From an uncultured Acidobacteriota bacterium (GTDB lineage: Bacteria > Acidobacteriota > Vicinamibacteria > Vicinamibacterales > 2-12-FULL-66-21): DNA of 64,000 nt. Made by a program: the position numbers and the translations under genes. The stretch is from contig CAWARA010000019.1 of NCBI GenBank assembly GCA_963784195.1, positions 38,088-102,087 of the forward strand, in the 5' to 3' direction. This document shows positions 1 to 64,000 of the stretch, piece after piece. Positions within the stretch are counted from its first letter, which is position 1. Each line of letters starts with the position of its first letter. Below the pieces are notes generated by a model. It saw nothing but the letters and a program-made list of their open reading frames with translations, did not search any database and was not told where the DNA came from.

Positions 1-62
1 GTGTCGGACGATACCCGAAGCAGCCCGTTCAGGAAGCGGGAAGTGACGCCAACGGGCAAATA

Positions 63-138
63 GTAGGCCCGACCTTCCGCCTTCGCATGAAGCTACGGCG
101 GACTCGCCGAAGCCTTGGCGGAGGCAGTCAGGTCGGGC
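63..138. repeat. GTAG REP-like palindrome split by a ~52 bp insertion of a second repeat
   Basis: GTAGGCCCGACCT (63-75) + insert (76-127) + TCAGGTCGGGC (128-138); the intact unit GTAGGCCCGACCTTCAGGTCGGGC is at 17125. Confidence 0.75.
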
Positions 139-620
139 GTGTGGGAATCACGAAAACCGCCAGGATCGCCGAGGCCTTCGCGGACCCGAATGGTCGTGCC
201 GCCGCCGCCGACGACCTTGTTCTTCTGCTTCAGGTTGAACTTGACGCGGTACTCGCCAGACGTCTTGAAGACCTGCTCGCGCACGAACCGCCGCTTGATC
301 TCGCTCTTACCGGCCTCGTACGGATCGCACTCGAGCTTCTGCTCGGACTTGCCGCCGTCGCCCATACCGTTGACCGAGGTGATATCCCACTCGACGGTGG
401 CGCAGTAAAACTCTTCGTAGTCGTTCTGGCCGCCTTTGACCTCGGCGGTGAGGACGACCCGCATCGGGGCGAAGCCGACGGCTGGCGACGCTCTCACTGA
501 CACGCTGGGCTTGGCGTCCGGAACCTCGTCGGTCGAGACGACCGGCGTCATTCCCATCGCCAGGATTCCCGCGCCCACGGCTGGCAGCGATCGGCGCAGC
601 AGGCTGGATGGAACTCTCAT
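93..620 (-). CDS. Secreted hypothetical protein (PKD/Ig-like beta fold possible)
   Basis: ATG at 620, signal-peptide-like N-terminus, beta-rich body (VSVRASPAVGFAPMRVVLTAEV..EFYCATVEWD); C-terminus runs into the repeat at 63-138. Confidence 0.65.
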   Translation of the reverse strand: MRVPSSLLRRSLPAVGAGILAMGMTPVVSTDEVPDAKPSVSVRASPAVGFAPMRVVLTAEVKGGQNDYEEFYCATVEWDITSVNGMGDGGKSEQKLECDPYEAGKSEIKRRFVREQVFKTSGEYRVKFNLKQKNKVVGGGGTTIRVREGLGDPGGFRDSHTPDLTASAKASASPP

Positions 621-721
621 GGCACACTCCCGGGAAGTCGCAGCAGGCAGTATTCTAGCAGGTCTGGTGCCAGCGCCCGTCCAGAAGTGACCAGCCACGA
701 ATCCAATCTATAATCGCGCGA

Positions 722-2242
722 ATGGCCTCACGTTCCGCGGGACCCGCTGTTACCTTTTCGGCCGCACAGCCTGCCGATCTCGACACGGACTTTCTCTTTA
801 TTCCGGTTTTCGACAAGGAACGTATCTCGGATGCCATTCCTGGCCTGGATGCCGCAACGGGTGGCACGGTCGGGCGGGCGCTGACGTCCGGAGAACTGCA
901 GGGACGACCGTTCGAGCTCCTCCTTACACCTTTGTCAGCGCCATGGCGCGCCGCGCGCGTCGGGTTGATCGGCGCAGGCAAGACCGCTGACTTCACTACC
1001 GATCGACTTCGCCGGCTGGCCACGGCGGCGGGGCTGGCGGCACGTCAGCGCCGCGTGGCGCGCGTGGCGTTTCTCCATCGCGGCCCGACAGACCCGGTCG
1101 AATCCGCACAGGCCATTGCCGAAGGCCTGATGCTCGCAGCATTCAGCAGCGATCGCTACAAGACGTCGGATCGCAACGGGCACGACCCGGATCAAATCAC
1201 CGTGGTCGCCGCCGGAGCAGCGAAGGAGCCGCAGCTTGCCGCCGCTGTCGAGCGCGGCCGCATCCTCGGCGAGTCATGCAACCTCGCGCGCGATCTCTGC
1301 AACGAGCCCTCGAACGTGCTCACACCCAGAGTGATGGCGGAGCGCGCCACCGAGATCGCGCGGGGAGCCGGCCTCGGCGTCGAGGTCCTGGACGAGAAGG
1401 AAATCGAACGGCTGCGGATGGGATTGCTGCTCGGCGTCGCGAAGGGCAGTGCCGAGCCGCCGCGGATGATCGTTCTGCGTCACACTCCGCCGGGCGCGCC
1501 GAAAGCTCCGATGCTCGGCCTCGTCGGCAAGGGAATCACTTTTGATACCGGAGGAATCTCCATCAAGCCTGCGGACGGCATGGAGCGGATGAAGGACGAC
1601 ATGTCCGGCGGCGCGGCGGTGATTTGCGCCATGCGCGCGATCGCACTCCTGAAAGCGCCGATCAACGTCGTCGGCATCGTGCCGACGACCGAGAACATGC
1701 CCGGCGGCCGCGCCATCAAGCCGGGAGACATTCTCACGGGCGCCAGCGGGAAGACGGTGGAGGTGATCAACACCGACGCCGAAGGACGGCTGATTCTGGG
1801 CGACGGCTTGTGGTACGCGCAGCAACTCGGTGCCACGCACCTCGTCGACGTGGCGACCCTGACCGGCGCGTGCATGGTAGCCCTCGGACGTGCGGCATCC
1901 GGCCTGTTCGGTCAGCCGGACACCTGGGTCGACGTGCTGCAGCGCCTCGGAACACGCACCGGCGATCGCGCGTGGCCGCTGCCTCTCTACGAGGAGTATT
2001 CCGACCAGTTGAAGAGTGAAATTGCTGACCTCCTCAACACGGGTGGCCGTCCGGCGGGCGCGTGCACGGCCGCCATGTTCCTGAAGGAGTTCTCCGGCGG
2101 TCTCCCCTGGGCTCACCTCGACATCGCCGGCACCGCCTGGGCGGAGGAAGCCAAACCCTGGCAGCCTAAAGGCGCCACCGGCGTCGCGGTCCGCTTGCTG
2201 GCTGAGTTGGCCTTTACGAGTCAGGAATGGACGCAAGCCTGA
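722..2242 (+). CDS. pepA: Leucyl aminopeptidase (M17)
   Basis: Motifs VGKGITFDTGG, MKDDMSG, NTDAEGRL, DVATLTGA, WAHLDIAG. Confidence 0.97.
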   Translation: MASRSAGPAVTFSAAQPADLDTDFLFIPVFDKERISDAIPGLDAATGGTVGRALTSGELQGRPFELLLTPLSAPWRAARVGLIGAGKTADFTTDRLRRLATAAGLAARQRRVARVAFLHRGPTDPVESAQAIAEGLMLAAFSSDRYKTSDRNGHDPDQITVVAAGAAKEPQLAAAVERGRILGESCNLARDLCNEPSNVLTPRVMAERATEIARGAGLGVEVLDEKEIERLRMGLLLGVAKGSAEPPRMIVLRHTPPGAPKAPMLGLVGKGITFDTGGISIKPADGMERMKDDMSGGAAVICAMRAIALLKAPINVVGIVPTTENMPGGRAIKPGDILTGASGKTVEVINTDAEGRLILGDGLWYAQQLGATHLVDVATLTGACMVALGRAASGLFGQPDTWVDVLQRLGTRTGDRAWPLPLYEEYSDQLKSEIADLLNTGGRPAGACTAAMFLKEFSGGLPWAHLDIAGTAWAEEAKPWQPKGATGVAVRLLAELAFTSQEWTQA

Positions 2243-2301
2243 AGAGGCGCGCGAGCGGGAACTTTTGCGCGTCAGGAGAGTCGAAAGGGTAGAGGACCTG
2301 C

Positions 2302-2559
2302 GTGCAGCAACCCGACCCAATCATCGTTCGCGTCGTCGAACTGCCCGCCGAGAGCACGACCGTGGCTGACGTGCTGATCGGCGCGCTGGGGCTTACCGGC
2401 GCGCTGGTGGTGGCGGCAGCCCTCCTCGGCCTGGTGCTGGGCGGAATCCTGATCGGCATCAAGCTGCTGCGCGCCCGCTACAACCTCGAGCCGATCCCCG
2501 ACTCCGAAGCCCTCAGGGTCACGCCGACGAATACGCCTCACGGGTCTACGTCGTCCTAA
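2302..2559 (+). CDS. Small single-pass membrane protein
   Basis: 85 aa ORF with one long hydrophobic segment (VLIGALGLTGALVVAAALLGLVLGGILIGI). Confidence 0.6.
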   Translation: MQQPDPIIVRVVELPAESTTVADVLIGALGLTGALVVAAALLGLVLGGILIGIKLLRARYNLEPIPDSEALRVTPTNTPHGSTSS

Positions 2560-2674
2560 GAAGCTAGCTCCCAAGTACCAACGTATCTGATTAGGGCTCC
2601 TTGCGCAGGCGCGCCTGCCCGGCGCCGGCCATGCAACAAGGAACGGTACCTGCGCAGCCACAGCGGGTCGTTGC

Positions 2675-2982
2675 TGCCGCGTGGCGTGCACGGTCCTGGC
2701 TCCGTCCGCCAACCGCCGACTCCGCACGCCGGGAACGCTCGCTGCGCTCATACCCTGCCGCGCCCGCGGCGACTAAGGGGTAGTCCCGGCGACATGTGTC
2801 AACCGCGCTCGATGCGGCGGGGGTGATCAGGACGTCACGGATCGCGCGTAATGAAGTCGCCGCAGAGGAATCGGCTCCGGTCGCGTTCCGGCGCCCGAGC
2901 GATCGCAGGGGGCGCAGCGTGTCGGCGTGCTCCGACGGCGGTCGGCGGACGGAGCCAGGCCCGTCGCGACGCGTGCGCGGCA
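2675..2982. repeat. Long imperfect inverted repeat in non-coding DNA
   Basis: 2690-2718 is the reverse complement of 2936-2964 with 2 mismatches; pairing extends outward (TGCCGCG/CGCGGCA) and inward (GCACGCCG/CGGCGTGC, CCCTGC/GCAGGG). Confidence 0.7.
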
Positions 2983-3187
2983 CTGTCCCTGTCTGAGATC
3001 CGTATCCCCAGACGATGATCTGGCGCTCGGCTGCCGGCTCGCGGAAGCCGGCCTCGGCCGGCCAAGGCCGGCACGGCGTCGGCAGCTGCACAGTCGCTCG
3101 CCTCGGAGTGGATCAGATGACACACCGTATGTCCGCGAGTACCCACGCGCGATGTGGCGCAGGGCGGGAAGCCCGATAATCACATGC

Positions 3188-3259
3188 CTCCCAACTCCCA
3201 AGTGCTCAAGTCGATCGGCTCTGAGAATTTGGGAGTTGGGAGTTGGAAATTGGGAGTTG
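3188..3259. repeat. Inverted heptamer tandem repeat (CTCCCAA / TTGGGAG)
   Basis: CTCCCAACTCCCAA at 3188 and TTGGGAGTTGGGAGTTGGAAATTGGGAG at 3229, just past the amidase stop. Confidence 0.8.
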
Positions 3260-3262
3260 CTT

Positions 3263-5113
3263 CTAAGAGTCTTCCCGAGCCGCGATTGCAGTCTTCCGCT
3301 TCAGCGATCGCTGATACCGCAGAATCGCTTCCAGCAATCCTTCGGCAATGCTCTGCCGGTAGGCCGGGGTCTTGAGCAGCTGTCCTTCCTGCTTGTGCGT
3401 GATGAATGAGATTTCGGCGAGCACGCTCGGCATGCCGGCGCCGATGAGCACCACGAACGGCGCCTGTTTCACACCCAGATCACGGACCTGACTGTTGCGG
3501 ATCGAGAGCCTGCTGATCATCGACTTCTGTACAGTCGTGGCGAAGTCGCGCGACTCGTCAATCTTGTTGTTCAGCGCAATCGCACGAACGATGTCGGGAA
3601 GGCTGTGCATCGACTTGCCGGACGCGGAGTTTTCGCGAGCGGCCACGGCTTCGGCTTCGGGGTTCGACGCGAAGTTCAGGAAGTAGGTCTCGACGCCGCG
3701 CGCGTTGAGGTTGCGGCTGGCGTTGGCGTGAATCGAGAGAAAGAGGTCCGCTGCTTCCCGGTTGGCGATCGCCGTCCGCTCTTCCAGCGGAATGTAGATG
3801 TTCTTCTCACGGGTCATCACGACTTCGACACCCGGCTGCTTCTCGAGCAGCTTCTTGAGGCGGAGCGCCACGTCGAGCGTCAGTTCGGCCTCGTTGAGCC
3901 CACTGCCTCTGGCTCCTGGATCGTGACCGCCATGGCCCGGATCGAGCACGATTCGCGACACGCCGAGGCCAAGCTGCCGCGCCAGCGAGAACTGGCCGTT
4001 CGAATTCACGGATGGAACGCCTGGCGCAGGCAGATCCGGATCCGTGACAGTCCGTGACGGAATCACGGCGTCGGACGGCGCGGACGGTGCCGCCGCAGCG
4101 ACCGCCCTGGGCTCGGGAGTCGACGGCCCGGTCGTCGACACAGCCACGGGCGAAGACGACGTCGGGAGAGGCGAGGCGGCCGGCGGCGCCACGGCAGAAG
4201 AACGTTTGAAGTCCACGATCACGCGGAAGGGTTCGTACAGCGTGAATACGCTGTATGAGTCCACCCCCTCCGTATCGAGCACCACACGAGTCGTGTTCTG
4301 GGGATGACGTCCCAGCCTGATCTCGCGAACGACGTCATCGGAGAACTTCATCGTGGCGTCGACGAGCGACGGGGCCGGGCGCGCCCCCTTGAGGTCGAAA
4401 AAGATGCGCTTCGGATTGGCGAGCTGCTCGTGGCGGAAGGTGAGCTCGCGATCCATCTCGATGCTGATTCGGATTCCGTCTTCGAGGGGGCTCCTCGTGA
4501 TGTTCCGAATGGTGACCGCCCCCGGTTCTGCCGGCTCGGCCGGAGGCGGCGTCGTCGACATGAAGGTCGTCGGCACGGGTTTCGTGACCACCGGCGCCGC
4601 GAGATTGGACTCTTCGATCGTCGCCGGCGGCGCAACGCGCGCCGATTCGTCCTTTGCGGGAGCCTCAGGCTTTGCCGTGGCTTGAGGCTTTGGCGTGACT
4701 TGCGCCTTTGCCGCGACATCGACCTTTGGCCGTTCGAGCTCGGCGACCGCGCTGCGGGCGCGTCGAACGAATGGACTGGACGGATACCCGGATGTCAGCA
4801 GCGTGAGCATGCGAATGCTCGTCTGCCTGTCCGCCGCCTTTCCGAACCGCTCGTAAGCGAGCATCGACAGATTGCCGCCCTGCCAGAGCGCGTTGTCGCA
4901 ATAGCCGCTCGCGGGATAGCGGAGCACCACACGTTCGTAGGCGGCGACCGCGCTCCGGATCTGCTGCAGGGTTGGCGATTCCGCCTCACGGACGGTTCGC
5001 TCTCTTACCTGCGCACGTTCGTACAGATCCCGGACCGGCTGCGCGGCAGCCGGAGCGCTTGCCCCGGCCAGCAGCAACCCCGACAGGATGAGGACTCTGG
5101 TTTTGATCGTCAT
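3263..5113 (-). CDS. N-acetylmuramoyl-L-alanine amidase (AMIN + Amidase_3, AmiC-like)
   Basis: IVLDPGHGGHDPGA, FLSIHANAS, GVKQAPFVVL..PSVLAEISF; signal peptide; AMIN-like LANPKRIFFDL. Confidence 0.93.
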   Translation of the reverse strand: MTIKTRVLILSGLLLAGASAPAAAQPVRDLYERAQVRERTVREAESPTLQQIRSAVAAYERVVLRYPASGYCDNALWQGGNLSMLAYERFGKAADRQTSIRMLTLLTSGYPSSPFVRRARSAVAELERPKVDVAAKAQVTPKPQATAKPEAPAKDESARVAPPATIEESNLAAPVVTKPVPTTFMSTTPPPAEPAEPGAVTIRNITRSPLEDGIRISIEMDRELTFRHEQLANPKRIFFDLKGARPAPSLVDATMKFSDDVVREIRLGRHPQNTTRVVLDTEGVDSYSVFTLYEPFRVIVDFKRSSAVAPPAASPLPTSSSPVAVSTTGPSTPEPRAVAAAAPSAPSDAVIPSRTVTDPDLPAPGVPSVNSNGQFSLARQLGLGVSRIVLDPGHGGHDPGARGSGLNEAELTLDVALRLKKLLEKQPGVEVVMTREKNIYIPLEERTAIANREAADLFLSIHANASRNLNARGVETYFLNFASNPEAEAVAARENSASGKSMHSLPDIVRAIALNNKIDESRDFATTVQKSMISRLSIRNSQVRDLGVKQAPFVVLIGAGMPSVLAEISFITHKQEGQLLKTPAYRQSIAEGLLEAILRYQRSLKRKTAIAAREDS

Positions 5114-5125
5114 GAGATCACTCGG

Positions 5126-7498
5126 TCATCGCAACTGCGCGTCCACTTCGTCGAAGTAATCCTTCTTCACGAGCACTTCCCGGGCTTTGCCGCCGGCGCC
5201 GCCGGACACGAGGCCTTCGGCCTCCATCATGTCGACGAGGCGTGCAGCGCGGCTGAACCCGATCCGCAGCCGGCGCTGCAGGTACGAGATCGAGGCCTGG
5301 CCGCTCGACACCACGATCCGCGCCGCTTCGTCGTACAGATCGTCCTTTGCGAAGTCGAGCTCGGTAGCCGACTGCTTGTCCTCTTGTGTAATCGTCTCGT
5401 CGTAGGTCGGCTTGCCCTGCTTGCGCAGGAAGCTCGCCAGTCGCGCGCTCTCCTGCTCGGAGATGTAGGGCCCGTGCAGCCGGACGAATCTCGAGGAGGC
5501 GGGCGGCAGGTAGAGCATGTCGCCCTTGCCGAGCAGCTGCTCCGCGCCGTTGCCATCGAGAATCGTGCGGGAGTCGATTTTCGACGACACGCGGAACGAG
5601 ATGCGCGCCGGGAGGTTGGCCTTGATGAGACCCGTAATGACGTCGACCGACGGCCGCTGCGTGGCGAGGATCAGATGGATGCCGACCGCGCGCGCCATCT
5701 GCGCCAGGCGTGCGATCGATTCTTCGACCTCGTTGCTCGCCACCATCATCAGGTCCGCCAGCTCGTCAATCAGCACGACGATGAAGGGGAGCGGTCTGAC
5801 TTCGTTGCCAAGATCGTCGACGAGCGACGCGTTCTTCTCGGCCTGCGCGAGCTGGATGTTCCGGTTGTACTGCTCGATGTTGCGGACGCCGACCTTCGCG
5901 AGCGTCTTGTAGCGCTCTTCCATCTCGCGGACGGCCCATCGCAACGCGTTCGCCGCCAGCTTCGGATCGACCACGACCGGCGTCAGGAGGTGAGGGATGT
6001 CCTCGTACATCCCCAGCTCGAGACGCTTCGGGTCGATCATGATCAGACGCACGTCGTCCGGTGATGCGCGAAAGAGGATGCTGGAAAGCATCGCGTTCAC
6101 GCTGACGGACTTGCCGGTGCCGGTCGAGCCGGCGATCAGCAGGTGCGGCATCGTGGCGAGATCGCTCACGAACGGTTCACCGTGGATCGTCTTGCCGAGC
6201 GCCAGCGTCAGCTTCGACTGCGAGCGCCGATACGCGTCGGACTCGAGAAGCTCGCGAAGTGAAATCTGCTCGCGGTTCGGGTTCGGAATCTGAATGCCGA
6301 CGGTGGACTTGCCGGGAATCCGGTCGATGAGCACCGACTCCGCCTGCATGGCCAGACAGAGGTCGTCAGCGAGGCCCGTGACCTTGCTGTACTTCACGCC
6401 CGCGTCCGGTTTGAATTCGTAGGTCGTGACGACCGGTCCCGGATGAATCTGGGAGACCGCACCCTCGACCGAGAACTCGCGGCACTTCTCTTCCAGCAGG
6501 CGCGCCCCTTCCATGAGCTCGCGTTCGTCGATCTTGTGCTCGCCGCGCGGTGCGTCGAGGAGCGCCAGCGGCGGGGGAGTGTAGACGCCGCGCTTGCGCT
6601 CGGCCGGCAGCTTCTCGGGCTCCGGCAAGGGCAGCGTCGGCGCGGCAGGCGTAGCCGCTGGACGCCTGATCGCTGGCGCCGGCGTCGGCTTCGACGAAGC
6701 TGCCTTGAGCGCCGCCGCGGCCGCCCCGACCATCGCCGCTGTTCGAGAAGGCTTCGCTGGAGCGACCTCCTCCTTCTCCTTCGGCTCCTCCCGCTTCGGT
6801 TCTTCGCGCGCCGCGGGACGCGTCTTGACGTCGATTACCGGCTCCTTGCCACTCTTGCCCAGGTGCTTCTTGAGGACGTCCTGACGCTCTTTCTCGCGCC
6901 GCGCCTCCTCGCGCCGGGCGCGCATGGCACCGAGCGCGGCGGCCCAGCGATCTTTCGCGAGCTGACCGAAGAACGCGAAGAAGCGGCCGAACGAGAACTG
7001 CGTCGCGAGCACCGTTGCCAGGAAGAGCAGCGTGAGAATCAGAATGATCGACCCGGTGCGATTGAGGTATTCGGCCAGCGCCCCAGCCACCCATTTCCCG
7101 ATGTATCCGCCGGCCAGGAAGTCCTTGCCGGAGACCTCGAGGCTGCCGAACGCGAGCGACAGGAAGGCCGCCACGCAGGCGAAGAGCAATCCGGCGCCGA
7201 AGACTTTCGTATAGGCGGCGTCGAGCACCCGGCACCAGAAGTAGTGCCAGCCAATCACCACCATGACGATCGGAATCAGATATGCCGCGTAACCCAGCAG
7301 CTGGAACGACAACTCGCCGATGAACGCGCCGATGCGTCCCGCAAAATTCGCCGGGGGGAGGTCTGGACCCGTATTGAAGAACCACACCGGGTCCGACGCG
7401 CTGTAACTGGCCAGCGAAATCAGCCAGATCAGCGCCATCGCGAACAGGCCGACGCCGATCACCTCGCTCAATCGACGGGAAAGCGCGGATCCGGCCAT
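5126..7498 (-). CDS. ftsK: DNA translocase FtsK
   Basis: N-terminal TM domain, PHLLIAGSTGTGKS, IDELADLMM, LATQRPSVDVITG, gamma domain LQRRLRIGFSRAARL. Confidence 0.97.
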   Translation of the reverse strand: MAGSALSRRLSEVIGVGLFAMALIWLISLASYSASDPVWFFNTGPDLPPANFAGRIGAFIGELSFQLLGYAAYLIPIVMVVIGWHYFWCRVLDAAYTKVFGAGLLFACVAAFLSLAFGSLEVSGKDFLAGGYIGKWVAGALAEYLNRTGSIILILTLLFLATVLATQFSFGRFFAFFGQLAKDRWAAALGAMRARREEARREKERQDVLKKHLGKSGKEPVIDVKTRPAAREEPKREEPKEKEEVAPAKPSRTAAMVGAAAAALKAASSKPTPAPAIRRPAATPAAPTLPLPEPEKLPAERKRGVYTPPPLALLDAPRGEHKIDERELMEGARLLEEKCREFSVEGAVSQIHPGPVVTTYEFKPDAGVKYSKVTGLADDLCLAMQAESVLIDRIPGKSTVGIQIPNPNREQISLRELLESDAYRRSQSKLTLALGKTIHGEPFVSDLATMPHLLIAGSTGTGKSVSVNAMLSSILFRASPDDVRLIMIDPKRLELGMYEDIPHLLTPVVVDPKLAANALRWAVREMEERYKTLAKVGVRNIEQYNRNIQLAQAEKNASLVDDLGNEVRPLPFIVVLIDELADLMMVASNEVEESIARLAQMARAVGIHLILATQRPSVDVITGLIKANLPARISFRVSSKIDSRTILDGNGAEQLLGKGDMLYLPPASSRFVRLHGPYISEQESARLASFLRKQGKPTYDETITQEDKQSATELDFAKDDLYDEAARIVVSSGQASISYLQRRLRIGFSRAARLVDMMEAEGLVSGGAGGKAREVLVKKDYFDEVDAQLR

Positions 7499-9156
7499 CA
7501 GATCTCCATGATCACCGGCAGCACCAGCGGCCGGAGCCCCGAGCGTTTGCGGAAGAACCTCTGCAGATCCACGCGAATCTTCTCCTTGATGAGCCCAGGG
7601 TCGGTGCGTTCTTCCACGCTGGCCCCTTCGATGGTCGCCGCCAGCAGCGACGGAATCTCCTTCAGCAGCGCCTCGGTCCTTGCGTCCAGCACGAACCCGC
7701 GCGTGATAACGTCAGGCGTCTCCTCGAGCGCTCCCGACTGCCGTCCGATGGCGACGACGGGGACGACCAGACCGTCACCGGACAGGTGCCGCCGATCCCG
7801 GAGCACCTCGTCGCCGACCTCACCACTGCGGGTGCCGTCGATCAGAATGCGGCCGGCGGGTACCTTGTCGGTGATCCGGCCCCCCTCGCCGTCAAAACTG
7901 ATGAGATCCCCGTTTTCGGCCAGCAGCACCTTCGTTCCCCGCGAGACGGTGGCCGCCACGCGGGCATGCCGCGACAGCTGACGGTACTCCCCGTGTATCG
8001 GCACGAAGTAGCGCGGTCTGACCAGGGAGAGCATCAGTTTCAGCTCTTCCTGGCTTCCATGGCCGGAAACATGGACGTGCTTGATGCCTTCGTGGACCAC
8101 CTCAGCGCCGCGCCGGGCGATGTGGTTCATCACGCGGCCGATAGTCTTCTCGTTACCTGGAATCTCCCGGGCCGAGAAGACCACCACGTCGTCCGGCTGA
8201 AGATTCACGTGCCGGTGGTCGTCGATGGCAATCCTGGGCAGGGCAGCCTGCGGCTCACCCTGCGATCCGGTGCAGATGCAGACCACGTCCTGGGCCGGAA
8301 AACTCCGGACGTCGGAATCGCGAATCTGCACGCCAGCCGGCATCCTCAGATACCCCAGCCGTTGGGCGATCTCCGAGTTCTCCATCACGCCCCGCCCGAC
8401 GAACGCGACACGCCGATCGAACTGAGCCGCCAGGTCCACCACGATCTGCATCCTGTAGATGCTCGAGGCGAACATGGCCACGACGATCTTTCCGGCCGCG
8501 CTCGTGAAGATCTCCTCGAACGCGTCGGTCACCTCGATTTCCGACCCCGTGAATCCGCGCCGCTCGACGTTGGTGCTGTCGGCAAACAAGGCGAGGACAC
8601 CGGCTTCGCCCAGCTGCGCGAGGCGGTGAAAATCGACGTGCTCGCCGTCGAGGGGCGTCTGATCGATCTTGAAATCGCCCGTATGCACGATCACGCCATG
8701 CGGCGTTTCTATCGCCAGCGCGACGCAATCGGGCATGCTGTGCGTAACGCGCAGGAACTCGATTGTGAACACGCCCACGGTTACACGCTCGCGCGGCCGG
8801 ACGCGCACCAGCCGGCTCTTCAGGTCCTCGCCGGGCTCCGCAGTCTTGAACTCGTCGCGGCGGCCTTCGAGCTTCGATTCGACGAACTCGAGCGTCAGCG
8901 GCGTGCCGTACACGGGCCCCTGCACGTAGGGAAGCACGTGCGGCACTGCGCCGATGTGGTCCTCGTGCCCGTGTGTCAACACGAGGGCCGCGATCCGGAA
9001 CTGCTGAAGCAGGCGAAGATCCGGGATGATCAGATCTACGCCCAGCAGCTCGGGCTCGGGGAACATCACCCCCGCATCGACCAGGATGGCCGTCTCGCCG
9101 CAGGCGATGACCATCATGTTCATGCCGAACTCGCCAAGACCCCCCAGCGGGATCAC
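7498..9156 (-). CDS. rnj: Ribonuclease J
   Basis: IPLGGLGEFGMN, THGHEDHIG, HTGDFK, TGSQGEP, HVSGH, PIHGEYR; exact start uncertain. Confidence 0.95.
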   Translation of the reverse strand: MIPLGGLGEFGMNMMVIACGETAILVDAGVMFPEPELLGVDLIIPDLRLLQQFRIAALVLTHGHEDHIGAVPHVLPYVQGPVYGTPLTLEFVESKLEGRRDEFKTAEPGEDLKSRLVRVRPRERVTVGVFTIEFLRVTHSMPDCVALAIETPHGVIVHTGDFKIDQTPLDGEHVDFHRLAQLGEAGVLALFADSTNVERRGFTGSEIEVTDAFEEIFTSAAGKIVVAMFASSIYRMQIVVDLAAQFDRRVAFVGRGVMENSEIAQRLGYLRMPAGVQIRDSDVRSFPAQDVVCICTGSQGEPQAALPRIAIDDHRHVNLQPDDVVVFSAREIPGNEKTIGRVMNHIARRGAEVVHEGIKHVHVSGHGSQEELKLMLSLVRPRYFVPIHGEYRQLSRHARVAATVSRGTKVLLAENGDLISFDGEGGRITDKVPAGRILIDGTRSGEVGDEVLRDRRHLSGDGLVVPVVAIGRQSGALEETPDVITRGFVLDARTEALLKEIPSLLAATIEGASVEERTDPGLIKEKIRVDLQRFFRKRSGLRPLVLPVIMEI

Positions 9157-9240
9157 CTGGAGAGGCGGATCGCTCGGCTGTCGGCGATCGTCAGTCGTGG
9201 GTCCCAGTCGCCAGTCCTCTGTTGGTAGTTGTTAGTTGGC

Positions 9241-9377
9241 GCGAGCTCGGTCTCAGAACACGAGGCGACGGAGAACCGCCGGGGAGGCGGGACCGGAACC
9301 GGTGCGGGAGGGCCGCACGGAGCGTGTTCACCGGACATGGCCGCTGGGACGGCAGGTCCGGGACCTCAAAAACTCGC
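9241..9377 (-). ncRNA. Candidate structured 5' leader of the rnj-ftsK-amidase operon
   Basis: Extended -10 TGCTATAGT at 9381-9389 (minus), then nested stems GCGAGTT/AGCTCGC, CCGGAC/GTCCGG, GAACACG/CGTGTTC, GTGCGG/CCGCAC, CCGCC/GGCGG. Confidence 0.45.
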
Positions 9378-9455
9378 GAAACTATAGCACAGCTTCCGTT
9401 TACGACGAAGTCGGGGACGAAGTTGGGGACGGAGTTCAGGGGACGGAGTTCAGGG

Positions 9456-9753
9456 GACGGAGGTGACGGAGAGAACGGAACGAGCTTCAACTCAGAGAAA
9501 CGGAGCAACGGAGGTTCGTTGCCGGTCGCCACACTGCAGCCGATGCCGGCCCGGCCATGGGCCGGGCCGTGCGATCGACTGACACCCGAGAACACAAGCC
9601 ACGTGTTCAGAGTAGGGTGGCTTGTGTTCTCGGGTGTCAGTCGATCGCTCGCCGCGCAAGCGCGGCGGCATCGGCGCACGTGGCTTGCAGCCTCCGTTTC
9701 TCTGCGTCTCTGAGTTGAAGCTCGTTCCGTTCCCTCCATCCCCTCCCTCCGTC
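9456..9753. mobile_element. Nested palindromic (MITE-like) element, copy 1
   Basis: Terminal IRs GACGGAG..GAACGGAACGAGCTTCAACTC; internal four-way junction; homologous to 11978-12290 and 39182-39584. Confidence 0.8.
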
Positions 9754-9799
9754 AGCGCTGCTCCAACGCCCCCGTCACGTATTTGGCGCGGTCGGAGAA

Positions 9800-10609
9800 T
9801 CAGCAAGCAAGCAAGTTGGCTAAATGACCGAATTCCTGCAGCGTCAGCGTCTCGGGCCGGCGGACAGGGTCGATGTTGGCGGAAACCAACAAATCCCGGA
9901 CGTTGACACCCCTGCCTTCGGCAAACGGTCGCAAAGAATTGCCGAGGGTCTTCCGCCGTTGCGTGAAGACCGACCGAATCATCCCTGTAAAGACAGCGTC
10001 GTCAACGAGCCGGACGGCCGGCTGCTCGAGGAATCTGAGGCGGATCACCGCCGAATGCACCTTCGGCGGCGGCCGGAAGGCTCCCGGAGGGAGCGACAGC
10101 AGGCGCTGAACGTCCGCCCGGAGCTGGACGAGAACTGAAAGGACTCCGTAATCGCCAGTGCCGGGGCCGGCTTCGATACGGTCCGCCACCTCACGCTGCA
10201 ACATCAGCGTAGCGTCAGTGAAGACGCCGGTTGAACGCTGGACTTCGAGCAGCTTGAAGAGGATCGGCGACGCGACGTTGTAGGGAAGATTCCCGGCCAC
10301 CCGAAGCGGCGCGTCGCTCGGCCAGCGTGCAGCATCCGTTTCAAGAAAGTCCTGACGAATGATGGTGACGTTGGCAGGAACCTGCGGTTCGAGCGCCGAG
10401 GCCATGTCGCGATCGATCTCGACGGCCACGAGGGATTGAACCCGCGGAGCCAGCCGCAACGTCAGCGCGCCCGGACCCGGACCGATCTCCAGGAACCGGT
10501 CGTCAGGCCGGGGATCGATGGCCTTCACCAGCTTGTCCGCCCATGCGGGTTCCAGGAAATGCTGGCCGAAGCGCTTGCGCGCCTGCGGACGCCCCGGTCT
10601 AGATGTCAT
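9800..10609 (-). CDS. rsmA: 16S rRNA dimethyladenosine transferase
   Basis: RKRFGQHFL, LEIGPGPGALT, VAGNLPYN, MLQREVADRI, FRPPPKVHS; ATG at 10609. Confidence 0.96.
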   Translation of the reverse strand: MTSRPGRPQARKRFGQHFLEPAWADKLVKAIDPRPDDRFLEIGPGPGALTLRLAPRVQSLVAVEIDRDMASALEPQVPANVTIIRQDFLETDAARWPSDAPLRVAGNLPYNVASPILFKLLEVQRSTGVFTDATLMLQREVADRIEAGPGTGDYGVLSVLVQLRADVQRLLSLPPGAFRPPPKVHSAVIRLRFLEQPAVRLVDDAVFTGMIRSVFTQRRKTLGNSLRPFAEGRGVNVRDLLVSANIDPVRRPETLTLQEFGHLANLLAC

Positions 10610-10997
10610 CGAGCGACTCGCCGCGCCAGAACTTCTCTTCAATCTCCTCGATCTCTTCCTCGCTCATCCCGAAGTAATGCCCGAACTCGTGGATGATGGT
10701 TTCGGCGATGCAGTCGCGAATCTCGTCGTCGTCCTCGCACGCTTCCTCGATCGGCCCCTGATAGATCGAAATGCGATCGGGCAGGGCATTGCCGTAGCCC
10801 CATCCCCGGTCCGGCAAAGGCGTGCCCTGATAGAGCCCGAACAGCGTCTCGCCAGGGTCGGCCTCGACGTCATCGAGCACGTCCGGCGGAGGCTCATCCT
10901 CCACGACGACGGCCACGTTACGCATCTCGCGGCGGAACCGTGCGGGGATTTCACGGAGGGCTTCTTCGACGAGCTCGGTGAACTGTTCGCGGGTCAT
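10599..10997 (-). CDS. Zincin-like metallopeptidase family protein
   Basis: LFGLYQGTPL, PDRISIYQGPI, HEFGHYFG (HExxH). Confidence 0.9.
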   Translation of the reverse strand: MTREQFTELVEEALREIPARFRREMRNVAVVVEDEPPPDVLDDVEADPGETLFGLYQGTPLPDRGWGYGNALPDRISIYQGPIEEACEDDDEIRDCIAETIIHEFGHYFGMSEEEIEEIEEKFWRGESLDDI

Positions 10998-11941
10998 TTT
11001 TGGGTTTGCCGCGGGGCCCCGCCCCCGCGATTGCCTGCGGCTTTGCCGCTCGCCGTACTCGGGGAGCGATCCGCTTTCAGATCGGCTCTGTCCTGCGGCC
11101 CCACTGCCGCGACCGTGCCTCGCGGCTTTGGCGCTCGGCGTACTTCGGGGAGCGATCCGCTTTCAGATCGGCTCTGTCCTGCGGCCCCGCTGCCGCGACC
11201 TGTGCCTCGCGGCTTTGCCGCTCGGCGATCGGTGCTTCGAGGCTTTGGTGGGCGGCGCACGGAAGCGCGTTGTGTGGCCTCGTAGAAGTTGCAGTCGGTT
11301 CGGACAATGCAGCGGTCGCAGAGGGGGCGGGGCTTGCAGATGCGGCGGCCGTGCAGGATCAGCGTGTCGGAGGCTTGTGTCCACTCGGCGGGGGGGACTG
11401 CCGCATTCAGTTGTTGTTCGACGATCACGGGATCGTCGGACCTGGCGATGCCGATCCGATTGGAGACTCGCAGCACATGGCGATCGACCGGCAGGCCTGG
11501 CACGCCGAGGGCGTGACCGAGGACGACGTTGGCGGTCTTGCGGCCGACGCCTGGCAGGGCGGTGAGTTCATCCATCGTCTTTGGGATCTCGCCGGCGTGG
11601 TGCTCGACGACCTCGGTGGACATGCCGATGAGCGATCGGGACTTGGCGCGGAAGAAACCGGTCGACTGGATCTGCGGCTCGAGCTCGTCAGTCGTCGCGT
11701 TGGCTAGCGCTCGTGCATCGGGGTATCGGCGGAACAGCGTGGGCGTGACCTGATTGACGCGCTCGTCTGTGCACTGCGCGGAAAGGATCGTCGCGACGAG
11801 CAACTCGTAGGGGTTCGAGTAGTGCAGCTCGGTGTCGGCATTCGGGTGCTGAGTGAACAGCTGGTGGAGAATCCGGCGGGCGACGGCGGGCGGTTTGGAT
11901 GGCTTCGGTATCGCGCGTCGCGCGGCAGGCCGTTTCGGCAT
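10994..11941 (-). CDS. nth: Endonuclease III with a repeat-derived C-terminal extension
   Basis: LLVATILSAQCTDERVN, LPGVGRKTANVVL, VDRHV, 4Fe-4S motif C-KPRPL-C-DR-C-IVRTD-C; ATG at 11941. Confidence 0.95.
   Translation of the reverse strand: MPKRPAARRAIPKPSKPPAVARRILHQLFTQHPNADTELHYSNPYELLVATILSAQCTDERVNQVTPTLFRRYPDARALANATTDELEPQIQSTGFFRAKSRSLIGMSTEVVEHHAGEIPKTMDELTALPGVGRKTANVVLGHALGVPGLPVDRHVLRVSNRIGIARSDDPVIVEQQLNAAVPPAEWTQASDTLILHGRRICKPRPLCDRCIVRTDCNFYEATQRASVRRPPKPRSTDRRAAKPRGTGRGSGAAGQSRSESGSLPEVRRAPKPRGTVAAVGPQDRADLKADRSPSTASGKAAGNRGGGAPRQTQK
11037..11227. repeat. Tandem ~86 bp duplication in the nth tail
   Basis: Units start at 11037, 11122 and 11209 (partial); both full units contain GGGGAGCGATCCGCTTTCAGATCGGCTCTGTCCTGCGGCCCC. 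Confidence 0.85.
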
Positions 11942-11977
11942 GTGCCGATTGTAGTTGGTGTTTGAGGTGGGCGTGGC

Positions 11978-12290
11978 GACGGAGGTTACGGAGGGAACGG
12001 AACGAGCTTCAACTCGGAGACGCGGAGCAACGGAGACCACGCAGGTGGTGCCGGTGGCCGATGCCGCCGCGCGATGCGCGGCGGGCGATCGACCGAGGCC
12101 CCACGGACGCAAGCCGCGTTCAGAGTTGGATAGAGGCGGCTTGTGTCCGTGGGGCCTCGGTCGATCGCCGGCCCGGCCGATGGCCGGGCCGCCATCGGCT
12201 CGGAACGCCAGTTGAGGGTGAACTCTGTTAGACTCCGTTCCTCCGTTTCTCCGAGTTGAAGCTCGTTCCGTTCCCTCCGTAACCTCCGTC
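11978..12290. mobile_element. Nested palindromic (MITE-like) element, copy 2
   Basis: 58-bp terminal IR (first 43 bp perfect) enclosing a cruciform core. Confidence 0.85.
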
Positions 12291-12305
12291 AGCTGCCGCG
12301 CGCGT

Positions 12306-13200
12306 TCACCGGCTTGCGGTCGTCGGCAGCCTGGTGCCCTTCGCAGGAACAGCGGTCAGCAGAGCAATCAAGGCCTTGCTGTTGGCTTTCAGCCTCGACG
12401 TGCCGACGACGACCGTCTCGCCAACGTCCATCGAGAACGACGTGTCGATCACCAGCCGGCCGCGCGACGAGTCCTTGCTCTGATACCTCATCGCCGACTG
12501 TGATCGCTGCCGTCGCTCCATCGCTTCAAGCTGCGACTTGAGCTCCTTCGCGACATCCTCCTGATTGGCGCGTCGCGCTTCTGTCAGCTTTTGCCGCGTG
12601 GCCAAGATCTCGCGTTCCATCTTTTCGGTTTCTCGTTGCCGCTCGGCCACGGAGGCCATTTCTGCCACCGCATACTCGGATACGCCAGCGTCCCTCAATG
12701 TGAAGCGGACCGACACGCGCACGCCTTCGCCGCGGCTCGTCGCCAGGTTCACCTCGTAGTCCTGCTCTTCGGGACCGCGCAGGCGCGTCGTGGTATTGCC
12801 GGTACTCTGCCCGAGAATCCAGGCCGCATCGACCAGCTTGTAGGACTTGTAAGGCAGGAACTCCTTCATGTCCGTCAGCGCCCGCCGTGCCGCCGGGGGC
12901 ACGTCGTCGGGCGCCGTAGCGGCCTGCAGGTCGGCGACCACGAGCACCACGCTGAACCCCTGCGGCGCGCGAAAGGCGTCACGGCTCTGCGCGGGCGGCG
13001 CAGGCTGCGGGGTAGGCTGGCCGCGGTGTCTGCGCGGACGGCGGCTGCGTGCGCGGCGTCTGCACTGCTGGCACCGAACTACGCGGCGCCTGCGCTGGCG
13101 GCGCGGACGTCGGTGGCGCTTGTTGCGCCCGCACACCGATTCCGCTGGCCAGCGCCACGGCCGCCGCGATGGCCGAGACGTGTCGAACGCCGCACGTCAT
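12306..13200 (-). CDS. Secreted hypothetical protein (one frameshift near 13000-13030)
   Basis: ATG 13200 overlaps the upstream stop (ATGA); signal peptide MTCGVRHVSAIAAAVALASG continues in another frame into FSVVLVVADL..GETVVVGTS. Confidence 0.7.
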
Positions 13201-13556
13201 GGAAGGGTCTCCTTGATAGTGAACTCCGGATCGAATACCCAGATGATCCGGGTTCCGCCAGGTGTCGAGAATTGCAGTTGCCGGCGATGCTCGGTTGGCG
13301 CGGTTCGAATAGTCTCTGGCTGTGGCCTTACGTTTTCCACGTCGATCGTCCACTTGCGGCCGGCCACAATGCCCGCCGCAACCATCAAGGCCACCATCGT
13401 TGCCATCGCCAGCGGTTGATGCCAGGGAGTCCGCACAACGTCGGGCCGTCGCGACGCATCGACCACGGTGCGACGCATCGCGTCCACCTGCATCGTCGAC
13501 AGCTCGGAATCGGCCGCCGGATCGGCTTCGCGCAGGATGTCAGCAAGGTTTTTCAT
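13197..13556 (-). CDS. Putative membrane anti-sigma factor
   Basis: Directly downstream of an ECF sigma, one TM segment, C-terminal QLQFSTPGGTRIIW. Confidence 0.65.
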   Translation of the reverse strand: MKNLADILREADPAADSELSTMQVDAMRRTVVDASRRPDVVRTPWHQPLAMATMVALMVAAGIVAGRKWTIDVENVRPQPETIRTAPTEHRRQLQFSTPGGTRIIWVFDPEFTIKETLP

Positions 13557-14142
13557 TGTGCCTCCTGCTTTCCAGGATCTTCGCCATCTCCCTCCGGCCG
13601 ATCGACAGATGCCACCTCACCGTCACCGCACTGACGCCGAGGAGCTTCGCAATCGAAGGTATCGGCATGCCCTCGAGCTCGTACATCACGAGGATGGCGC
13701 GCCGTTTCGGAACGAGTTGCCCCAGCGCCTGCTGCACGAGAGAGCGCGCGATCAGCGCCGGCTCCGGATCGGAGGACTGGTACGGCCCATCGAGCTCGCC
13801 GCTCAACGCGCCATTCCGCTGCACAGCCAGCCGCCGCCAGCGGTCGCGGCAGATGTTAATGAGTACACGCACCAACCAGGCTTCTTCGTTGGGCGTCCCG
13901 TTCGGCACCGAGGCAGGCGAGCGCGCGGCGCGCAGGAAGGTTTCCTGGACGACATCCCGTGCGTCTTCGCTGCTCCCGCTCAGCCGTCTGGCCAGCCGGA
14001 AGAGCCTCTGGTGATGAGTATCGAACAGCGTCCCCAGACGCCTGGAAAAGTCCTCGGCGGCCCCATCCGCTGCCGCAGGCATCGCGATAGCCTGTCCGGT
14101 CATACGTCTGCTAAACGCCGCAAGCCCCGGGATTGTTGGCAT
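13540..14142 (-). CDS. ECF RNA polymerase sigma factor
   Basis: Region 2 (ARDVVQETFLRA, AWLVRVLINICRD) and region 4 (IAKLLGVSAVTVRWHL); start may be 14103. Confidence 0.9.
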   Translation of the reverse strand: MPTIPGLAAFSRRMTGQAIAMPAAADGAAEDFSRRLGTLFDTHHQRLFRLARRLSGSSEDARDVVQETFLRAARSPASVPNGTPNEEAWLVRVLINICRDRWRRLAVQRNGALSGELDGPYQSSDPEPALIARSLVQQALGQLVPKRRAILVMYELEGMPIPSIAKLLGVSAVTVRWHLSIGRREMAKILESRRHNEKPC

Positions 14143-14171
14143 AATTCGTTCGCGCGCCCCGCGAAACAGGG

Positions 14172-14483
14172 TTAATGCACCGGCCCCTTGTCCCAGCTGG
14201 CGCCGGTCGATTCCGAGATAATTCTCATATGTTCCTGAAGCGCGGCAATCAGGTTGGGCACCACCTGGAGCGGTACCGCGATTTTCGCCCGGACGGGTGC
14301 CCGCACGACGTGCTCCGACTCAGCGACGTGAATATCTTTCTCGGAAAGCGGAAGGACCTCGCAGAACGACAGCGTGAAGTCGAATGGAGTATGGGAGATC
14401 GCGCAGAAGTTTGCGTAAATCCGGGGCACATCGCCAGAGTCGTCCGGGGCGATGGTGAAATTGATCTGTTTGCGCTCGTTCAT
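14172..14483 (-). CDS. DUF3467-like protein
   Basis: IYANFCAISHTPFDFTLSF pattern; ATG at 14483, 7 nt after TAGAAT. Confidence 0.75.
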   Translation of the reverse strand: MNERKQINFTIAPDDSGDVPRIYANFCAISHTPFDFTLSFCEVLPLSEKDIHVAESEHVVRAPVRAKIAVPLQVVPNLIAALQEHMRIISESTGASWDKGPVH

Positions 14484-14509
14484 GGAGCGCATTCTACAGA
14501 AAAAGGCCG

Positions 14510-15115
14510 CTAGTACCGCCGCATCACGCCGACAACGACTCCCTGAATCTGCACCTGATCGGCGGGCACGACGATCGGCTGGATGGTGGGGTTGGCGGGC
14601 TGCAGCCGCACCCGGCCCTGTTCCCGATAGAGTTTCTTGAGCGTGACGTCCGAGCCATTCAGCAGCGCGATGACCATCTCGCCGTTGTCCGCCGTCCGGC
14701 GATCCTCGACGATCACGTAGTCGCCGTCGCGAATGTGCTCTTCAATCATCGAGTCGCCCTTGACGCGCAGCACGTAGCTGTCGCGCTTGCCGACGAGCGC
14801 TTCGGGCACGGCCAGCGACTCGCTGCCGACAACCGCCTCGATTGGCGAGCCGGCCGCGACGTAGCCCAGCATCGGCAGCTCGACCGCGCGAGCACCCAGA
14901 CGCGTCGAGACGAGCTCGACCGATCGGCTTCGATTCCAGGCGCGTTTGATGAAGCCTTTTTCCTCGAGGTTGGTCAGGTGCTTGTGCACCGTGGCCAGCG
15001 ACGACAGGTTGAAGCGGCGGCCGATCTCTTCCAGGCTCGGAGCGTAGCCGTGCTGCTGGATGAAATCGTTGAGGAAATCCAGGATCTCCCGCTGACGTTT
15101 CGTAAGTGGCAGCAT
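14510..15115 (-). CDS. lexA: SOS repressor LexA
   Basis: LTKRQREIL, GYAPSLEEIG, VAAG cleavage site, GDSM (Ser), VTLKK (Lys). Confidence 0.97.
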   Translation of the reverse strand: MLPLTKRQREILDFLNDFIQQHGYAPSLEEIGRRFNLSSLATVHKHLTNLEEKGFIKRAWNRSRSVELVSTRLGARAVELPMLGYVAAGSPIEAVVGSESLAVPEALVGKRDSYVLRVKGDSMIEEHIRDGDYVIVEDRRTADNGEMVIALLNGSDVTLKKLYREQGRVRLQPANPTIQPIVVPADQVQIQGVVVGVMRRY

Positions 15116-15124
15116 GATGCGCGC

Positions 15125-15153
15125 ACTATACGCAAAGGAAAAGCGAAAGTCAA
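15125..15153 (-). promoter_or_regulatory. Sigma70-type promoter of lexA
   Basis: TTGACT - 17 bp - TATAGT, ending 9 nt upstream of the ATG. Confidence 0.75.
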
Positions 15154-15301
15154 ACGCGGATCACGCACGGGACGCGCATCACGCACGGGACGCAGATCCT
15201 CGCGGATCCCGCGGGAATGGCTGAGGTCCGTTTAACATTCACTCGGGCAACCGGGTCTAACCCGATGAGAGCCGACGGGTTGCGATGGAAAACGGCATGC
15301 T

Positions 15302-15937
15302 GTGCGGATCGAGATGCTGAGCCGGGTCTGGACTGGTGTCGTGACGCCTGACTGGAAACTGCGCGTTAGCGGCACCGGCAATCAGACGGCTGCGGACCCG
15401 ATGTGGGCCTCGGCAGAGGACCGTGACCTCGTCACGGCGACTCTTGCGGGTCAACGGGAAGCGTTCGACGTAATCGTCGAGCGCCATCGCCGTCAGATCT
15501 ATCAGCTTTGCTTCCGCTTCGTCGGCAATCACGAGGACGCAAGCGATCTCGCCCAGGACGTTTTCGTGCGCGCCTATCGGGGACTGCGCGGATTCAAGGG
15601 AAACGCGTCGTTTTCAACGTGGCTGTACCGTATCGGCGTCAATGTCTGCTTGAATCGGGTGTCGCTCAAGCGACCCCGAATCGAAGCGATTGACGAACGA
15701 AAGCTGCCCGAGAGTTCGTCGGAGCGGCCCGACGTTGCGGTGATGCGGCAGGAGCGCGCGCTCGAAGTGCGTGCGGCGATCGCCAAGCTGCCGCCGAAAC
15801 AGCGCGCGACGCTGATTTTGCGGATCTATCACGAGCTGCCGCACGAGGAGATTGCCGGCGTGCTCGGAAGTTCGGTGGGCGCGGTGAAAGCAAACTTCTT
15901 TCACGCGCTGGCGAATCTGAAGAAGCTATTGCGATGA
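15302..15937 (+). CDS. ECF RNA polymerase sigma factor
   Basis: DASDLAQDVFVRAY, FSTWLYRIGVN, EEIAGVLGSSVGAVK; start uncertain. Confidence 0.92.
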   Translation: MRIEMLSRVWTGVVTPDWKLRVSGTGNQTAADPMWASAEDRDLVTATLAGQREAFDVIVERHRRQIYQLCFRFVGNHEDASDLAQDVFVRAYRGLRGFKGNASFSTWLYRIGVNVCLNRVSLKRPRIEAIDERKLPESSSERPDVAVMRQERALEVRAAIAKLPPKQRATLILRIYHELPHEEIAGVLGSSVGAVKANFFHALANLKKLLR

Positions 15938-16548
15938 CGCATCTCTCGGAATCGGAGCTCCTCGACGCGGCGGAAGCCCGGCTGTCTGCTGAGCGGCAGC
16001 GCCACGCTGAGACTTGTGCAGCGTGCGCTCGGCAGGTCGAGGATCTGCGTGACGTGCTGGCGCGAACGGTTCGCGCAGACGTGCCGGAACCGTCTCCGCT
16101 GTTCTGGGATCATTTCTCCGCCCGCGTCCGCGACGAGATCGCGAACGAGACTCCCGGCCGTTGGGGATGGACCTCGGGCCTGCGGCCATGGCCTGTGGCT
16201 GCGGCTGCGGCCGTGGTGGTCGCGTTGCTCGTGGCAAGCAGTGTTTTTCGTGCACCCTCGAACCAGCCGACAGCCGGGACAGATCGACAAGAGGTCGCGG
16301 ACGCACGCCCGCCGGCCGTCGCTCCCGTTGACGCCGACGCCGACCCGAACGATGTCGATGTCGAGGTCGACGAGGCCTGGGCCGTCGTCCGCTCGGTGGC
16401 AGACGACGTGGTGTGGGATGACGTGACGGACGCCGGCATCAGCGCGCGTCCGGGATCGGCTGATCGAGCGATCCAGACACTGTCGGCAGCCGAACGGACC
16501 GAGCTCGCCGCGCTCATCGCTGAGGAGTTGAAACGCTCCGGTGCGTAA
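15934..16548 (+). CDS. Putative anti-sigma factor (zinc-finger-like HxxxCxxC plus TM)
   Basis: HAETCAAC motif, one TM helix, translationally coupled to the ECF sigma. Confidence 0.75.
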   Translation: MTHLSESELLDAAEARLSAERQRHAETCAACARQVEDLRDVLARTVRADVPEPSPLFWDHFSARVRDEIANETPGRWGWTSGLRPWPVAAAAAVVVALLVASSVFRAPSNQPTAGTDRQEVADARPPAVAPVDADADPNDVDVEVDEAWAVVRSVADDVVWDDVTDAGISARPGSADRAIQTLSAAERTELAALIAEELKRSGA

Positions 16549-17128
16549 GGCAGACATGAGAGTCATGATTCAACGCGCGATCGTCATCAGCATCGTGGTA
16601 GTCCTCGCGACCGCGGCCACGGTGCGCGCGGAGCAGGGGAAAGAACCGCCCGCGAAGGGCGGCACCGCGCAGACCGAGGCCGATACCGCTGACGTCTTCA
16701 ACACGTTGCGCGCGACCAACGAGCTGATCGGTATGCTCGACGCGTACGCGACGATCCAGGCGCAGCAGGCACTGCAGCTGGGCGACGAGCAGTATGGCCG
16801 GTTCATTCCGCTGTTGAAGAAACTGCAAGAGACGCGGCGGCGGAATCAGCAGGCCCGCAACCGGATGATTGGCGAGTTGAGGCGGCTGGCAGGCCCGAGG
16901 GCAGCCGCGCCGGCAGACGAGGGAGTGATCGCCGAAAAGCTGAAGGCGTTACGCGAGCACGACGAGCGTGCGGCCGCCGAGATCCGCGCCGCCGTCGGGG
17001 CGATCGACGAGATTCTCACACCGCAGCAACAGGCCCGATTCCGCATCTTCGAAGAGCACATCGAAAACCGGAAGCTCGATCTCCTCCTGCGCGCGCGAGC
17101 CCGGGCCGGCCGTCAGGGCCGCCTGTAG
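16541..17128 (+). CDS. Periplasmic helical protein (Spy/CpxP-like)
   Basis: Signal peptide, helical body, C-terminal ILTPQQQARF (LTxxQ). Confidence 0.65.
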   Translation: MRKADMRVMIQRAIVISIVVVLATAATVRAEQGKEPPAKGGTAQTEADTADVFNTLRATNELIGMLDAYATIQAQQALQLGDEQYGRFIPLLKKLQETRRRNQQARNRMIGELRRLAGPRAAAPADEGVIAEKLKALREHDERAAAEIRAAVGAIDEILTPQQQARFRIFEEHIENRKLDLLLRARARAGRQGRL

Positions 17129-17148
17129 GCCCGACCTTCAGGTCGGGC
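17125..17148 (+). repeat. GTAG REP-like palindrome (family A)
   Basis: GTAGGCCCGACCTTCAGGTCGGGC, overlapping a TAG stop codon. Confidence 0.85.
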
Positions 17149-17210
17149 ATGCCTCAAACCAGCAATGTCGGGCGTGTCCACAAACCACGACCACCGTTGT
17201 ACAATTACTC

Positions 17211-17816
17211 ATGCAATCAGGGCTTCGTCTCGCCGTCGCTGCGACACTCTGCGCGGCTGCCGTCGCCCCCGCCGTGGGCTGGCAGCGCTTTAGCAAACAG
17301 GATGCGGACCGTTTCCAAACCAAGCTCGTCCGCATCGTGGACCTCGGGAACGGCGGCCGCCGCAGCGCGAAGGCCGAAACGACCCGTTTGACGGATACCG
17401 AAGTCACCTCCTACCTCCGCTACAACGCCAGCGGCCAGGTTCCCGTCGGGATCGTCGAGCCGACGCTCACGGCGCTGGGCGACGGTCGTGTCGGCGGCCA
17501 GGCGATCGTGGATCTGGATGCGGTGCGCAAGCAGAAGGAGCGTGGCTGGATGGATCCGCTGGCGTACCTCAGCGGGCGCATGCCGCTCACCGCGAGAGGC
17601 AAACTGATCACCCAGGGCGGCGTGGGACGCTTCCAGCTGGAGTCGGCGGAGGTGTCCGGCGTCAGCATCCCCAAGACCGTTCTGCAGGAGCTGCTCTCGT
17701 ACTACTCCAAAACACCCGAGAATCCGAACGGCATCAACATGGACGACCCATTCGATCTGCCGTCGAAGATTCGCGAGATCCAGGTAGGGAAGGGGGAGGC
17801 GGTCGTCGTCCAGTGA
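17211..17816 (+). CDS. Secreted hypothetical protein
   Basis: ATG 17211, 5 nt after TACAAT; signal peptide; abuts recG. Confidence 0.7.
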   Translation: MQSGLRLAVAATLCAAAVAPAVGWQRFSKQDADRFQTKLVRIVDLGNGGRRSAKAETTRLTDTEVTSYLRYNASGQVPVGIVEPTLTALGDGRVGGQAIVDLDAVRKQKERGWMDPLAYLSGRMPLTARGKLITQGGVGRFQLESAEVSGVSIPKTVLQELLSYYSKTPENPNGINMDDPFDLPSKIREIQVGKGEAVVVQ

Positions 17817-19935
17817 ATGGACCCGCTTCAGAGTCCACTTCAGTACCTCAAAGGTGTCGGCCCCCGGCGCGCCGCTGACCTTCAGCGCGTCGGCCTGCAT
17901 ACGATCGAAGATCTGCTGTATCGGTTCCCGATCCGCTACGAGGACCGCGGCACATTTCAAACGATCGCCTCGTTGAAGCCCGGCGTCGCCGCATCGGTGA
18001 TCGGCGAAGTCGTCAGCGCCGGCATCCGCCCCACCCGCAGGCCCCGGTTCAAGATTTTCGAAATGCTCGTGCGCGACAAGTCGGGATCGTTGCGTGCGAT
18101 CTGGTTCAATCAGCCGTTCTTGAAGGACGTCTTCCGGCCGCATCAGCGCGTCATCCTGTACGGACGGCTGGAACTGACGTCACACGGCCTGCAGCTCCAG
18201 AACCCCCAATACGAAATCCTGCCGCAGGAAAGCGACGCGCCTGACGAGAGCGGTGAGCCGCCTGAAGACGAAACGCTGCATACCGGCCGCATCATTCCAA
18301 TCTACGAGAAGACCGGGACCCTCACGACGAAGATGCAGCGAGTGCTCGTGCATCACGCGCTCGCGCAACTCCCGGCGCAACTCCTCGATCCGTTGCCTGA
18401 CGACGTTCGCCGCCGGGCGCAGCTGATCGACCGGCGAACCGCGCTGTCGGATGTGCACTTTCCTCCCGAGGGCACGAACCTCGAAGACCTGAACCAGTTT
18501 CGCTCGCCTGCACAGCGGCGGCTGATCTTCGAGGAGTTCTTCCTGTTTCAACTCGGCCTGGTGCTGAGGAAACGCCGCGCCGAAGCGGAGAAGAAACCTC
18601 GCTCGGTGGTAATCACCGACGAGGTCAGGGAGGCTGCTCGCCGGGTGCTGCCGTTCCGCCTCACCGGCGATCAAAAGAAAGTGATTGCCGAGATCGTCGA
18701 GGACATGAAGCGCCCGCACCCGATGAACCGCCTGCTGCAGGGTGACGTCGGATCGGGGAAGACGATCGTCGCGTTGATGGCGGCGCTCGTGGCGATGGAG
18801 AACAACTTCCAGGTCGCGTTCATGGCGCCGACGGAAATCCTGGCCGAACAGCACTTCATCACCATCCGCAGGCTGCTGGAGTCATCCAGGTTTCGCATGA
18901 CCTTGCTGACCGGGGCGACGCCGGCGAAGAAGCGGCGCGAGCTCCAGGCGGAGCTTGCTGGCGGTTCGATCCACCTCGTGGTCGGCACGCACGCGCTCGT
19001 CGAGAATCCCGTCGCGTTTCGCGAGCTCGGCCTCGCGATCATCGACGAACAGCATCGCTTCGGCGTGATGCAGCGGGCCGCGCTTCGAGCCAAGGGCATG
19101 CACCCGGACGTTCTCGTGATGACGGCCACGCCGATTCCGAGGACGCTGGCGTTGACGACGTACGGCGATCTCGACGTCTCGGTGATGCGCGAGATGCCGC
19201 CAGGCCGTCACCCCATCAAGACGATCGCCAAGCCTGAAGCGCGGCGCGACGAGATCTACGACTTCGTCCGGCAGCAGCTGGATGCGGGCCGGCAGGCCTA
19301 CGTCATCTACCCGCTCGTCGAGGAGTCCGCCAAGGTCGACCTCCGGGCCGCAACCGAGATGGCGGATCATCTCGCCCAGGACATCTTCCCGGCCTATCGC
19401 GTGTCCCTCCTGCACGGGCGGATGACGCAGGAGGCGAAAGACCGCGCGATGCAAGCCTTTGCGCATGGCGAGGTCCAGATCCTCGTATCGACGACCGTCG
19501 TCGAGGTCGGTGTCGATGTGCCGAATGCGGCGGTGATGGTGGTCGAGCACGCCGAGCGTTTCGGCCTGTCGCAGCTGCATCAGTTGCGCGGCCGCGTCGG
19601 ACGCGGCGCGCATCAGTCGGTACTGCGTGCTGCTCTATCAGGCGCCGCTGACCGATCACGGGCGCGAACGCCTGAAGGCGCTGACCGAAACCACCGACGG
19701 CTTCGTGATCGCCGAGCGAGACCTGGCGCTTCGCGGGCCAGGGGACTTCTTCGGCACGCGTCAGTCCGGCATGCCCACGCTCAGGGTCGGCGACCTGCTG
19801 AGGGATCACCGGCTGATGGAAGATGCGCGGCGCGAAGCGGTCGCCGCGCTCGACGACGTCCGCGCGTCGGAGCCGCTCGTCGCATTTGTTCGATCGAGCT
19901 GGGAGCAGCGGTTTGGGTTGGTGGGGGTTGGTTGA
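17817..19935 (+). CDS. recG: ATP-dependent DNA helicase RecG (frameshift near 19620)
   Basis: [39 protein letters not shown]; C-terminus ([24 protein letters not shown]) is in the 19627-19935 frame. Confidence 0.95.
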
Positions 19936-19936
19936 T

Positions 19937-20053
19937 AATCGGAAATCGGAAATCGGCAATCGGAGATCGGGCAATCGGGGAATCTGGCAGATCGGCAGTC
20001 TGATGACGTCCGATTTCCGATTTCCGATTGCCGATTTCCGATTTCCGATTGCC
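19937..20053. repeat. Inverted heptamer tandem repeat (AATCGGA / TCCGATT)
   Basis: AATCGGAAATCGGAAATCGGCAATCGG... then TCCGATTTCCGATTTCCGATTGCCGATT..., between recG and rsmD. Confidence 0.9.
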
Positions 20054-20056
20054 CAT

Positions 20057-20600
20057 ATGCGCATAATCGCCGGTTCACTTGAAAGGCCGTCGTCTTGAGG
20101 CCCCCGAGTGGGAGGGCCTGCGACCGACATCCGATCGGCTGCGCGAGACGCTTTTCAACGTGCTGGCACCTGTCATCGAAGGGGCGCGCGTGATCGACGG
20201 CTATGCGGGGACGGGGGCGGTCGGCATCGAGGCGTTGAGCCGCGGGGCTGCGCACGTGACGTTCATCGAGCAGGACATGCGCGCCGTGCGGCTGATCGAG
20301 ACGAACCTGGCGCGCTGCGGTGTGAGGGAGCGCTATGCTATTATCCGCGCGGGGTTTGCGGGCGCAGCGCAACGGCTGGCGGGGGAGCAGGCGAACGTCA
20401 TCTTTCTCGACCCGCCGTACGGCCCAGCCGCGCTCGGTGAGGCGCTCGACAGCGCGTCGGCGCTGGCCTCGCCGGCCACCATCGTCGTTATCGAACATGC
20501 CAGGCGCGATGCGGCACCGGACTCGGCCGGCGCGCTGGTTCGCACGCGGGAACTGACGTCAGGCGACAGCGCGCTCGCGTTCTACCGGTGTCGGGCTTAG
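20057..20600 (+). CDS. rsmD: 16S rRNA m2G966 methyltransferase (frameshift near 20078)
   Basis: MRIIAGS/LKGRRL, RPTSDRLRETLFN, DGYAGTGAVGIEALSRGA, FLDPPY. Confidence 0.93.
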
Positions 20601-20687
20601 GCGCGCACGGCGCGCCTCGCCGTAGCCTTGGCGGAGGCGGGACCGAGCCGGGGTGTGGGGCGGAGCCCCACGTTAGCAAGGAGCCGC

Positions 20688-21191
20688 ATGAGCGACAAGA
20701 TCGCGATCTATCCCGGCTCGTTCGATCCGTTGACGAATGGACACGTGGACATCATCCAGCGTGGCTCGCGGTTCTTCGACCGCATCATCATCGCGGTGCT
20801 GATCAACCTCGAAAAAGCGCCGCTTTTTACCGTGCCGGAGCGTGTGGCGATCGCGCGGGAAGTGTTTCGCGACTGGTCCAATGTCGAGGTGGACACCTTC
20901 GATGGACTGCTCGTCGACTATGCTCGGAGCCGGAAGGCCAGCGTCATCGTGCGCGGGCTGCGTGCCGTTTCGGACTTCGAGTTCGAGATGCAGATGGCGC
21001 TGATGAACCGGCGGCTGGCGCCGGACGTGGAAACGGTGTTCATGATGCCGGCCGAGCCGTACACTTACGTGAGCTCGCGGCTGGTGAAAGAAGTCGTGGC
21101 GCTCGGCGGATCCGTGAACGGGCTGGTGCCCGAGATCGTGGAACGCCGGCTGCGTGAGAAAAAACTGGCGCGAGAAACCCTGAAGGCCTGA
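20688..21191 (+). CDS. coaD: Phosphopantetheine adenylyltransferase
   Basis: AIYPGSFDPLTNGH, RGLRAVSDFEFE, VSSRLVKE; SD AAGGAG before ATG 20688. Confidence 0.97.
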   Translation: MSDKIAIYPGSFDPLTNGHVDIIQRGSRFFDRIIIAVLINLEKAPLFTVPERVAIAREVFRDWSNVEVDTFDGLLVDYARSRKASVIVRGLRAVSDFEFEMQMALMNRRLAPDVETVFMMPAEPYTYVSSRLVKEVVALGGSVNGLVPEIVERRLREKKLARETLKA

Positions 21192-21192
21192 C

Positions 21193-22434
21193 ATGCTCTC
21201 TCCCCGTGCAACCCGGATTGCCGTGTCCCCGACCATGAAGGTGGCCGCGGACGCAATGAAACTCAAAGCGGAAGGCGTCGACGTCGTCGATCTGGGGGCC
21301 GGCGAGCCCGATTTCCCGACGCCGGACCACGTCTCGGCCGCTGCACACGCCGCCATCGACGCCCACTTCACCAAGTACACGACGAACTCGGGCACCGACG
21401 AGCTGAAGCGCGCCATCGTCGCGCGCTATCGCGAGGACTGTGGCATCGAGTACACGACGGCCGAGACGATCGTCACCGCCGGCGGCAAACAGGCGCTGTT
21501 CAACTCGGTGATGGTGCTCTTCGGATCCGGCGACGAAGTGATCACGCACATGCCCGGCTGGCCGACGCTCGTCGAGCAGATCAAGCTCGCCGATGCGACG
21601 CCGGTCATCGTACGCACGCACGCCGAGGACGGCTTCCGCCTTCGCGCCGACACGATCCTCGGCGCCGTGACCGCCCGCACGCGCGGCATCATCATCAACT
21701 CGCCCAGCAACCCGACCGGCGCGCTAATCAGCGAGGCGGATCTCGAGCAGGTCGCCAAAGAGGCTGCCCGCCGCGGGATCTGGGTCCTGCTCGATCTCTG
21801 CTACGAGAAACTGATCTACGACCCGACGCCTCACAACCTGCCCGGTGTCCTGGCCCGGACGATGAAGGATCGCACCGTGCTGTGCGGATCGGCTTCGAAG
21901 GCCTACGCGATGACCGGCTGGCGCTGTGGCTGGGCGCTGGCACCGGCAGCCGTCGTGAGCGCGTGCAACGCGATTCAGAGCCACTCGACGTCGAACGTTT
22001 CGTCGATCACCCAGAAGGCAGCGGTCGCGGCGCTGAACGGGCCGCAGTCGTGCGTGACAGACATGCTGAACGAATACCGCCGCCGGCGCGATCAGCTGAC
22101 CACGTGGCTCGCCGAGGAACCGCGGCTGCGGCTCGTCAAACCGGCCGGAGCGTTCTACCTGTTTCCGGACGTGTCGGACTTTCTCTCGCCCGACGGGGTG
22201 CGCACGTCATCCGACCTCGCGGCCGGCTTGCTCAAGGATATGCGCGTGGCGATCACGCCTGGTGAAGCGTTCGACTCGCCAGGCTTCATCCGGATCTCGT
22301 ACGCCGCGTCGATGGAAGACTTGAAGCGCGGCGCCGAGCGAATCATCCAATACGTGCGAAGCATGGATCCGACCCCTGTAGGCCCGACCTTTAGGTCGGG
22401 CGTGCCGGATATAACCCCAGGCGTGCCGGAATAA
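21193..22434 (+). CDS. PLP-dependent class I/II aminotransferase (AspC-like)
   Basis: GEPDF, NSPSNPTG, SKAYAMTGWR, GAFYLF; C-terminal tail encoded by a REP. Confidence 0.93.
   Translation: MLSPRATRIAVSPTMKVAADAMKLKAEGVDVVDLGAGEPDFPTPDHVSAAAHAAIDAHFTKYTTNSGTDELKRAIVARYREDCGIEYTTAETIVTAGGKQALFNSVMVLFGSGDEVITHMPGWPTLVEQIKLADATPVIVRTHAEDGFRLRADTILGAVTARTRGIIINSPSNPTGALISEADLEQVAKEAARRGIWVLLDLCYEKLIYDPTPHNLPGVLARTMKDRTVLCGSASKAYAMTGWRCGWALAPAAVVSACNAIQSHSTSNVSSITQKAAVAALNGPQSCVTDMLNEYRRRRDQLTTWLAEEPRLRLVKPAGAFYLFPDVSDFLSPDGVRTSSDLAAGLLKDMRVAITPGEAFDSPGFIRISYAASMEDLKRGAERIIQYVRSMDPTPVGPTFRSGVPDITPGVPE
22378..22401 (+). repeat. GTAG REP-like palindrome (family A) inside the aminotransferase 3' end
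   Basis: GTAGGCCCGACCTTTAGGTCGGGC, translated as VGPTFRSG. Confidence 0.85.
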
Positions 22435-22442
22435 CCCCGAAT

Positions 22443-23828
22443 GTGATTACACCCGGTTTCCCGCAATCCCTTGCCACCGTCGTCGGAGCGGATCATGTCC
22501 GTACCGACGACGAATCCCGGATCGCCTACGGGACGGATGCGCTGAAGCGGGGGATGCCGGCCGACGTCGTCGTCTTTCCCGCCAACACCCGCGAAGTCTC
22601 CGAGGTTGCCCGTCTTTGTAACGCCGAACGGATCCCGATTGTTCCGCGCGGGGCGGGAACGGGCTACACGGGCGGTGCCGTGCCGCTGCACGGCGGCGTC
22701 GTGCTCTCGCTCGAGCGCATGAACCGCATCCTCGACATCGACGAGGCCAACCTCGTGGCGGTCGTCGAACCGAACGTGATCACAGGCGATCTTCAGAAAG
22801 CTGTCGAGCGCGTCGGGCTGTTCTATCCACCCGATCCTGCGTCGCTGAATCAATCGGTCATCGGTGGAAACGTCGCGGAATGCGCGGGCGGTCCGCGCGC
22901 GTTCAAGTACGGCACGACGAAGCAATACGTCCTGGGACTGGAAGCGGTGCTGCCAACCGGCGAGGTGATCGAGACGGGCGGCAAAGTCGTCAAGAACGTC
23001 GTCGGCTACGACCTGACCCACCTGCTCGTCGGCTCCGAAGGCACCCTGGCGATCATCACGAAGATCATCCTGCGGCTCATTCCGAAGCCGCCCGTGCAGG
23101 CGACGCTCCGCGCGTCGTTCGAGGGAGTCGACGCCGCCGTCGCGGCCGTGTCGGCCATCATCAAGGCGCGGGTCGTACCGGCCGCCCTCGAGCTGATCGA
23201 TCGCGAGTCACTCGATGCCGTCGCGCGCAACCTCAACGTCCGCTCTCTCGCACCCGAAGGCACCGGAGCCATCCTGCTGATCGAGGTGGACGGCGTCCCT
23301 TCCGCCGTCGACGAAGAGGCGATGCGGGTCGAGCGGGCCTGCCGCGAAGCCGGATCGACCGAAGTGCTGCGGGCGCGCGACGAGGCCGAGCGCGCCGAGC
23401 TCTGGCGGGTGCGCCGCGAGATCTCCCTTTCGTTGAAGATGGTCGCGCCGCTCAAGTTCAACCACGATGTCGTCGTTCCCAAGGGCAGGATTCCGGAGCT
23501 CTTCGCGCTCGTCCATCGCATTCGTGAGGAATTCAGGCTGAGGATTCCACTGTTCGGTCATGCCGGAGACGGGAACATTCACGTCAACATCATGGTGGAC
23601 CCGCAGGACGCGGCAGAGGTCGCGCGCGCGCACGATGCCGAGCACGTGCTGTTTGCCGGCGTCGTGGCGCTCGAAGGCTCCATAAGCGGCGAGCATGGGA
23701 TCGGGTTTTCGAAAGCGCCGTTCGTGCCGCTCGAACTGTCGGCTGACGAGATCGCGCTGATGAAACGCGTGAAGCAGGCGTTCGATCCCAACGGGATTCT
23801 CAATCCGGGGAAGATTTTTCCGACGTAA
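22443..23828 (+). CDS. FAD-linked oxidase (GlcD-like)
   Basis: PRGAGTGYTGG, YPPDPAS, GGNVAECAGG, GHAGDGNIH, GEHGIG, DPNGILNPGK. Confidence 0.93.
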   Translation: MITPGFPQSLATVVGADHVRTDDESRIAYGTDALKRGMPADVVVFPANTREVSEVARLCNAERIPIVPRGAGTGYTGGAVPLHGGVVLSLERMNRILDIDEANLVAVVEPNVITGDLQKAVERVGLFYPPDPASLNQSVIGGNVAECAGGPRAFKYGTTKQYVLGLEAVLPTGEVIETGGKVVKNVVGYDLTHLLVGSEGTLAIITKIILRLIPKPPVQATLRASFEGVDAAVAAVSAIIKARVVPAALELIDRESLDAVARNLNVRSLAPEGTGAILLIEVDGVPSAVDEEAMRVERACREAGSTEVLRARDEAERAELWRVRREISLSLKMVAPLKFNHDVVVPKGRIPELFALVHRIREEFRLRIPLFGHAGDGNIHVNIMVDPQDAAEVARAHDAEHVLFAGVVALEGSISGEHGIGFSKAPFVPLELSADEIALMKRVKQAFDPNGILNPGKIFPT

Positions 23829-23897
23829 GAATCACATGTCAATCCGCCGAAATCCGCGCCCTGTCAGCATCCGCGGCCGGGGATGGTATCCTGCTGT

Positions 23898-24650
23898 ATG
23901 CACCGATCTTTGAGAGCGATTCTCATCCTTCCGGCATTCGTGTTCCTGGCGTGCAGTCAGCCCGCCGCGCAGTCGCAGCAGCAGGAAGTTGAGGCGCTAC
24001 GCAAGGAGATCGAGATCCTCAAGCGCGACCTCGCTGAAGTCCGTGAATTCCTCAAGGTCGTGACGAAAGGTCAGTTCGGCGCCGCCAGAATCGAGGACAA
24101 GACCATCGACCTCACCGGCGCGCCAGTCAACGGACAGGCATCCGCGAAGCTGACCCTGGTGGAGATTTCCGATTACCACTGCCCGTTCTGCCGGCGCCAC
24201 TTCCAGCAGACGCAGCCGCAGATCTACTCGGAGTTCGTGAACACCGGCAAGGTCCGTCACGTCTTCATCCACTACCCGATCGATCAGCTGCATCCCGACG
24301 CGTTCAGGTCGCACGAAGCGGCCAGCTGCGCGCAGGACCAGGGCAAGTTCTGGGAGCTGCACACCAAGCTCTTCGAGACGCCGGCCAAGACCACCGATCA
24401 GATTGTCGCGATCGCGCAAACTGCGGGACTCGATTCCACCGCGCTCAAGGCGTGCATGGACAGCGGCAAGTACTCGAAGGCCGTGCGCGAGAGCGTTGCG
24501 AACATGCAGGAGCTCGGCGCCGACAGCACACCGCTGTTTCTCATCGGCCTGACACCCGCGCCCGGCCAACCGATGAAGATCGTACAGGTCATCAAAGGCG
24601 CCTACCCGTTCTCCGAATTCAAAACCCGTCTCGAGGGAATGCTGAAGTAA
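23898..24650 (+). CDS. DsbA-family thioredoxin-fold lipoprotein
   Basis: Lipobox FLAC, SDYHCPFC, TP cis-proline motif. Confidence 0.88.
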   Translation: MHRSLRAILILPAFVFLACSQPAAQSQQQEVEALRKEIEILKRDLAEVREFLKVVTKGQFGAARIEDKTIDLTGAPVNGQASAKLTLVEISDYHCPFCRRHFQQTQPQIYSEFVNTGKVRHVFIHYPIDQLHPDAFRSHEAASCAQDQGKFWELHTKLFETPAKTTDQIVAIAQTAGLDSTALKACMDSGKYSKAVRESVANMQELGADSTPLFLIGLTPAPGQPMKIVQVIKGAYPFSEFKTRLEGMLK

Positions 24651-24676
24651 GCCCGACCTGGCGTGCGGGTGTTCCC

Positions 24677-25801
24677 TTACGACACGACCCGCAACCGTCG
24701 CGACCCGGGTAGAAACGGCATCGACGCGATTTGTCCGGCGAATCCCGATCCCCAGCGGCCCGGGATGGACGTTCCGCAATCCGGGCACGATCCATTGGCG
24801 GTGAGGCGGTACGACCGAATGAGGTAACCGTGGCGCTCGACGAGCAGCGCGCGGCAGGTGGGGCAGCGCGTGTTCTCCCAATCGCCGACGCGGCCGGGAA
24901 GGTTGCCGGCGTAGACGAAGCGCAGGCCATGGCTCCGTCCGATCTCTACGGCGCGCAACAGCATCTCGGGCGTGGTGTTGTCCGGATCGTTCATCCGGTA
25001 GTCCTTGTGGAACGCGGTCACGTGCCACGGGATGTCGGGGGAGACGCTCGCCACGAAGTCGGTCAGCCGATGCAGTTCGTCTTCGGAATCGTTGAAGCCG
25101 GGGATGAGGAGCGTGACGAGCTCGAGCCACACGCCCATCGCGTGCAGCGTGCGGATGGTGAAGAGAATCGGCTCCAGGCGGCCGCCGAGCTGACGGTAAT
25201 GACGATCGTCGAAGCTCTTGAGGTCGACCTTGTAGAGGTCCACCCACGGGCGGATGTAGTCGAGCACGCGTGGTGTGCCGTTGCCGTTCGAGACGTAGGC
25301 CGTCATCAGGCCCCGCGCGCGCGCCTGCTTGAAGACCGCGACAGCCCACTCGCTGGTGATCAGCGGCTCGTTGTAGGTGCTGACGACGACGCGGGCCCCG
25401 AGCCGGACGGCTTCGTCGGCAAGCTGTGACGGCGTGACGTCGAGCGGCGCGGAGACGGCATCAGGATCGCGAAGGGCTTGAGACGTGACCCAGTTCTGAC
25501 AGTAGGAACAATGCAGGTCGCATCCGAGCATGCCGAAGCTGAACGCGAGCGCGCCCGGATGGGCGTGGAAGAACGGTTTCTTTTCGATTGGATCGCACTG
25601 GACGCCGCCGACGTACCCGAACGGCACCTGAAGCACGCCGCCGCGATTGAACCGGACCTTGCAGACGCCGAGCGCGCCATCCGGGATGGGGCAGGCGTGG
25701 CCACACGCATGGCAACGCAAACGGCCGTTGGATATGGCTTCGACGAGTTCGGGAGCGGCCTCGACCGTTCTCGCCTCGAGCACCTCGGCGAGGGTAGCCA
25801 T
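24677..25801 (-). CDS. amrS: AmmeMemoRadiSam system radical SAM enzyme
   Basis: DPIEKKPFFH, GCDLHCSYCQNW, TYNEP, PWHVTAFH, YAGNLPG..NTRCPTC. Confidence 0.92.
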   Translation of the reverse strand: MATLAEVLEARTVEAAPELVEAISNGRLRCHACGHACPIPDGALGVCKVRFNRGGVLQVPFGYVGGVQCDPIEKKPFFHAHPGALAFSFGMLGCDLHCSYCQNWVTSQALRDPDAVSAPLDVTPSQLADEAVRLGARVVVSTYNEPLITSEWAVAVFKQARARGLMTAYVSNGNGTPRVLDYIRPWVDLYKVDLKSFDDRHYRQLGGRLEPILFTIRTLHAMGVWLELVTLLIPGFNDSEDELHRLTDFVASVSPDIPWHVTAFHKDYRMNDPDNTTPEMLLRAVEIGRSHGLRFVYAGNLPGRVGDWENTRCPTCRALLVERHGYLIRSYRLTANGSCPDCGTSIPGRWGSGFAGQIASMPFLPGSRRLRVVS

Positions 25802-25810
25802 AGATAGATT

Positions 25811-26026
25811 GTGCCACGTGCGACGTGCGACGTGCTGCTTGTCACGTGCAACGGGCAACGGGGTAGCTACGGGGTCACGCCCGAGGCGCGAGGCGCCGTA
25901 CGGCGTGCAGACGCAGGGGAGTGGGAGTCGTGCTCAACCGCAGGCACGTCGCACGTCAGCACGTCAGCACGTCAGCACGTCGCACGTCCGCGACGTCCGC
26001 ACGTCCGCGCACGTCGTCCACGTCGC
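25811..26026. repeat. Inverted 7/8-mer tandem repeats (GACGTGC / GCACGTC)
   Basis: CACGTGCGACGTGCGACGTGC near 25815 and GCACGTCGCACGTCAGCACGTCAGCACGTC... at 25944-26026. Confidence 0.85.
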
Positions 26027-26039
26027 AGTAGAATCCCCC

Positions 26040-26411
26040 ATGGCCAGGACCGTTGCCGTCATCGGCGCGTCGAGCAATCGCAGCAAGTACGGCAACAAGG
26101 CCCTGCGGGCCTTCGAGCATCAGGGATATCGCGTAATCCCCATCAACCCGCACGAGCGTGAGGTCGAGGGTCACAAAGCCTATGCATCGGTCCTTGACGT
26201 GCCGGACCCGATCGACCTGGCCACCGTTTACGTGCCGGCCGACGTGGGCCTGAAGGTGGTCGACGAGCTGGCGAAACGGGGAATCGCGGAGGTCTGGCTC
26301 AATCCTGGCGCCGACGAACCCGAGGTGGTCGCGCGCGCGCGGGAGCTTGGGCTGAAGACGATTCAGGCCTGCAGCATCATCGCCATAGGGGAAAGCCCTG
26401 GGAGATATTGA
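26040..26411 (+). CDS. CoA-binding protein (YccU-like)
   Basis: VAVIGASSNRSKYG, VIPINP, VWLNPG; ATG 26040, 5 nt after TAGAAT. Confidence 0.9.
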   Translation: MARTVAVIGASSNRSKYGNKALRAFEHQGYRVIPINPHEREVEGHKAYASVLDVPDPIDLATVYVPADVGLKVVDELAKRGIAEVWLNPGADEPEVVARARELGLKTIQACSIIAIGESPGRY

Positions 26412-26412
26412 A

Positions 26413-26533
26413 TCGGGGCTCGGGGCTCGGGGCTCGGGCACGAATCCCGCGTCTGCCTCCCGGACCGAATCCTTGAGCCGCAAACAGGCGCCCGAGCACT
26501 CGAACACGAGCACCGAGCACCGAGCCCGGGCCC
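26413..26533. repeat. Inverted heptamer tandem repeats (TCGGGGC / CCGAGCA)
   Basis: TCGGGGCTCGGGGCTCGGGGCTCGGG, then CCGAGCAC..GAGCACCGAGCACCGAGCCCG. Confidence 0.8.
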
Positions 26534-26541
26534 GACACAAG

Positions 26542-26571
26542 TTGACAGTGCCCCCGGAGACTCCCTATACT
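26542..26571 (+). promoter_or_regulatory. Sigma70-type promoter of rho
   Basis: TTGACA - 18 bp - TATACT. Confidence 0.7.
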
Positions 26572-26714
26572 GCTACCGCATTTCAACGACTCCTCAAAAG
26601 CTATTTTCGGGCGCTCCAGCTTCGCCCGTTCCTCAAGCAGCCGAACGTCATCGAACAGTCTCGACACCGGTAACGCAACACGCCTAACGCTATCGACAAC
26701 GCCAGCAGTCTCTC

Positions 26715-28365
26715 ATGCCACAGAACACCAAGCGCACCCCAGGGCGCGCTTCCGCCGATCCGGCGGCAGCGCCCGCGAACTCTTCTGCCGAAGCCGTCGC
26801 CCAGGCGCCAGAGCGCGAAGCGGCTCCTCCAGCCGCCGAGGCCCCGGTGAAGCCGGACGCCGCGCCGCGCCAGGACGGCAACCAGCGCCCGGACGGCAAC
26901 CAGCGCGTCCGAAGGTAACCAGCGGTCCGAGGGTAACCAGCGGCCCGAAGGCAACCAGCGGCCCGAAGGCAACCAGCGGCCCGAAGGCAACCAGCGGCCG
27001 GAGGGTAACCAGCGGCCTGAAGGTGGCCCGCGGCCCGAAGGAGGGCAGCGGCCTGAGGGAGGGCAACGTCAGGAGGGCGGCCAGCGTCAGGACGGCCGTC
27101 GCGGTCAGGGCCTCAACATCACCGAGCTGAAGGACAAGAGCATTCAACAGCTCACGCAGATCGCGAAGGACCTCAACGTCGCCGGCGCGACCGGCATGCG
27201 CAAGCAGGAGCTGATTTTCCAGATCCTGAAGGCGCAGACCGAGCAGAGCGGTTTCATCTTCTCGGAGGGCGTGCTCGAGGTCCTGCCCGATGGGTTCGGG
27301 TTCCTCCGCGCGCCGGACTACAACTATCTGCCCGGCCCGGACGACATCTACGTCTCGCCGTCACAGATCCGCAAGTTCGACCTTCAGACGGGCGACACCG
27401 TCTCGGGACAGATTCGCCCGCCGAAGGAAGGGGAGCGTTACTTCGCGCTGATCAAGGTCGAGGCGGTCAACTTCGAGGCGCCCGAGCAGGCACGCGACAA
27501 GCTGTTCTTCGAGAACCTGACGCCGCTCTATCCGCAGGAGCGCTTCACGCTCGAGACGATTCCGGACAACCTCTCCGGCCGCGTCATGGATCTGATGACG
27601 CCCATCGGCCGCGGCCAGCGCGGCCTCATCGTCGCACCCCCGCGCACCGGCAAGACGATGTTGCTGCAGAGCATTGCGCAGTCGGTGGCCCGGAATCACC
27701 CGGAGGTGTTCCTGATCGTGCTGCTGATCGACGAGCGGCCGGAAGAAGTCACCGACATGCAGCGGTCGGTGCAGGGCGAGGTCATCTCCTCGACCTTCGA
27801 CGAGCCGGCCCAGCGTCACGTGCAGGTCGCCGAGATGGTCATCGAGAAGGCCAAGCGTCTCGTCGAGCACCGCAAGGACGTGCTGATCCTGCTCGATTCG
27901 ATCACGCGCCTCGCGCGTGCGTATAACTCGGTCATCCCGCCGTCGGGCAAGGTGCTCTCAGGCGGTCTCGACTCGAACGCGCTGCAGAAGCCGAAGCGCT
28001 TCTTCGGCGCCGCCCGCAACATCGAAGAGGGTGGCTCGCTGACGATCATCGCCACCGCGCTCATCGACACCGGCTCGCGCATGGACGATGTGATCTTCGA
28101 GGAGTTCAAGGGCACGGGCAACATGGAGATCCATCTCGACCGGAAGCTCACCGACAAGCGCGTCTTCCCGTCGATCGACATGCAGAAGAGCGGCACGCGG
28201 AAGGAAGAGCTGCTGCTCGCGCGCGAGGATCTGAACCGCGTGTGGGTGCTGCGCAAGGTCCTGAACCCGCTGTCGGCGGTCGAGGCGATGGAGCTGCTGC
28301 TCGACAAGATGGGGAAGACGAAGTCGAACGGCGACTTCCTCGCGTCGATGCAGAAGATGGGGTAG
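26715..28365 (+). CDS. rho: Transcription termination factor Rho with a repetitive N-terminal extension (frameshift near 26908)
   Basis: [62 protein letters not shown]; the frame is open upstream to 26911 and joins ORF 26715 after one extra base. Confidence 0.95.
26874..27090 (+). repeat. Twelve 18-bp coding tandem repeats (E/D-G-N/G-Q-R-P)
   Basis: GAAGGCAACCAGCGGCCC-like units at 18-bp period; unit 2 is 19 bp. Confidence 0.92.
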
Positions 28366-28367
28366 TG

Positions 28368-28390
28368 GTCCGGCTGAAGCCGGACCCTAC
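28368..28390 (-). repeat. GTAG REP-like palindrome (family B)
   Basis: GTCCGGCTGAAGCCGGACCCTAC between convergent genes; similar copies at 30231, 42321, 60015. Confidence 0.85.
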
Positions 28391-30126
28391 GGAAGCTTCG
28401 TCACGCGCAGATCGAGCGTCAGCCGATCGTTCTCCACGAGCGTGATGCGCTGTCCGTGCTTCGCCAGGCGCTCATAGGAGTCACTGTCGAGCGGCCCGCG
28501 TATCGTGTCGTCGGCCCCAATCGCCACGATCAAATATTCGCCCGGCCGAATCAACTGCGTTTGATAGCTGCCGTCCGGCTTCGGCAGTGCGCCGCCAATG
28601 CCAAACGTTGTGGACCGCTTCCACTTCGCGGGATCTGCCGGCATCACAACAACCCTGGCGTCGAATGACGGTTGTCCCTGTTCATCGGTCACGCGTCCGC
28701 TCACACGCGCTCCCCGGTTGGTCAGCACGATTTCCAGCGTGTCGGCTGCGCGGCTGCCTGCGAAGTCAGTTGGCGTGTCCGTGATGTCCTGCCCTTTGAA
28801 TCTGACAGCCTTGACCACCCAGTCACGCGGCGGGAACAAGTTGATCACCTGCGGTCCGAAGAGACCTGCCAGCTCGAAGGTCAGGTCGCTCTTGACCTCC
28901 GCGTTCGGGGGCCCCCCAACGGACATGTACATGCGGTTGGACGTGTCCGGCATCGCCGAGACCCGCATCGTCGATGGGGGGCGATTCCCGGCCTCGTCTT
29001 CGAAGACCACGCGCCCAGACACGGTGGGCAGTTTACTTGTGGTAACCAGCAGCCCCTCGACGTCTGAACTCTCGACGCGGAAGGGAACATAACCAAACTC
29101 TCGTTCCCGTTTGTCGTCCGGATTGAATCGCGAGCCAATCTCCGCTCTGATGGCGTACTCGCCCGGCGTCACGCCACGCGCGACAAACTGCCCGCCGCCG
29201 CGCATCTCGATGCCCGTTGACGCGCTGCCACTCTGGTCCATCCTCACGATGTTGATGTTCGCGCGTTCGAGCGGAGCACCGGCGGCGTCCACGCGCCATC
29301 CCGGACACGGTGAACGCGCGGCTGCGCTGAAGGCGGATCTCGATGCCGCCTACGTCGCCCCCCGGACACGGTGACGACCGCCGCATCCGCATCAATGACA
29401 GCCGCCGGATGACACGTTTGAATCGCCCGGTCTTTCAGATCAGGATATGCTGGTCCGCCGAAGTTCCGCGGAATCGCACAGATGTTGTATCGGCCCGGCG
29501 CGATCCCATACACCCTGAACAGCCCGCGGTCGTCGGTCATCGCCGAATACGGGCCTGACATGCCCGCGCGCTGGCCGTTCTCCGGATTTTTTGCGAACAC
29601 CTCAACGCCGGCCATCGGTTCGCCGAATTCATCGACGACTCGACCTTCGACGGCGGCCGTGCGCCAAAGGGCGATGTTGACGTTCTCCCGAACCTCTCCG
29701 TCCGCGAGGGTCAGCGGCCTGGGACGCCGCATTCTCGAGAAATCGGGTGGGCGGTCGTCCCCAAAACCCTGATTCAGGTGCGTTGCGCGGAATTCACCGG
29801 GCGGGCCGTGACCGTGTACTCGCCGGCTGGCAGATTCTTCAGTTCGTACTGACCGTCGGCCGTCGTGATCACTGACAGCGCCCGACCTTGCGTCTGCTGC
29901 ATCAGAACAGCGGACGTAACCATTACAATCGCCCGCGCAATCGGTTGACCGCTCTCCTGATCGGTGACCTTCCCGCGAATGATCCCGGTGCCGGTTCGCG
30001 GCGCCGCGTCACGTGCCGCGTCGCGCGGCATGACGGCGCCTGGCGTGGCGGGGGAGGAGGCGGGGGCGGGGGTACAGGAACTTGAAGCGCCGCGAGCAAG
30101 ACCAGGGGAAGAACCAAGCTGCCCAT
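28387..30126 (-). CDS. Carboxypeptidase-regulatory-like (Cna-B type) repeat protein, several frameshifts
   Basis: Signal peptide and poly-Pro from ATG 30126; repeated GxIxGRVxD..G.P / TDxxGxF / PGxY domains across ORFs 29774, 29244 and 28387. Confidence 0.8.
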
Positions 30127-30196
30127 GCGAAACCTCGCTGAGCATGATTCTACTTCGGGAGTTCGGTGTTTTTTGCGGTGTGCGGTATGCGCGCAC

Positions 30197-30253
30197 GTAG
30201 GGTCAGGCTGGAGGACGGAGAACACGGAGGGTCCGGCTGAAGCCGGACGCTAC
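30197..30253. repeat. REP family B with a degenerate inverted partner
   Basis: GTAGGGTCAGGCTG (30197) ... GTCCGGCTGAAGCCGGACGCTAC (30231-30253). Confidence 0.7.
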
Positions 30254-30273
30254 GAGCGACGAGTACGGGACGA

Positions 30274-32187
30274 TCAGCCGACGGGCGGGATGACTGGCAC
30301 GATCGGGTCCGGTTCCCTGGGTGGGATGGGGCCGATGATCTGCATCAACTCCTCGGCCTCGATCACTTCCTTCTCGAGGAGACGTTCGGAGAGCTGCTCG
30401 AGGATCCGGCGATGGCTGCGAAGGATCTGTCTGGCGGTGTCGTGCGCGTCGGTGAGGATTCGCTTCACTTCCGTGTCGATCATCAACGCGGTCTCTTCCG
30501 CGTAGTTCCCGCGCTCCTGGACGAACGGGATCTCGAGGAACGTCGCGCGCTTGTGTCCGTTGTAGTTGACGGCGCCAAGCGCATCGCTCATGCCGAACTC
30601 GGTGACCATGGCGCGCGCGATGTCCGTCGCCCGCTGCAGATCGTTCTGCGCACCGGTCGAGATCTCGCCGAACGCAATCTCCTCGGCGCTGCGCCCGCCG
30701 AGCAGCACCGCGAGCTGATTCTGGAGATCCCTGCGCGTCATCAGGTAGCGATCCTCGAGCGGCAGCTGCATGGTGTAGCCGAGCGCGCCGAACCCGCGCT
30801 GCACGATCGAGATCTTGTGGACCGGATCGAGGCCGGGAAGCAGGCTGGCCACGATCGCGTGGCCTGACTCGTGGAAGGCGACGATGCGCCGTTCCTTGTC
30901 GCTCATGACGCGCTTCTTCTCGAGGCCGGCGATCACCCGATCGATCGCTTCGTCGAAGTCGCGCATGTCGACGGCGGTCTTGTCGCGCCGCGCGGCGAGC
31001 AGCGCAGCCTCGTTCACGAGGTTGGCCAGATCGGCGCCCGCGAACCCGGCGGTCCGTGCCGCGATGACCTTCAGGTCGACGTTCGCGGCAATCTTCACGT
31101 TCTTGACGTGAATGCGCAGGATGTCCTCGCGTCCACGCACGTCCGGCTTGTCCACGAGCACCTGGCGGTCGAACCGTCCGGGGCGGAGCAGGGCAGGATC
31201 GAGCACCTCCGGGCGGTTCGTCGCGCCCATGATGATCACGCCCTTGCGCGCATCGAACCCGTCCATCTCCGCGAGCAGCTGGTTGAGTGTCTGCTCGCGC
31301 TCTTCGTGGCTGCCCATCGGCGTCTGGATGCGGACCTTGCCCAGTGCGTCGAGCTCGTCGATGAACACGATGCAGGGTGCCTTCGCCTCCGCCTGGTTGA
31401 AGAGATCGCGCACGCGTGCGGCGCCGACGCCGACGAACATCTCGACGAACTCCGAGCCGCTCAGGCTGAAGAAGGGCACGTTCGCTTCACCCGCCACGGC
31501 ACGCGCCAGCAGCGTCTTGCCGGTGCCAGGCGGGCCGACGAGCAGCACCCCTTTCGGAATGCGTCCGCCGATGCTCGTGTACTTCTTCGGGTTCTTGAGA
31601 AACTCGACGATCTCGCGCAGCTCCTCTTCCGCCTCGTCGACGCCTGCGACGTCGCCAAAACGCACTTTCACGTCGTCATCCGCGTAGATCTTCGCGCGGC
31701 TCCGTGCGAAGGACATCACGCCGCCTTCGGCGCCGCTCATCCGCTTGAAGAAGAAACTCCACAAGGCGATGAGGAAGATGAGCGGGATGACCCAGCCGAG
31801 CACCTCGCCAATCCACTTGCTCGGGATCTCACCGGTGAACTTGACGCCGTTCCGCTCGAGATCCTCCACCAGCTTGGGATCTTCGATTTTGACGACGGTG
31901 AACTGACGGCCGGCGCCGCCCTCGGCCTTCTGCTTTCCGCGGATTCGGTCCTCGCCGACGGTGACTTCCTGGACCTTGCCGTCACGGACGAGCTGCTTGA
32001 ACTCGCTGTAGGAAATGGAGTCGGCCGACTGCTGCGTGTAGAAGATTGCCTGGCCGATGGCGAGCAGGAGAAGGAACCCGAGGACGTACCACATGGCCGA
32101 ACCCGGCCCCGGCCGGGCGCTCAGCCGCCGATCGCCGGAACGACGCCCGCGAGCATTGGGCACGTTGCGATCCTTGTCGTCGGCCAC
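30274..32187 (-). CDS. ftsH: ATP-dependent zinc metalloprotease FtsH
   Basis: [37 protein letters not shown]; likely GTG start at 32187. Confidence 0.96.
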
Positions 32188-32207
32188 AGGCAGATTGTAC
32201 GTCAGGC

Positions 32208-34823
<2,616 letters not shown>

Positions 34824-34826
34824 CGT

Positions 34827-35822
34827 TCACGACCGATCTAATTTCGCGAGCGTTTCGTAGTGCTCGCGTTGCTCGCGGGTCAGGGCGCGCGGCAGCTGGA
34901 CGTCGATCGTGGCGTAGAGATCGCCGCGCTCGTCCGGCTTGCCCACCACCGGCATGCCATGCCCCTTCAGCCTGAACACCTGCCCGTTCTGCGTCGTCTC
35001 TGGAATCTTGAGCCGGACTGAACCGGCGACCGTCGGCACCTGCGATTCGCCGCCAAGCACGGCCGTCGTAACCGGGACACTGACCCGCGTATGCAGGTCG
35101 TTGCCCTTTCGCTCGAAGACCGGATGCGGACGGATTCGAACCCGCAGGTAGAGGTCGCCTGATGTGCCGCCATTGCTTCCCGATTCACCCTCCCCAGCCG
35201 CCCTGACGCGAGAGCCCTCCCTGACACCCGGCGGAATCCGTACGTCAACGCTGCGCGCGTGTCCGCCCTGTTTGATCGAGATACGCCGGGTGGCGCCGTG
35301 ATAGGCCTCTTCGAGCGTAAGCTCGACCTCGTGCTCGATGTCGCGGCCTTTCTGGGTCCGCGGGGCACGAGTGGTTCGCTGGCGTCCCGCAGCCTCCCGA
35401 TCCCGGCCGCCGAAGAAGGTCTTGAAGAAGTCCGAGAAGGGGTCTTCGTTGCCGAAGAGATCCTGCATTTCCTCTTCGGTCATCGTGCGGTAGCCGCCGG
35501 GGCCGCCCATGTTGATGTTCCAGGCACCGCCGCCGAATCCGGCGGCGTCAGCACCCGGCCACGGCTGACCCTGCTGATGCGCCTGTTCGTACATCCGCCA
35601 GTTGGCGCCCAGCTCGTCGTACTTGCGCCGCTTGTCGGAGTCGCCGAGCACCTCGTAGGCCTCGTTGATCTCCTTGAAGCGTGCCTCCGCCGACTTGTCG
35701 CCAGGGTTCACGTCCGGATGGAATTTGCGGGCGAGCTTCCGGTACGCCTGCTTGATCTCTTTTTCAGACGCGCTCTTGGCGACGCCGAGCGTCTGGTAGT
35801 AGTCCTTGAACTCCACAGCCAT
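34827..35822 (-). CDS. DnaJ-class co-chaperone lacking the zinc finger (CbpA-like)
   Basis: J-domain with HPD, G/F region, C-terminal DnaJ domain, no CxxCxGxG repeats. Confidence 0.93.
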   Translation of the reverse strand: MAVEFKDYYQTLGVAKSASEKEIKQAYRKLARKFHPDVNPGDKSAEARFKEINEAYEVLGDSDKRRKYDELGANWRMYEQAHQQGQPWPGADAAGFGGGAWNINMGGPGGYRTMTEEEMQDLFGNEDPFSDFFKTFFGGRDREAAGRQRTTRAPRTQKGRDIEHEVELTLEEAYHGATRRISIKQGGHARSVDVRIPPGVREGSRVRAAGEGESGSNGGTSGDLYLRVRIRPHPVFERKGNDLHTRVSVPVTTAVLGGESQVPTVAGSVRLKIPETTQNGQVFRLKGHGMPVVGKPDERGDLYATIDVQLPRALTREQREHYETLAKLDRS

Positions 35823-35828
35823 ATTTAC

Positions 35829-35918
35829 GACGACGGTTCACAACGAGGGTTCAGCACAGGGGTTCACGACGAAGGTTCAGCACGGGGGTTCACGACGAAG
35901 GTTCATCACGAGGGTTCT
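35829..35918. repeat. 13-bp tandem repeat between the HspR-like and DnaJ genes
   Basis: About 7 units of ACGANGGTTCANN. Confidence 0.85.
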
Positions 35919-35928
35919 AGCTCCTGAT

Positions 35929-36264
35929 CTACAGCCCCACCATCTCCCCAATTCGCTCGATCTCGCGCGCGAGGCGCCGGCGGTTGTCGCCCCGCGCCGG
36001 TTCCTGCTTGATCAACGGCCGCATCCGCTGAACAACCTCGGCAATCGAGAGCAGCCGCTGGACGCCCGCGAGGTTGACGCCGACTTCCTCGACGAGATGC
36101 TTGATCAAGCGCAGCCGTTCGAGCTCATCGTCGTTGTAGACGCGGATGCTGCCGACTGTCCGCGTCGGCCGGACGAGCCCGAGACGCTCGTACTTGCGCA
36201 ACGTCTGCGGATGCATGTCGAGCATGCGGGCGGCCATGCTGATAAAGTAGAGATCGTGCGCCAT
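35929..36264 (-). CDS. MerR-family heat-shock repressor (HspR-like)
   Basis: YFISMAARMLDMHPQTLRKYERLGLVRPTRT..GVNLAGV; heads the dnaJ-clpB operon. Confidence 0.88.
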   Translation of the reverse strand: MAHDLYFISMAARMLDMHPQTLRKYERLGLVRPTRTVGSIRVYNDDELERLRLIKHLVEEVGVNLAGVQRLLSIAEVVQRMRPLIKQEPARGDNRRRLAREIERIGEMVGL

Positions 36265-36344
36265 CGCCAAGACTCGCATCGCCGTGGGGCCAGGCTTGAC
36301 AGCCCCGGATACCCGCGCGGCCGGAACAACCCTGCGTCGATCTG

Positions 36345-36374
36345 AATATAGGTATTGATACGGTCTGTGTCAAC
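36345..36374 (-). promoter_or_regulatory. Heat-shock operon promoter with overlapping HAIR-like operator
   Basis: TTGACA - 17 bp - TATATT on minus; GTTGACA-N7-TATCAAT (36354-36374) has the spacing of CTTGAGT-N7-ACTCAAG. Confidence 0.65.
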
Positions 36375-36390
36375 TCTCACAGTCGACTGA

Positions 36391-37129
36391 ATGGACGTCC
36401 ATTTCTCAGACTTCATAACCATCGCGTTGCTGGTCGTGCTGGAGGGCTTGCTCAGCGCCGACAACGCGCTCGTGCTGGCCATCCTCGTGCTCGGGCTGCC
36501 GCGTCATCAGCAGCGCAAGGCCCTGCGTTACGGCATCCTCGGAGCCTTTGCATTCCGCATTCTTGCGACGCTGCTCGCCGTTCACCTGCTGGCGGTGGCC
36601 TGGATCAAGCTCATCGGCGCGCTCTACCTCTTGTATCTGGCGTACGCGCACTTCTTCGGCCGTCATGAGGGCGGAGAGCGCAGCGCCATCAAACCGGCTA
36701 AACCGTGGCTGGGTCTCACCGCATTCTGGGCAACGGTCGTCAAGGTGGAGCTCACCGACATCGTCTTTGCCGTGGACTCGATTCTCGTGGCCGTGGCGAT
36801 GTCCAGCAAGACGTGGGTGATCATCTCCGGCGGTGTGCTCGGCATCATCACCATGCGGATGGTGATCGGTCAGCTGCTGGCGATCGTCAGGCGGTATCCC
36901 GCGCTCGTCGACGGCGCGTTCATCATCATCGCGTGGGTCGGCGTGAAGCTGCTGATCGAATACCTGCATTCGACAGGTTACGTGCCACTTCGAGGTCAAC
37001 AAGTGGCTGTCGTTCGGATTGATCGTGATCATCTTCGCGATCGCCTACCTCTACGCGCGGAGGCACGGACCGGTCGAAGATCCCGATGATGATGAGGCGG
37101 CGGCGCTGCTACGGGAGGATGGGGGGTAG
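36391..37129 (+). CDS. TerC-family membrane protein (frameshift near 36987)
   Basis: LEGLLSADNALVL, ALRYGILGAF, VELTDIVFAVDSILVA; the C-terminal TM continues in another frame to TAG 37129. Confidence 0.9.
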
Positions 37130-37194
37130 CAGGCCGCTTAGCGCGGCCTGCGATGGGCGATGGGCAATGGGGCAAGGCCCTTTGCCATTGGCGA

Positions 37195-39031
37195 TCAGTA
37201 GGTGCCCGAGAGCTTGAGCTCCAGCGTCTCGGTCGATCCCTCTTCGAGCGTGAAGCGGCGGCCCTTGCCCTTGAGCCGTTCGAGCAGTTCCGGATCGCCC
37301 CATTCACCCGAAGGAATGTATTCGACCGCCACGGCGTGATAGCTGCCGGGCGGCATGTTCTGCACCTTGAAGCGGCCGTCCTGATCGGGCCGCGTGCCGG
37401 TGACCCATCGCGACATCGGCATTTTCCACAGCTCGGGATCGTCGGAGAAAATCACCAGCGTGTAGTCCTTCATCGCCGTTCCGTCCGCGCCGACCACCGA
37501 ACCGGTGATCGATGTGGTCTGTGACGACAGCGTGATCTCGATGCCCGAGACGGTGTCGCCCGCGCGGAAGTCGGCGCCGGTGTCGGTGATGTCCGTGCCG
37601 CCCATCCGAACAGACTTGAGCGTCCAGCCCGACGGGAGGGCGGCCGTGCGAATCAGCCGCTGACCGGCGAGCCCTTTGAGCTCGAACGTGCCGTCTTCCT
37701 TGACTGCGCCCGGGCCGGGGGCTCCGGCGAATCCAAGGGTCATCGCGGGGGAATCAGCCGGCGGCGCCGAGATGCGGATGCTTGTCACGTTCGGCGGTTT
37801 GGCGCCACCTTCGAACGTGACCTTGCCCGTTGCCGTAGCCCCCTTCGATCGTCGTCAGCACGATGTTGGGAAGATCTTCACCAGCCACGACAAGCGGCAC
37901 CGATCCGAACTCCGCCTCGCCGCCACCACCACCGGCCGCTGTCCTCATCTGGAAGACCATCGTGTTCCCGCCCTCGGAGGACGTGATGACCTGCATCGCG
38001 TTGGCATTCAGCTGGTAGTCGCCGGGTGCCACGTTGTTGATCGTGAAGGCGCCGTCAGCATTCGTCCTGCTGGAGTTCTGCATGCCCAGCATGACCTCGG
38101 TGCGCGAGCTCGGCGAGGCGGTCACCATCGCGCCGGAGAGCGGTTTGCCGTCGGAACCGATCACGATGCCGGTAATCTTGGCCAGACGAACCGGCGTCAG
38201 CGCGAAGTCGGCGTTCCCGATCTCCTGTCCAACGGCGAGTGTGACCCTCTGGGCGTCGGCGACGTTGAACGTGCCCGGGAAGTACGTCGGCGCGTAGCCT
38301 GACGAAGGGTTGGAGGCTGTGGGCCCCGCCTCGTTGAATCCCGCTCGAACGCTCGCCGCCATTTCGACCGCCATCATGTCGATCGGTCCGCGGAGCGTGG
38401 CACTGATGTAGTAGTCGCCCGGAGGCAGGCCGTAGATGCGGAACTGTCCGAGATCGTTGGTTTGTGCGATTCGGCCGCCGGCCGGCGTCATGCGACGGCG
38501 ACCGTTCGTCCACGTCTGGCGCATCGCCGTAACGTTGACGTCAGGCAGCGGCTCGCCAAACTCGTCGACGATGCGGCCGGCGATGACGCTGCCGCGCGGC
38601 ATGGTGATGTCGGCGTTCTCGAGCACCTGCTTGTCGGTCAGCTCGATTGGCCGGCCGGACTCGAACGGGCGCGTCTGGCCGTACTGCACCGTGACGTAGC
38701 CGGATTTCGAGGCCGAGAGGTTGAACCGTCCGCCGGGCAAATCGCGAAACTCGAAGCGGCCCTCGCCGTCGGTCATCGCCGTCTTCGCCATGATCTCGGG
38801 TCCCATGATGCGGACTTGCGCCCGCCGGATGGGCGCGCCGGACTCGGTCGTCAGCACCCGGCCGGTGATCCGCGCAGTGCCCGTCTTGAACTGCCGGCCC
38901 TGGCCCGGCATCTGGAACGGCTCGCCCGGCCCGCCCTGAATGATCTGGACCTGCGCGGCCGCCGACACGATCCCCAGTGCAACCGCTGCCGTCACGACGC
39001 CCGCGATTTTGGTGAAATTGCGCATGTGCAT
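37195..39031 (-). CDS. Carboxypeptidase-regulatory-like repeat protein (frameshift near 37848)
   Basis: Signal peptide; repeated GRV..G.P / TDGEGRF / PGDY domains; paralog of 28387-30126. Confidence 0.85.
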
Positions 39032-39163
39032 CCTGTTCTTCTTCCGTTGGTGTCGGCTGGAAGTTCCCTGACCCGTATCCCACCCTGTCCGCCGCCTGAT
39101 TTTCACACGGACTCAGCTGCGGAGACTGCGGCTTATTTGTTAAGAATGTAAAACCTTGTCCAG

Positions 39164-40939
39164 TCAAGCCGATGGCGCGGGAACGGAGATGACGGAGGTA
39201 ACGGAACAAGCTTTAACTCGGAGGCGCGGAGGAACGGAGGTCGATTCCTCACGAGTGACCACACGCCCAACCGCCGATGCCGCCGCGCGCAGCGCGGCGA
39301 GCGATCGACCGACACCCCGCGGGCGCAAGCCGCGGGCGAACGGTGGATGCGGCTTGTGCCCGCGGGGTGTCGGTCGATCGCCCGGCCCGGCCGACGGCCG
39401 GGCCGGCATCGGCCGCAAAGGGCGTCCACAGCCGTCGCTCTGCACCGATCCCGCAACAAGTGGTCGTCCGTCAGCTCCGAGCCAAGCCGGCCGATCGGTT
39501 TGACCCCTATCGCCTGATCCGCGTATCTCCGTTCCTCCGCGTCTCTGAGTTGAAGCTTGTTCCGTTTCCTCCGTACCCTCCGTCTCCACGACAACAAGGA
39601 AGGCAACTCCCGAGCCCAGGACCCCCGCGATGGTCGGGGTGAGTGCGCCGTAGCCAGCGCCGTTGGTGGCGAAGTGGACGAGGACCAGGATGGGGACTCC
39701 GGCCAGAGTCGCCAGTCCCTGGCGCCGGCCGCGGCCGCCGCCGTAAAGTCCGCCGACAACAGGCACGAACAGCGTAACGATCAGCAACGAGTAAAACGTG
39801 CTGATCGTCTGCAGGATGGTCTCGTGCATCATCGCCAGCCCGACACCGAACACACCGCCGATGACGGCCGCCGCCCGGGCGACCAGAAGGGTCTCGCGAT
39901 CGCTGGCGTCCGGCTTCACGAACCCTCGATACAAGTCTTTCGATGCTGACGTCGCGACCATCAGAAGCACCGCGTCCGCGGCGCTCGCCTCCGCCGAGAA
40001 CACCGCCGCGAGCGCCAGCCCCCCTAGAAACGGCGGCAGCGCCGCCGCCATCGTCGCAAACGCCAGGTCACGGGGAATGTCGGGAAAGAGGGTCCGCGCT
40101 GAGAGCCCGATGATCGTCGGGACGGCTGCGAAGATGATCAACGCGACGCCGTTGAGCGCCACGCCGGTCCTGATCGCCTGCGTGTCGCGCGCCCCGAGCG
40201 CCTTCTGCACCAGACCCGGCGAGACGATGAACGCCGGTGCCAGGAAGAACAGCAACCGCCATCCCGATTGCGGAGAGCCGCCGGCAAACAGATCGAGCCG
40301 CGACGGGTCCGCAGTGATGGCCGACCAGCCGCCGGCAAGCGCCATGGCAATCGGCGTCACCAGCGCAAACCCGACCAGCTTGATGACGAGCTGCACGAGG
40401 TTGACGTATGCGGTGCTGAGGAGCCCGCCGGCAACGAAGTAAATGCTGACAATCGCGGCTCCGGCGATGCATCCGGCCAGCTTCGACATCCCGGCCGCCA
40501 CCGCCAGCACCGTGGCGATTCCCTGCAACTGCGACGCGAGAATGTGAAGCGTACCGACCCAGATGAGCACCGCGACCACGCCGCGGAGCGTCCGGTCGTA
40601 GCGCCGCTCGATGAAGTCTCCGAGCGTCAGATCGCCATGCTCGACCGACTCGCGCCAGAGGCGCGGACCGACGCTGAACGCGAAGATCAATGATCCGATT
40701 CCGGCCGAGGCATTCCACCACCACGCGCTGATGCCGTCGCGATATGCAAGGGAGGCCGCGTTGACGGTCGCGCCGGCACCGATGTTCGCCGCGAGGAATG
40801 TCGCGAAGATCAGGCCCGGGCCGAGCGTACGGCCGGCAATGAAGAAATCGCCAGTTGCGCGGACGCGCCGTCCGATCCAGAGACCGAGCGCGGCCATCAG
40901 GACCGAGTAGACGAGTAGGACGGCGAGCGTCGGACTCAC
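39164..40939 (-). CDS. Sodium:solute symporter; 3' end reads through a palindromic element
   Basis: DFFIAGRTL, AANIGAG, TLGDFIERRY, many TM helices; the last ~140 aa come from the repeat. Confidence 0.9.
   Translation of the reverse strand: MSPTLAVLLVYSVLMAALGLWIGRRVRATGDFFIAGRTLGPGLIFATFLAANIGAGATVNAASLAYRDGISAWWWNASAGIGSLIFAFSVGPRLWRESVEHGDLTLGDFIERRYDRTLRGVVAVLIWVGTLHILASQLQGIATVLAVAAGMSKLAGCIAGAAIVSIYFVAGGLLSTAYVNLVQLVIKLVGFALVTPIAMALAGGWSAITADPSRLDLFAGGSPQSGWRLLFFLAPAFIVSPGLVQKALGARDTQAIRTGVALNGVALIIFAAVPTIIGLSARTLFPDIPRDLAFATMAAALPPFLGGLALAAVFSAEASAADAVLLMVATSASKDLYRGFVKPDASDRETLLVARAAAVIGGVFGVGLAMMHETILQTISTFYSLLIVTLFVPVVGGLYGGGRGRRQGLATLAGVPILVLVHFATNGAGYGALTPTIAGVLGSGVAFLVVVETEGTEETEQASTQRRGGTEIRGSGDRGQTDRPAWLGADGRPLVAGSVQSDGCGRPLRPMPARPSAGPGDRPTPRGHKPHPPFARGLRPRGVGRSLAALRAAASAVGRVVTREESTSVPPRLRVKACSVTSVISVPAPSA
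39182..39584. mobile_element. Nested palindromic (MITE-like) element, copy 3
   Basis: Same terminal IRs and cruciform core as copies 1 and 2, with a longer right-hand spacer. Confidence 0.85.
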
Positions 40940-40952
40940 AACGCGGCTGCGG

Positions 40953-41999
40953 TCACCGGAGATCGGAGACGGCGGGGAAGCCGGGGATGCCCTTGGCCGC
41001 GCGGACGGCTCTCAGGATCGCTTCGACCATCGCGTCCGCGGCCAGCGCGCCGATGCGATCCACACTGACCTCGCCGTCGCGTGTTCCTGTGGCCAGCGCG
41101 AAAATCGTGTCGCCGTCGCCGCTCGTGTGCGAGGGCACGATCGCGCGGGCGAACCCATCCTGCGCCATCTGGGCGACCTTCTTGGCCTGGGCTTTGGTCA
41201 GCTTCGCATTGGTGGCGACGACGCCGAGCGTGGTGTTCTGAATCGAGATGGCTTCGAATTCATGACTGCCGTCGCGCATCATCGCGTGGACGTCCGCAAC
41301 GGACTTGCCGTCCTCGGTTCGCGCGCCGGCGACGACCTTCCCTGTCGACGGGTCGATGACGTTGCCGCGCGCGTTGACGGCGACGAGCGCGGCGACGACG
41401 AGGCCATCGGGCAGTGTGATCGCGGCTGACCCGAGGCCGCCCTTCATCGCGCGCTTCATTCCGGCCATCTTGCCAACCGTCGCGCCGGCGCCGGCGCCGA
41501 CGTTGCCTTCCTCGATCGGCCCGGTGCCTGCCGCCTTGGCTGCAGCGTACCCGCAGGACGCATCAGGACGTATCTTGAAATCGCCGACGCTGAGATCGAA
41601 CAGGATGGCAGACGGAACGATGGGCACGACGCCGCCACCGATCGGAAATCCGATCCCGCGCTCTTCGAGATAGCGCATCACGCCGGATGCGGCATCCAGG
41701 CCGTACGCGCTGCCGCCGGACAGCACGATCGCGTGCACCTGCTGGACGGTGTTGATCGGATCGAGCAGCTCGGTCTCGCGCGTGCCCGGCGCGCTGCCGC
41801 GCACGTCAACGCCACCCGTCGCGCCTTTTTCCGCAAGAATGACCGTGCAGCCGGTCGGCCGCTGGGTGAGCGTGTGGTGGCCGACCCTCAGGCCGTCAAC
41901 GGCGGTGAGTCCGGAACCGGCAAGCATCGTGGCTGATGGCAACGCAACCCCCGCCGCCGCGAGTGCGGCGCCCGTCACCAGGAAATTTGAGAATCGCAT
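40953..41999 (-). CDS. P1/S58 (DmpA-like) peptidase
   Basis: TGCTVI, VRGSAPGTRET, LSGGSAYGL, GNVGAGAG, NTTLGVVATNA, DGDTIFA. Confidence 0.92.
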   Translation of the reverse strand: MRFSNFLVTGAALAAAGVALPSATMLAGSGLTAVDGLRVGHHTLTQRPTGCTVILAEKGATGGVDVRGSAPGTRETELLDPINTVQQVHAIVLSGGSAYGLDAASGVMRYLEERGIGFPIGGGVVPIVPSAILFDLSVGDFKIRPDASCGYAAAKAAGTGPIEEGNVGAGAGATVGKMAGMKRAMKGGLGSAAITLPDGLVVAALVAVNARGNVIDPSTGKVVAGARTEDGKSVADVHAMMRDGSHEFEAISIQNTTLGVVATNAKLTKAQAKKVAQMAQDGFARAIVPSHTSGDGDTIFALATGTRDGEVSVDRIGALAADAMVEAILRAVRAAKGIPGFPAVSDLR

Positions 42000-43000
42000 T
42001 ACGCCTCCCGAACCAATTCGAGCGGCCGCGCGTGCGCGTACCGTTTGTGCACATCGAGCACGGCGTCTGCCATGGCGTCGAGGAAGCGGGGATGATCGTT
42101 GGCTGACGCCGCACGCGCCATGGGAAGCCCGATCTCACGACAGACACCCGCCGCCTCGACGTCGAGGTCGTAGAGCACCTCGACGTGATCGCTGACGAAA
42201 CCGATCGGGGAAATCACCGCCGCCTCGAGCCCGCGCGAACGCTCATCTCTCAGATAGTCGCAGATATCCGGCCCGAGCCAGGGATCTTCCGCCCGTCCGC
42301 TGCGACTCTGATAAACCACCGTGGCGTCCGGCTCTAGCCGGACTACGTCCGAATCCCGCTTTAGCCGCTCCATCACCTTTCCGACGCTCTCCTCGATCTG
42401 CTGCTGATACGGATAGCGTTCGGCCATCGACACCGGGATGCTGTGCGCCGTGAACACGACCTTCGCGCGATCGCGAAGCGGCGGCGGCAACTGACGGCGC
42501 GCCTCCTCGATATGGTCGACGTTGGCGGCAATGAACCCCGGATGCGTGTGCCAGTCTGCCGTGAAGGTGACCTCGACGTCCGGCAGCCCCTGCGCGGCCA
42601 GCGCGGCCCGGGCGGCGGCGACGTTTTCGCGATACTGCGTGCAGCTCGAGTAGCTCCGATGCGCGGCCGCGATGAAACCAATCGCGCGACGCACGCCGGC
42701 TTTCGCCATCGCGGCCAGCGTGTCGACGAGAAACGGGTGCCAGTTCCGCATGCCGACGTACACCGGAAGCGGCGCCCCGGCGCCGATCAACCGCGACCGC
42801 AGACCATCGGCTTGCTTCAGCGTCAGTGCGGTGATCGGCGACACGCCGCCGAAGAGCTCGTAGTGATGCGCGACTTCCTCGAGGCGGCCCGGCGCGACGC
42901 GACGTCCGCGGAGCACGTTTTCAAGGAACGGACGGATGTCAGCGGGGCCCTGCGGGCCGCCGAATGCCACGACCAACACGGCATCGAAAGGATTGAGCAC
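41999..43000 (-). CDS. hemH: Ferrochelatase
   Basis: AFGGP, HYELFGGVSP, GMRNWHP, FTAHSIP, YQSRSG..PWLGP, GFVSDHVEVLYDLD; GTG start at 43000. Confidence 0.93.
   Translation of the reverse strand: MLNPFDAVLVVAFGGPQGPADIRPFLENVLRGRRVAPGRLEEVAHHYELFGGVSPITALTLKQADGLRSRLIGAGAPLPVYVGMRNWHPFLVDTLAAMAKAGVRRAIGFIAAAHRSYSSCTQYRENVAAARAALAAQGLPDVEVTFTADWHTHPGFIAANVDHIEEARRQLPPPLRDRAKVVFTAHSIPVSMAERYPYQQQIEESVGKVMERLKRDSDVVRLEPDATVVYQSRSGRAEDPWLGPDICDYLRDERSRGLEAAVISPIGFVSDHVEVLYDLDVEAAGVCREIGLPMARAASANDHPRFLDAMADAVLDVHKRYAHARPLELVREA
42321..42346 (+). repeat. REP family B-like palindrome inside hemH
   Basis: GTGGCGTCCGGCTCTAGCCGGACTAC, translated in frame as VVRLEPDAT. Confidence 0.7.
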
Positions 43001-43040
43001 GCGGGCGTTACCTGTCTCGCGATTATACTGGGCTTTGCTC

Positions 43041-44171
43041 ATGACCATTCGCGCGGAGGCCGTCACGCACGCCGCCTCCGCCACACGTCTCGTCTCGCTC
43101 GACGTTTTCCGTGGCGCCACAATGGCCTCGATGGTCATTGTCAACAACCCGGGGGATTGGGGCGCTGTCTACGCGCCGTTGCAGCATGCCGAGTGGCACG
43201 GCTGGACACCGACCGACCTCATCTTTCCGTTCTTCCTTTTCATCGTCGGCGTCTCGATCACGCTGTCGAGGCGCAGCGCCACATGGGGAAGCATCCTGCG
43301 GCGCAGCGCGCTCATCTTCGCGCTGGGATTGTTCCTCGCGGGCTATCCGCGGTTCGACGTCACCCGCTGGCGCATTCCCGGCGTGCTGCAGCGCATTGCC
43401 GTCTGCTATCTCTTCGCCGCCGTCGCGTTCAGACTCACCGAGGGCGACCGGAAGACGCAGGCGCGATCTCTTTTCAGCATCGCCATCGTCCTTGCCGTCG
43501 CGTACTGGCTGCTGATGGCGTTCGTGCCTCCACCGGGCGGCACGGCGGGGGATCTGTCACCCGAGGGGAACTTCGGCGCCTGGATCGATCGCGCCGTGCT
43601 GGGTGGTCACCTCTGGAAGCCACGATGGGATCCCGAGGGCCTGCTCAGCACCGTGCCGGCCATCTCGACGACACTGCTCGGCATCGTCGCCGGCCTCTGG
43701 CTGGGATCATCCGAAACGCCAGCCCGCAAGGCATCAATCCTCGCGCTCGCCGGCGTCGCTGGCATCGCCGTGGGCTATCTCTGGTCCATCGTGTTTCCAA
43801 TCAACAAGAACCTGTGGACCAGTTCATATGTGATCTTCACCGCTGGCGCGGCATCGTTGCTCCTCGCAGCGTGCTACTGGATCATCGACGTTCGCGAATG
43901 GCGAGGCTGGACGAAGCCGTTCGTCGTGCTCGGATCGAACGCCATCACACTCTTCGTGGTCTCGGGGCTTCTCGGCAGAACCCTCGGGATGCATCGGGTG
44001 GCATTGCCCGACGGCTCGGACATTCCGTTCAACCGTTATCTCTACGTGACGTTCTTCGCGCCATTCGCCGCGCCGAAGAACGCATCACTGATGTACGCGC
44101 TCGCGAATCTCGTCGTCCTGTTCGGGCTGCTGGCCTGGATGTACCGTCGCCGCATCTTCCTCCGCGTCTGA
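43041..44171 (+). CDS. Heparan-alpha-glucosaminide N-acetyltransferase-like (NagX/DUF5009) membrane protein
   Basis: [55 protein letters not shown]. Confidence 0.9.
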
Positions 44172-44179
44172 CCTGATCG

Positions 44180-45429
44180 ATGAACCGGCCCCGCCGAATC
44201 TTCAACCTTCCACGCGAGGTGTGGCTGCTCGGGTGGGTGAGCTTCTTCACCGACACCGCGACGGAGATGATCTATCCGCTCCTGCCGCTGTTCCTGACGC
44301 GAGTGATCGGCGCGAGCGCGATGTCGCTCGGCGTGATCGAGGGCATCGCCGAAGCCGCGAACAGCGCGCTCAAGATCGTGTCGGGACGGCTCGCCGACAA
44401 GTGGGGCACCGCCAAACCGCTCGTCCTGATCGGGTACGGCCTGTCGTCGGCGGTCCGCCCCCTGATCGGCCTCGCGTCATCCTGGATCGACGTCCTCACG
44501 CTGCGTTTCGTCGACCGCCTCGGCAAAGGCGTCCGCGGCGCGCCACGTGACGCGATGCTCGTCACCTTCGCCGACGCCACCTCCCGCGGCCGCGTGTTCG
44601 GCTTCCACCGCGCCATGGATCACGCCGGCGCCGTACTCGGTCCTCTCGTGGCGGCATGTTTTCTCTATTTCTATCCCGGCGAATACCGCACCCTGTTCGC
44701 GCTGGCACTGATCCCCGGCCTGATCGTCATGCTCGTACTCTGGCGAGTGCCCGACCTGCGCACCCGTTGGCACGCCCTGGCACCGTTAGCACCGTCCGGC
44801 ACGTCCGGCACGTCCGGCACCTCCGGCACGTCCAGCACGTCTGGCACTGGTGCCACCCTTGACCGCTCTTTCTATACAGCCATCGCCATCATCACCCTAT
44901 TCAGCCTGGGCAACGCCAGCGACGCCTTTCTGCTCCTGCGTCTGAACGACCTCGGCCTCGCCGCGTTCTGGATCCCTCTGGTGTGGTCGGGGCTTCACGT
45001 GGTCAAGGTCGTGTCATCGATCCTCGGCGGCGCATGGTCGGACAGGTTCGGGCGGCGGCACTGATTGCGCTGGGATGGATCGTGTATGCGTTCGTCTATG
45101 CCGGCTTCGCAGTCTTCGACAGACCGCTGATCCTGATCGCGGTGTTCCTGTCGTACGGTCTTTACTTCGGCCTGACGGAAGGCGTCGAGCGCGCGTGGAT
45201 CGCCGATCTCGCACCGGCACATGCGCAAGGCGTTGCGTTCGGAATCTACTACGCAGCGATCGGTCTCGGCAGCCTCGCGGCCAGCCTGCTCTTCGGTTTC
45301 CTGTGGACACGAGTGTCGCCTGAAGCGGCGTTCCACACGGGCGCGGCGATCGCCCTTGTCTCGACCCTGCTGCTATACTTGATGTTTTCTCGCCGTTCTG
45401 ATGAAGCACATCCTGGTTACCAACGATGA
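44180..45429 (+). CDS. MFS transporter (frameshift near 45058)
   Basis: SFFTDTATEMIYP, DRLGKGVRGAPRD, FGFHRAMDHAGA, LGNASDAF, SDRFGR; C-terminal TMs in the 44983 frame. Confidence 0.9.
44770..44855 (+). repeat. 9-bp tandem repeat in the MFS central loop
   Basis: TCCGGCACG units encoding SGT-SGT-SGT-SGT-SST-SGT. Confidence 0.85.
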
Positions 45430-46165
45430 CGGCGTCCGGTCGGAGGGCATTCACGCGCTCGCGCGCGCGCTCCGGCAACTCGGCAACGTCGTCGTCGTCG
45501 CGCCGCACACCGAGGCGAGCGCCATCGGCCACGCGCTGACGCTCCGGCGCCCGCTGCGCATGGACGTCGTCGGCGACGACGTGTACGAGGTCGACGGCAC
45601 GCCGAGCGACTGCATCAACATCGCGATCACGCAGATCTTCAAGCGCTCACCCGATCTCGTCGTGTCCGGCATCAACAAGGGGTACAACCTGGGAGACGAC
45701 GTGACGTATTCGGGGACCGTGGCGGGCGCGCTGGAAGGTGCGCTGCTGGGAATCCCGAGCCTCGCGGTATCCCTTGAACGGTCGCGCAGCGAGTACGACT
45801 TCGGCCCTGCGGCGGCGGCGGCCGCGCGCGTGGCGGAATTCGTCCTCGCGCAAGGCCTGCCGAACCGGACTTTCCTGAACCTCAACGTGCCGCCCGGCGA
45901 ACCGCGCGGATTTCGTGTGACGTTCCAGGCCAAGCGCAACCACGTCACCGTCGTCGACTCGCGCCTCGATCCGAGAGGGAACGCGTATTACTGGATCGAG
46001 GAAGGGCAGAACCAGTGGGAGCCGCACGACAAGTCGGACTATCAGGCCGTCAAGGACGGGTACGTGTCGGTGACGCCTCTGCAGCCCGACCTGACCGCGT
46101 ACGACGCGCTTTCGGCGATCGGGATGCTGATGGGGGAGCCAGTTTCCCCCGAGCCAGAGGGTTGA
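45401..46165 (+). CDS. surE: 5'/3'-nucleotidase SurE
   Basis: ILVTNDDG, GTPSDC, VVSGINKG.N.G..VTYSGTV, VSVTPL. Confidence 0.96.
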   Translation: MKHILVTNDDGVRSEGIHALARALRQLGNVVVVAPHTEASAIGHALTLRRPLRMDVVGDDVYEVDGTPSDCINIAITQIFKRSPDLVVSGINKGYNLGDDVTYSGTVAGALEGALLGIPSLAVSLERSRSEYDFGPAAAAAARVAEFVLAQGLPNRTFLNLNVPPGEPRGFRVTFQAKRNHVTVVDSRLDPRGNAYYWIEEGQNQWEPHDKSDYQAVKDGYVSVTPLQPDLTAYDALSAIGMLMGEPVSPEPEG

Positions 46166-46172
46166 GGACGAT

Positions 46173-46808
46173 CTACTTGCGCTTCAGCAGCTCCGGAAAC
46201 GCTTTCTCGAGGTGATCCAGCTTCGGCAGATCGTTGTAGACGATGTAGGGGTTGGTGCGGTGATTGACGAGATAATTCTGATGGGACGCCTCGGCGGGAT
46301 AGAAGCCATCGAGCGGCACGACCTTCGTCACGATGGGCCGCCGAAACACCTTGGCGGAGTCCAGCTCCTTGATGTAGGCCTGCGCAACGGCTTGTTGCTC
46401 GGGCGTCGTGTAGAAGATTGACGATCGATACTGCGTGCCCTCATCCGGCCCTTGACGGTTGAGCTCGGTCGGGTCGTGCGCCACCGCGAAGAAGACCTTC
46501 AGCAACTGCCCGTAAGTGATCTTCGACGAATCGTAGGTGATCTTCACCGACTCGGCATGGCCCGTTGCGCCCATGCTGACGACGGTGTAGTGCGCCGTCG
46601 CCGCAGATCCACCAGCGTATCCGGAGACAACGTCGGTGACGCCGGCGAGGCGCTCGAAGACGGCCTCGACGCCCCAAAAACATCCCCCGGCCAGCACGGC
46701 CGTCTGCTCTCCGGTGGGCTTGACGTCCTGCGGCGGGTCGGGGAACCGGGACGGTGTCGTCCCGAGCACGGCTGCGATTGCGATCATGAGCGCGATCATG
46801 TGGTTCAT
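46173..46808 (-). CDS. msrA: Peptide methionine sulfoxide reductase A (with signal peptide)
   Basis: GGCFWG, GYAGG, GHAESV, HDPT..NRQG.D.GTQYRS, FYPAE..HQNY. Confidence 0.96.
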   Translation of the reverse strand: MNHMIALMIAIAAVLGTTPSRFPDPPQDVKPTGEQTAVLAGGCFWGVEAVFERLAGVTDVVSGYAGGSAATAHYTVVSMGATGHAESVKITYDSSKITYGQLLKVFFAVAHDPTELNRQGPDEGTQYRSSIFYTTPEQQAVAQAYIKELDSAKVFRRPIVTKVVPLDGFYPAEASHQNYLVNHRTNPYIVYNDLPKLDHLEKAFPELLKRK

Positions 46809-46946
46809 CGTGTCCTCTACGTCCCAGAACCCCTCGGCTGGCCTGAAGATTCCCTTCGGCTATTGTCGAGCGGGAAGTAGGGTAGAATAAAAGGTCAGCG
46901 CGCAAGGTTCCCGGCCTGTGCGCGTCTTTTCAACAGTTTCGCCTGT

Positions 46947-47023
46947 CGGGGCGTGGCTCAGCCTGGTAGAGCACTCGGTTCGGGACCGAGGGGTCGGTGG
47001 TTCGAATCCACTCGCCCCGACCA
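46947..47023 (+). tRNA. tRNA-Pro(CGG)
   Basis: CGGGGCG acceptor stem, anticodon arm CTCGG-TTCGGGA-CCGAG, T-loop GGTTCGAATCC, encoded CCA. Confidence 0.97.
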
Positions 47024-47065
47024 CATTTCGCTAGGTCGCTTGCAACGAGATTGCAACGAAAGCAA

Positions 47066-47100
47066 AAAGGGCACCTTTACCGGTGCCCTTTGCATTTTCT
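47066..47100 (+). terminator. Hairpin after the tRNA
   Basis: AAAGGGCACC-TTTACC-GGTGCCCTTT followed by GCATTTTCT. Confidence 0.55.
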
Positions 47101-47250
47101 GGCGTCCCCCGCAGCATGGCGATGGACCTCACGGGACACAGAACCCGAGTCGGTTTAACGGCCCTTTGCGATTGCTGACGACCGCGATTTTCGGGTTTGC
47201 GGCGGGGCGGCTGGGACCTGGTGGCGCGATGATCAATTGCCTATTGCGCG

Positions 47251-47720
47251 GTGGCGCGGAGGCGAAGCTGGTCACACCGGCAGGCGAATACATGGCGACC
47301 TTTTCGCCAGACGGTGCGTGGCTGGGCTACGCCTCCAACGAGTCCGGGCAGGATGAGGTCTATGTACAGGCCATATCCGAGAGCGGCAGGTGTCGCCAGG
47401 CTTGTGTCGATCGGCGGTGGAACGGGTCCCGTGTGGGCACCCGACGGCTCGGCGCTGTACCTACCGTGGCGCGTCCGGGGATCTGATGATGGTGCCGACA
47501 ACGGTGGGTGCGACGTTCACCGCAGGGAGGCCGCGTCCGTTGTTTCGCTTCAGGGGCACCTTCCGTCCGTCGGGCACTGGCGCTGCGTACGAACGTTCAT
47601 CCGGACGGCAGACGGTTCATCATGGTCTCGGGTGACGAGCGTCCGATTGCGTCGTCTGCACAAATCAACCTCGTGGTGAACTGGTTCGAGGAGCTGAAGC
47701 GGCTCATGCCGACGAAGTAG
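47251..47720 (+). pseudogene. C-terminal fragment of a PD40/TolB-like beta-propeller protein (Ser/Thr kinase-type tail)
   Basis: FSPDGAWLGYASNESGQDEVYV, VSIGGGTGPVWAPDG, HPDGRRF, INLVVNWFEELKRL spread over three frames; no N-terminus. Confidence 0.8.
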
Positions 47721-47778
47721 CGTCGTGCCGCACCGGCCGTCGTGCCGTCCGACGTTGTGAGACGCCCCGTGAGGGGTT

Positions 47779-47840
47779 ACTCCCCACTGGTCGGGTAGTG
47801 ACGACCGATTCGCGGGACGAATCGATCAACCCTGCGGCGT
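47779..47840 (+). repeat. Island recombination-like site, copy 1
   Basis: ACTCCCCACTG-GTCGGG-TAGTGACGACCGATTCGCGGGACGAATCGATCAACCCTGCGGCGT. Confidence 0.85.
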
Positions 47841-48072
47841 CACGCAGGACCTATCCGGTGTGCCGCATTTTCCGCGAGTTGGAACAACACAACCGCCTGG
47901 CTGCGAGCCGTCGACTCCCTTAGATGCGCCGGCTGAGGACATCGGTCAGCCGTCGATTCCACCTGAGCCGTTGCTGCGCGTCTTCGTGTTGCAGTCGCCC
48001 GGCGTTTTCCCACATCGCTGGTCCCACCGTCATTTATCATGCCCGAGTCCTCCACCTCGAAAGGGCGGCGAC

Positions 48073-49567
48073 ATGAAGACGACGAATCGTTGGCTCGCAC
48101 CCATCCTCTGCGGCGGCGTATCGTCGATCGTCCTATCGGCGCAAAAACCCACCCCTCATCGCGAATGCGCCGGGCTGACCAGCCTCACGCTGCCCGACAT
48201 CAAGATCGGCGAGGCGGTCGCCGTGCCCACCGCAACCAGCGGTGACATTCGAGCGGCGCACTGCCGCGTCACCGGCGTCATCGGCACGGAGATCCGCTTT
48301 TCCCTGCTGCTACCCGACAATTGGAACGGCAAGTTCATGATGGGTGGGGGCGGCGGGTTCGTCGGCATGATCGACAATCAGGCGAAAACAACCGTGAACG
48401 ACGGCTATGCGACCGTCGGCACCGACACCGGCCACCAGGGAGAGATGTTCGACGCAAGCTGGGCGCTCGACAATGTCGAGCGGCAAGTGAATTACGGATA
48501 CGTCGCGGTGCACCGCACAGCCGAAACCGCCAAGGCGATTCTCCGGCACTACTACGGCGCGACCGAGAAGCATTCGTACTTTTCGGGCTGCTCGAATGGC
48601 GGCCGACAGGGCTTGATGGAAGCGCAGCGCTTTCCAGACGACTTCGACGGCATCGTCGTCGGGGCGCCTGTACACGACTTCGTGGGGCTGGCCGCACAGT
48701 TCGTCAGGGACGCGCAGGCGGTGTTCCCCGATCCGCGCAACCTGTCGGCGCCGATGTTCACGCTCGAGACATTGAAGTCGGTCGAGGCGCAGATCGTCGA
48801 GAAGTGCGATGCCGTCGATGGAGTCAAGGACGGCCTCCTGGAGGACCCGCGGCGGTGCAACGTCGACCTCGCTGGATTGGCCGGCCTGTCTGATGGGCAG
48901 CGAGCGGCGCTGAGGAAGATGTATGCCGAGACGAGTGGTAAAGCGGGCGCAATCTATCCCGCACGACCGGTGGGCGGCGAAGGCGAGGTCGACAGCTGGC
49001 CAGTATGGATCACGGGCGGTAGCCCCTATGCCACACCCCAGGCCCCAAGTCTGGGCTTCGCATTGGCCACGCACTTCTTCAAGTTCCTCGTGTTCAACGA
49101 TCCCCTCCTGGGACTACAGCGGCTACGACGTCGCGAACGCGCACAAGGACGCGAGGCTCGCTGCGACGTTCATGAACGCGACCAATCCGGATCTCGACGC
49201 GTTCAAGGCGAAAGGCCGCAAGCTGATCGTGTGGCACGGATGGTCAGACGCGCTCACCGCGCTCGCGAGCATCAAGTACTACGAGCAGGTCCAGGAGCGT
49301 GACGCTGCGGTGCGCGACTACTTCCGCATGTTCTTGATGCCGGGTGTGCTGCACTGCAGTGGGGGACATGGTCCCGATACGGTCGACTGGCCGGCGGCGA
49401 TCGCTGACTGGGTCGAGAACGGCAAGGCGCCGGACCGGGTGATCGCGCGACAGGCCGCGGCCGGCAGCGCCGTGTCGCGGACGCGTCCCCTGTGCCCGTA
49501 TCCGCAGCATGCGGAGTACACGGGCGCGGGCAGCACGGACGACGCAGCGAACTTCGTCTGCCGTTAG
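48073..49567 (+). CDS. Tannase/feruloyl esterase family hydrolase (frameshift near 49105)
   Basis: TDTGH, GCSNGGRQG, FPDDFDGIVVGAP, KLIVWHGWSD, PGVLHC.GG, TRPLCPYP. Confidence 0.92.
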
Positions 49568-49767
49568 CGACGATGGTGCGGGGCTGAGTTCGGCCGAGCC
49601 GATCGAGGCCTCAGACGGGTCAGCGGATGTGAGCCGTGCGGCGGTTCGATTCCTATCCGCGGCGGGGCTTCGACCGTCGTTAAGCTGTTGACCGTGTTTG
49701 GCGCGTAGTGGTGAGCCATACGTGAATCGAACCGGCCCCGATGAAGCGGCCATCCAGCTTTTGGTTC

Positions 49768-49788
49768 ACCCCCCAGTAGTCGCCCAGT
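49768..49788 (+). repeat. Island recombination-like site, left-half copy
   Basis: ACCCCCCAGTA-GTCGCC-CAGT, preceded by GGTTC as at 57398. Confidence 0.6.
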
Positions 49789-50254
49789 CTTTGCTAATCC
49801 GCCGAGTACACGCTCGAATCGCGCTATTCAACTGGGGCGACGAACTGCAGCGGTTCGGGTTGGTCACGTTTTTGTTACAGGGTAGGCAAGGTGAGGGTGA
49901 AGGTAAAGATCAGCTCCTCGCGTCCACGCTCCTGCACCTGGGGGCTTGCGCGGATCGGTTTACACTACGCCGTTTGTCGCGGCGAATCCCACACCGCGAC
50001 ATCACCGATAACCACTCAATTCCTCCTGCGACAGCGCGTACGCGCGAACCAACACTTCGTGCGCACAATTAAAGTCACTGTTGTGAGGGAGGAGGAGCTC
50101 GCGGCGGTCGTCGCCAGCACTTTTGGCCGCCTGCGTCCCGATCAACGTGGTCACGAGTGACTGTGCTGAGCCGTACACGACAAGGGTCTCCGTCGTGGTG
50201 GCGCGATGTATTCCCCATGACGCCCGCGCAACGCCGAAGAAGGTCAGATATGTA

Positions 50255-50442
50255 CTACCGCGTAAAGTTGATCGTGACGGTCACGAGAACAGGCACGGGC
50301 ACGCCGTTCAGAAGCGTCGGCGTGTACCTCCCACTGCCGCACGGCGTCAAGCGCGGCCTGGTCGAGCAGCGGGATCGACCGCACTACCTTCGCGTCTATG
50401 ACTTTCCCGTCGGGTCCAATCGTCGCTTCGATCGTGACCGCT
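50255..50442 (-). pseudogene. TonB C-terminal domain fragment
   Basis: VTIEATIGPDGKVIDAKVVRSIPLLDQAALDAVRQW / YTPTLLNGVPVPVLVTVTINF. Confidence 0.8.
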
Positions 50443-50817
50443 GTCGCGGGCAAAGAGAAGGCCGATGCCATCGCGGCCAAAAAGAAAGCCGATGCCGCAG
50501 CCAGGGCGAAGGCCAAGGCGGCGGCGGTCCGCATAGCCCTGGGTCTCTAACAGCTTCCGGTTTCGATGTTCCGGACGGCCCGCTTCGCGCTCGCGGTCAC
50601 GGGCTGCGCGTCACCGCCCACCGCGGACGTGGATGCGGCCAAGGCCGCCGTCGACCGGGCCGCGACCGGCCGCGCGGATCAGTATGCCGCCGCGTCGCTC
50701 AAGGCTGCCCAGGATGCCCGGGGAGCCGCTCGACGCTGAGCTGAAAGCGCAGGGACCATTGGCAACGTTTGTTGACAGCCGCACTTGGGGGCCGACAAGC
50801 AAGGCGTTCGGAGAATA

Positions 50818-50885
50818 ACTCCCCCGTCGTCGCAAAGTGACGACCGATTCGCGGGCCGAAGTCGATCGACCTTGCGGCGTTTATC
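50818..50885 (+). repeat. Island recombination-like site, copy
   Basis: ACTCCCCCGTC-GTCGCA-AAGTGACGACCGATTCGCGGGCCGAAGTCGATCGACCTTGCGGCGTTTATC. Confidence 0.85.
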
Positions 50886-51064
50886 AGAATTAATCAGTCG
50901 CGCGATCGGTCAAGGGTCGAGCCGACGACTGCACATTCGCGCTAGCCTCAGTCGTCGACTGAGCCAGGAATAGACAAAAAGGGGGTCATGGTTCCGGCAA
51001 GTCCGCTGTGCAAACCAGGACAGACAGTCGCGCCGCCGGTCTGCCATGCTCAGCCAACAGACGT

Positions 51065-52732
51065 ATGGCCGCGGCGACCCACACACTCGACACCAGGACC
51101 GCTGACACTGGCGCCGAGGTGCGCCGGCAAGAAGCGCTCCTCAAGACCGGCGCGCTGCAGAACGCCATCCTCAACAGCGCCAACTTCTCGAGCATCGCCA
51201 CCGACGACAAGGGTGTCATCCAATTGTTCAACGTCGGCGCCGAGCGGATGCTCGGGTATGCCGCTGCCGACGTTCTCAACAAGATTACGCCGGCCGATAT
51301 TTCCGACCCTCAGGAGCTGATTGCCCGCGCCGACACTCTCAGCGTGGAACTGGGCACGACGATTTCGCCCGGTTTCGATGCGCTGGTGTTCAAGGCCTCG
51401 CGCGGCATAGAAGATATCTACGAGCTCACCTACATTCGCAAGGACGGCAGCCGCTTCCCCGCGATTGTATCGGTCACGGCATTGCGCAACGATCAGGGCG
51501 GGATCATCGGCTACCTCCTGATCGGCACCGACAACACGGCCCGCAAGCGCGTCGAGGCGGAGCAGCAAAAACTCGATCAACGTCTTCGCGACCAGCACTT
51601 CTACACGCGATCGCTGATCGAGTCCAACATCGATGCCCTGATGACCACCGACGCCGCCGGCATCATTACCGACGTCAATCGGCAGATGGAGGCGCTCACC
51701 GGATGCACGCGAGACGAGCTGATCGGCGCACCGTTCAAGAAACACTTCACCGATCCGGCGCGCGCCGCTGCTGGCATCAAGCTGGTGCTGCGGGAAAAGA
51801 AGGTCACCAATTACGAGCTCACCGCGCGTGCGCGCGACGGCAAGATGACCGTCGTGTCCTACAACGCGACGACGTTCTACGACCGCGATCGCACCTTGCA
51901 GGGTGTGTTCGCCGCTGCCCGCGATATCACCGAGCGCAAGCACATCGAGCAAGTCCTCCAGGAGAAAAACCTCGAACTCGAAATCGCTAAGTCCGTCGCC
52001 GAGCAGACCGTCGAACGCCTCGAGGAAGTGGAACAGCTCAAGAAGGGGTTTCTGTCCACCGTCAGCCACGAGTTGCGCACGCCGTTGACTTCGATTCGCG
52101 GATCCCTCGGCCTGCTCGCGTCCGGCGCCGCGGGCCCGTTGTCGGACCAGGTGGTCGAGATCGTTGCACTCGCGGAGCGCAATGCCATCCGTCTGATGGC
52201 GTTGATTGAAGACATTCTCGATCTGGAGCGGCTCGAAACCGGCAAGATCGACCTGCACATCACCGACGTCCCGATTGCCTCGATTCTCCGCCGCGCAATG
52301 GAGTCGCTCGCCGCCTTCGGCGCACACGGCGTCACGGTCGAGGCCCCGACCGTGTCGTCGTCCATCCATGGCGACGCCGATCGGATCGTGCAGGTGCTCG
52401 TCAACCTCCTGTCGAACGCCGTGAAGTTTTCTCCGCCCGGTGGCGTGGTGACGATTGCCGTGACCGCAAACGGTAAGTGGACGGAGTTCCGCGTCAGCGA
52501 TCATGGCCGCGGTGTGCCCGCCGTCCATCGGCGGGCGATCTTCGAGCGGTTTCGCCAGGTCGATCCATCCGACGCGCGCGAGAAGGGCGGCGCCGGACTC
52601 GGACTGGCGATCTGCAAGTCGATTGTCGAGCAGCACGGCGGCAGCATCGGCGTGGAGAGCGAGGAAGGCGCCGGCAGCGCGTTCTGGTTCCGCCTGGCGA
52701 CCGACGCGGCCGATGACAAGGCACCGTCGTGA
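51065..52732 (+). CDS. PAS-PAS sensor histidine kinase
   Basis: Two PAS/PAC domains, SHELRTPL, NLLSNAVKF, DHGRG, GAGLGL. Confidence 0.95.
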   Translation: MAAATHTLDTRTADTGAEVRRQEALLKTGALQNAILNSANFSSIATDDKGVIQLFNVGAERMLGYAAADVLNKITPADISDPQELIARADTLSVELGTTISPGFDALVFKASRGIEDIYELTYIRKDGSRFPAIVSVTALRNDQGGIIGYLLIGTDNTARKRVEAEQQKLDQRLRDQHFYTRSLIESNIDALMTTDAAGIITDVNRQMEALTGCTRDELIGAPFKKHFTDPARAAAGIKLVLREKKVTNYELTARARDGKMTVVSYNATTFYDRDRTLQGVFAAARDITERKHIEQVLQEKNLELEIAKSVAEQTVERLEEVEQLKKGFLSTVSHELRTPLTSIRGSLGLLASGAAGPLSDQVVEIVALAERNAIRLMALIEDILDLERLETGKIDLHITDVPIASILRRAMESLAAFGAHGVTVEAPTVSSSIHGDADRIVQVLVNLLSNAVKFSPPGGVVTIAVTANGKWTEFRVSDHGRGVPAVHRRAIFERFRQVDPSDAREKGGAGLGLAICKSIVEQHGGSIGVESEEGAGSAFWFRLATDAADDKAPS

Positions 52733-53091
52733 AGGTGCTGATCATCGACGATGACGCCGATATTCGCTTCGTTGCGGCGATGAGTCTTCGCGCCGGCGGC
52801 GCCATCGACGTCGTTGAGGCCAGCGGCGGCCTCGACGGCGTACGCAAGGCACGCGAGGAACCGCCGGACGTCATTCTCCTCGACATGATGATGCCAACGA
52901 TGGATGGGGCGCAGACGATCGCCGCTTTGCGGATGCAGAAGGAAACCGCGACGACGCCGGTCATCTTCCTCACGGCGAAGACGATCGCTGCCGAGATTCA
53001 GGGCATGAAGGACCTTGGCGCCGCCGGAGTCCTGATCAAGCCGTTCGACCCGCGGACGTTGGCGGCCGATGTCCTCGCCCTGCTCACGTAG
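52729..53091 (+). CDS. Single-domain response regulator
   Basis: VLIIDDD, LLDMMMP, FLTA, KPF. Confidence 0.93.
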   Translation: MKVLIIDDDADIRFVAAMSLRAGGAIDVVEASGGLDGVRKAREEPPDVILLDMMMPTMDGAQTIAALRMQKETATTPVIFLTAKTIAAEIQGMKDLGAAGVLIKPFDPRTLAADVLALLT

Positions 53092-53094
53092 CCG

Positions 53095-53880
53095 TCAGCC
53101 TCCGAGTCGAACGCGAATGCGCAGGATCAGCTCGCGCATGTCAATGGGTTTGCTCAGGAAATCGTCGGCCCCGAGCGTGAGCCCGGCGAGCCGGTGGTGC
53201 ACATTCGCACCGGTCGTCATCAGGATGACTGGGATGGCGCTCAGCTCAGGATCGCACTTGAGCAGCCGGCACACCGAAAAGCCGTCGAGCCCCGGCATGG
53301 CGATATCGAGCAGAATCAACGCCGGTCGCTCGGCGCGCACTCTGTCGACCACGCCCTCGCCCGAGCGGAGGGCGATCGGGAGGAACCCGGCGTGCGCGAG
53401 CGAGACGCCGAGAATCTTCCGCTGGTCGGCATGATCTTCAGCGATCAGGATTTTGATACCGGTACTGGGCGCGCGTTGCGGCGCCGACATGGCTGCCTCG
53501 TCCGCAAGATCATGAGTGAAGGCGCGCCGCATCTTCTCCAGTGCCACCCGTGCCAGCGGCGCATCAACCACGCCGGCGGCAAGCAGGCTCTCGAGGTCGG
53601 CCGCGCGACGGCTGATGGTGGGAAATCCGATGGTCCCGGGCAGTCCAATGAGCCGATGCACGCGGTCGGTCAGCTCCGTCGGCGGATCACTGGCGGGATG
53701 GACCAGGGCTTCTTCCAGGAGCGTGGCGATGGCGTCGTAATCTGTGACGAAAGTGGCGACGAAATGAGCACGGGTCTCGGCCAGGACGCGTGCCAGCTCG
53801 TCCGGCTGCAGAGATGACGGAATAGAAGGCTGCGAAGGCAGCCCGACGGTCATGGCTCGCGTCTCTTGGTAAGTTCCCAT
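53095..53880 (-). CDS. Hpt-like plus receiver-domain protein
   Basis: N-terminal HRLIGLPGTIG (Hpt-like), C-terminal receiver ILIAED, LLDIAMP, ADDFLSKP. Confidence 0.85.
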   Translation of the reverse strand: MGTYQETRAMTVGLPSQPSIPSSLQPDELARVLAETRAHFVATFVTDYDAIATLLEEALVHPASDPPTELTDRVHRLIGLPGTIGFPTISRRAADLESLLAAGVVDAPLARVALEKMRRAFTHDLADEAAMSAPQRAPSTGIKILIAEDHADQRKILGVSLAHAGFLPIALRSGEGVVDRVRAERPALILLDIAMPGLDGFSVCRLLKCDPELSAIPVILMTTGANVHHRLAGLTLGADDFLSKPIDMRELILRIRVRLGG

Positions 53881-53939
53881 ATTCCGAGACGTTACCGAAA
53901 AGGGCGGCCGCGATGCTGTTCCAAAACGTACAGGCGAGC

Positions 53940-54019
53940 GTCGGTCCGCGAAAGTCGCCAAGTGACGACCGATTCGCGGGACGAATCGATCAACCCTGCG
54001 GCGTTTATCGTGACCGACG
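53940..54019 (+). repeat. Island recombination-like site, copy
   Basis: GTCGGTCCGCGAAA-GTCGCC-AAGTGACGACCGATTCGCGGGACGAATCGATCAACCCTGCGGCGTTTATCGTGACCGACG. Confidence 0.88.
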
Positions 54020-54083
54020 GCGTGCGCGTCAGCCGCGGCTCACGATCGCATCGGCCGCCGTCGGCTGCAAACGCCTGTTAGCG
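54012..54083 (-). other. Integron attC-like site
   Basis: CGCTAAC (contains the hydrolase stop) - AGGCG - TTTGCAGCCG...CGGCTGAC - GCGCACGCC - GTCGGTC; L-box pairing with an extrahelical G; R' is GTC rather than GTT. Confidence 0.65.
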
Positions 54084-55049
54084 GGTGCTGTCTGAACTCG
54101 GTGCGAGACCGACCATTTTCATCACGGTTGCTTCGACCAGAGGCCATGCGCTCGACCACGGCGCAATGAGATCGAAATGTCCGATGGCGGGCAACACAAT
54201 GAGTTCGACGTCGTTTCCGAGACGCAGGGCCTTGTCCACGAACGCACGACTCTGTTCGACGGGCACGTAAGGATCTAATGCGCCGTGCAGCAGGCGATGC
54301 GGAACCCTGAGCGGCAATAGCTCAATCGGGCTCGCCTGAAGGTATCGGTCCGGTACGGCGTCCGCTGTCCCGCCAAGCAGTGGTGCAACCGAGGCATTAC
54401 AGTAGCCGGATCCGGCACTGAAGATCCGCAGGTCGCTGATGCCGGCCAGTGATACGACTCCCCGAAGAGCGAGCGGTTGGGCAGGTGAGAATAGGTTACC
54501 CTCCGGCAAGTTGCGGCGCCCTGCCAGCCACAATGCCAGGTGCCCGCCGGCGGAGTGCCCGACGAGGACCACACGCGACAGATCGAGCGAAAACTGCTTC
54601 GCGAGTGCCCGCACATGGTCGGTGGCTGCTGCGACATCTTCGAAGGTCCCAGTCCAACCACCGCCAGGGTCTCCGACGCGCCGGTATTCGATCGTCCACG
54701 TCGCAATGCCTGCTGTGGTCAACGCGCTGCTCAGATGCGAGATGTGATTAAGGTCGTTCTCAGAACGCCAGCAGCCGCCGTGAATGACTACCGCCAGAGG
54801 AAATGGGCCATCGCCGCTGGGCAAGCGCAGGTCGCCGAAGCGAAGCGCCCCCTGTCCGTAGGCCAGACGGTAATCCGCCGCGGGACGTGGCCGCTTCGAG
54901 ACATCGTCCCATGTGACTGGAGCGGGAGCCAGCTGCGCGCAGAAAGCGCAGGCAACGGTCGCGCACAGAATTGGCAGGCGTTTTTTCAGTCGACAACCCC
55001 GATAGTGTCGTGGGCACTCCAGAGCGGAGATTACCACTGTCTCGCTCAT
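54078..55049 (-). CDS. Alpha/beta hydrolase (esterase/lipase)
   Basis: IHGGCW, IEYRRVG..GGGW, GHSAGG, LHGALD..VP, GHF. Confidence 0.92.
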   Translation of the reverse strand: MSETVVISALECPRHYRGCRLKKRLPILCATVACAFCAQLAPAPVTWDDVSKRPRPAADYRLAYGQGALRFGDLRLPSGDGPFPLAVVIHGGCWRSENDLNHISHLSSALTTAGIATWTIEYRRVGDPGGGWTGTFEDVAAATDHVRALAKQFSLDLSRVVLVGHSAGGHLALWLAGRRNLPEGNLFSPAQPLALRGVVSLAGISDLRIFSAGSGYCNASVAPLLGGTADAVPDRYLQASPIELLPLRVPHRLLHGALDPYVPVEQSRAFVDKALRLGNDVELIVLPAIGHFDLIAPWSSAWPLVEATVMKMVGLAPSSDSTR

Positions 55050-55082
55050 GTCATCCTGCTCCTTCGGGAGGTCTCGACTCGA

Positions 55083-55130
55083 TCGGCGGCGGTGTCATCA
55101 TCGCGTCCGCCGCCGTCGGTTGAAAGCCGA
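55083..55130 (-). other. Degenerate attC-like remnant upstream of the hydrolase
   Basis: TTTCAACCGACGGCGGCGGACGCGATGATGACACCGCCGCCG resembles the interior of the site at 54012-54083. Confidence 0.45.
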
Positions 55131-55135
55131 TGCTA

Positions 55136-55213
55136 ACTCCTCATAAGTCGCCAAGGGGCTAAGAATCTGCGGGTGGCGATTCCTTGTCACTGCGGCGTTT
55201 ATCGCGACCGACG
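55136..55213 (+). repeat. Island recombination-like site, diverged copy
   Basis: ACTCCTCATAA-GTCGCC-AAGGGG...CTGCGGCGTTTATCGCGACCGACG. Confidence 0.8.
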
Positions 55214-55440
55214 TCTTCGGAACGCGCGATCCCGTGGATTCCTTTCTCCGCTGCTGCGGCTGAGATCGTCGCGGTGTCGAGATAGCGAAGGAACACGGTA
55301 TTTTTCGCGAATCGCGGCAAGTAGGCAACGGCGAGGGCATCGATTGCGACGTTTGTTTTGATCTCCTCGGCCATCGTGGGCTGCGCTGACATTTCCGAGA
55401 TGCGCCCCGCGTCAAAGAAGGCGTATCGTTACATCGTTCG

Positions 55441-57195
55441 ATGTTGGATGACGGCAACAGTCCGATCCCGCAGTCGCGACTCGGGAGGGTGTTCGCGCCT
55501 CTCCTCGTCAGCCTGCTCGTAATCGTGGCGCTCCTGCCAGCCACGCGCGTCGGGTTCGGCGCCGACGACACGTACCTGCTCGCGCATGTGCAGTCCCCCG
55601 ACTGGCGGACGCGTCTATTCGCCTTCAACGTCGACCGTCCGTCGGAGCACTACGGCGCGTGGTGGGAGGGCGTGCGCTATCAGCGACGGTTCGTCCGCCT
55701 GCTGCCGAGCGCGCTGATGGCGGCGGAGGTGGCGACGCTCGGGCAACGCCCGTGGCCCCTTCATCTCGTGTCCCTCGCGCTGCACCTCGTCAACGTGCTG
55801 CTCATATATCGACTCGGCCGGCGCTGGCTGGGGCACGCGGGAAAGGCGGCGCTCGTGGCGGCGATGTTCGGCGTACATCCGGTGGCCGTGGAGCCCGTGA
55901 GCTGGTTCGCGACGCAGCCACTGCTCGTGGCAACCACCTGTACGTTGCTCTCCGTGGAGTCGTGGATCCGTTATCGCGCCGGTGAAGGACGCAATTGGTT
56001 ATTCGCAGCGCTGGTGGCCGTTTTCGCGGCCGTGACGAGTTATGAGGCCGCAGTGCCGCTGCCTCTGCTCATCGTAGCCGGCGACGTAGTGTGGCTGCGG
56101 AACGACCGTGCCGCTGGCTCTCGCTGGCCTGCGCGCGCGGCGCTGGTCGCTCTTCTTGTCCCGTATTTCGTCCTCGTCAAGTTGAATCAGGCCGGCACGA
56201 CCGCGTTGGAGATCTCCCATCGCCTAACGGTGGCTGAAGCCTGGACTGTCGCCCGCGTCGATCTGGCCAACTATCTGTTCAAGGCGCTGGGCCTGGTTCA
56301 GCCGGGCAGGCCACAGGACTACTGGATCTACAACGCCCTGGGTGAGCCCGCCGCACTCCTGCTGTTGATTCTCGTGAGCCTTCCAGTCGCCTGGTGGGCG
56401 CGTCGGCGTCCGCTCGCGCTGTTCGGGCTGTTCGTCTTCTTCGCGCTGCTCGCTCCGCCCTGGGTGGTGCGTGCCACCATCGGCTCTCTCAATATCCCGT
56501 CGTTACGCGCGGTCTACCTTCCGCTCCTGGGCCTGGCCGCGGTGGTCACCGCCGCTCTGTCCACGACGCATTTCCGGAACGCCGCGGTGATCGCTGCGCC
56601 ACTGCTCGCCGCCGCTTGCATCCTCGACAGGCAACCGCATCAGGGGGTAGGCTTCGGAGGAGCTGCGCGGGGGAGCGTTCTGACACGCAAGTTGCTGGAC
56701 GCGATCGATCCGGCGCGGCCCGTGATTGTTGTGGGCGGTTTTGCGAACGTCCCGAAGCGGAGCGGCTGCTTGTATGACGTGAGTCTCGATTGGCCCGGCC
56801 GTGTGGAGCTGAGGCTCGTCCCACCTGCCCGATCCGGCGCTTTACCGCATCTGATCCGAACGAGCGAGCGCACATTCACGGCGTCCGCGCCAGAGGGATT
56901 CGTCGTCCCGCTGGCGCGCGAACCTCTCCCCGGACCGGCGGCGGCTCGCGGTCGCTTTAACGCCGGCGGATTCCGCGTCGACCGCGAGCCGCCGCCTCTA
57001 GTTCGCGAAGGACGCCAGCGGGTCGCGGATGCGATTGTGGAGGTCGAGGCGCGCGACACGGAAGCGATCCGCTCCTTGCGGTACACACTCGATCGGCCTC
57101 TCGATGACTACGTGTTTCTCGCCGCCGAGGGGTGCAGTCAGGTCCGGCTGGCGGTGTTCGACCGTTCTGCGTCCACGTCCGCGCCGCAGCGGTGA
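55441..57195 (+). CDS. Multi-pass membrane protein (GT-C / ArnT-TMTC-like N-terminus)
   Basis: ADD motif, HLVSLALHLVN, FGVHPVAVEPVSW, SYE, about 10 hydrophobic segments. Confidence 0.7.
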   Translation: MLDDGNSPIPQSRLGRVFAPLLVSLLVIVALLPATRVGFGADDTYLLAHVQSPDWRTRLFAFNVDRPSEHYGAWWEGVRYQRRFVRLLPSALMAAEVATLGQRPWPLHLVSLALHLVNVLLIYRLGRRWLGHAGKAALVAAMFGVHPVAVEPVSWFATQPLLVATTCTLLSVESWIRYRAGEGRNWLFAALVAVFAAVTSYEAAVPLPLLIVAGDVVWLRNDRAAGSRWPARAALVALLVPYFVLVKLNQAGTTALEISHRLTVAEAWTVARVDLANYLFKALGLVQPGRPQDYWIYNALGEPAALLLLILVSLPVAWWARRRPLALFGLFVFFALLAPPWVVRATIGSLNIPSLRAVYLPLLGLAAVVTAALSTTHFRNAAVIAAPLLAAACILDRQPHQGVGFGGAARGSVLTRKLLDAIDPARPVIVVGGFANVPKRSGCLYDVSLDWPGRVELRLVPPARSGALPHLIRTSERTFTASAPEGFVVPLAREPLPGPAAARGRFNAGGFRVDREPPPLVREGRQRVADAIVEVEARDTEAIRSLRYTLDRPLDDYVFLAAEGCSQVRLAVFDRSASTSAPQR

Positions 57196-57397
57196 GTCGC
57201 TCACCCGCCCAGCTCGCTCGATTTAGAGCACGAGCCGCAGCGTCGCCCTTCGGCGCCCAATCAAGCGCCTGCCGCCGTACGCCGTTGCAATAACTCAATT
57301 GCCGCATCCAGCACGAGCCGCAATTTCGGTCGTGAGAGCGATCGCGGTCAGGCACCTCGCTGACGCAGGATGCGACGGCGTAGCAGCGTCGCGGTTC

Positions 57398-57418
57398 ACT
57401 CCCCATAAGTCGCGAAGT
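57398..57418 (+). repeat. Island recombination-like site, left-half copy
   Basis: ACTCCCCATAA-GTCGCG-AAGT. Confidence 0.7.
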
Positions 57419-57596
57419 ATTTTTCGATGTTCGCCGGGGGCTCCCAGGGGTCCGACCCAAAACTCGGCAAACACTAGCCCGCACTGAGGACCGATCCGCT
57501 CCCCACACCGCTGCGCTAGTATGATTTGGAGCGACGACCTGTCGCTTCACGATCACGCCGGATCTATTCGCGACGCCGATCACGGAGGTTCATATC

Positions 57597-57875
57597 ATGA
57601 GCATCGTTGTCCGTTTCAGCCCCATCGCCCTCACTGCCAACAAGTACGACGAGACGATTCGCCAAATCAAGAACGCGGGCGAATGGCCACCGGCCGGGCT
57701 CGACTACCACGTCTGCTTCGGTGCGGATGGCAACCTTAAGGTCAGCGAGACCTGGAACTCGCGGGAGCAGTTCGAAGCCTTCGGCAAGCGTCTGATGCCG
57801 ATCCTCGCGGGCGCCGGCATCCAGTTCGCCAACCCGCCGGATATCTTCGAGGTTCACAACATCGTCAAGGGCTGA
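57597..57875 (+). CDS. Small hypothetical protein (dimeric alpha+beta barrel-like)
   Basis: Strong SD GGAGGT; GLDYHVCFG..LKVSETWNSREQFEAF. Confidence 0.8.
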   Translation: MSIVVRFSPIALTANKYDETIRQIKNAGEWPPAGLDYHVCFGADGNLKVSETWNSREQFEAFGKRLMPILAGAGIQFANPPDIFEVHNIVKG

Positions 57876-58037
57876 CAATCGGGCGCGGCGGCCCGATCGA
57901 GAATCGCCAATCGTTCGGGCCGCGACCGCCTCGCCGCCGGCGACCTAGTCGGCGGCACACCCACTATTGACGCTCAAACAAGAACTGTTTCAATAGTCAA
58001 CGCTGTGAGGCAGGGCCGCCGCCGAATTGGCGGCCAG

Positions 58038-58076
58038 ATCGGTCCTGGTTAGTCGCCAAGGGGCGACCGATTCGCG
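58038..58076 (+). repeat. Island recombination-like site, copy
   Basis: ATCGGTCCTGGTTA-GTCGCC-AAGGGGCGACCGAT-TCGCG. Confidence 0.8.
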
Positions 58077-58723
58077 CGAAACTCATCATGAGCCTTCGTG
58101 CCCTTGTACTCCTCGTGAGCATTTCGAAGAGCACTCATACTGGATTCTGAGAGATGCCACTCCGACAGTTGTCGATCGAATTCATCCGCGGACAACTCTC
58201 CGCATCTGGAGAGAACCGCGGCGACGATGTTTCGGCAGGCGCCCTCGTCCGGCACGGGATAGAGCGACACCAATTCCGGAAGGATGTCAAAGGCCACAAC
58301 ACTCTGCGACCATGAGAACAACGTCACTGATGCGCGACCGGCCAACGCCTTCGATTTCGACCGGGCCAGTCCCAGCAGTGCCTGAATCCACGCCGCGCGT
58401 TTGTCGCTCGGCACGTCGCCCAAAGGGACGCCCTGTAACCCAACGGTTGCAGCCAGCACGAAGTACGGCACATCGTGCGAGTTCAGAGCACGGTCGAGCG
58501 CCTCGAACCGCAATGTCGCTGGAATCAAATCAGAATGAAAGAGCAGATTCGACACTGCTTGCCTATCGCTCCAGCTATGGATGACTGAGGCAACGAGGGC
58601 CGACTCCTCCGGCGTCAGAGAAATGTCTTCCCGTGCCCGCAGGAGTGCATCGAGGTCATCGGCCTTCAAGAATGTCTCAAGTGACGTCACGCTAGTCCCT
58701 GAAGCGGGTGAGTCTCGTTCCAC
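58049..58723 (-). CDS. Hypothetical helical protein, probably truncated
   Basis: 224 aa ORF with visibly lower GC; the last residues are encoded by the repeat site; the 5' end abuts an NTF2-like fragment. Confidence 0.55.
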
Positions 58724-59080
58724 GAACGCGCTTCACCGCACCGGCTGGCGACTCCACGTAGCTCCCTGTGAAGGAGCCCCACTCGAAAGCCACCCGTCCG
58801 TGACCGTCAGGTCCTTGGTCTCCGGGACATAGCTCAAGACACGTAGCTCCGGAGTAGCGGCCTTCTGGCGCTCGTTGGTTGCGCGGATCGCCTCCTTGCC
58901 AATGTCGGCGTCGGCCGGCGGGCCCAGTCGCACGGCGTCGTCGGTCCCCACAGCTCTGTGAGCGCCGCCGTGTCTCTGGACAAGGTCGCAGCGACGTCCT
59001 GCCTGCGGAACTTCTCGATGGCTGCCAAGTCTCGCGTGTGCGCGTCCTCATCTTCACCCTCAAACGAGATCCTTGGAACA
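58700..59080 (-). pseudogene. NTF2/SnoaL (DUF4440-like) fragment
   Basis: [28 protein letters not shown] / [18 protein letters not shown] / VAFEWGSF over three frames, truncated. Confidence 0.7.
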
Positions 59081-59376
59081 CATGCGCCGTCAACGCACCG
59101 CACCGAAGGCGCAGAGAACCACCGCAACTAACCGAAGTGTCATGCCCCCGCATTCTCGCTTCGTCCCCCGGTAGTCCGCCGAACCAGTCGTACGCCGACC
59201 GGCATATCTCGGCCGACTCCGCAAGTCACGCAGCATAACGCCGAAACGGCCTCGCAGGAAATGTGGCCAAGTTCCACGTCGCAGGTCACTTGTTCAACTT
59301 GATCTCCTCCGACGATGACGGATTAGATCGATCTGCATAACAGCTCGCCAGCGTGGCGCGTATTGCGGCTAGGTGG

Positions 59377-59410
59377 ATAGGTCCTGCCTTGTCGCCAAGT
59401 GATGACCTAT
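59377..59410 (+). repeat. Island recombination-like site, symmetric copy
   Basis: ATAGGTCCTGCCTT-GTCGCC-AAGTGATGACCTAT; arms are 11/14 complementary. Confidence 0.8.
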
Positions 59411-59529
59411 CCGCCCTAGTACCTACTTTGTCAGATCACGGGATTTTCGAGAGATCGCGCGAGTGATCGGTTTTGGGGACATTGTACCTCAGTGTCTGAG
59501 TTCGGTACCCTGAGTGGCGGTGCACGACC

Positions 59530-59854
59530 CTCACGAGCGGCGCTGGACGCGATCAATCTCCACCTGCACGATCTCAGGCGTGAGTGCGGATCCAGGTGGA
59601 TGGATGCCGGTGTCCCGATTGCGACGATCCAGCGGTGGTTAGGGCATAGCAACGTCTCGCAAACGTCGACCTATTTGGCGGGGGTCGTGACGAAGGAACA
59701 CGACCACTTCGCACGCTTCGAAGCCCAGCAATCCGCTTGCAACCGTCTTGCAACGGATGTCGGATCAGGTGGCAAAACCAAGGCACGGACGACCACGAGG
59801 CGGAACAAAGAGCCCAATAAAACCGGTATCGACCGCGAACGGGCTATCATGTGA
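59530..59854 (+). pseudogene. Tyrosine recombinase/integrase C-terminal fragment
   Basis: HLHDLRRE (HxxR), IQRWLGHSNVSQTSTY (LGH..Y); no N-terminal domains; ends 7 bp before the att repeat. Confidence 0.88.
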
Positions 59855-59860
59855 GCTGGC

Positions 59861-59905
59861 TTCGGGACCGAGGGGTCGGTGGTTCGAATCCACTCGCCCC
59901 GACCA
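59861..59905 (+). repeat. att direct repeat (3' half of tRNA-Pro)
   Basis: TTCGGGACCGAGGGGTCGGTGGTTCGAATCCACTCGCCCCGACCA, identical to 46979-47023. Confidence 0.95.
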
Positions 59906-60014
59906 ATTTTTTCCGGGGGGCTTCGCCCCGCCGGACCCCCCTACACGCTCTCTCGCCTTCGGCTCGTTCGCTTCCGTCACTGCGCCTGCTCGCGCCTCCA
60001 GTCGTTTGCAAATT

Positions 60015-60037
60015 GTAGTGTCCGGCTTCAGCCGAAC
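60015..60037 (+). repeat. GTAG REP-like palindrome (family B)
   Basis: GTAGTGTCCGGCTTCAGCCGAAC. Confidence 0.75.
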
Positions 60038-60270
60038 GGTAGGCTCGCGGAAGCGGCCTTTTTGCTGCGCTTCCCGTCTGGCCCGCCTCGAACTCCGGTT
60101 TACCCGTTTGCGTTTCTTTGCGTTTTCATTTGTCGGTCGCGGAGCGGTCGGCGAACACGTTCAGGGTGCTTCTGATGGCCACATTCGTCGCGTACGTAGG
60201 TTGGCGCGTGATGCCGATCCGGCCTCGCACGATCGCGTAGGATCGCGAAATCACCGCGCCCTCCACCTGC

Positions 60271-60745
60271 GACACGGATGTCCTGATCGTCGGCGCCGGA
60301 CCGACCGGCTTGGTGCTCGCCTTGTGGCTCGCGAGGCTCGGCGTGCGCGTGAGAATCATCGACACGCTTCCGGCGCCGTCGGTGACGTCTCGCGCGGTCG
60401 CCGTGCAGGCGCGCACACTCGAACTGTACCGACAGGTCGGGTTTACCGAGACGCTCGTCGAGCGCGGGCGACGAGCGGCCGCCGCGAATCTCTGGGTTTC
60501 CGGCCGGCGGATTGCGCGAGCGGCCCTCGGCGATATCGGCGAGGGCGTCAGTCCCTATCCTTACGCCCTGATCGTCCCGCAAGACGAGCACGAGCGCTGT
60601 TGATCGATCGGCTTCACGCGTTGGGCGTCGAGGTAGAGCGCTCGACGGAGTTCGTGGGCGTCGAGGATACCCAGGCCGGCAATGGCGTCGCCGTTCGTCT
60701 CGCGCGGCCTGGGGGGCCGGTCGAAAGTTGCCGGGTGACCTACGC
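60271..60745 (+). pseudogene. FAD-dependent monooxygenase N-terminal fragment
   Basis: DVLIVGAGPTGL, SRAVAVQARTLE, VPQDEHER; frameshifted and truncated. Confidence 0.8.
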
Positions 60746-60915
60746 CAAGCGAAAGCGCCCAACGCGCTTTCAGCTTCGTGCTTCGTCCTCCGGCTTCAGG
60801 CCGGCAGTGATGCCGACGCAATCGTAAATCATCCCAGTCACCATGCCGATCAGCCAGGAAATCATTCTGTTTCCCTTCGCCGCAAGCAGCTTGAGTTCTA
60901 CAGCAACGACGTGTG

Positions 60916-62121
60916 TTATTTGCGCGTCGGCGGCTTTGTGAATGCGTCCGCGATCTTCCGGCCGGTTGGGTCAACGCCTTCAGCAGGCGAGATGTTCGAT
61001 GTGGCGGCCACCACCACGTCGTGGTCCGGGAACAGGAGGAGCGCGACGGTGCTGCCGTTGGGAGTGGCGCGGTGCGCGACCATCCGTGCAGGCGCGCCAG
61101 CCAGTTGCACGCGCTCGACCTTCCAGCCCAGCGCGAATTCCGTGGAGGCCCCTGACCGGAGGCGCAACGGCGTCTGGAGGAGCGCGATGGAATCCGCCTT
61201 CAGCAGTCCCGGCTTGAGCATCGCCGACCCGAATCGCACCAGGTCCGAGGGCGTGGAGAAAAACGCCCCGGCACCCGCGAGGCAGGAGTTGTGCTGGCGC
61301 GACCCCTTCCGCACGCCCAGCTTGGTACGCATGGACGCTCGCGGGATGTAGAACGACGTGGCGTCCGGGACGTCGGCGCCATCCTCGAGGACGGTGCTCT
61401 CCATACCGAGCGGCTCGAGTATTTCACGCGTCATGAACTTGGCAAGAGGCTCTCTGGCTGCGGCCTCGACCACGGCGCTGAGGAGGATCCAGCCGTATGT
61501 CGAGAAGCGGTAGCGGGTGCCTGGCTCGAACAGGAGCGGCTCGTCGGCGAACGTCGCCAGCGCGTCGTCGAGACTCGCGCACTGGCCGCCTGGCGGGTTG
61601 TCGTTGTTGTCACCGCGGATGCGGTGGACGCCAGCGATGTCGCCCATCAGCTGGCGCGTCGTCACCGTCCACGGCTTTTGTGGATACGCGGGGACGTAAG
61701 TCTGAACCGGGGCATCGAGTTCGATGCGCCCGCGCTCATGAAGCAGGGCGACGGCAGCGGCCGTCAACGTTTTCGACACGCTTCCAAGACGGAACTGCGT
61801 GCGCGGCGTCACCGGCACGCGGTCTTCGACGTCTGCCCAGCCGAAGCCCTCAGTCCATACAATCTCGCCATGCCGGGCAACGGCCACCGAAAGGCCAGGC
61901 AGGTTGTCTTCCAGGAGCAACGCGTGCGCCAGGCGCCTGGACTCCTCGATGGCACCTGAGTACCTCTCGGCGTGAACGCCGGGCGTCGATGGCACGTCGG
62001 TCGGATCCGAGTGCACGGCCATCGTCAACACGAAGTAAAGCACGCCCCCACCCACAACCGCGATGATTACGGCGACGAGCAGGGCGAACACCGACTCCCC
62101 GCGCCTGCGTGTGCGACTCAC
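60916..62121 (-). CDS. Serine hydrolase (beta-lactamase class C/AmpC-like family)
   Basis: FRLGSVSK (SxxK), LFEPGTRYRFSTYG, N-terminal TM; SD AGGAGG. Confidence 0.9.
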   Translation of the reverse strand: MSRTRRRGESVFALLVAVIIAVVGGGVLYFVLTMAVHSDPTDVPSTPGVHAERYSGAIEESRRLAHALLLEDNLPGLSVAVARHGEIVWTEGFGWADVEDRVPVTPRTQFRLGSVSKTLTAAAVALLHERGRIELDAPVQTYVPAYPQKPWTVTTRQLMGDIAGVHRIRGDNNDNPPGGQCASLDDALATFADEPLLFEPGTRYRFSTYGWILLSAVVEAAAREPLAKFMTREILEPLGMESTVLEDGADVPDATSFYIPRASMRTKLGVRKGSRQHNSCLAGAGAFFSTPSDLVRFGSAMLKPGLLKADSIALLQTPLRLRSGASTEFALGWKVERVQLAGAPARMVAHRATPNGSTVALLLFPDHDVVVAATSNISPAEGVDPTGRKIADAFTKPPTRK

Positions 62122-62221
62122 TAGGGGTGTTGACCTCCTGGTTCAGCTCTTTAGTATAGGTACCTTTGTATTGCAAAGATACCATCGGCATCCGACATCG
62201 CAAAGCCGCCTCACGGCGATC

Positions 62222-62245
62222 GTAGGCCCGACCTTTAAGTCGGGC
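62222..62245 (+). repeat. GTAG REP-like palindrome (family A)
   Basis: GTAGGCCCGACCTTTAAGTCGGGC. Confidence 0.8.
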
Positions 62246-62290
62246 GTGCTGCTAACCAGCTACGCAGCTGATTTCAGGAATCACCCCGCG

Positions 62291-63370
62291 TTACGGCTGT
62301 CGCAACTGCCGCAAAATGGCCGATCCGACCGACGCCGCTGGCGGATCCATGTTGCTGAGAACGACCACGATCCACCCGCCGTCCGCTGCGACCTGCGCCG
62401 CGGTCCCTGGCGCGCCCCCGGCGATCCCCATGTTCATGCCGTCGCCGCTGCCGGCGGGCCCGTCCTTGAAGAACGCCAGCAGATCGCTCGCGGTCGAGAA
62501 GCCTCCGCCTGCGGCGCAGCCGGCCGCTCCGCGCGTGAACACATTGCTGCGCAGGTCACCGTCCGCGCCCGGAAGCCGCCGTGTGTAACCCATCGCCACG
62601 TTCTCGACGATCTCGTCGCTCGCGAACCAGCCCGTGCGGTTCATCCCTCTCGGGCGGAAGATGCGTTCGAACACGAAACGCTCGTACGGCATGCCGGACA
62701 CGCGCTCGATGATCTCCCCCAGCACGATGTAGCAGCCGTTGCAGTAGCGGCGTTCGGCCCCGGGCTCGAAGTAAAGAGGACGCGGCGCGACGAAGCGGAA
62801 GTAATCCGCGTTGGAACGGAACTGGGCCTTCGGACGCTCGTCGAAATCCGGCCCGAAGAAATCCGAGATGCCGCCGCGGTGATCCAGGAGCTGTTGAACC
62901 GTCGCATTCCGTCCCCGCTCGTTCGGATAGTCCGGCAGGAGTTTCCCCACCGAATCCTCGCGCGAGAGCTTGCCTGCAGTGGCCAGCAGATTGATGGCGG
63001 CGATCGTGAACTGCTTGTTGATGGACCCGATATTGAAGCGAGTGGTCGGTGCGTTCGGCACCTTGAGCCCGCGATCCGCATATCCGTACGCGCGGTCGAA
63101 ACGGACGGTACCTTCTTTCGCCAGGAGCACTACCCCGGAGAACTTGTCTTCGGATGCGAGCTGCGCGAGGTACTTGTCCAGCGCCGCGGCGCGTTCGGCG
63201 TCGGCCTGCGCGGCCGAAATCGGAGGCGGCGGGAAGTTCCCCTGCTCGGGACCACGGCCGATGACGGTGGGCTGCTGCGCCGCCCTTTCCGCGGTCCCAG
63301 ATGACATGGCAAACGGTGCGACCGCGCACACCGCGGACGATACGAGCGCCAGGCTCGCGCGAAGAAGCAT
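62291..63370 (-). CDS. Serine hydrolase (beta-lactamase class C/AmpC-like family)
   Basis: Signal peptide, FNIGSINK (SxxK), YCNGCYIVLG (YxN), VVVLSN. Confidence 0.9.
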   Translation of the reverse strand: MLLRASLALVSSAVCAVAPFAMSSGTAERAAQQPTVIGRGPEQGNFPPPPISAAQADAERAAALDKYLAQLASEDKFSGVVLLAKEGTVRFDRAYGYADRGLKVPNAPTTRFNIGSINKQFTIAAINLLATAGKLSREDSVGKLLPDYPNERGRNATVQQLLDHRGGISDFFGPDFDERPKAQFRSNADYFRFVAPRPLYFEPGAERRYCNGCYIVLGEIIERVSGMPYERFVFERIFRPRGMNRTGWFASDEIVENVAMGYTRRLPGADGDLRSNVFTRGAAGCAAGGGFSTASDLLAFFKDGPAGSGDGMNMGIAGGAPGTAAQVAADGGWIVVVLSNMDPPAASVGSAILRQLRQP

Positions 63371-64000
63371 ATGAACCTCTCGCCGAGGATCGTGCCGCCG
63401 TGTTAAGAACTCATGAAGCGACCGCCAGAGTTGACTCGCAGCGAAGTCCCACAGGAGGGATGCTCTTCTTCGAATCGCCAGTCCACGACTTCTTGTCTCG
63501 CGGACAGGCGGAAGGCCCAGCGCTGGGTTGCTCGAACGGTAACTTCACGCTTGCCGGCTTCATGACGAGAAGCCCCAGTCCACCCAAGAACGGTAGAGGT
63601 CTGGCGAGACCGTGGGGTGCCGGTGGGACCAAGCGTCGTACGGTTCACAGCAATACGTGGCACTCACTATCAACGGGTTGGCGCGACACGTCAATGGCGC
63701 GTCGTCCGTGTGGTGTTCTGATCGAAGGTGGGAAATAGACAGGAGTGCAAGCGTGTGCGGAACGGATCAGGAGAGCCGGGTGTTCGAGGACCTTCGTGAC
63801 GCTCTGGGCGTGAGGGCGTCGTGGCGCGCCGGGGCAGGCAGCTTCCAGTGGACGCTCTGTGGCGCCGAGCAGCGCGCGTGGAGGGTGCCCACGACGAGTA
63901 GCGGCGACGTGCCGGCGTGGAGGCTGCATCTCCGAACGTACGCGGTCGACGGGTTCTCGGGCTCGCCAGCGCAGCTTTCGGTTCTGTCGTCCGACCTGAC

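Follow-up and report, generated by a model that had tools for sequence, protein, structure and literature searches.

A family of nested palindromic repeats in Acidobacteriota with likenesses to REPINs and MITEs

Results

Three palindromic elements and their modules

The window, that is, the whole stretch of 64,000 nucleotides analysed here, carries three copies of a palindromic repeat, read in the sequence at positions 9456-9753, 11978-12290 and 39182-39584. Each copy is composed of inverted arms of about 58 bp made of CGGAG units, variable spacers and a core of about 140 bp, whose predicted fold comprises a closing stem, two GC hairpins (A and B) and a central hairpin of 32-33 bp. The palindromes are nested at three levels. 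The coordinates and motifs that an earlier note on this DNA had given for the three copies were all present, and the three central-stem sequences quoted there were correct and paired.

Each arm holds six CGGAG-type units, spaced 8-9 nt apart around GAGCTTCAACT, giving twelve units per element. The arm core AACGGAACRAGCTTYAACTC occurred six times in the window, twice per copy on opposite strands, and the hairpin-B pattern three times, with 0.01 occurrences expected in either case. A repeat search returned arm pairs of 58 nt (95%), 60 nt (87%) and 67 nt (84%), and central-stem pairs of 38-41 nt (90-95%). Terminal inverted repeats of 58-67 nt with 84-95% complementarity, in elements of 298-403 bp, lie within the size and terminal-repeat range of MITEs. 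The arm ends differed by whole units of 9 or 14 nt, and the outer ends are fuzzy and slippage-prone. The junction module, GCCGATG / CATCGGC together with hairpins A (19 nt) and B (23 nt), two different short GC-only palindromes, was almost invariant.

Copy 1 opens with its hairpin-B-side arm (9456..9513, plus strand; six CGGAG-type units around GAGCTTCAACT), and Tandem Repeats Finder detected an outer extension of this arm at 9404..9462, made of about four 14-nt tandem units GGGGACGGAGTTCA. Its core of 137 nt (9539..9675) has the A-to-B polarity on the minus strand, with the closing stem at 9539-9545/9669-9675, hairpin B at 9547-9569, the central stem-loop at 9571-9648 (loop 9603-9616) and hairpin A at 9650-9667. 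The right arm, on the hairpin-A side (9692..9753, minus strand), is the most degenerate in the window. The 11-mer TTTGAGGTGGG (11961..11971, plus strand) stands outside copy 2, 6 nt from its left arm, which is on the hairpin-A side (11978..12035, plus strand). The copy 2 core of 143 nt (12057..12199, plus strand) contains the closing stem at 12057-12063/12193-12199, hairpin A at 12065-12083, the central stem-loop at 12085-12168 (loop 12118-12135) and hairpin B at 12169-12191, and the right arm (hairpin-B side, 12233..12290, minus strand) is 95% complementary to the left arm.

Copy 3 has its hairpin-A-side left arm at 39182..39239 (plus strand) and a core of 141 nt at 39273..39413 (plus strand), with the closing stem at 39273-39279/39407-39413, hairpin A at 39281-39299, the central stem-loop at 39301-39381 (loop 39334-39348) and hairpin B at 39383-39405. 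A long spacer of 113 nt follows on the hairpin-B side (39414..39526), with a protein-level counterpart in P0013 on another contig. The right arm (39527..39584, minus strand) lies directly against the final codons of a sodium:solute symporter gene, and the symporter reading frame passes through the entire copy to 39164, giving the ORF a tail of about 137 aa.

Copies in a second genome

An exact 20-mer seed scan of genome contigs detected four further copies, all in one Acidobacteriota MAG; the 64-kb window holds three copies against only four exact-seed loci in the related MAG. A fifth seed locus, in a member of Crocinitomicaceae, shared the 20-mer only (16 bits) and was treated as chance. Across all copies the element measured 270-400 bp, except for one cargo-bearing MAG copy (L002) of 824 bp. 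Another MAG copy, L005, resembled copy 2 over its entire length, in reverse orientation and with both spacers included (208 bits), and the genes around the two were unrelated. A search of 5.8 billion proteins with translated copy 3 found two proteins (71 candidates), whereas another frame, taken from copy 2, gave none among four candidates. The protein P0013 matched copy 3 including its 113-nt spacer (70% over 114 aa), and its first approximately 76 residues had no significant match in the window.

The non-autonomous element proposed in the earlier note is supported, since L005 and P0013 show the whole unit again, spacers included, at unrelated loci of a second genome, as counterparts of copies 2 and 3 respectively. 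The unit itself has no coding capacity, and no transposase lies nearby among the 150 longest ORFs of the window. Judged from these matches, the whole unit, spacers included, is shown to be what gets copied to new loci, and we infer its mobility from this distribution only, neither an empty site nor an excision product having been seen.

No match to copy 2 was found by blastn among 72,556 plasmids and 50,697 phage records, and neither nhmmer with core and arm profiles nor a covariance model run with filters off gave copies beyond the seven known. The next covariance hit was an unrelated heptad palindrome at 19923-20071 (32 bits). L001, another MAG copy, retained the core and had another kind of arm, and truncation or chimerism in L001 and L005 showed no pattern. 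The element was not found described in the literature, and the family looks lineage-restricted and previously undescribed.

Conservation and compensatory changes

Folded as single-stranded DNA, the three whole window elements had z = -21.6 (0 of 100 shuffles as good), -20.5 (0 of 200) and -15.9 (0 of 100). Covariation and conservation were assessed on seven copies, the three of the window and the four from the MAG. Both sides had changed in 15 pairs, where shuffled data gave 5.3 +/- 1.7 such pairs (0 of 500) and slid controls 0-5; 14 of the 15 belonged to the central helix, where they make up 14 of 33 pairs. The extensive covariation reported in the earlier note is strong but local, being confined to the central stem; the closing stem and hairpins A and B hardly vary and are conserved rather than covarying. 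The four-way junction likewise proved conserved in sequence, with covariation supporting the central helix only.

Identity between copies was 0.93-0.96 in the closing-stem arms and hairpin regions, 0.88 in the outer arms, 0.77 in the central-stem arms and 0.33 in the central loop; loops and spacers were the least conserved parts. Within a copy, the central stem was perfect or had one or two G-T pairs in copies 1, 2 and 3 and in the MAG copy L004, and in L002 all was paired except a 1-nt bulge. The middle of the central hairpin may vary freely in sequence provided that its two arms match.

The outer arms behaved otherwise. Similarity was no higher between the two arms of an element (0.879) than between arms taken from different elements (0.876), which indicates no concerted evolution of the arms and leaves the covariation once claimed for the terminal repeats weak. 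At one central-stem position a G-T pair was kept in four of the seven copies, in two genomes, which argues against rapid arm-to-arm homogenisation. The mismatches of copy 3 on the plus strand, several of which the earlier note described as G-T, comprised by hand count four G-T together with two A-C and three of transversion type.

Strand symmetry and loop inversion

A structured non-coding RNA family or a cis-acting mRNA module, with the four-way junction as its functional fold and the pairing under RNA selection, would agree with the very stable predicted fold, the 15 compensated pairs and the G-U conserved at one position in four of seven copies, and the window copies, lying within co-directional gene runs, would be transcribed by read-through. 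The A-to-B strand was also richer in G-T (G-U) pairs (9 cells against 2-3; about 5 against 2 independent events by hand count), a bias which leaves room for a strand-specific RNA or single-stranded DNA constraint and is not decisive.

Against an RNA, both strands fold and score alike. Their fold energies differed by 0.7-11 kcal/mol, and the covariance model gave 111-143 bits in forward orientation, and in reverse 87-104 bits for five of the six full copies (72 for L001). Loops and single-stranded spacers, moreover, are where conservation is lowest, and functional bacterial RNAs rarely contain a nearly perfect Watson-Crick helix of 33 bp. All three window copies lie within minus-strand gene runs, and the A/B polarity of copy 1 is opposite to that of copies 2 and 3, while the four MAG copies all lie between divergent genes.

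The central loop adds to this picture. The 9-mer GTTCAGAGT was found on the plus strand in the central loops of copies 1 and 2 despite their opposite A/B order, confirming the earlier observation that the side hairpins are reversed in copy 1 relative to copy 2 and the loop keeps its orientation; by our own arithmetic, such a shared 9-mer, inverted relative to the A/B order, has a chance of about 6e-4.

At gathering thresholds, tRNA alone passed when the whole window was searched against Rfam, and copy 2, searched on both strands at E up to 10, had no relevant match. Its best scores were 30-34 bits for miRNA-precursor models (cut-offs 84-297) and 29.9 for CC1840 (cut-off 50). The Rfam search proposed in the earlier note thus gave no family at its gathering score, the best hits being generic long hairpins (34 bits, cut-off 90). 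Promoter and terminator scans gave signals no more frequent than chance. The divergence of loops (identity 0.33) and spacers, the equality of the strands, an orientation untied to transcription and the empty Rfam search together disfavour the structured RNA family that had been offered as one explanation, and we consider it improbable. Both strands folding alike, the mixed core orientation and the inverted central loop fit a repeat at the DNA level, not an RNA gene.

Two further candidate functions were rejected. A guide-like role for the variable stem was dropped after three 19-mers gave no other match at up to three mismatches in the window and loci outside the elements. Copy 2 and L005 share a TEGTE...RAST frame that begins at a start codon accompanied by an SD-like GAGGTG, but the two frames diverge past the arm because the interiors are inverted, and a conserved peptide was rejected.

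Insertion sites and neighbouring genes

No consistent target-site duplication was detected in the six complete copies: the best end repeats were unrelated 4-5-mers in three copies, and the other three had nothing of at least 4 nt. Transposase, integrase and HUH families, and a RAYT (Y1 HUH) gene, were absent among the 150 longest ORFs of the window, and these findings uphold the earlier statement that neither a target-site duplication nor a transposase is visible. Nor was a parent insertion sequence with the same ends found among these ORFs, the plasmids or the phages.

These results bear directly on a classical cut-and-paste MITE derived from a DDE insertion sequence, in which the arms would be transposase-binding ends and the core a passenger palindrome. 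Long terminal inverted repeats with several repeated motifs, a size of 270-400 bp (824 bp for L002), intergenic location and insertion at the extreme 3′ end of the transporter gene with extension of its frame would suit such an origin. It is made improbable by the missing target duplication in all six complete copies, the lack of a parent insertion sequence among the ORFs, plasmids and phages searched, ends that vary by repeat units instead of being sharp, a core better conserved than the arms and the different arm type attached to the core of L001.

All seven copies are intergenic, one touching the 3′ end of a gene, and all adjoin at least one gene start: the four MAG copies lie between divergent genes and the three window copies upstream of the next gene in the run. 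The neighbouring genes encode RNase J, an endonuclease III-like protein, a CarboxypepD_reg protein, a kinase, DedA, EamA and a GcvT-like protein, without a common theme. The 11-mer TTTGAGGTGGG was also found 16 nt outside an arm of L005 and stands 18-19 nt before a start codon at both of these unrelated loci; it may be an outer piece of a copy 2/L005 subfamily or a preferred target.

Host recruitment of the repeat as a cis element, acting as double-stranded or cruciform DNA, has to be weighed here. The CGGAG units and GC palindromes would be putative sites for a nucleoid-associated, regulatory or topological protein, as proposed for REP/BIME, and copies would be kept for that function. The iteration of CGGAG every 8-9 nt in both arms, the invariance of palindromes A and B while adjacent sequence drifts, the seven gene starts (with divergent promoter regions at the four MAG copies) and the arm-adjacent 11-mer before two unrelated start codons all point in this direction. 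We nevertheless regard it as unlikely: the neighbouring genes share no theme, the truncated or chimeric state of L001 and L005 follows no pattern, there is no known candidate for the binding protein, and the seven non-convergent locations are not significant (about 0.13 by our own arithmetic).

A GxxExxY gene as cargo

In L002 an intact GxxExxY gene lies between the core and the B-side arm, reading A-to-B. Its product scored 134.9 bits with TIGR04256 (cut-off 35) and 131 bits with PF13366, a family of the PD-(D/E)XK fold. The terminal repeats of one MAG copy thus enclose an ORF of the kind that the earlier note had suggested looking for, although it is not a known transposase and occurs in one of seven copies.

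The encoded protein could be the autonomous partner, a structure-specific nuclease which would cut the junction or cruciform of empty copies and spread by repair, in the manner of a homing endonuclease with the repeat family as its landing sites. The PD-(D/E)XK fold takes in junction-resolving enzymes, the gene is intact within the element, and the family is very large (18,205 representative clusters), with multiple horizontal transfers reported for PF13366 in the available part of the survey PMC3424549. We hold this to be highly improbable. The gene was seen in only one of the seven copies, a search with the core-plus-nuclease read-through ORF found only the L002 protein itself among 471 candidates, and none of the 150 best representatives of the 18,205 clusters had element-like DNA in its extensions. 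The 150 longest ORFs of the window include no such gene, where a gene of about 125 aa could miss the 132-aa cut-off, and no solved structure was related by sequence, leaving no functional clue (best E = 0.75).

A bolder form, to which we likewise give very little weight, would make the repeat a new class of structure-defined selfish DNA, in which the invariant junction core, made up of both side hairpins, the closing stem and the foot of the central stem, would be the substrate of a junction- or hairpin-specific nuclease or recombinase, with the GxxExxY protein of L002 as the candidate enzyme and the free spacers as its cargo bays. The self-correcting central palindrome would then drift freely because only geometry matters. 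If true, this would give the large, uncharacterised GxxExxY family its first function.

Discussion

On balance, we favour, at somewhat better than even confidence, a REPIN/MITE-like palindromic DNA repeat of Acidobacteriota, mosaic and non-autonomous in nature and lineage-restricted in distribution. By analogy, its logic looks closest to that of REPINs, which are hairpin-forming REP doublets, and of MITEs. Four modules may be distinguished: outer inverted arms of about 58 bp; two spacers, free in length and sequence and able to hold cargo; a junction module, which would be a REP-like heterodimer and the sequence-specific recognition part; and a central hairpin of 32-33 bp, constrained in pairing and free in sequence. 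The repeat would move, or once have moved, as a folded single strand with a hairpin-recognising enzyme acting in trans, most likely an HUH/Y1 transposase of the RAYT/TIRYT kind.

A REP unit is described as a short palindrome (20-40 nt), one end of which carries an unpaired GTAG or CGTC tag, and GTAG-tagged REP-like repeats are associated with RAYT genes, in the available part of PMC3733652. The window itself also carries GTAG-tagged REP-like hairpins (families D7 and D17). In the repeat, hairpins A and B carry GATG and no tag of the described REP superfamilies: GCCGATG(C/G) precedes them and pairs with CATCGGC. Since A and B differ in sequence, they form a heterodimer, and heterodimers of different REP hairpins are known (PMC3733652, as far as accessible). 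For the REPIN spacer, length and hairpin capacity suffice and compensatory changes are common, according to the accessible text of PMC3116915, and here inverted units flank a hairpin spacer with compensatory changes in 14 of 33 pairs. Like REPINs, the repeat is extragenic and non-coding, has two short conserved palindromes inverted around a hairpin-forming spacer, lacks a target duplication and can adopt alternative long-hairpin and clover folds. Unlike REPINs, it has a much larger core of about 140 nt with a 33-bp central helix, extra 58-bp CGGAG arms, free spacers able to hold a gene, and no linked RAYT.

An Acidobacteria-specific group of TIR-flanked tyrosine transposases (TIRYT) is described in the accessible part of PMC3733652. 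Their TIRtrons share with the repeat the phylum, long inverted repeats, moderately abundant families, some self-complementary tracts and G-rich motifs, GGGGWSAS there and GGGGACGGAG here (PMC3733652, in part). Compared with that motif as worded in the paper, its figure sequences aside, GGGGACGG misfits at position 7. Moreover, neither between the arms nor next to them was a tyrosine transposase gene seen.

Bacterial MITEs with structured interiors include Correia, ERIC/IRU, RUP and Nezha, and mosaic repeats include BIME, BOX and RIME. The repeat is like them in its terminal inverted repeats, small size, insertion between genes or at gene ends, modularity and extension of reading frames; it differs in lacking target-site duplications, in all six complete copies, and sharp ends, in its three nested palindrome levels and in an interior more conserved than the arms. 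Integron attC sites are imperfect single hairpins of 55-140 nt with conserved R/L boxes, near cassettes and an integron integrase, and are recognised as folded single strands whose centre varies and stays paired between the conserved boxes. The paired, sequence-variable centre is shared, but the repeat is far larger, has its four-way junction enclosed by long arms and lacks an extrahelical-base signature, and no integrase family among the 150 longest ORFs of the window and no cassettes were found.

The pairing of the central stem would be kept mainly by intra-palindrome template switching or hairpin-templated correction, a process which would also invert the central loop. Parvovirus terminal hairpins, with their flip and flop forms, are an analogue of such quasi-palindrome template switching. 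The repeat shares with it arms that stay identical while drifting and a loop present in both orientations (copies 1 and 2). Where template switching takes place between inverted repeats, the arms become homogenised and the spacer inverted (PMC8604942, in its available part), and an inversion such as that separating the loops of copies 1 and 2 is the footprint to be expected from it. Being a mutational mechanism, it accounts for how pairing is maintained but not for how the repeat arose or spread. An additional or alternative force would be selection for the single-strand hairpin as a mobility substrate; the stem is probably kept paired by one or the other, and the two are inseparable at n = 7.

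Several observations sit less well with a REPIN/MITE-like repeat. The 150 longest ORFs of the window hold no mobilising enzyme, the hairpins lack the GTAG or CGTC tags, and the long arms of iterated CGGAG units have no REPIN counterpart; they resemble the multiple subterminal binding sites of DDE transposons, yet those make target duplications. The G-T pair held in four of seven copies speaks against rapid homogenisation, and the whole explanation is built on seven copies.

Little has been described of the repeats of Acidobacteriota, which are abundant in soil. In this family two constraints are cleanly separated, the junction being fixed in sequence and the central helix in pairing only, and the central helix diverges faster than the arms despite its kept pairing. 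Together with the loop-inversion footprints, this separation makes the family a natural test case for whether selection or template switching in replication preserves palindromes in bacterial genomes. The elements extend reading frames, as in the approximately 137-aa tail of the transporter ORF, create spurious ORFs and likely break assemblies. A mobilising enzyme, if found, would bring both a new phylum and a new architecture into the REPIN/RAYT paradigm.

Structure and distribution of the repeat

The three window stretches at 9456-9753, 11978-12290 and 39182-39584 (copies 1, 2 and 3) match exactly the description in an earlier note made from the window sequence alone. Each copy carries the arm core AACGGAACRAGCTTYAACTC twice, once on either strand, which makes six occurrences in the window where shuffles predict 0.01; the hairpin-B pattern was found three times, again with 0.01 expected. 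A repeat finder returned outer arm pairs of 60 nt (87% complementary) for copy 1, 58 nt (95%) for copy 2 and 67 nt (84%) for copy 3, and central-stem pairs of 38-41 nt at 90-95%. The predicted single-stranded DNA folds of the whole elements had energies of -162, -138 and -163 kcal/mol and z-scores of -21.6, -20.5 and -15.9, and no shuffle was as stable. The element is a real and statistically solid repeat family.

A scan of a collection of genome contigs with a 20-mer arm core produced five loci; the window's own genome gave no match and was apparently not included in the collection. Four of the loci were in a single MAG, 'uncultured Acidobacteriota bacterium' (contigs CAVQAH010000004, 16, 17 and 21), with an element copy in each, here termed L001, L002, L004 and L005. 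The fifth, from a Crocinitomicaceae MAG, consisted of the seed match only (16 bits, model positions 18-39) and was taken as chance. L004 was a complete copy; L002, also complete, carried an intact gene that separates the core from the arm nearer hairpin B (the B side). L005 was missing hairpin B and most of one central arm. L001 had the core and the B-side arm, the A-side arm being replaced by directly repeated sequence rich in GGATC. In L001 these direct repeats of about 42 nt occupied 1690-1815 on the A side, reading GCGGATCTCC[R]GGGATCA..CGGGACGCG, with no CGGAG arm. The core can therefore be joined to another type of repeat arm, or else one has truncated it.

No copy beyond the known seven was detected by nhmmer with core and arm profiles, or by the covariance model run with filters off on 84,100 bases. 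Among 71 candidates from 5.8 billion predicted proteins, only two relatives of a translated element copy were found, and a second translated frame had none among four candidates. The plasmid and phage collections held no match to the element. Since these profile, protein, plasmid and phage searches gave few or no further relatives, the family is narrow, or at least poorly sampled, and the distribution found is a lower bound.

The seven cores were aligned with hairpin A first and hairpin B last, and RNAalifold assigned one consensus structure to all of them. It comprised the closing stem GCCGATG(C) / (G)CATCGGC, hairpin A of 8 bp (CGCCGCGC...GCGCGGCG), a 33-bp central hairpin whose loop spans 13-18 nt, and hairpin B of 10 bp (CGGCCCGGCC...GGCCGGGCCG). 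Spacers of 16 to 113 nt separated the core from the arms. From the outside inwards, an arm was built of three CGGAG/CGGAA units at 9-nt spacing, GAGCTTCAACT, and three CGGAG/CAGAG units at 8-nt spacing. The outer ends of the arms were not sharp; a copy 1 arm ran outward into about four 14-nt units of GGGGACGGAGTTCA, and the arms of L002 and L005 carried additional or irregular units of 7-9 nt.

Conservation and pairing of the central stem

Identity between copies was 0.93-0.96 in the closing-stem arms and hairpin regions, 0.88 in the outer arms, 0.77 in the central-stem arms and 0.33 in the central loop. Within a copy, the central arms were perfect complements or contained one or two G-T pairs in copies 1, 2 and 3 and in L004; the stem had one bulge in L002 and six mismatches, all transitions, in the chimeric L001. 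Paired cells in the seven-sequence alignment amounted to 96.4%, compared with 91.2 ± 0.7 in column shuffles. Changes on both sides were counted in fifteen pairs; shuffles gave 5.3 ± 1.7 (none of 500 reached 15), and sliding the partners by 1-3 columns gave 0-5.

The earlier note had proposed a conserved four-way junction with extensive covariation. The junction is indeed conserved in sequence, whereas the covariation is confined to the central helix, because 14 of the 15 compensated pairs cluster there and the other helices barely vary (invariant pairs: 7 of 8 in the closing stem, 7 of 8 in hairpin A and 10 of 10 in hairpin B). Both examples of arm covariation that had been quoted are present, but they come down to one shared change in copy 3 and one site agreeing in five of six elements. 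Outer-arm identity was 0.879 within an element and 0.876 between elements; the outer arms do not show concerted evolution.

Selection on the single-strand hairpin is one candidate explanation for the maintained central pairing. Such selection is argued for REPINs in PMC3116915, which describes compensatory changes as common and holds that the spacer 'would appear' to depend on nothing more than its length and its hairpin-forming capacity. Alternatively, template switching within the palindrome, or hairpin-templated correction, would keep the central arms matched. With seven copies at hand we lean to the template-switching route, because the loop is inverted between copies 1 and 2, because intact copies are nearly devoid of G-T intermediates, and because the central arms, which remain paired, have diverged more quickly than the outer ones. 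That the process takes time is shown by the conserved G-T pair and by the decay of L001.

Polarity and inversions

The element shows polarity: AAA occupied arm positions 43-45 in 4 of 7 B-side arms versus 0 of 6 A-side arms (p ~0.05, Fisher, our own arithmetic), and the central G-T pair 53:88 was kept in four of the seven copies, oriented A to B. The central loops of copies 1 and 2 have the 9-mer GTTCAGAGT in common, in opposite orientation relative to this polarity; by our arithmetic the chance of such an opposed match is ~6e-4. The internal inversion suggested in the earlier note thus holds as an inversion of the loop alone.

The best whole-length match, 208 bits in reverse orientation, was between L005 and copy 2. 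Both spacers are homologous between these two, and they are one subfamily. An 11-mer, TTTGAGGTGGG, was located 6 nt outside the arm of copy 2 (window 11961-11971) and 16 nt outside the arm of L005 (1956-1966). These were its only occurrences in all sequence examined (window and MAG loci), and with the internal polarity as reference they fall on opposite sides of the element. This arrangement reflects either arm-to-arm recombination that turned the interior round or insertion of the element both ways beside a similar site. Read on the other strand, the 11-mer precedes the start codon of an endonuclease III-like gene by 19 nt and that of an unrelated GcvT-like gene by 18 nt; on the + strand it presents an SD-like GAGGTG, then a GTG or ATG opening a frame into the arm.

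DNA repeat or RNA gene

A DNA repeat is favoured over an RNA gene on five grounds, which also go against the structured RNA family considered in the earlier note. The unpaired parts are the least conserved, no match was found in Rfam, and parts of the element invert. Both strands fold and score similarly, with a gap in fold energy of 0.7-11 kcal/mol and reverse-strand covariance-model scores of 87-104 bits in five of six full copies and 72 bits in L001. Finally, polarity is untied to the direction of transcription. Copy 1 is flanked by ksgA and RNase J, copy 2 by a hypothetical gene and an endonuclease III-like gene, and copy 3 by a symporter and a CarboxypepD_reg protein; the polarity of copy 1 is opposite to that of copies 2 and 3, although all three are in minus-strand gene runs. 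All four MAG copies lie between divergent genes. The data leave room for a strand-specific constraint, since G-T pairs are commoner on the A-to-B strand (nine cells versus 2-3, or ~5 versus 2 independent events) and the conserved pair at 53:88 agrees with this excess in direction.

Possible mobilising agent

As the earlier note had stated, neither a target-site duplication (none in 6 of 6 complete copies) nor a transposase was visible. Among the 150 longest window ORFs (at least 132 aa) of 213 with at least 100 aa, no transposase, integrase, HUH or PDDEXK_3 family was found, and the only such names in the scan were weak AAA-type matches within ClpB.

The gene in L002, the sole enclosed ORF, encodes a GxxExxY protein (TIGR04256, 134.9 bits with a cut-off of 35; PF13366 PDDEXK_3), an association seen once. 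The ORF reading through from the core into GxxExxY matched only itself among 471 candidates, and element-matching extensions were present in 0 of the 150 best GxxExxY representatives of 18,205 clusters. As the association was not seen again, a passenger or independently inserted gene is a likelier reading than an autonomous partner. A junction-specific nuclease system built around GxxExxY is very improbable.

The most plausible agent would be an HUH/Y1 enzyme acting on folded single strands, because REP-like hairpins occur in the window, Acidobacteria have tyrosine transposases, target duplications are missing and the architecture is rich in hairpins. According to PMC3733652, Acidobacteria encode tyrosine transposases that form a group of their own and have long inverted repeats on either side.

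At least five GTAG-tagged REP-like hairpins (families D7 and D17) are present in the window, at 17125-17163, 22378-22416 and 62222-62260 (+) and at 28367-28391 and 30230-30254 (reverse complement). One example reads GTAG GCCCGACC TTCA GGTCGGGC, and one on the other strand GTAG CGTCCGGC TTCA GCCGGACC. They match the GTAG REP superfamily as outlined in PMC3733652, which links such repeats to RAYT genes, and their presence suggests that the source genome has a RAYT gene elsewhere. A single base distinguishes the REP-like stem GCCCGACC from the hairpin-B stem GCCCGGCC.

Effects on annotation and neighbouring repeats

The sodium:solute symporter gene beside copy 3 encodes an SSF domain at residues 32-388, and the element starts as soon as the codons for the protein's last hydrophobic segment end. 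As no stop codon intervenes, the symporter ORF crosses all 403 nt of the element and stops 16 nt past it, which adds ~137 residues. Copies 1 and 2 give rise to spurious ORFs of 69-182 aa on both strands.

Several other repeats were noticed. The palindrome at 19937-20056, between recG and an RsmD-like methyltransferase gene, has arms of tandem AATCGGA heptads (34 nt, 97% complementary) around a 46-nt centre; it was the best non-family match of the covariance model (32 bits), and its arms of short tandem units are in the same style as those of the main element. A tRNA-Pro(CGG) gene at 46947-47023 has its 3' part repeated 12.9 kb downstream at 59856-59923 (85% over 68 nt). Between the two, a 41-64-nt repeat containing the hairpin CGATTCG-CGGGA-CGAATCG occurs six times (47777, 50816, 53941, 55134, 58039 and 59378) among genes for a split tannase, a PAS histidine kinase, a response regulator and hydrolases. 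The region looks like an island or cassette-like array, and no integrase family was found for it among the ORFs scanned.

Between copies 1 and 2, an 86-nt tandem repeat at 11032-11227 (2.3 copies, 93% matches) separates a Zincin_1 gene from the domain-bearing part of the overlapping endonuclease III-like ORF (10997-12112). The 18-nt tandem array GGCAACCAGCGGCCCGAA at 26877-27092, with ~9 copies and degenerate continuations, immediately precedes the rho ORF, whose Pfam Rho_N match begins at profile position 25; the rho gene may therefore start further upstream or be interrupted. Directly upstream of a dnaJ-like gene (34830-35822) is the 26-nt tandem repeat GGTTCACGACGAAGGTTCAGCACGGG (35835-35917, 3.2 copies). 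Outside the element, window 63-142 and 20618-20656 are 87-90% identical to L005 663-740, as is 59909-59956 to L004 585-631; these stretches are probably other shared repeat families.

Relation to known families

The junction module resembles a REPIN, in that two short conserved palindromes are inverted around a hairpin-forming spacer, with an identical 7-nt leader, GCCGATG, on either side. The leader, however, has GATG where the REP tag is GTAG or CGTC, the module is several times the size of a REPIN, and it is enclosed by a second palindrome, made of iterated arms, which REPINs do not have. Its inverted ends and size are those of a MITE, but target duplications and sharp ends are lacking. Because it has neither the REPIN tag nor these MITE features, we file the element as of the palindromic-repeat kind, outside any named family. 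Literature searches on palindromic and miniature inverted repeats in Acidobacteria and other bacteria returned no description of it, and the family is apparently previously undescribed. The general nature of the family is familiar; its architecture is unusual, combining palindromes nested three deep with an invariant junction, loop flips and a stem that drifts freely yet matches itself.

Follow-up and report, generated by a model that had tools for sequence, protein, structure and literature searches.

Same-strand hairpin sites border small gene modules in a tRNA-Pro island of an uncultured Acidobacteriota bacterium

In a 64,000-nt stretch of an uncultured Acidobacteriota genome (the window), one motif recurs between the gene modules of a tRNA-Pro island, which raises the question of what this motif is and how the modules came to be arranged around it. 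The inserted region is limited on the left by tRNA-Pro(CGG) (46947..47023, +; ARAGORN; Rfam tRNA, 63.4 bits) and on the right by a direct repeat of the tRNA 3' half (59856..59905, +; repeat search; blastn, 98% over 50 nt). As a first-pass annotation had proposed, repeat search and reading of the sequence gave eight motif copies, every one on the + strand, starting at 47777/47779, 49768, 50816/50818, 53941/53943, 55134/55136, 57398, 58039/58041 and 59378/59380 (c1 to c8). The core variants GTCGGG, GTCGCA and GTCGCG and the two left-arm classes that it described are present as well, together with its right arm AAGTGACGACCGAT and hairpin tail (in c1, c3 and c4) and the CTGCGGCGTTTATC element (in c3, c4 and c5). 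The copies lie far above chance level in the window: GTCGCCAAGTGACGACCGAT with up to three mismatches gave 5 matches against 0.03 expected (5 was reached in 0 of 100 shuffles), and ACTCCCCATAAGTCGCC at the same tolerance gave 4 against 0.10, one of them outside the island (2768, minus strand). For CTGCGGCGTTTATC with up to two mismatches we found 4 matches against 0.54 expected, again with one outside the island (14110, minus strand); 2 of 100 shuffles reach 4 matches, and this short motif is weak on its own.

The site unit is a 75–80 nt element with a conserved 5' arm, GRTTAC-TCC-N6, and the 3' end CACTGCGGCG|TT. Across 62 non-identical sites the consensus reads GRTTAC-TCC-N6-GTCGCC-AAGTG-(variable hairpin)-CACT-GC-GGCG|TT(T/A)(A/C)TCG, in which GTCGCC is the 5' strand at the base of an imperfect hairpin of about 50 nt, CGCC pairing with GGCG and AG(TG) with (CA)CT. 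The dif/loxP-like anatomy proposed in the first-pass annotation, with a 6-bp crossover core between two inverted arms, is not supported: GTCGCC is the hairpin base, and the sharpest boundary is found at the 3' end. Conservation covers the stem base, bulged bases included, and both flanks (of 62 sites, T57 C47 C38 for TCC and G62 T62 C62 G62 for GTCG; GGCG-T in 49 of 52 and the second T in 34 of 52 on the 3' side). The middle varies in sequence and length while the stem is usually kept, and differing stems, such as GTGGCGA/TCGCCAC, GACCGATTCG/CGAATCG and CCGAACGGC/GCCGTTGG, occupy one common frame. Folding of 56 sites gave a mean z of -1.47 against mononucleotide shuffles, with z < -2 in 18 and closed ends in 34. 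Box and flank pairing was scored over the 34 of these sites that could be anchored (22 were dropped). Within single sites, the presumed R boxes formed 2.79 in-register pairs per site, not above the 2.63 (sd 0.16) of shuffled partners; since a 3' box in an array goes with the following cassette, a value at this level is not contrary to attC-type sites. The change between ATAGGTC/GACCTAT and ATCGGTC/GACCGAT, described earlier as compensatory, does pair in c8 and c7, but over the 34 sites the outer flanks pair no better than shuffled partners. Of the 7 neighbour pairs in the single array scored, just 1 showed clear pairing of a 3' flank with the 5' arm that follows. The end of the hairpin adjoining c4, GTTAGCG, is complementary to the c5 5' arm, TGCTAAC, at 6 of 7 positions, TTAGCG being the start of the hydrolase module, and an IS module at C33 has a like relation (GTTAGGACC and GGTCCAAAC, complementary at 8 of 9); such complementarity between a module start and the following 5' arm is expected if the two ends of a cassette rebuild one site.

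Descent from a repeated minus-strand coding sequence (...RIGRHLATYGE), of which the motif would be a remnant, is highly improbable; the first-pass annotation had already considered this objection. Minus-strand translations of different tail types do have I-x-[KR]-x-[WLF]-A-T-[YT] in common, with some third-position differences, but all 11 six-frame genome matches have stop codons 10–45 residues upstream or no start, and none of them lies within a long ORF. Moreover, copies differ by 1-nt indels (c3 versus c4), and the variable middle preserves base pairing, not reading frame.

The complete copies in the window are c1, c3, c4 and c5, which, with five further sites, were used to build the covariance model R1. 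Downstream of the tRNA, the C-terminal fragment of a Ser/Thr-kinase/beta-propeller-type gene (47251..47720, +; paralogue comparison; no Pfam match for 47508-47720) shares its ending with intact paralogues (C31:121877-124573), and the fragment end plus c1 is 88% identical to C13:339371-339495. Site c1 (47773..47849; complete hairpin, or H, type; 77.7 bits as a training member; DNA fold z -2.7) ends in GCGGCGTCAC in place of GTT. It precedes a frameshifted tannase/feruloyl-esterase gene in two overlapping frames (47860..49567, +; ORFs 47860-49302 and 48923-49567), the second of which matches PF07519 at 1.5e-41. A possible second hairpin, canonical attC in form (TAGCGAC...GTTAAGC; 49565..49685, +), follows the tannase stop; we treat it as a lead only, as the regex and fold filter that returned it gave similar match numbers on both strands. 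Site c2 (49757..49979; half, or S, type; nhmmer E 7e-8, self-trained) consists of a 5' arm, GTCGCC and CAGT, followed by a 200-nt tail ending in CACTACGCCGTTTGTCG. Between c3 (50812..50889; H type; 78.2 bits, training member; fold) and c4 (53937..54013; H type; 83.6 bits, training member) lies a three-gene cargo (50991..53932, + region), identified by Pfam as a PAS histidine kinase (51008-52732, +), a response regulator (52729-53091, +) and an Hpt-receiver protein (53095-53856, -); G011:C33:27490-30428 carries a counterpart with 89% identity over 2952 nt and no site at its flanks. The central 44 nt of c4 equal 47797-47840 of c1 (blastn, 100% identity).

Adjoining c4, our own uncontrolled filter picked a further candidate hairpin of canonical attC form (54012..54084, strand unassigned), whose minus-strand reading is CGCTAAC...GTCGGTC, with CGCTAAC overlapping the stop codon of the alpha/beta hydrolase cargo gene (54078..55049, -; PF20434, 8.8e-30). 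Site c5 (55130..55207; H type; 76.2 bits, training member) has its boundary G|TT at 55197|55198 and is followed by a 584-aa predicted membrane protein (55441..57195, +). The S-type site c6 (57391..57425; profile scan; homology to C33) reads GGTTCAC-TCC-CCATAA-GTCGCG-AAGT, then ATTTTTCG..., and is followed by a 92-aa ORF (57597..57875, +), a module that recurs at C33 between two sites. The truncated c7 (58035..58110) comprises a 5' arm, GTCGCC-AAGG-GGCGAC and the beginning of a c4-type hairpin, and the truncated c8 (59374..59452; found also by repeat search) reads GGATAGGTC...GTCGCC-AAGTGAT-GACCTATCC; between them are two ORFs of 224 and 153 aa (58049..59153, -). The ORF list and Pfam gave no family for the membrane protein or these three ORFs. 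The island integrase remnant, the C-terminal 120 aa of a tyrosine recombinase (59492..59854, +; PF00589, 35 bits; C19:97642-97767), had no TIGR02249 match at E<=0.01. Under R1 the copies are unequal: training copies score 76–84 bits, versus 16.9 for c7 (E 0.094), 14.1 for c2 (E 0.49) and 13.2 for c8 (E 0.84); c6 is absent from the match list of the window scan, and one equally weak match lies outside the island (42836-42920, -; E 0.19).

The earlier statement that no copy occurs outside the island holds within the window and fails for the genome (G000), where about 10 further copies occupy three other loci (C13:334.8-346.3 kb, minus strand; C33:169.5-170.1 kb; and a single copy at C31:124590), some 18 in total in 7.6 Mb. 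They are grouped in four loci and not scattered genome-wide. In the profile scan suggested by the first-pass annotation, 112 genomes of this bacterial family were covered and 47 had R1 matches (E<=0.001), the 47 including the unpublished G107; relatives often carry same-strand arrays with a site spacing of 0.8–3.2 kb. G036 is the richest (17 sites), with eight sites over 10.5 kb on C10 (507205-517741), three on C3 and three to five on C13; G062:C7 has five to six and G124:C5 five. Site orientation is uniform despite genes in both orientations, which argues against terminators or leaders.

The motif marks the borders of small gene modules. By blastn, the starts of homology to paralogues lie at 57409 (c6), 49778 (c2) and 55147 (c5), and its ends at 50833 (c3) and 55206 (c5); the homology that starts at 57409 is to C33:170103-169606 (97%), and in G036 the left flank known from G000 C33:170118 is fused after GTCGCC to a different hairpin. 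Metagenome data from four studies, compared as contigs only, part from the window at sites or connect two sites. In run X1, records 5 and 6 stop at 55199 and start at 55198 in c5, that is at G|TT, with TT common to both; this is the cleanest boundary, GCGGCG|TT at the site 3' end and not in the GTCGCC core. Another X1 contig matches 49780-49979 only (c2), and in X1 and X10 contigs the match ceases at 57398 (c6). An X5 contig joins 57414 (c6) to 53960 and an X10 contig joins 58050 (c7) to 53953, both running backwards, an arrangement expected from a circle junction or from a different cassette order. Contigs of X5 and X10 join 58075 (c7) to 47835 with 24 other letters between, and those of X5, X9 and X10 omit about 110–123 nt ending at 59369-59379 (c8). 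Two more breakpoints per site, directly after GTCGCC-MAG and at TTCA|C in the c6 5' arm, are a misfit to a single G|TT crossover. The same-strand arrays elsewhere, the homology edges and these contigs bear out the boundary and recombination-site behaviour claimed by the first-pass annotation, if not its anatomy.

It is unlikely that the motif is a non-recombinational repeat of intergenic DNA (REP-like, a terminator-like hairpin or a small regulatory RNA) in which breakpoints fall only because conserved short repeats promote homologous recombination and interrupt assemblies. The hairpin with conserved flanks, its low thermodynamic significance in many copies (z > -2 in 38 of 56), the chance-level outer-box pairing, the tendency of de Bruijn contigs to end at repeats and the C31 copy directly after an intact kinase gene would all suit it. 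However, copies are few and keep to one strand per cluster whatever the gene orientation, no Rfam family matches at gathering threshold, and the same flank is fused to different hairpins across genera. Exact shared stretches at the 55198 break are shorter than 31 nt, so that a k-mer repeat does not explain it.

We consider it most likely that the motifs act as recombination sites in folded-hairpin form, like the attC sites of integrons. The reading that we favour as probable, by a modest degree of confidence, is a CALIN-like array: integron-type cassettes that lack an integrase and carry an unusual attC family. The island shares site architecture and array logic with attC sites and CALIN arrays, as portrayed in parts of PMC4889954 and PMC8352920, and the earlier verdict "neither a standard integron" is to this extent too strict. 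It stands in that the island differs from a standard integron by having no integron integrase, cassette genes in both orientations and one three-gene cassette. Whereas attC sites are expected to carry an AAC triplet in R'', an A giving AAC occurs here in at most 11 of 62 5' arms, the usual reading being TAC, and the GTT of attC is found in only about two thirds of sites. Unlike dif and loxP, the sites are 75–80 nt hairpin elements, and unlike pdif modules they share one orientation. G000 (90.5% complete) has no integron integrase (best TIGR02249 match 104 bits versus a cut-off of 265), and no match lies on the window's contig. Among relatives, 15 of 61 genomes have true integron integrases above the cut-off, but G036, despite its 17 sites, has none, and arrays in the genomes examined do not adjoin a true intI except in G013. 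There, a half-type site occupies the attI position and points away from the longest intI ORF, upstream of it by about 130 nt and at about 240 nt from the HMM match, and a hairpin-type site lies 4 kb off on the opposite side. The lack of intI in G000, the intI-distant arrays, the rare AAC, the incomplete GTT, the scarce pairing between neighbouring sites, the two extra breakpoints per site and the odd cassettes count against the CALIN-like reading.

It is less probable, though worth weighing, that the system is integron-like without IntI, the candidate enzyme being a 297–302 aa Xer/IntI-like tyrosine recombinase paired with an IS91-family transposase, and this two-gene unit itself a cassette bounded by hairpin sites. 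The recombinase falls below every NCBIfam cut-off (XerA-type, 200 versus 220 bits; IntI, 178–195 versus 265) and aligns to positions 1-178 and 237-315 of the IntI model with the intervening part skipped; an IS91 transposase (418 bits) is encoded by the gene that follows. At five ends examined (G000 C33, G018 C2, G033 C19 and two in G062 C7), the unit end AAGCCGCTGGCGCGGCGG... begins 7 to 8 nt past a hairpin site's stem base (at three ends 8 nt from GGCG, at two 7 nt from GGCGAC), and beyond the other end there is a hairpin that shares the AAGTG...CACT frame. In G062:C7 the unit lies at the end of the 5-to-6-site array, and among 37 family-f1 genomes, whose members are not independent, sites occur in 6 of 8 with this recombinase versus 7 of 29 without. 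Against this reading, no unit lies near the largest array (G036:C10), near the C13 array or in the neighbourhood of the window sites, G000 has one copy versus some 18 sites, and the association is equally explained by an IS targeting these hairpins. The adjacent site also varies in its orientation towards the recombinase gene, with the same sense at C33, G018 and G062:4850 and the opposite sense at G033 and G062:15841.

The same units suggest that the hairpins could be ori/ter-like end signals of IS91-type rolling-circle elements, the arrays being debris of repeated one-ended transposition carrying neighbours. The transposase adjoins same-frame hairpins at both unit ends, and read-through capture, as by ISCR elements, would give one-orientation arrays of unrelated cargo. 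We regard this as quite doubtful, because most arrays lack an IS91 transposase (the window, C13, G036:C10), terminal inverted repeats of 31 nt lie within the hairpins of the unit, the site by its left end is found in both orientations, and modules of about 1 kb with full sites on both sides better fit excision and integration.

Under the CALIN-like reading, an IntI-kind tyrosine recombinase, acting in trans or since lost, would recognise the folded single strand and exchange strands at G|TT, so that modules with one to three genes would be excised as circles and then reinserted. Of the incomplete sites, c2 and c6 are 5' halves joined to other DNA directly after GTCGCC-MAG, and c7 and c8 are truncated. 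Recurrent events of this kind may have shuffled left flanks, hairpins and right flanks into the present mosaic. By this best reading, the region from tRNA-Pro to the repeat of its 3' half is a CALIN-like cassette array, and its eight motifs belong to one family of structured sites.

Eight copies of the motif, all on the plus strand as the first-pass annotation had claimed, were confirmed by a repeat search and by reading of the sequence at 47779, 49768, 50818, 53940, 55136, 57398, 58038 and 59377 (c1 to c8, in this order). This number is far above chance: the 20-mer GTCGCCAAGTGACGACCGAT was matched five times with up to three mismatches (0.03 expected) and a 17-mer from the 5′ arm four times (0.10 expected; one of the four outside the island), while the short 3′ motif is weak by itself, with four matches against 0.54 expected and four reached in 2 of 100 shuffles. 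The region is bounded on the left by tRNA-Pro(CGG) (46947–47023) and on the right by a repeat of the 3′ half of this tRNA (59856–59905), with the C-terminal 120 aa of a generic type of tyrosine recombinase (59492–59854) just inside the right end. The left flank and the tRNA are syntenic in many relatives; no empty site for the island was seen, as the right flank of the relatives lies on other contigs. The cargo listed in the first pass was borne out by a Pfam family search, and comprises a frameshifted tannase, a three-gene module of a PAS histidine kinase and two response regulators, an alpha/beta hydrolase, a 584-aa membrane protein and three ORFs without a family.

Between c2 and c3 (49977–50753), the TonB scraps are rearranged pieces that recur at 84–100% identity, some of them inverted relative to the window, on two other contigs of the same genome, in an array on C13 (345213–346267) and on C4 (20411–21034), the latter near an integrase fragment (C4:24472–24726). 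A 31-nt direct repeat with 81% identity lies on either side of the hydrolase gene (54040–54070 and 55095–55125), and each copy includes GCCGCCGTCGG(C/T)TG, the 3′ half of an attC stem that looks canonical. Directly after the tRNA-half repeat, a G/C-rich stretch (GGGGGGCTTCGCCCCGCCGGACCCCCC..., 59901–59976) matches about 10 other contigs of the genome at 80–100% identity and collects the loose ends of many metagenome contigs; this is a short, dispersed repeat with no relation to the cassette sites. Upstream of the tRNA, a 9-nt unit (TCCGGCACG) is repeated five times in tandem within an ORF (44786–44847).

Within the window, c1, c3, c4 and c5 are complete sites; c2 and c6 consist of the 5′ arm and GTCGCC-MAG followed by other DNA (half sites), and c7 and c8 are truncated. 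In single-strand folds, GTCGCC forms the 5′ side of a stem base and not a spacer between two arms: CGCC pairs with GGCG and AG(TG) with (CA)CT, with bulged bases, and the middle of the hairpin differs in sequence between sites while the stem is retained. The first-pass interpretation is supported in part, as regards a cassette array with recombination sites, but these are attC-like folded hairpins and not dif-like core sites. The consensus of 62 non-identical sites reads GRTTAC-TCC-N6-GTCGCC-AAGTG-[variable]-CACT-GC-GGCG-T-T-(T/A)(A/C)TCG, in which GTCG is invariant, the three bases of TCC occur in 57, 47 and 38 of the 62 sites, and GGCG-T is found in 49 of 52. Across 56 sites, the hairpin segment had a mean z of −1.47 against mononucleotide shuffles, with z below −2 in 18 and closed ends in 34, and the hairpin is therefore real but modest. 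Alignment of 11 copies with MAFFT and RNAalifold returned a stem of only 3 bp because the variable middle misaligns, and single folds and anchored counts were used instead. Among known RNA families, Rfam at the gathering threshold found the tRNA alone. The pattern GTCGCSNAGN{20,50}GCGGCGTT was uninformative in these GC-rich genomes, with similar counts for a reversed control.

The motif might also be the remnant of a repeated coding fragment, as the first pass had considered for a peptide readable on the minus strand. In a six-frame search, this peptide was matched 11 times, in each case close to stop codons and never within a long ORF, and this explanation can hardly be maintained.

A profile of the eight copies was searched in the genome of the window, and further copies were found outside the island. 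At least five copies lie on the minus strand of C13 (334.8–346.3 kb), two on C33 (169.5–170.1 kb) and one on C31 (124590), with weak ones on C16 and C25; the motif is thus not specific to the island, although it is not a genome-wide repeat either. None of 11 other array loci scanned contained a tRNA gene, and the link to a tRNA is thus a peculiarity of the window. The copies within this genome are mosaics: the left flank of c1 recurs at C13:339401 and that of c3 at C13:345024, the c2 tail at C13:338002 and on C31, and the c5 hairpin at C13:346336, and the entire c6-to-c7 module recurs between the two sites on C33 (97% over 498 nt). The C31 locus (121877–124656) carries a single half-type site 17 nt past the stop of an intact gene for an 898-aa Ser/Thr kinase/propeller protein, and both c1 and C13:339401 adjoin C-terminal fragments of the same gene family, the fragment preceding the site.

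A covariance model built from nine sites, applied at E ≤ 0.001, detected the site family in 47 of the 112 genomes searched from the same bacterial family (one of them, G107, unpublished). One genome, G036, has 17 sites, eight of which lie on one strand of its contig C10 over 10.5 kb, spaced by 821–3205 nt and with one gene, in either orientation, between most pairs. Comparable arrays were found at G036:C3, G036:C13, G062:C7, G124:C5 and G018:C2. An ORF for an IS481/IS3-like DDE transposase lies within the G036:C10 array (15518–16288 of the extracted locus), a candidate judged from sequence alone. That the motif is a repeat with no role in recombination is, in our estimate, unlikely: the sites keep one orientation whatever the direction of the genes, which speaks against terminators or leaders and favors recombination sites in direct repeat.

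The best reading, which we hold to be somewhat probable, is a CALIN-type array, that is, an integron-type cassette array without an integrase, with a lineage-specific attC family. As in integrons, the sites lie on one strand and bound short gene modules, and they would form imperfect palindromes with conserved ends and a variable middle. On the plus strand, a site would be parsed as R″ (5′ arm), spacer, L″ (AAGTG...), loop, L′ (...CACT), the spacer GCGGC and R′ (GTTTATC). Unlike in attC, the AAC triplet here is mostly TAC, and the family has an additional conserved 5′ arm, GRTTAC-TCC; unlike in integron cassettes, genes occur in both orientations and one module holds three genes, and half sites without a hairpin are frequent. 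According to PMC8352920, an Acidobacteria-specific attC model exists, and it may already cover this site family.

We examined the elements of an attC site separately. Support was obtained for the inner pair and for the loop (CGCC/GGCG and AG(TG)/(CA)CT, with 34 of 56 folds closed). Outer boxes pair within a site no better than with shuffled partners (2.79 vs 2.63 pairs per site, counted on the 34 of 56 sites that could be anchored, the other 22 being dropped), which would follow if the 3′ box were supplied by the next cassette. Of the conserved triplets AAC and GTT, the second is mostly present and the first mostly absent: after GGC, G occurs in 48, T in 49 and the second T in 34 of 52 sites, giving GTT in about two thirds of sites, whereas A is at the needed position for AAC in at most 11 of 62, the usual reading being TAC. 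In two modules, the module start is complementary to the 5′ arm of its own site, namely at the hydrolase module (first bases TTAGCG vs TGCTAAC, 6 of 7) and at an IS module on C33 (GTTAGGACC vs GGTCCAAAC, 8 of 9), which is what would be expected for integron cassettes. The neighbor rule, by which the 3′ flank of one site pairs with the 5′ arm of the next, was clear in one of seven pairs in G036:C10, the array scored. Canonical AAC...GTT hairpins were also sought with our own regex and fold filter, and plausible intergenic candidates appeared in the window (49565–49685 and 54012–54084) and at C13:338809, G036:C10 (507316, 508426, 514677 and 515407), G124:C5:268710 and G013:C28:29633, a lead only, since matches within genes and on the other strand were equally numerous.

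If the sites are taken to be attC, the window array, with eight sites on one strand in 11.7 kb, is a CALIN as defined by at least two attC on one strand and no integrase nearby. The integron integrase model TIGR02249 gave no match at E ≤ 0.01 on the contig of the window and none over its cut-off in the genome, and the window holds no complete integron, that is, no intI with its specific extra domain, attI and Pc beside the array. Most CALINs come without an integrase (PMC4889954), as does the window array. True integron integrases were found in 15 of 61 relatives. Arrays and intI were not co-located in the genomes examined apart from G013, where a half-type site occupies the place of attI, with a hairpin-type site at a distance of 4 kb. 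In 20-kb stretches of G011, G013, G044 and G055 and twelve intI loci of 2.4–3.9 kb (also covering G011 and G013), no family site was found at E ≤ 1 except the half site of G013, which is weak, and a repeat search beside intI in G011 and G013 revealed no obvious arrays.

Homology between paralogous loci begins or stops at the motif at 49778, 50833, 55147, 55206 and 57409. The hairpin of c1 and c4 shares 44 identical nt between diverged flanks, and the left flank seen at C33:170118 continues in G036, a genome of another genus, directly after GTCGCC into a complete hairpin of a different type. We also aligned contigs from four metagenome runs, each of a different study, to 46.5–60.5 kb at 90% similarity, leaving poorly covered stretches out of the evidence. 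The hydrolase module in run X1 continues to 55199 and then gives way to other sequence, and the membrane-protein module starts from 55198 after other sequence; this break, GCGGCG|TT at 55197|55198 in c5 with TT common to both, is the single clean G|TT case among the contigs. In integron attC, crossover takes place at G|TT and cassettes accordingly start with TT, and the contig break may mark the same boundary. Contigs of X1 and X10 cease matching at 57398, in the c6 5′ arm; 57414 is joined to 53960 in X5 (c6 left half to c4 hairpin), 58050 to 53953 in X10, and 58075 to 47835 in both, with 24 other letters between, and contigs of three runs skip about 110–123 nt ending at c8. Breaks away from G|TT fall after GTCGCC-MAG (57414–57418 and 58050–58060) and at 57398. 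These joins show alternative arrangements, not molecules or frequencies.

Like dif and pdif, the sites are short repeats that bound gene modules, and the closest recombinase that the genome encodes is of the Xer-like type. The sites on either side of a pdif module have opposite orientations, whereas all sites of an array here point in the same direction, and the unit is 75–80 nt with a hairpin instead of 11 + 6 + 11 bp; in these respects, the copies do not fit dif/pdif sites with 11-bp arms, a 6-bp spacer and opposed orientation.

After the second site on C33 lie a 297-aa tyrosine recombinase, below all NCBIfam cut-offs and closest to the XerA, XerD and IntI models, and an IS91-family transposase (418 bits). 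This unit has 31-nt terminal inverted repeats and starts 7 to 8 nt beyond the hairpin stem base at five ends (G000, the genome of the window, G018, G033 and two in G062), 8 nt after GGCG in three and 7 nt after GGCGAC in two; at its other end follows a hairpin with the same AAGTG...CACT frame. The loci extracted for the unit are L003 (C33:167346–169420), L070, L071 and L076; in G018, the two genes are fused into one 624-aa frame, apparently by frameshift, and G060 has many copies of this recombinase type. IS1111-attC elements and group IIC-attC introns target attC hairpins, and the fixed distance from the hairpin base in all five ends examined is similar, although the element here pairs an IS91-family transposase with a tyrosine recombinase, unlike IS1111-attC or the group IIC introns, which PMC7923331 mentions in connection with integrons. 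The IS may either target the hairpins or be carried as a cassette whose recombinase serves the sites.

Two further explanations start from this unit. The motif could be debris of IS91 ends, given the IS91 transposase, the hairpins near the ends as in IS91/ISCR rolling-circle elements, and the sites at the end of such an element on C33 and in G018, G033 and G062. However, this does not apply to the eight window copies, C13 or G036:C10, the unit differs from IS91/ISCR in its inverted repeats and upstream recombinase gene, and most arrays have no transposase, making this explanation very unlikely. Alternatively, the hairpins could be substrates of an integron-like, IntI-independent cassette system served by the IS-borne recombinase, Xer/IntI-like without the IntI-specific stretch and travelling with the IS91 transposase as a cassette within these arrays; half sites would then reflect a second crossover just after GTCGCC-MAG. 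We give this only a small chance; if true, recombinase, vehicle and cargo would have a single type of site in common.

The three-gene module (50991–53932) is 89% identical to a chromosomal stretch without flanking sites in another genus (G011:C33:27490–30428, L077), with homology starting about 105 nt after c3 and ending 5 nt before c4. The G011 stretch may be where a multi-gene cassette came from or ended up, and, under the CALIN reading, the presence of the same operon as a cassette and in plain chromosome bears on cassette formation. Over the PAS/HisKA part of the kinase gene (51170–52103), the summed depth of contigs was very high in each of the four metagenome runs, which probably reflects conserved domains from many organisms and not this locus.

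The precise placement of the IS91-plus-recombinase unit at hairpins and the frequent half sites without a hairpin fall outside the textbook integron. If the CALIN reading is correct, the case is ordinary yet instructive: an integrase-less cassette array of a soil bacterium, with a well-defined, lineage-wide attC family that could serve to trace cassette traffic in this group.
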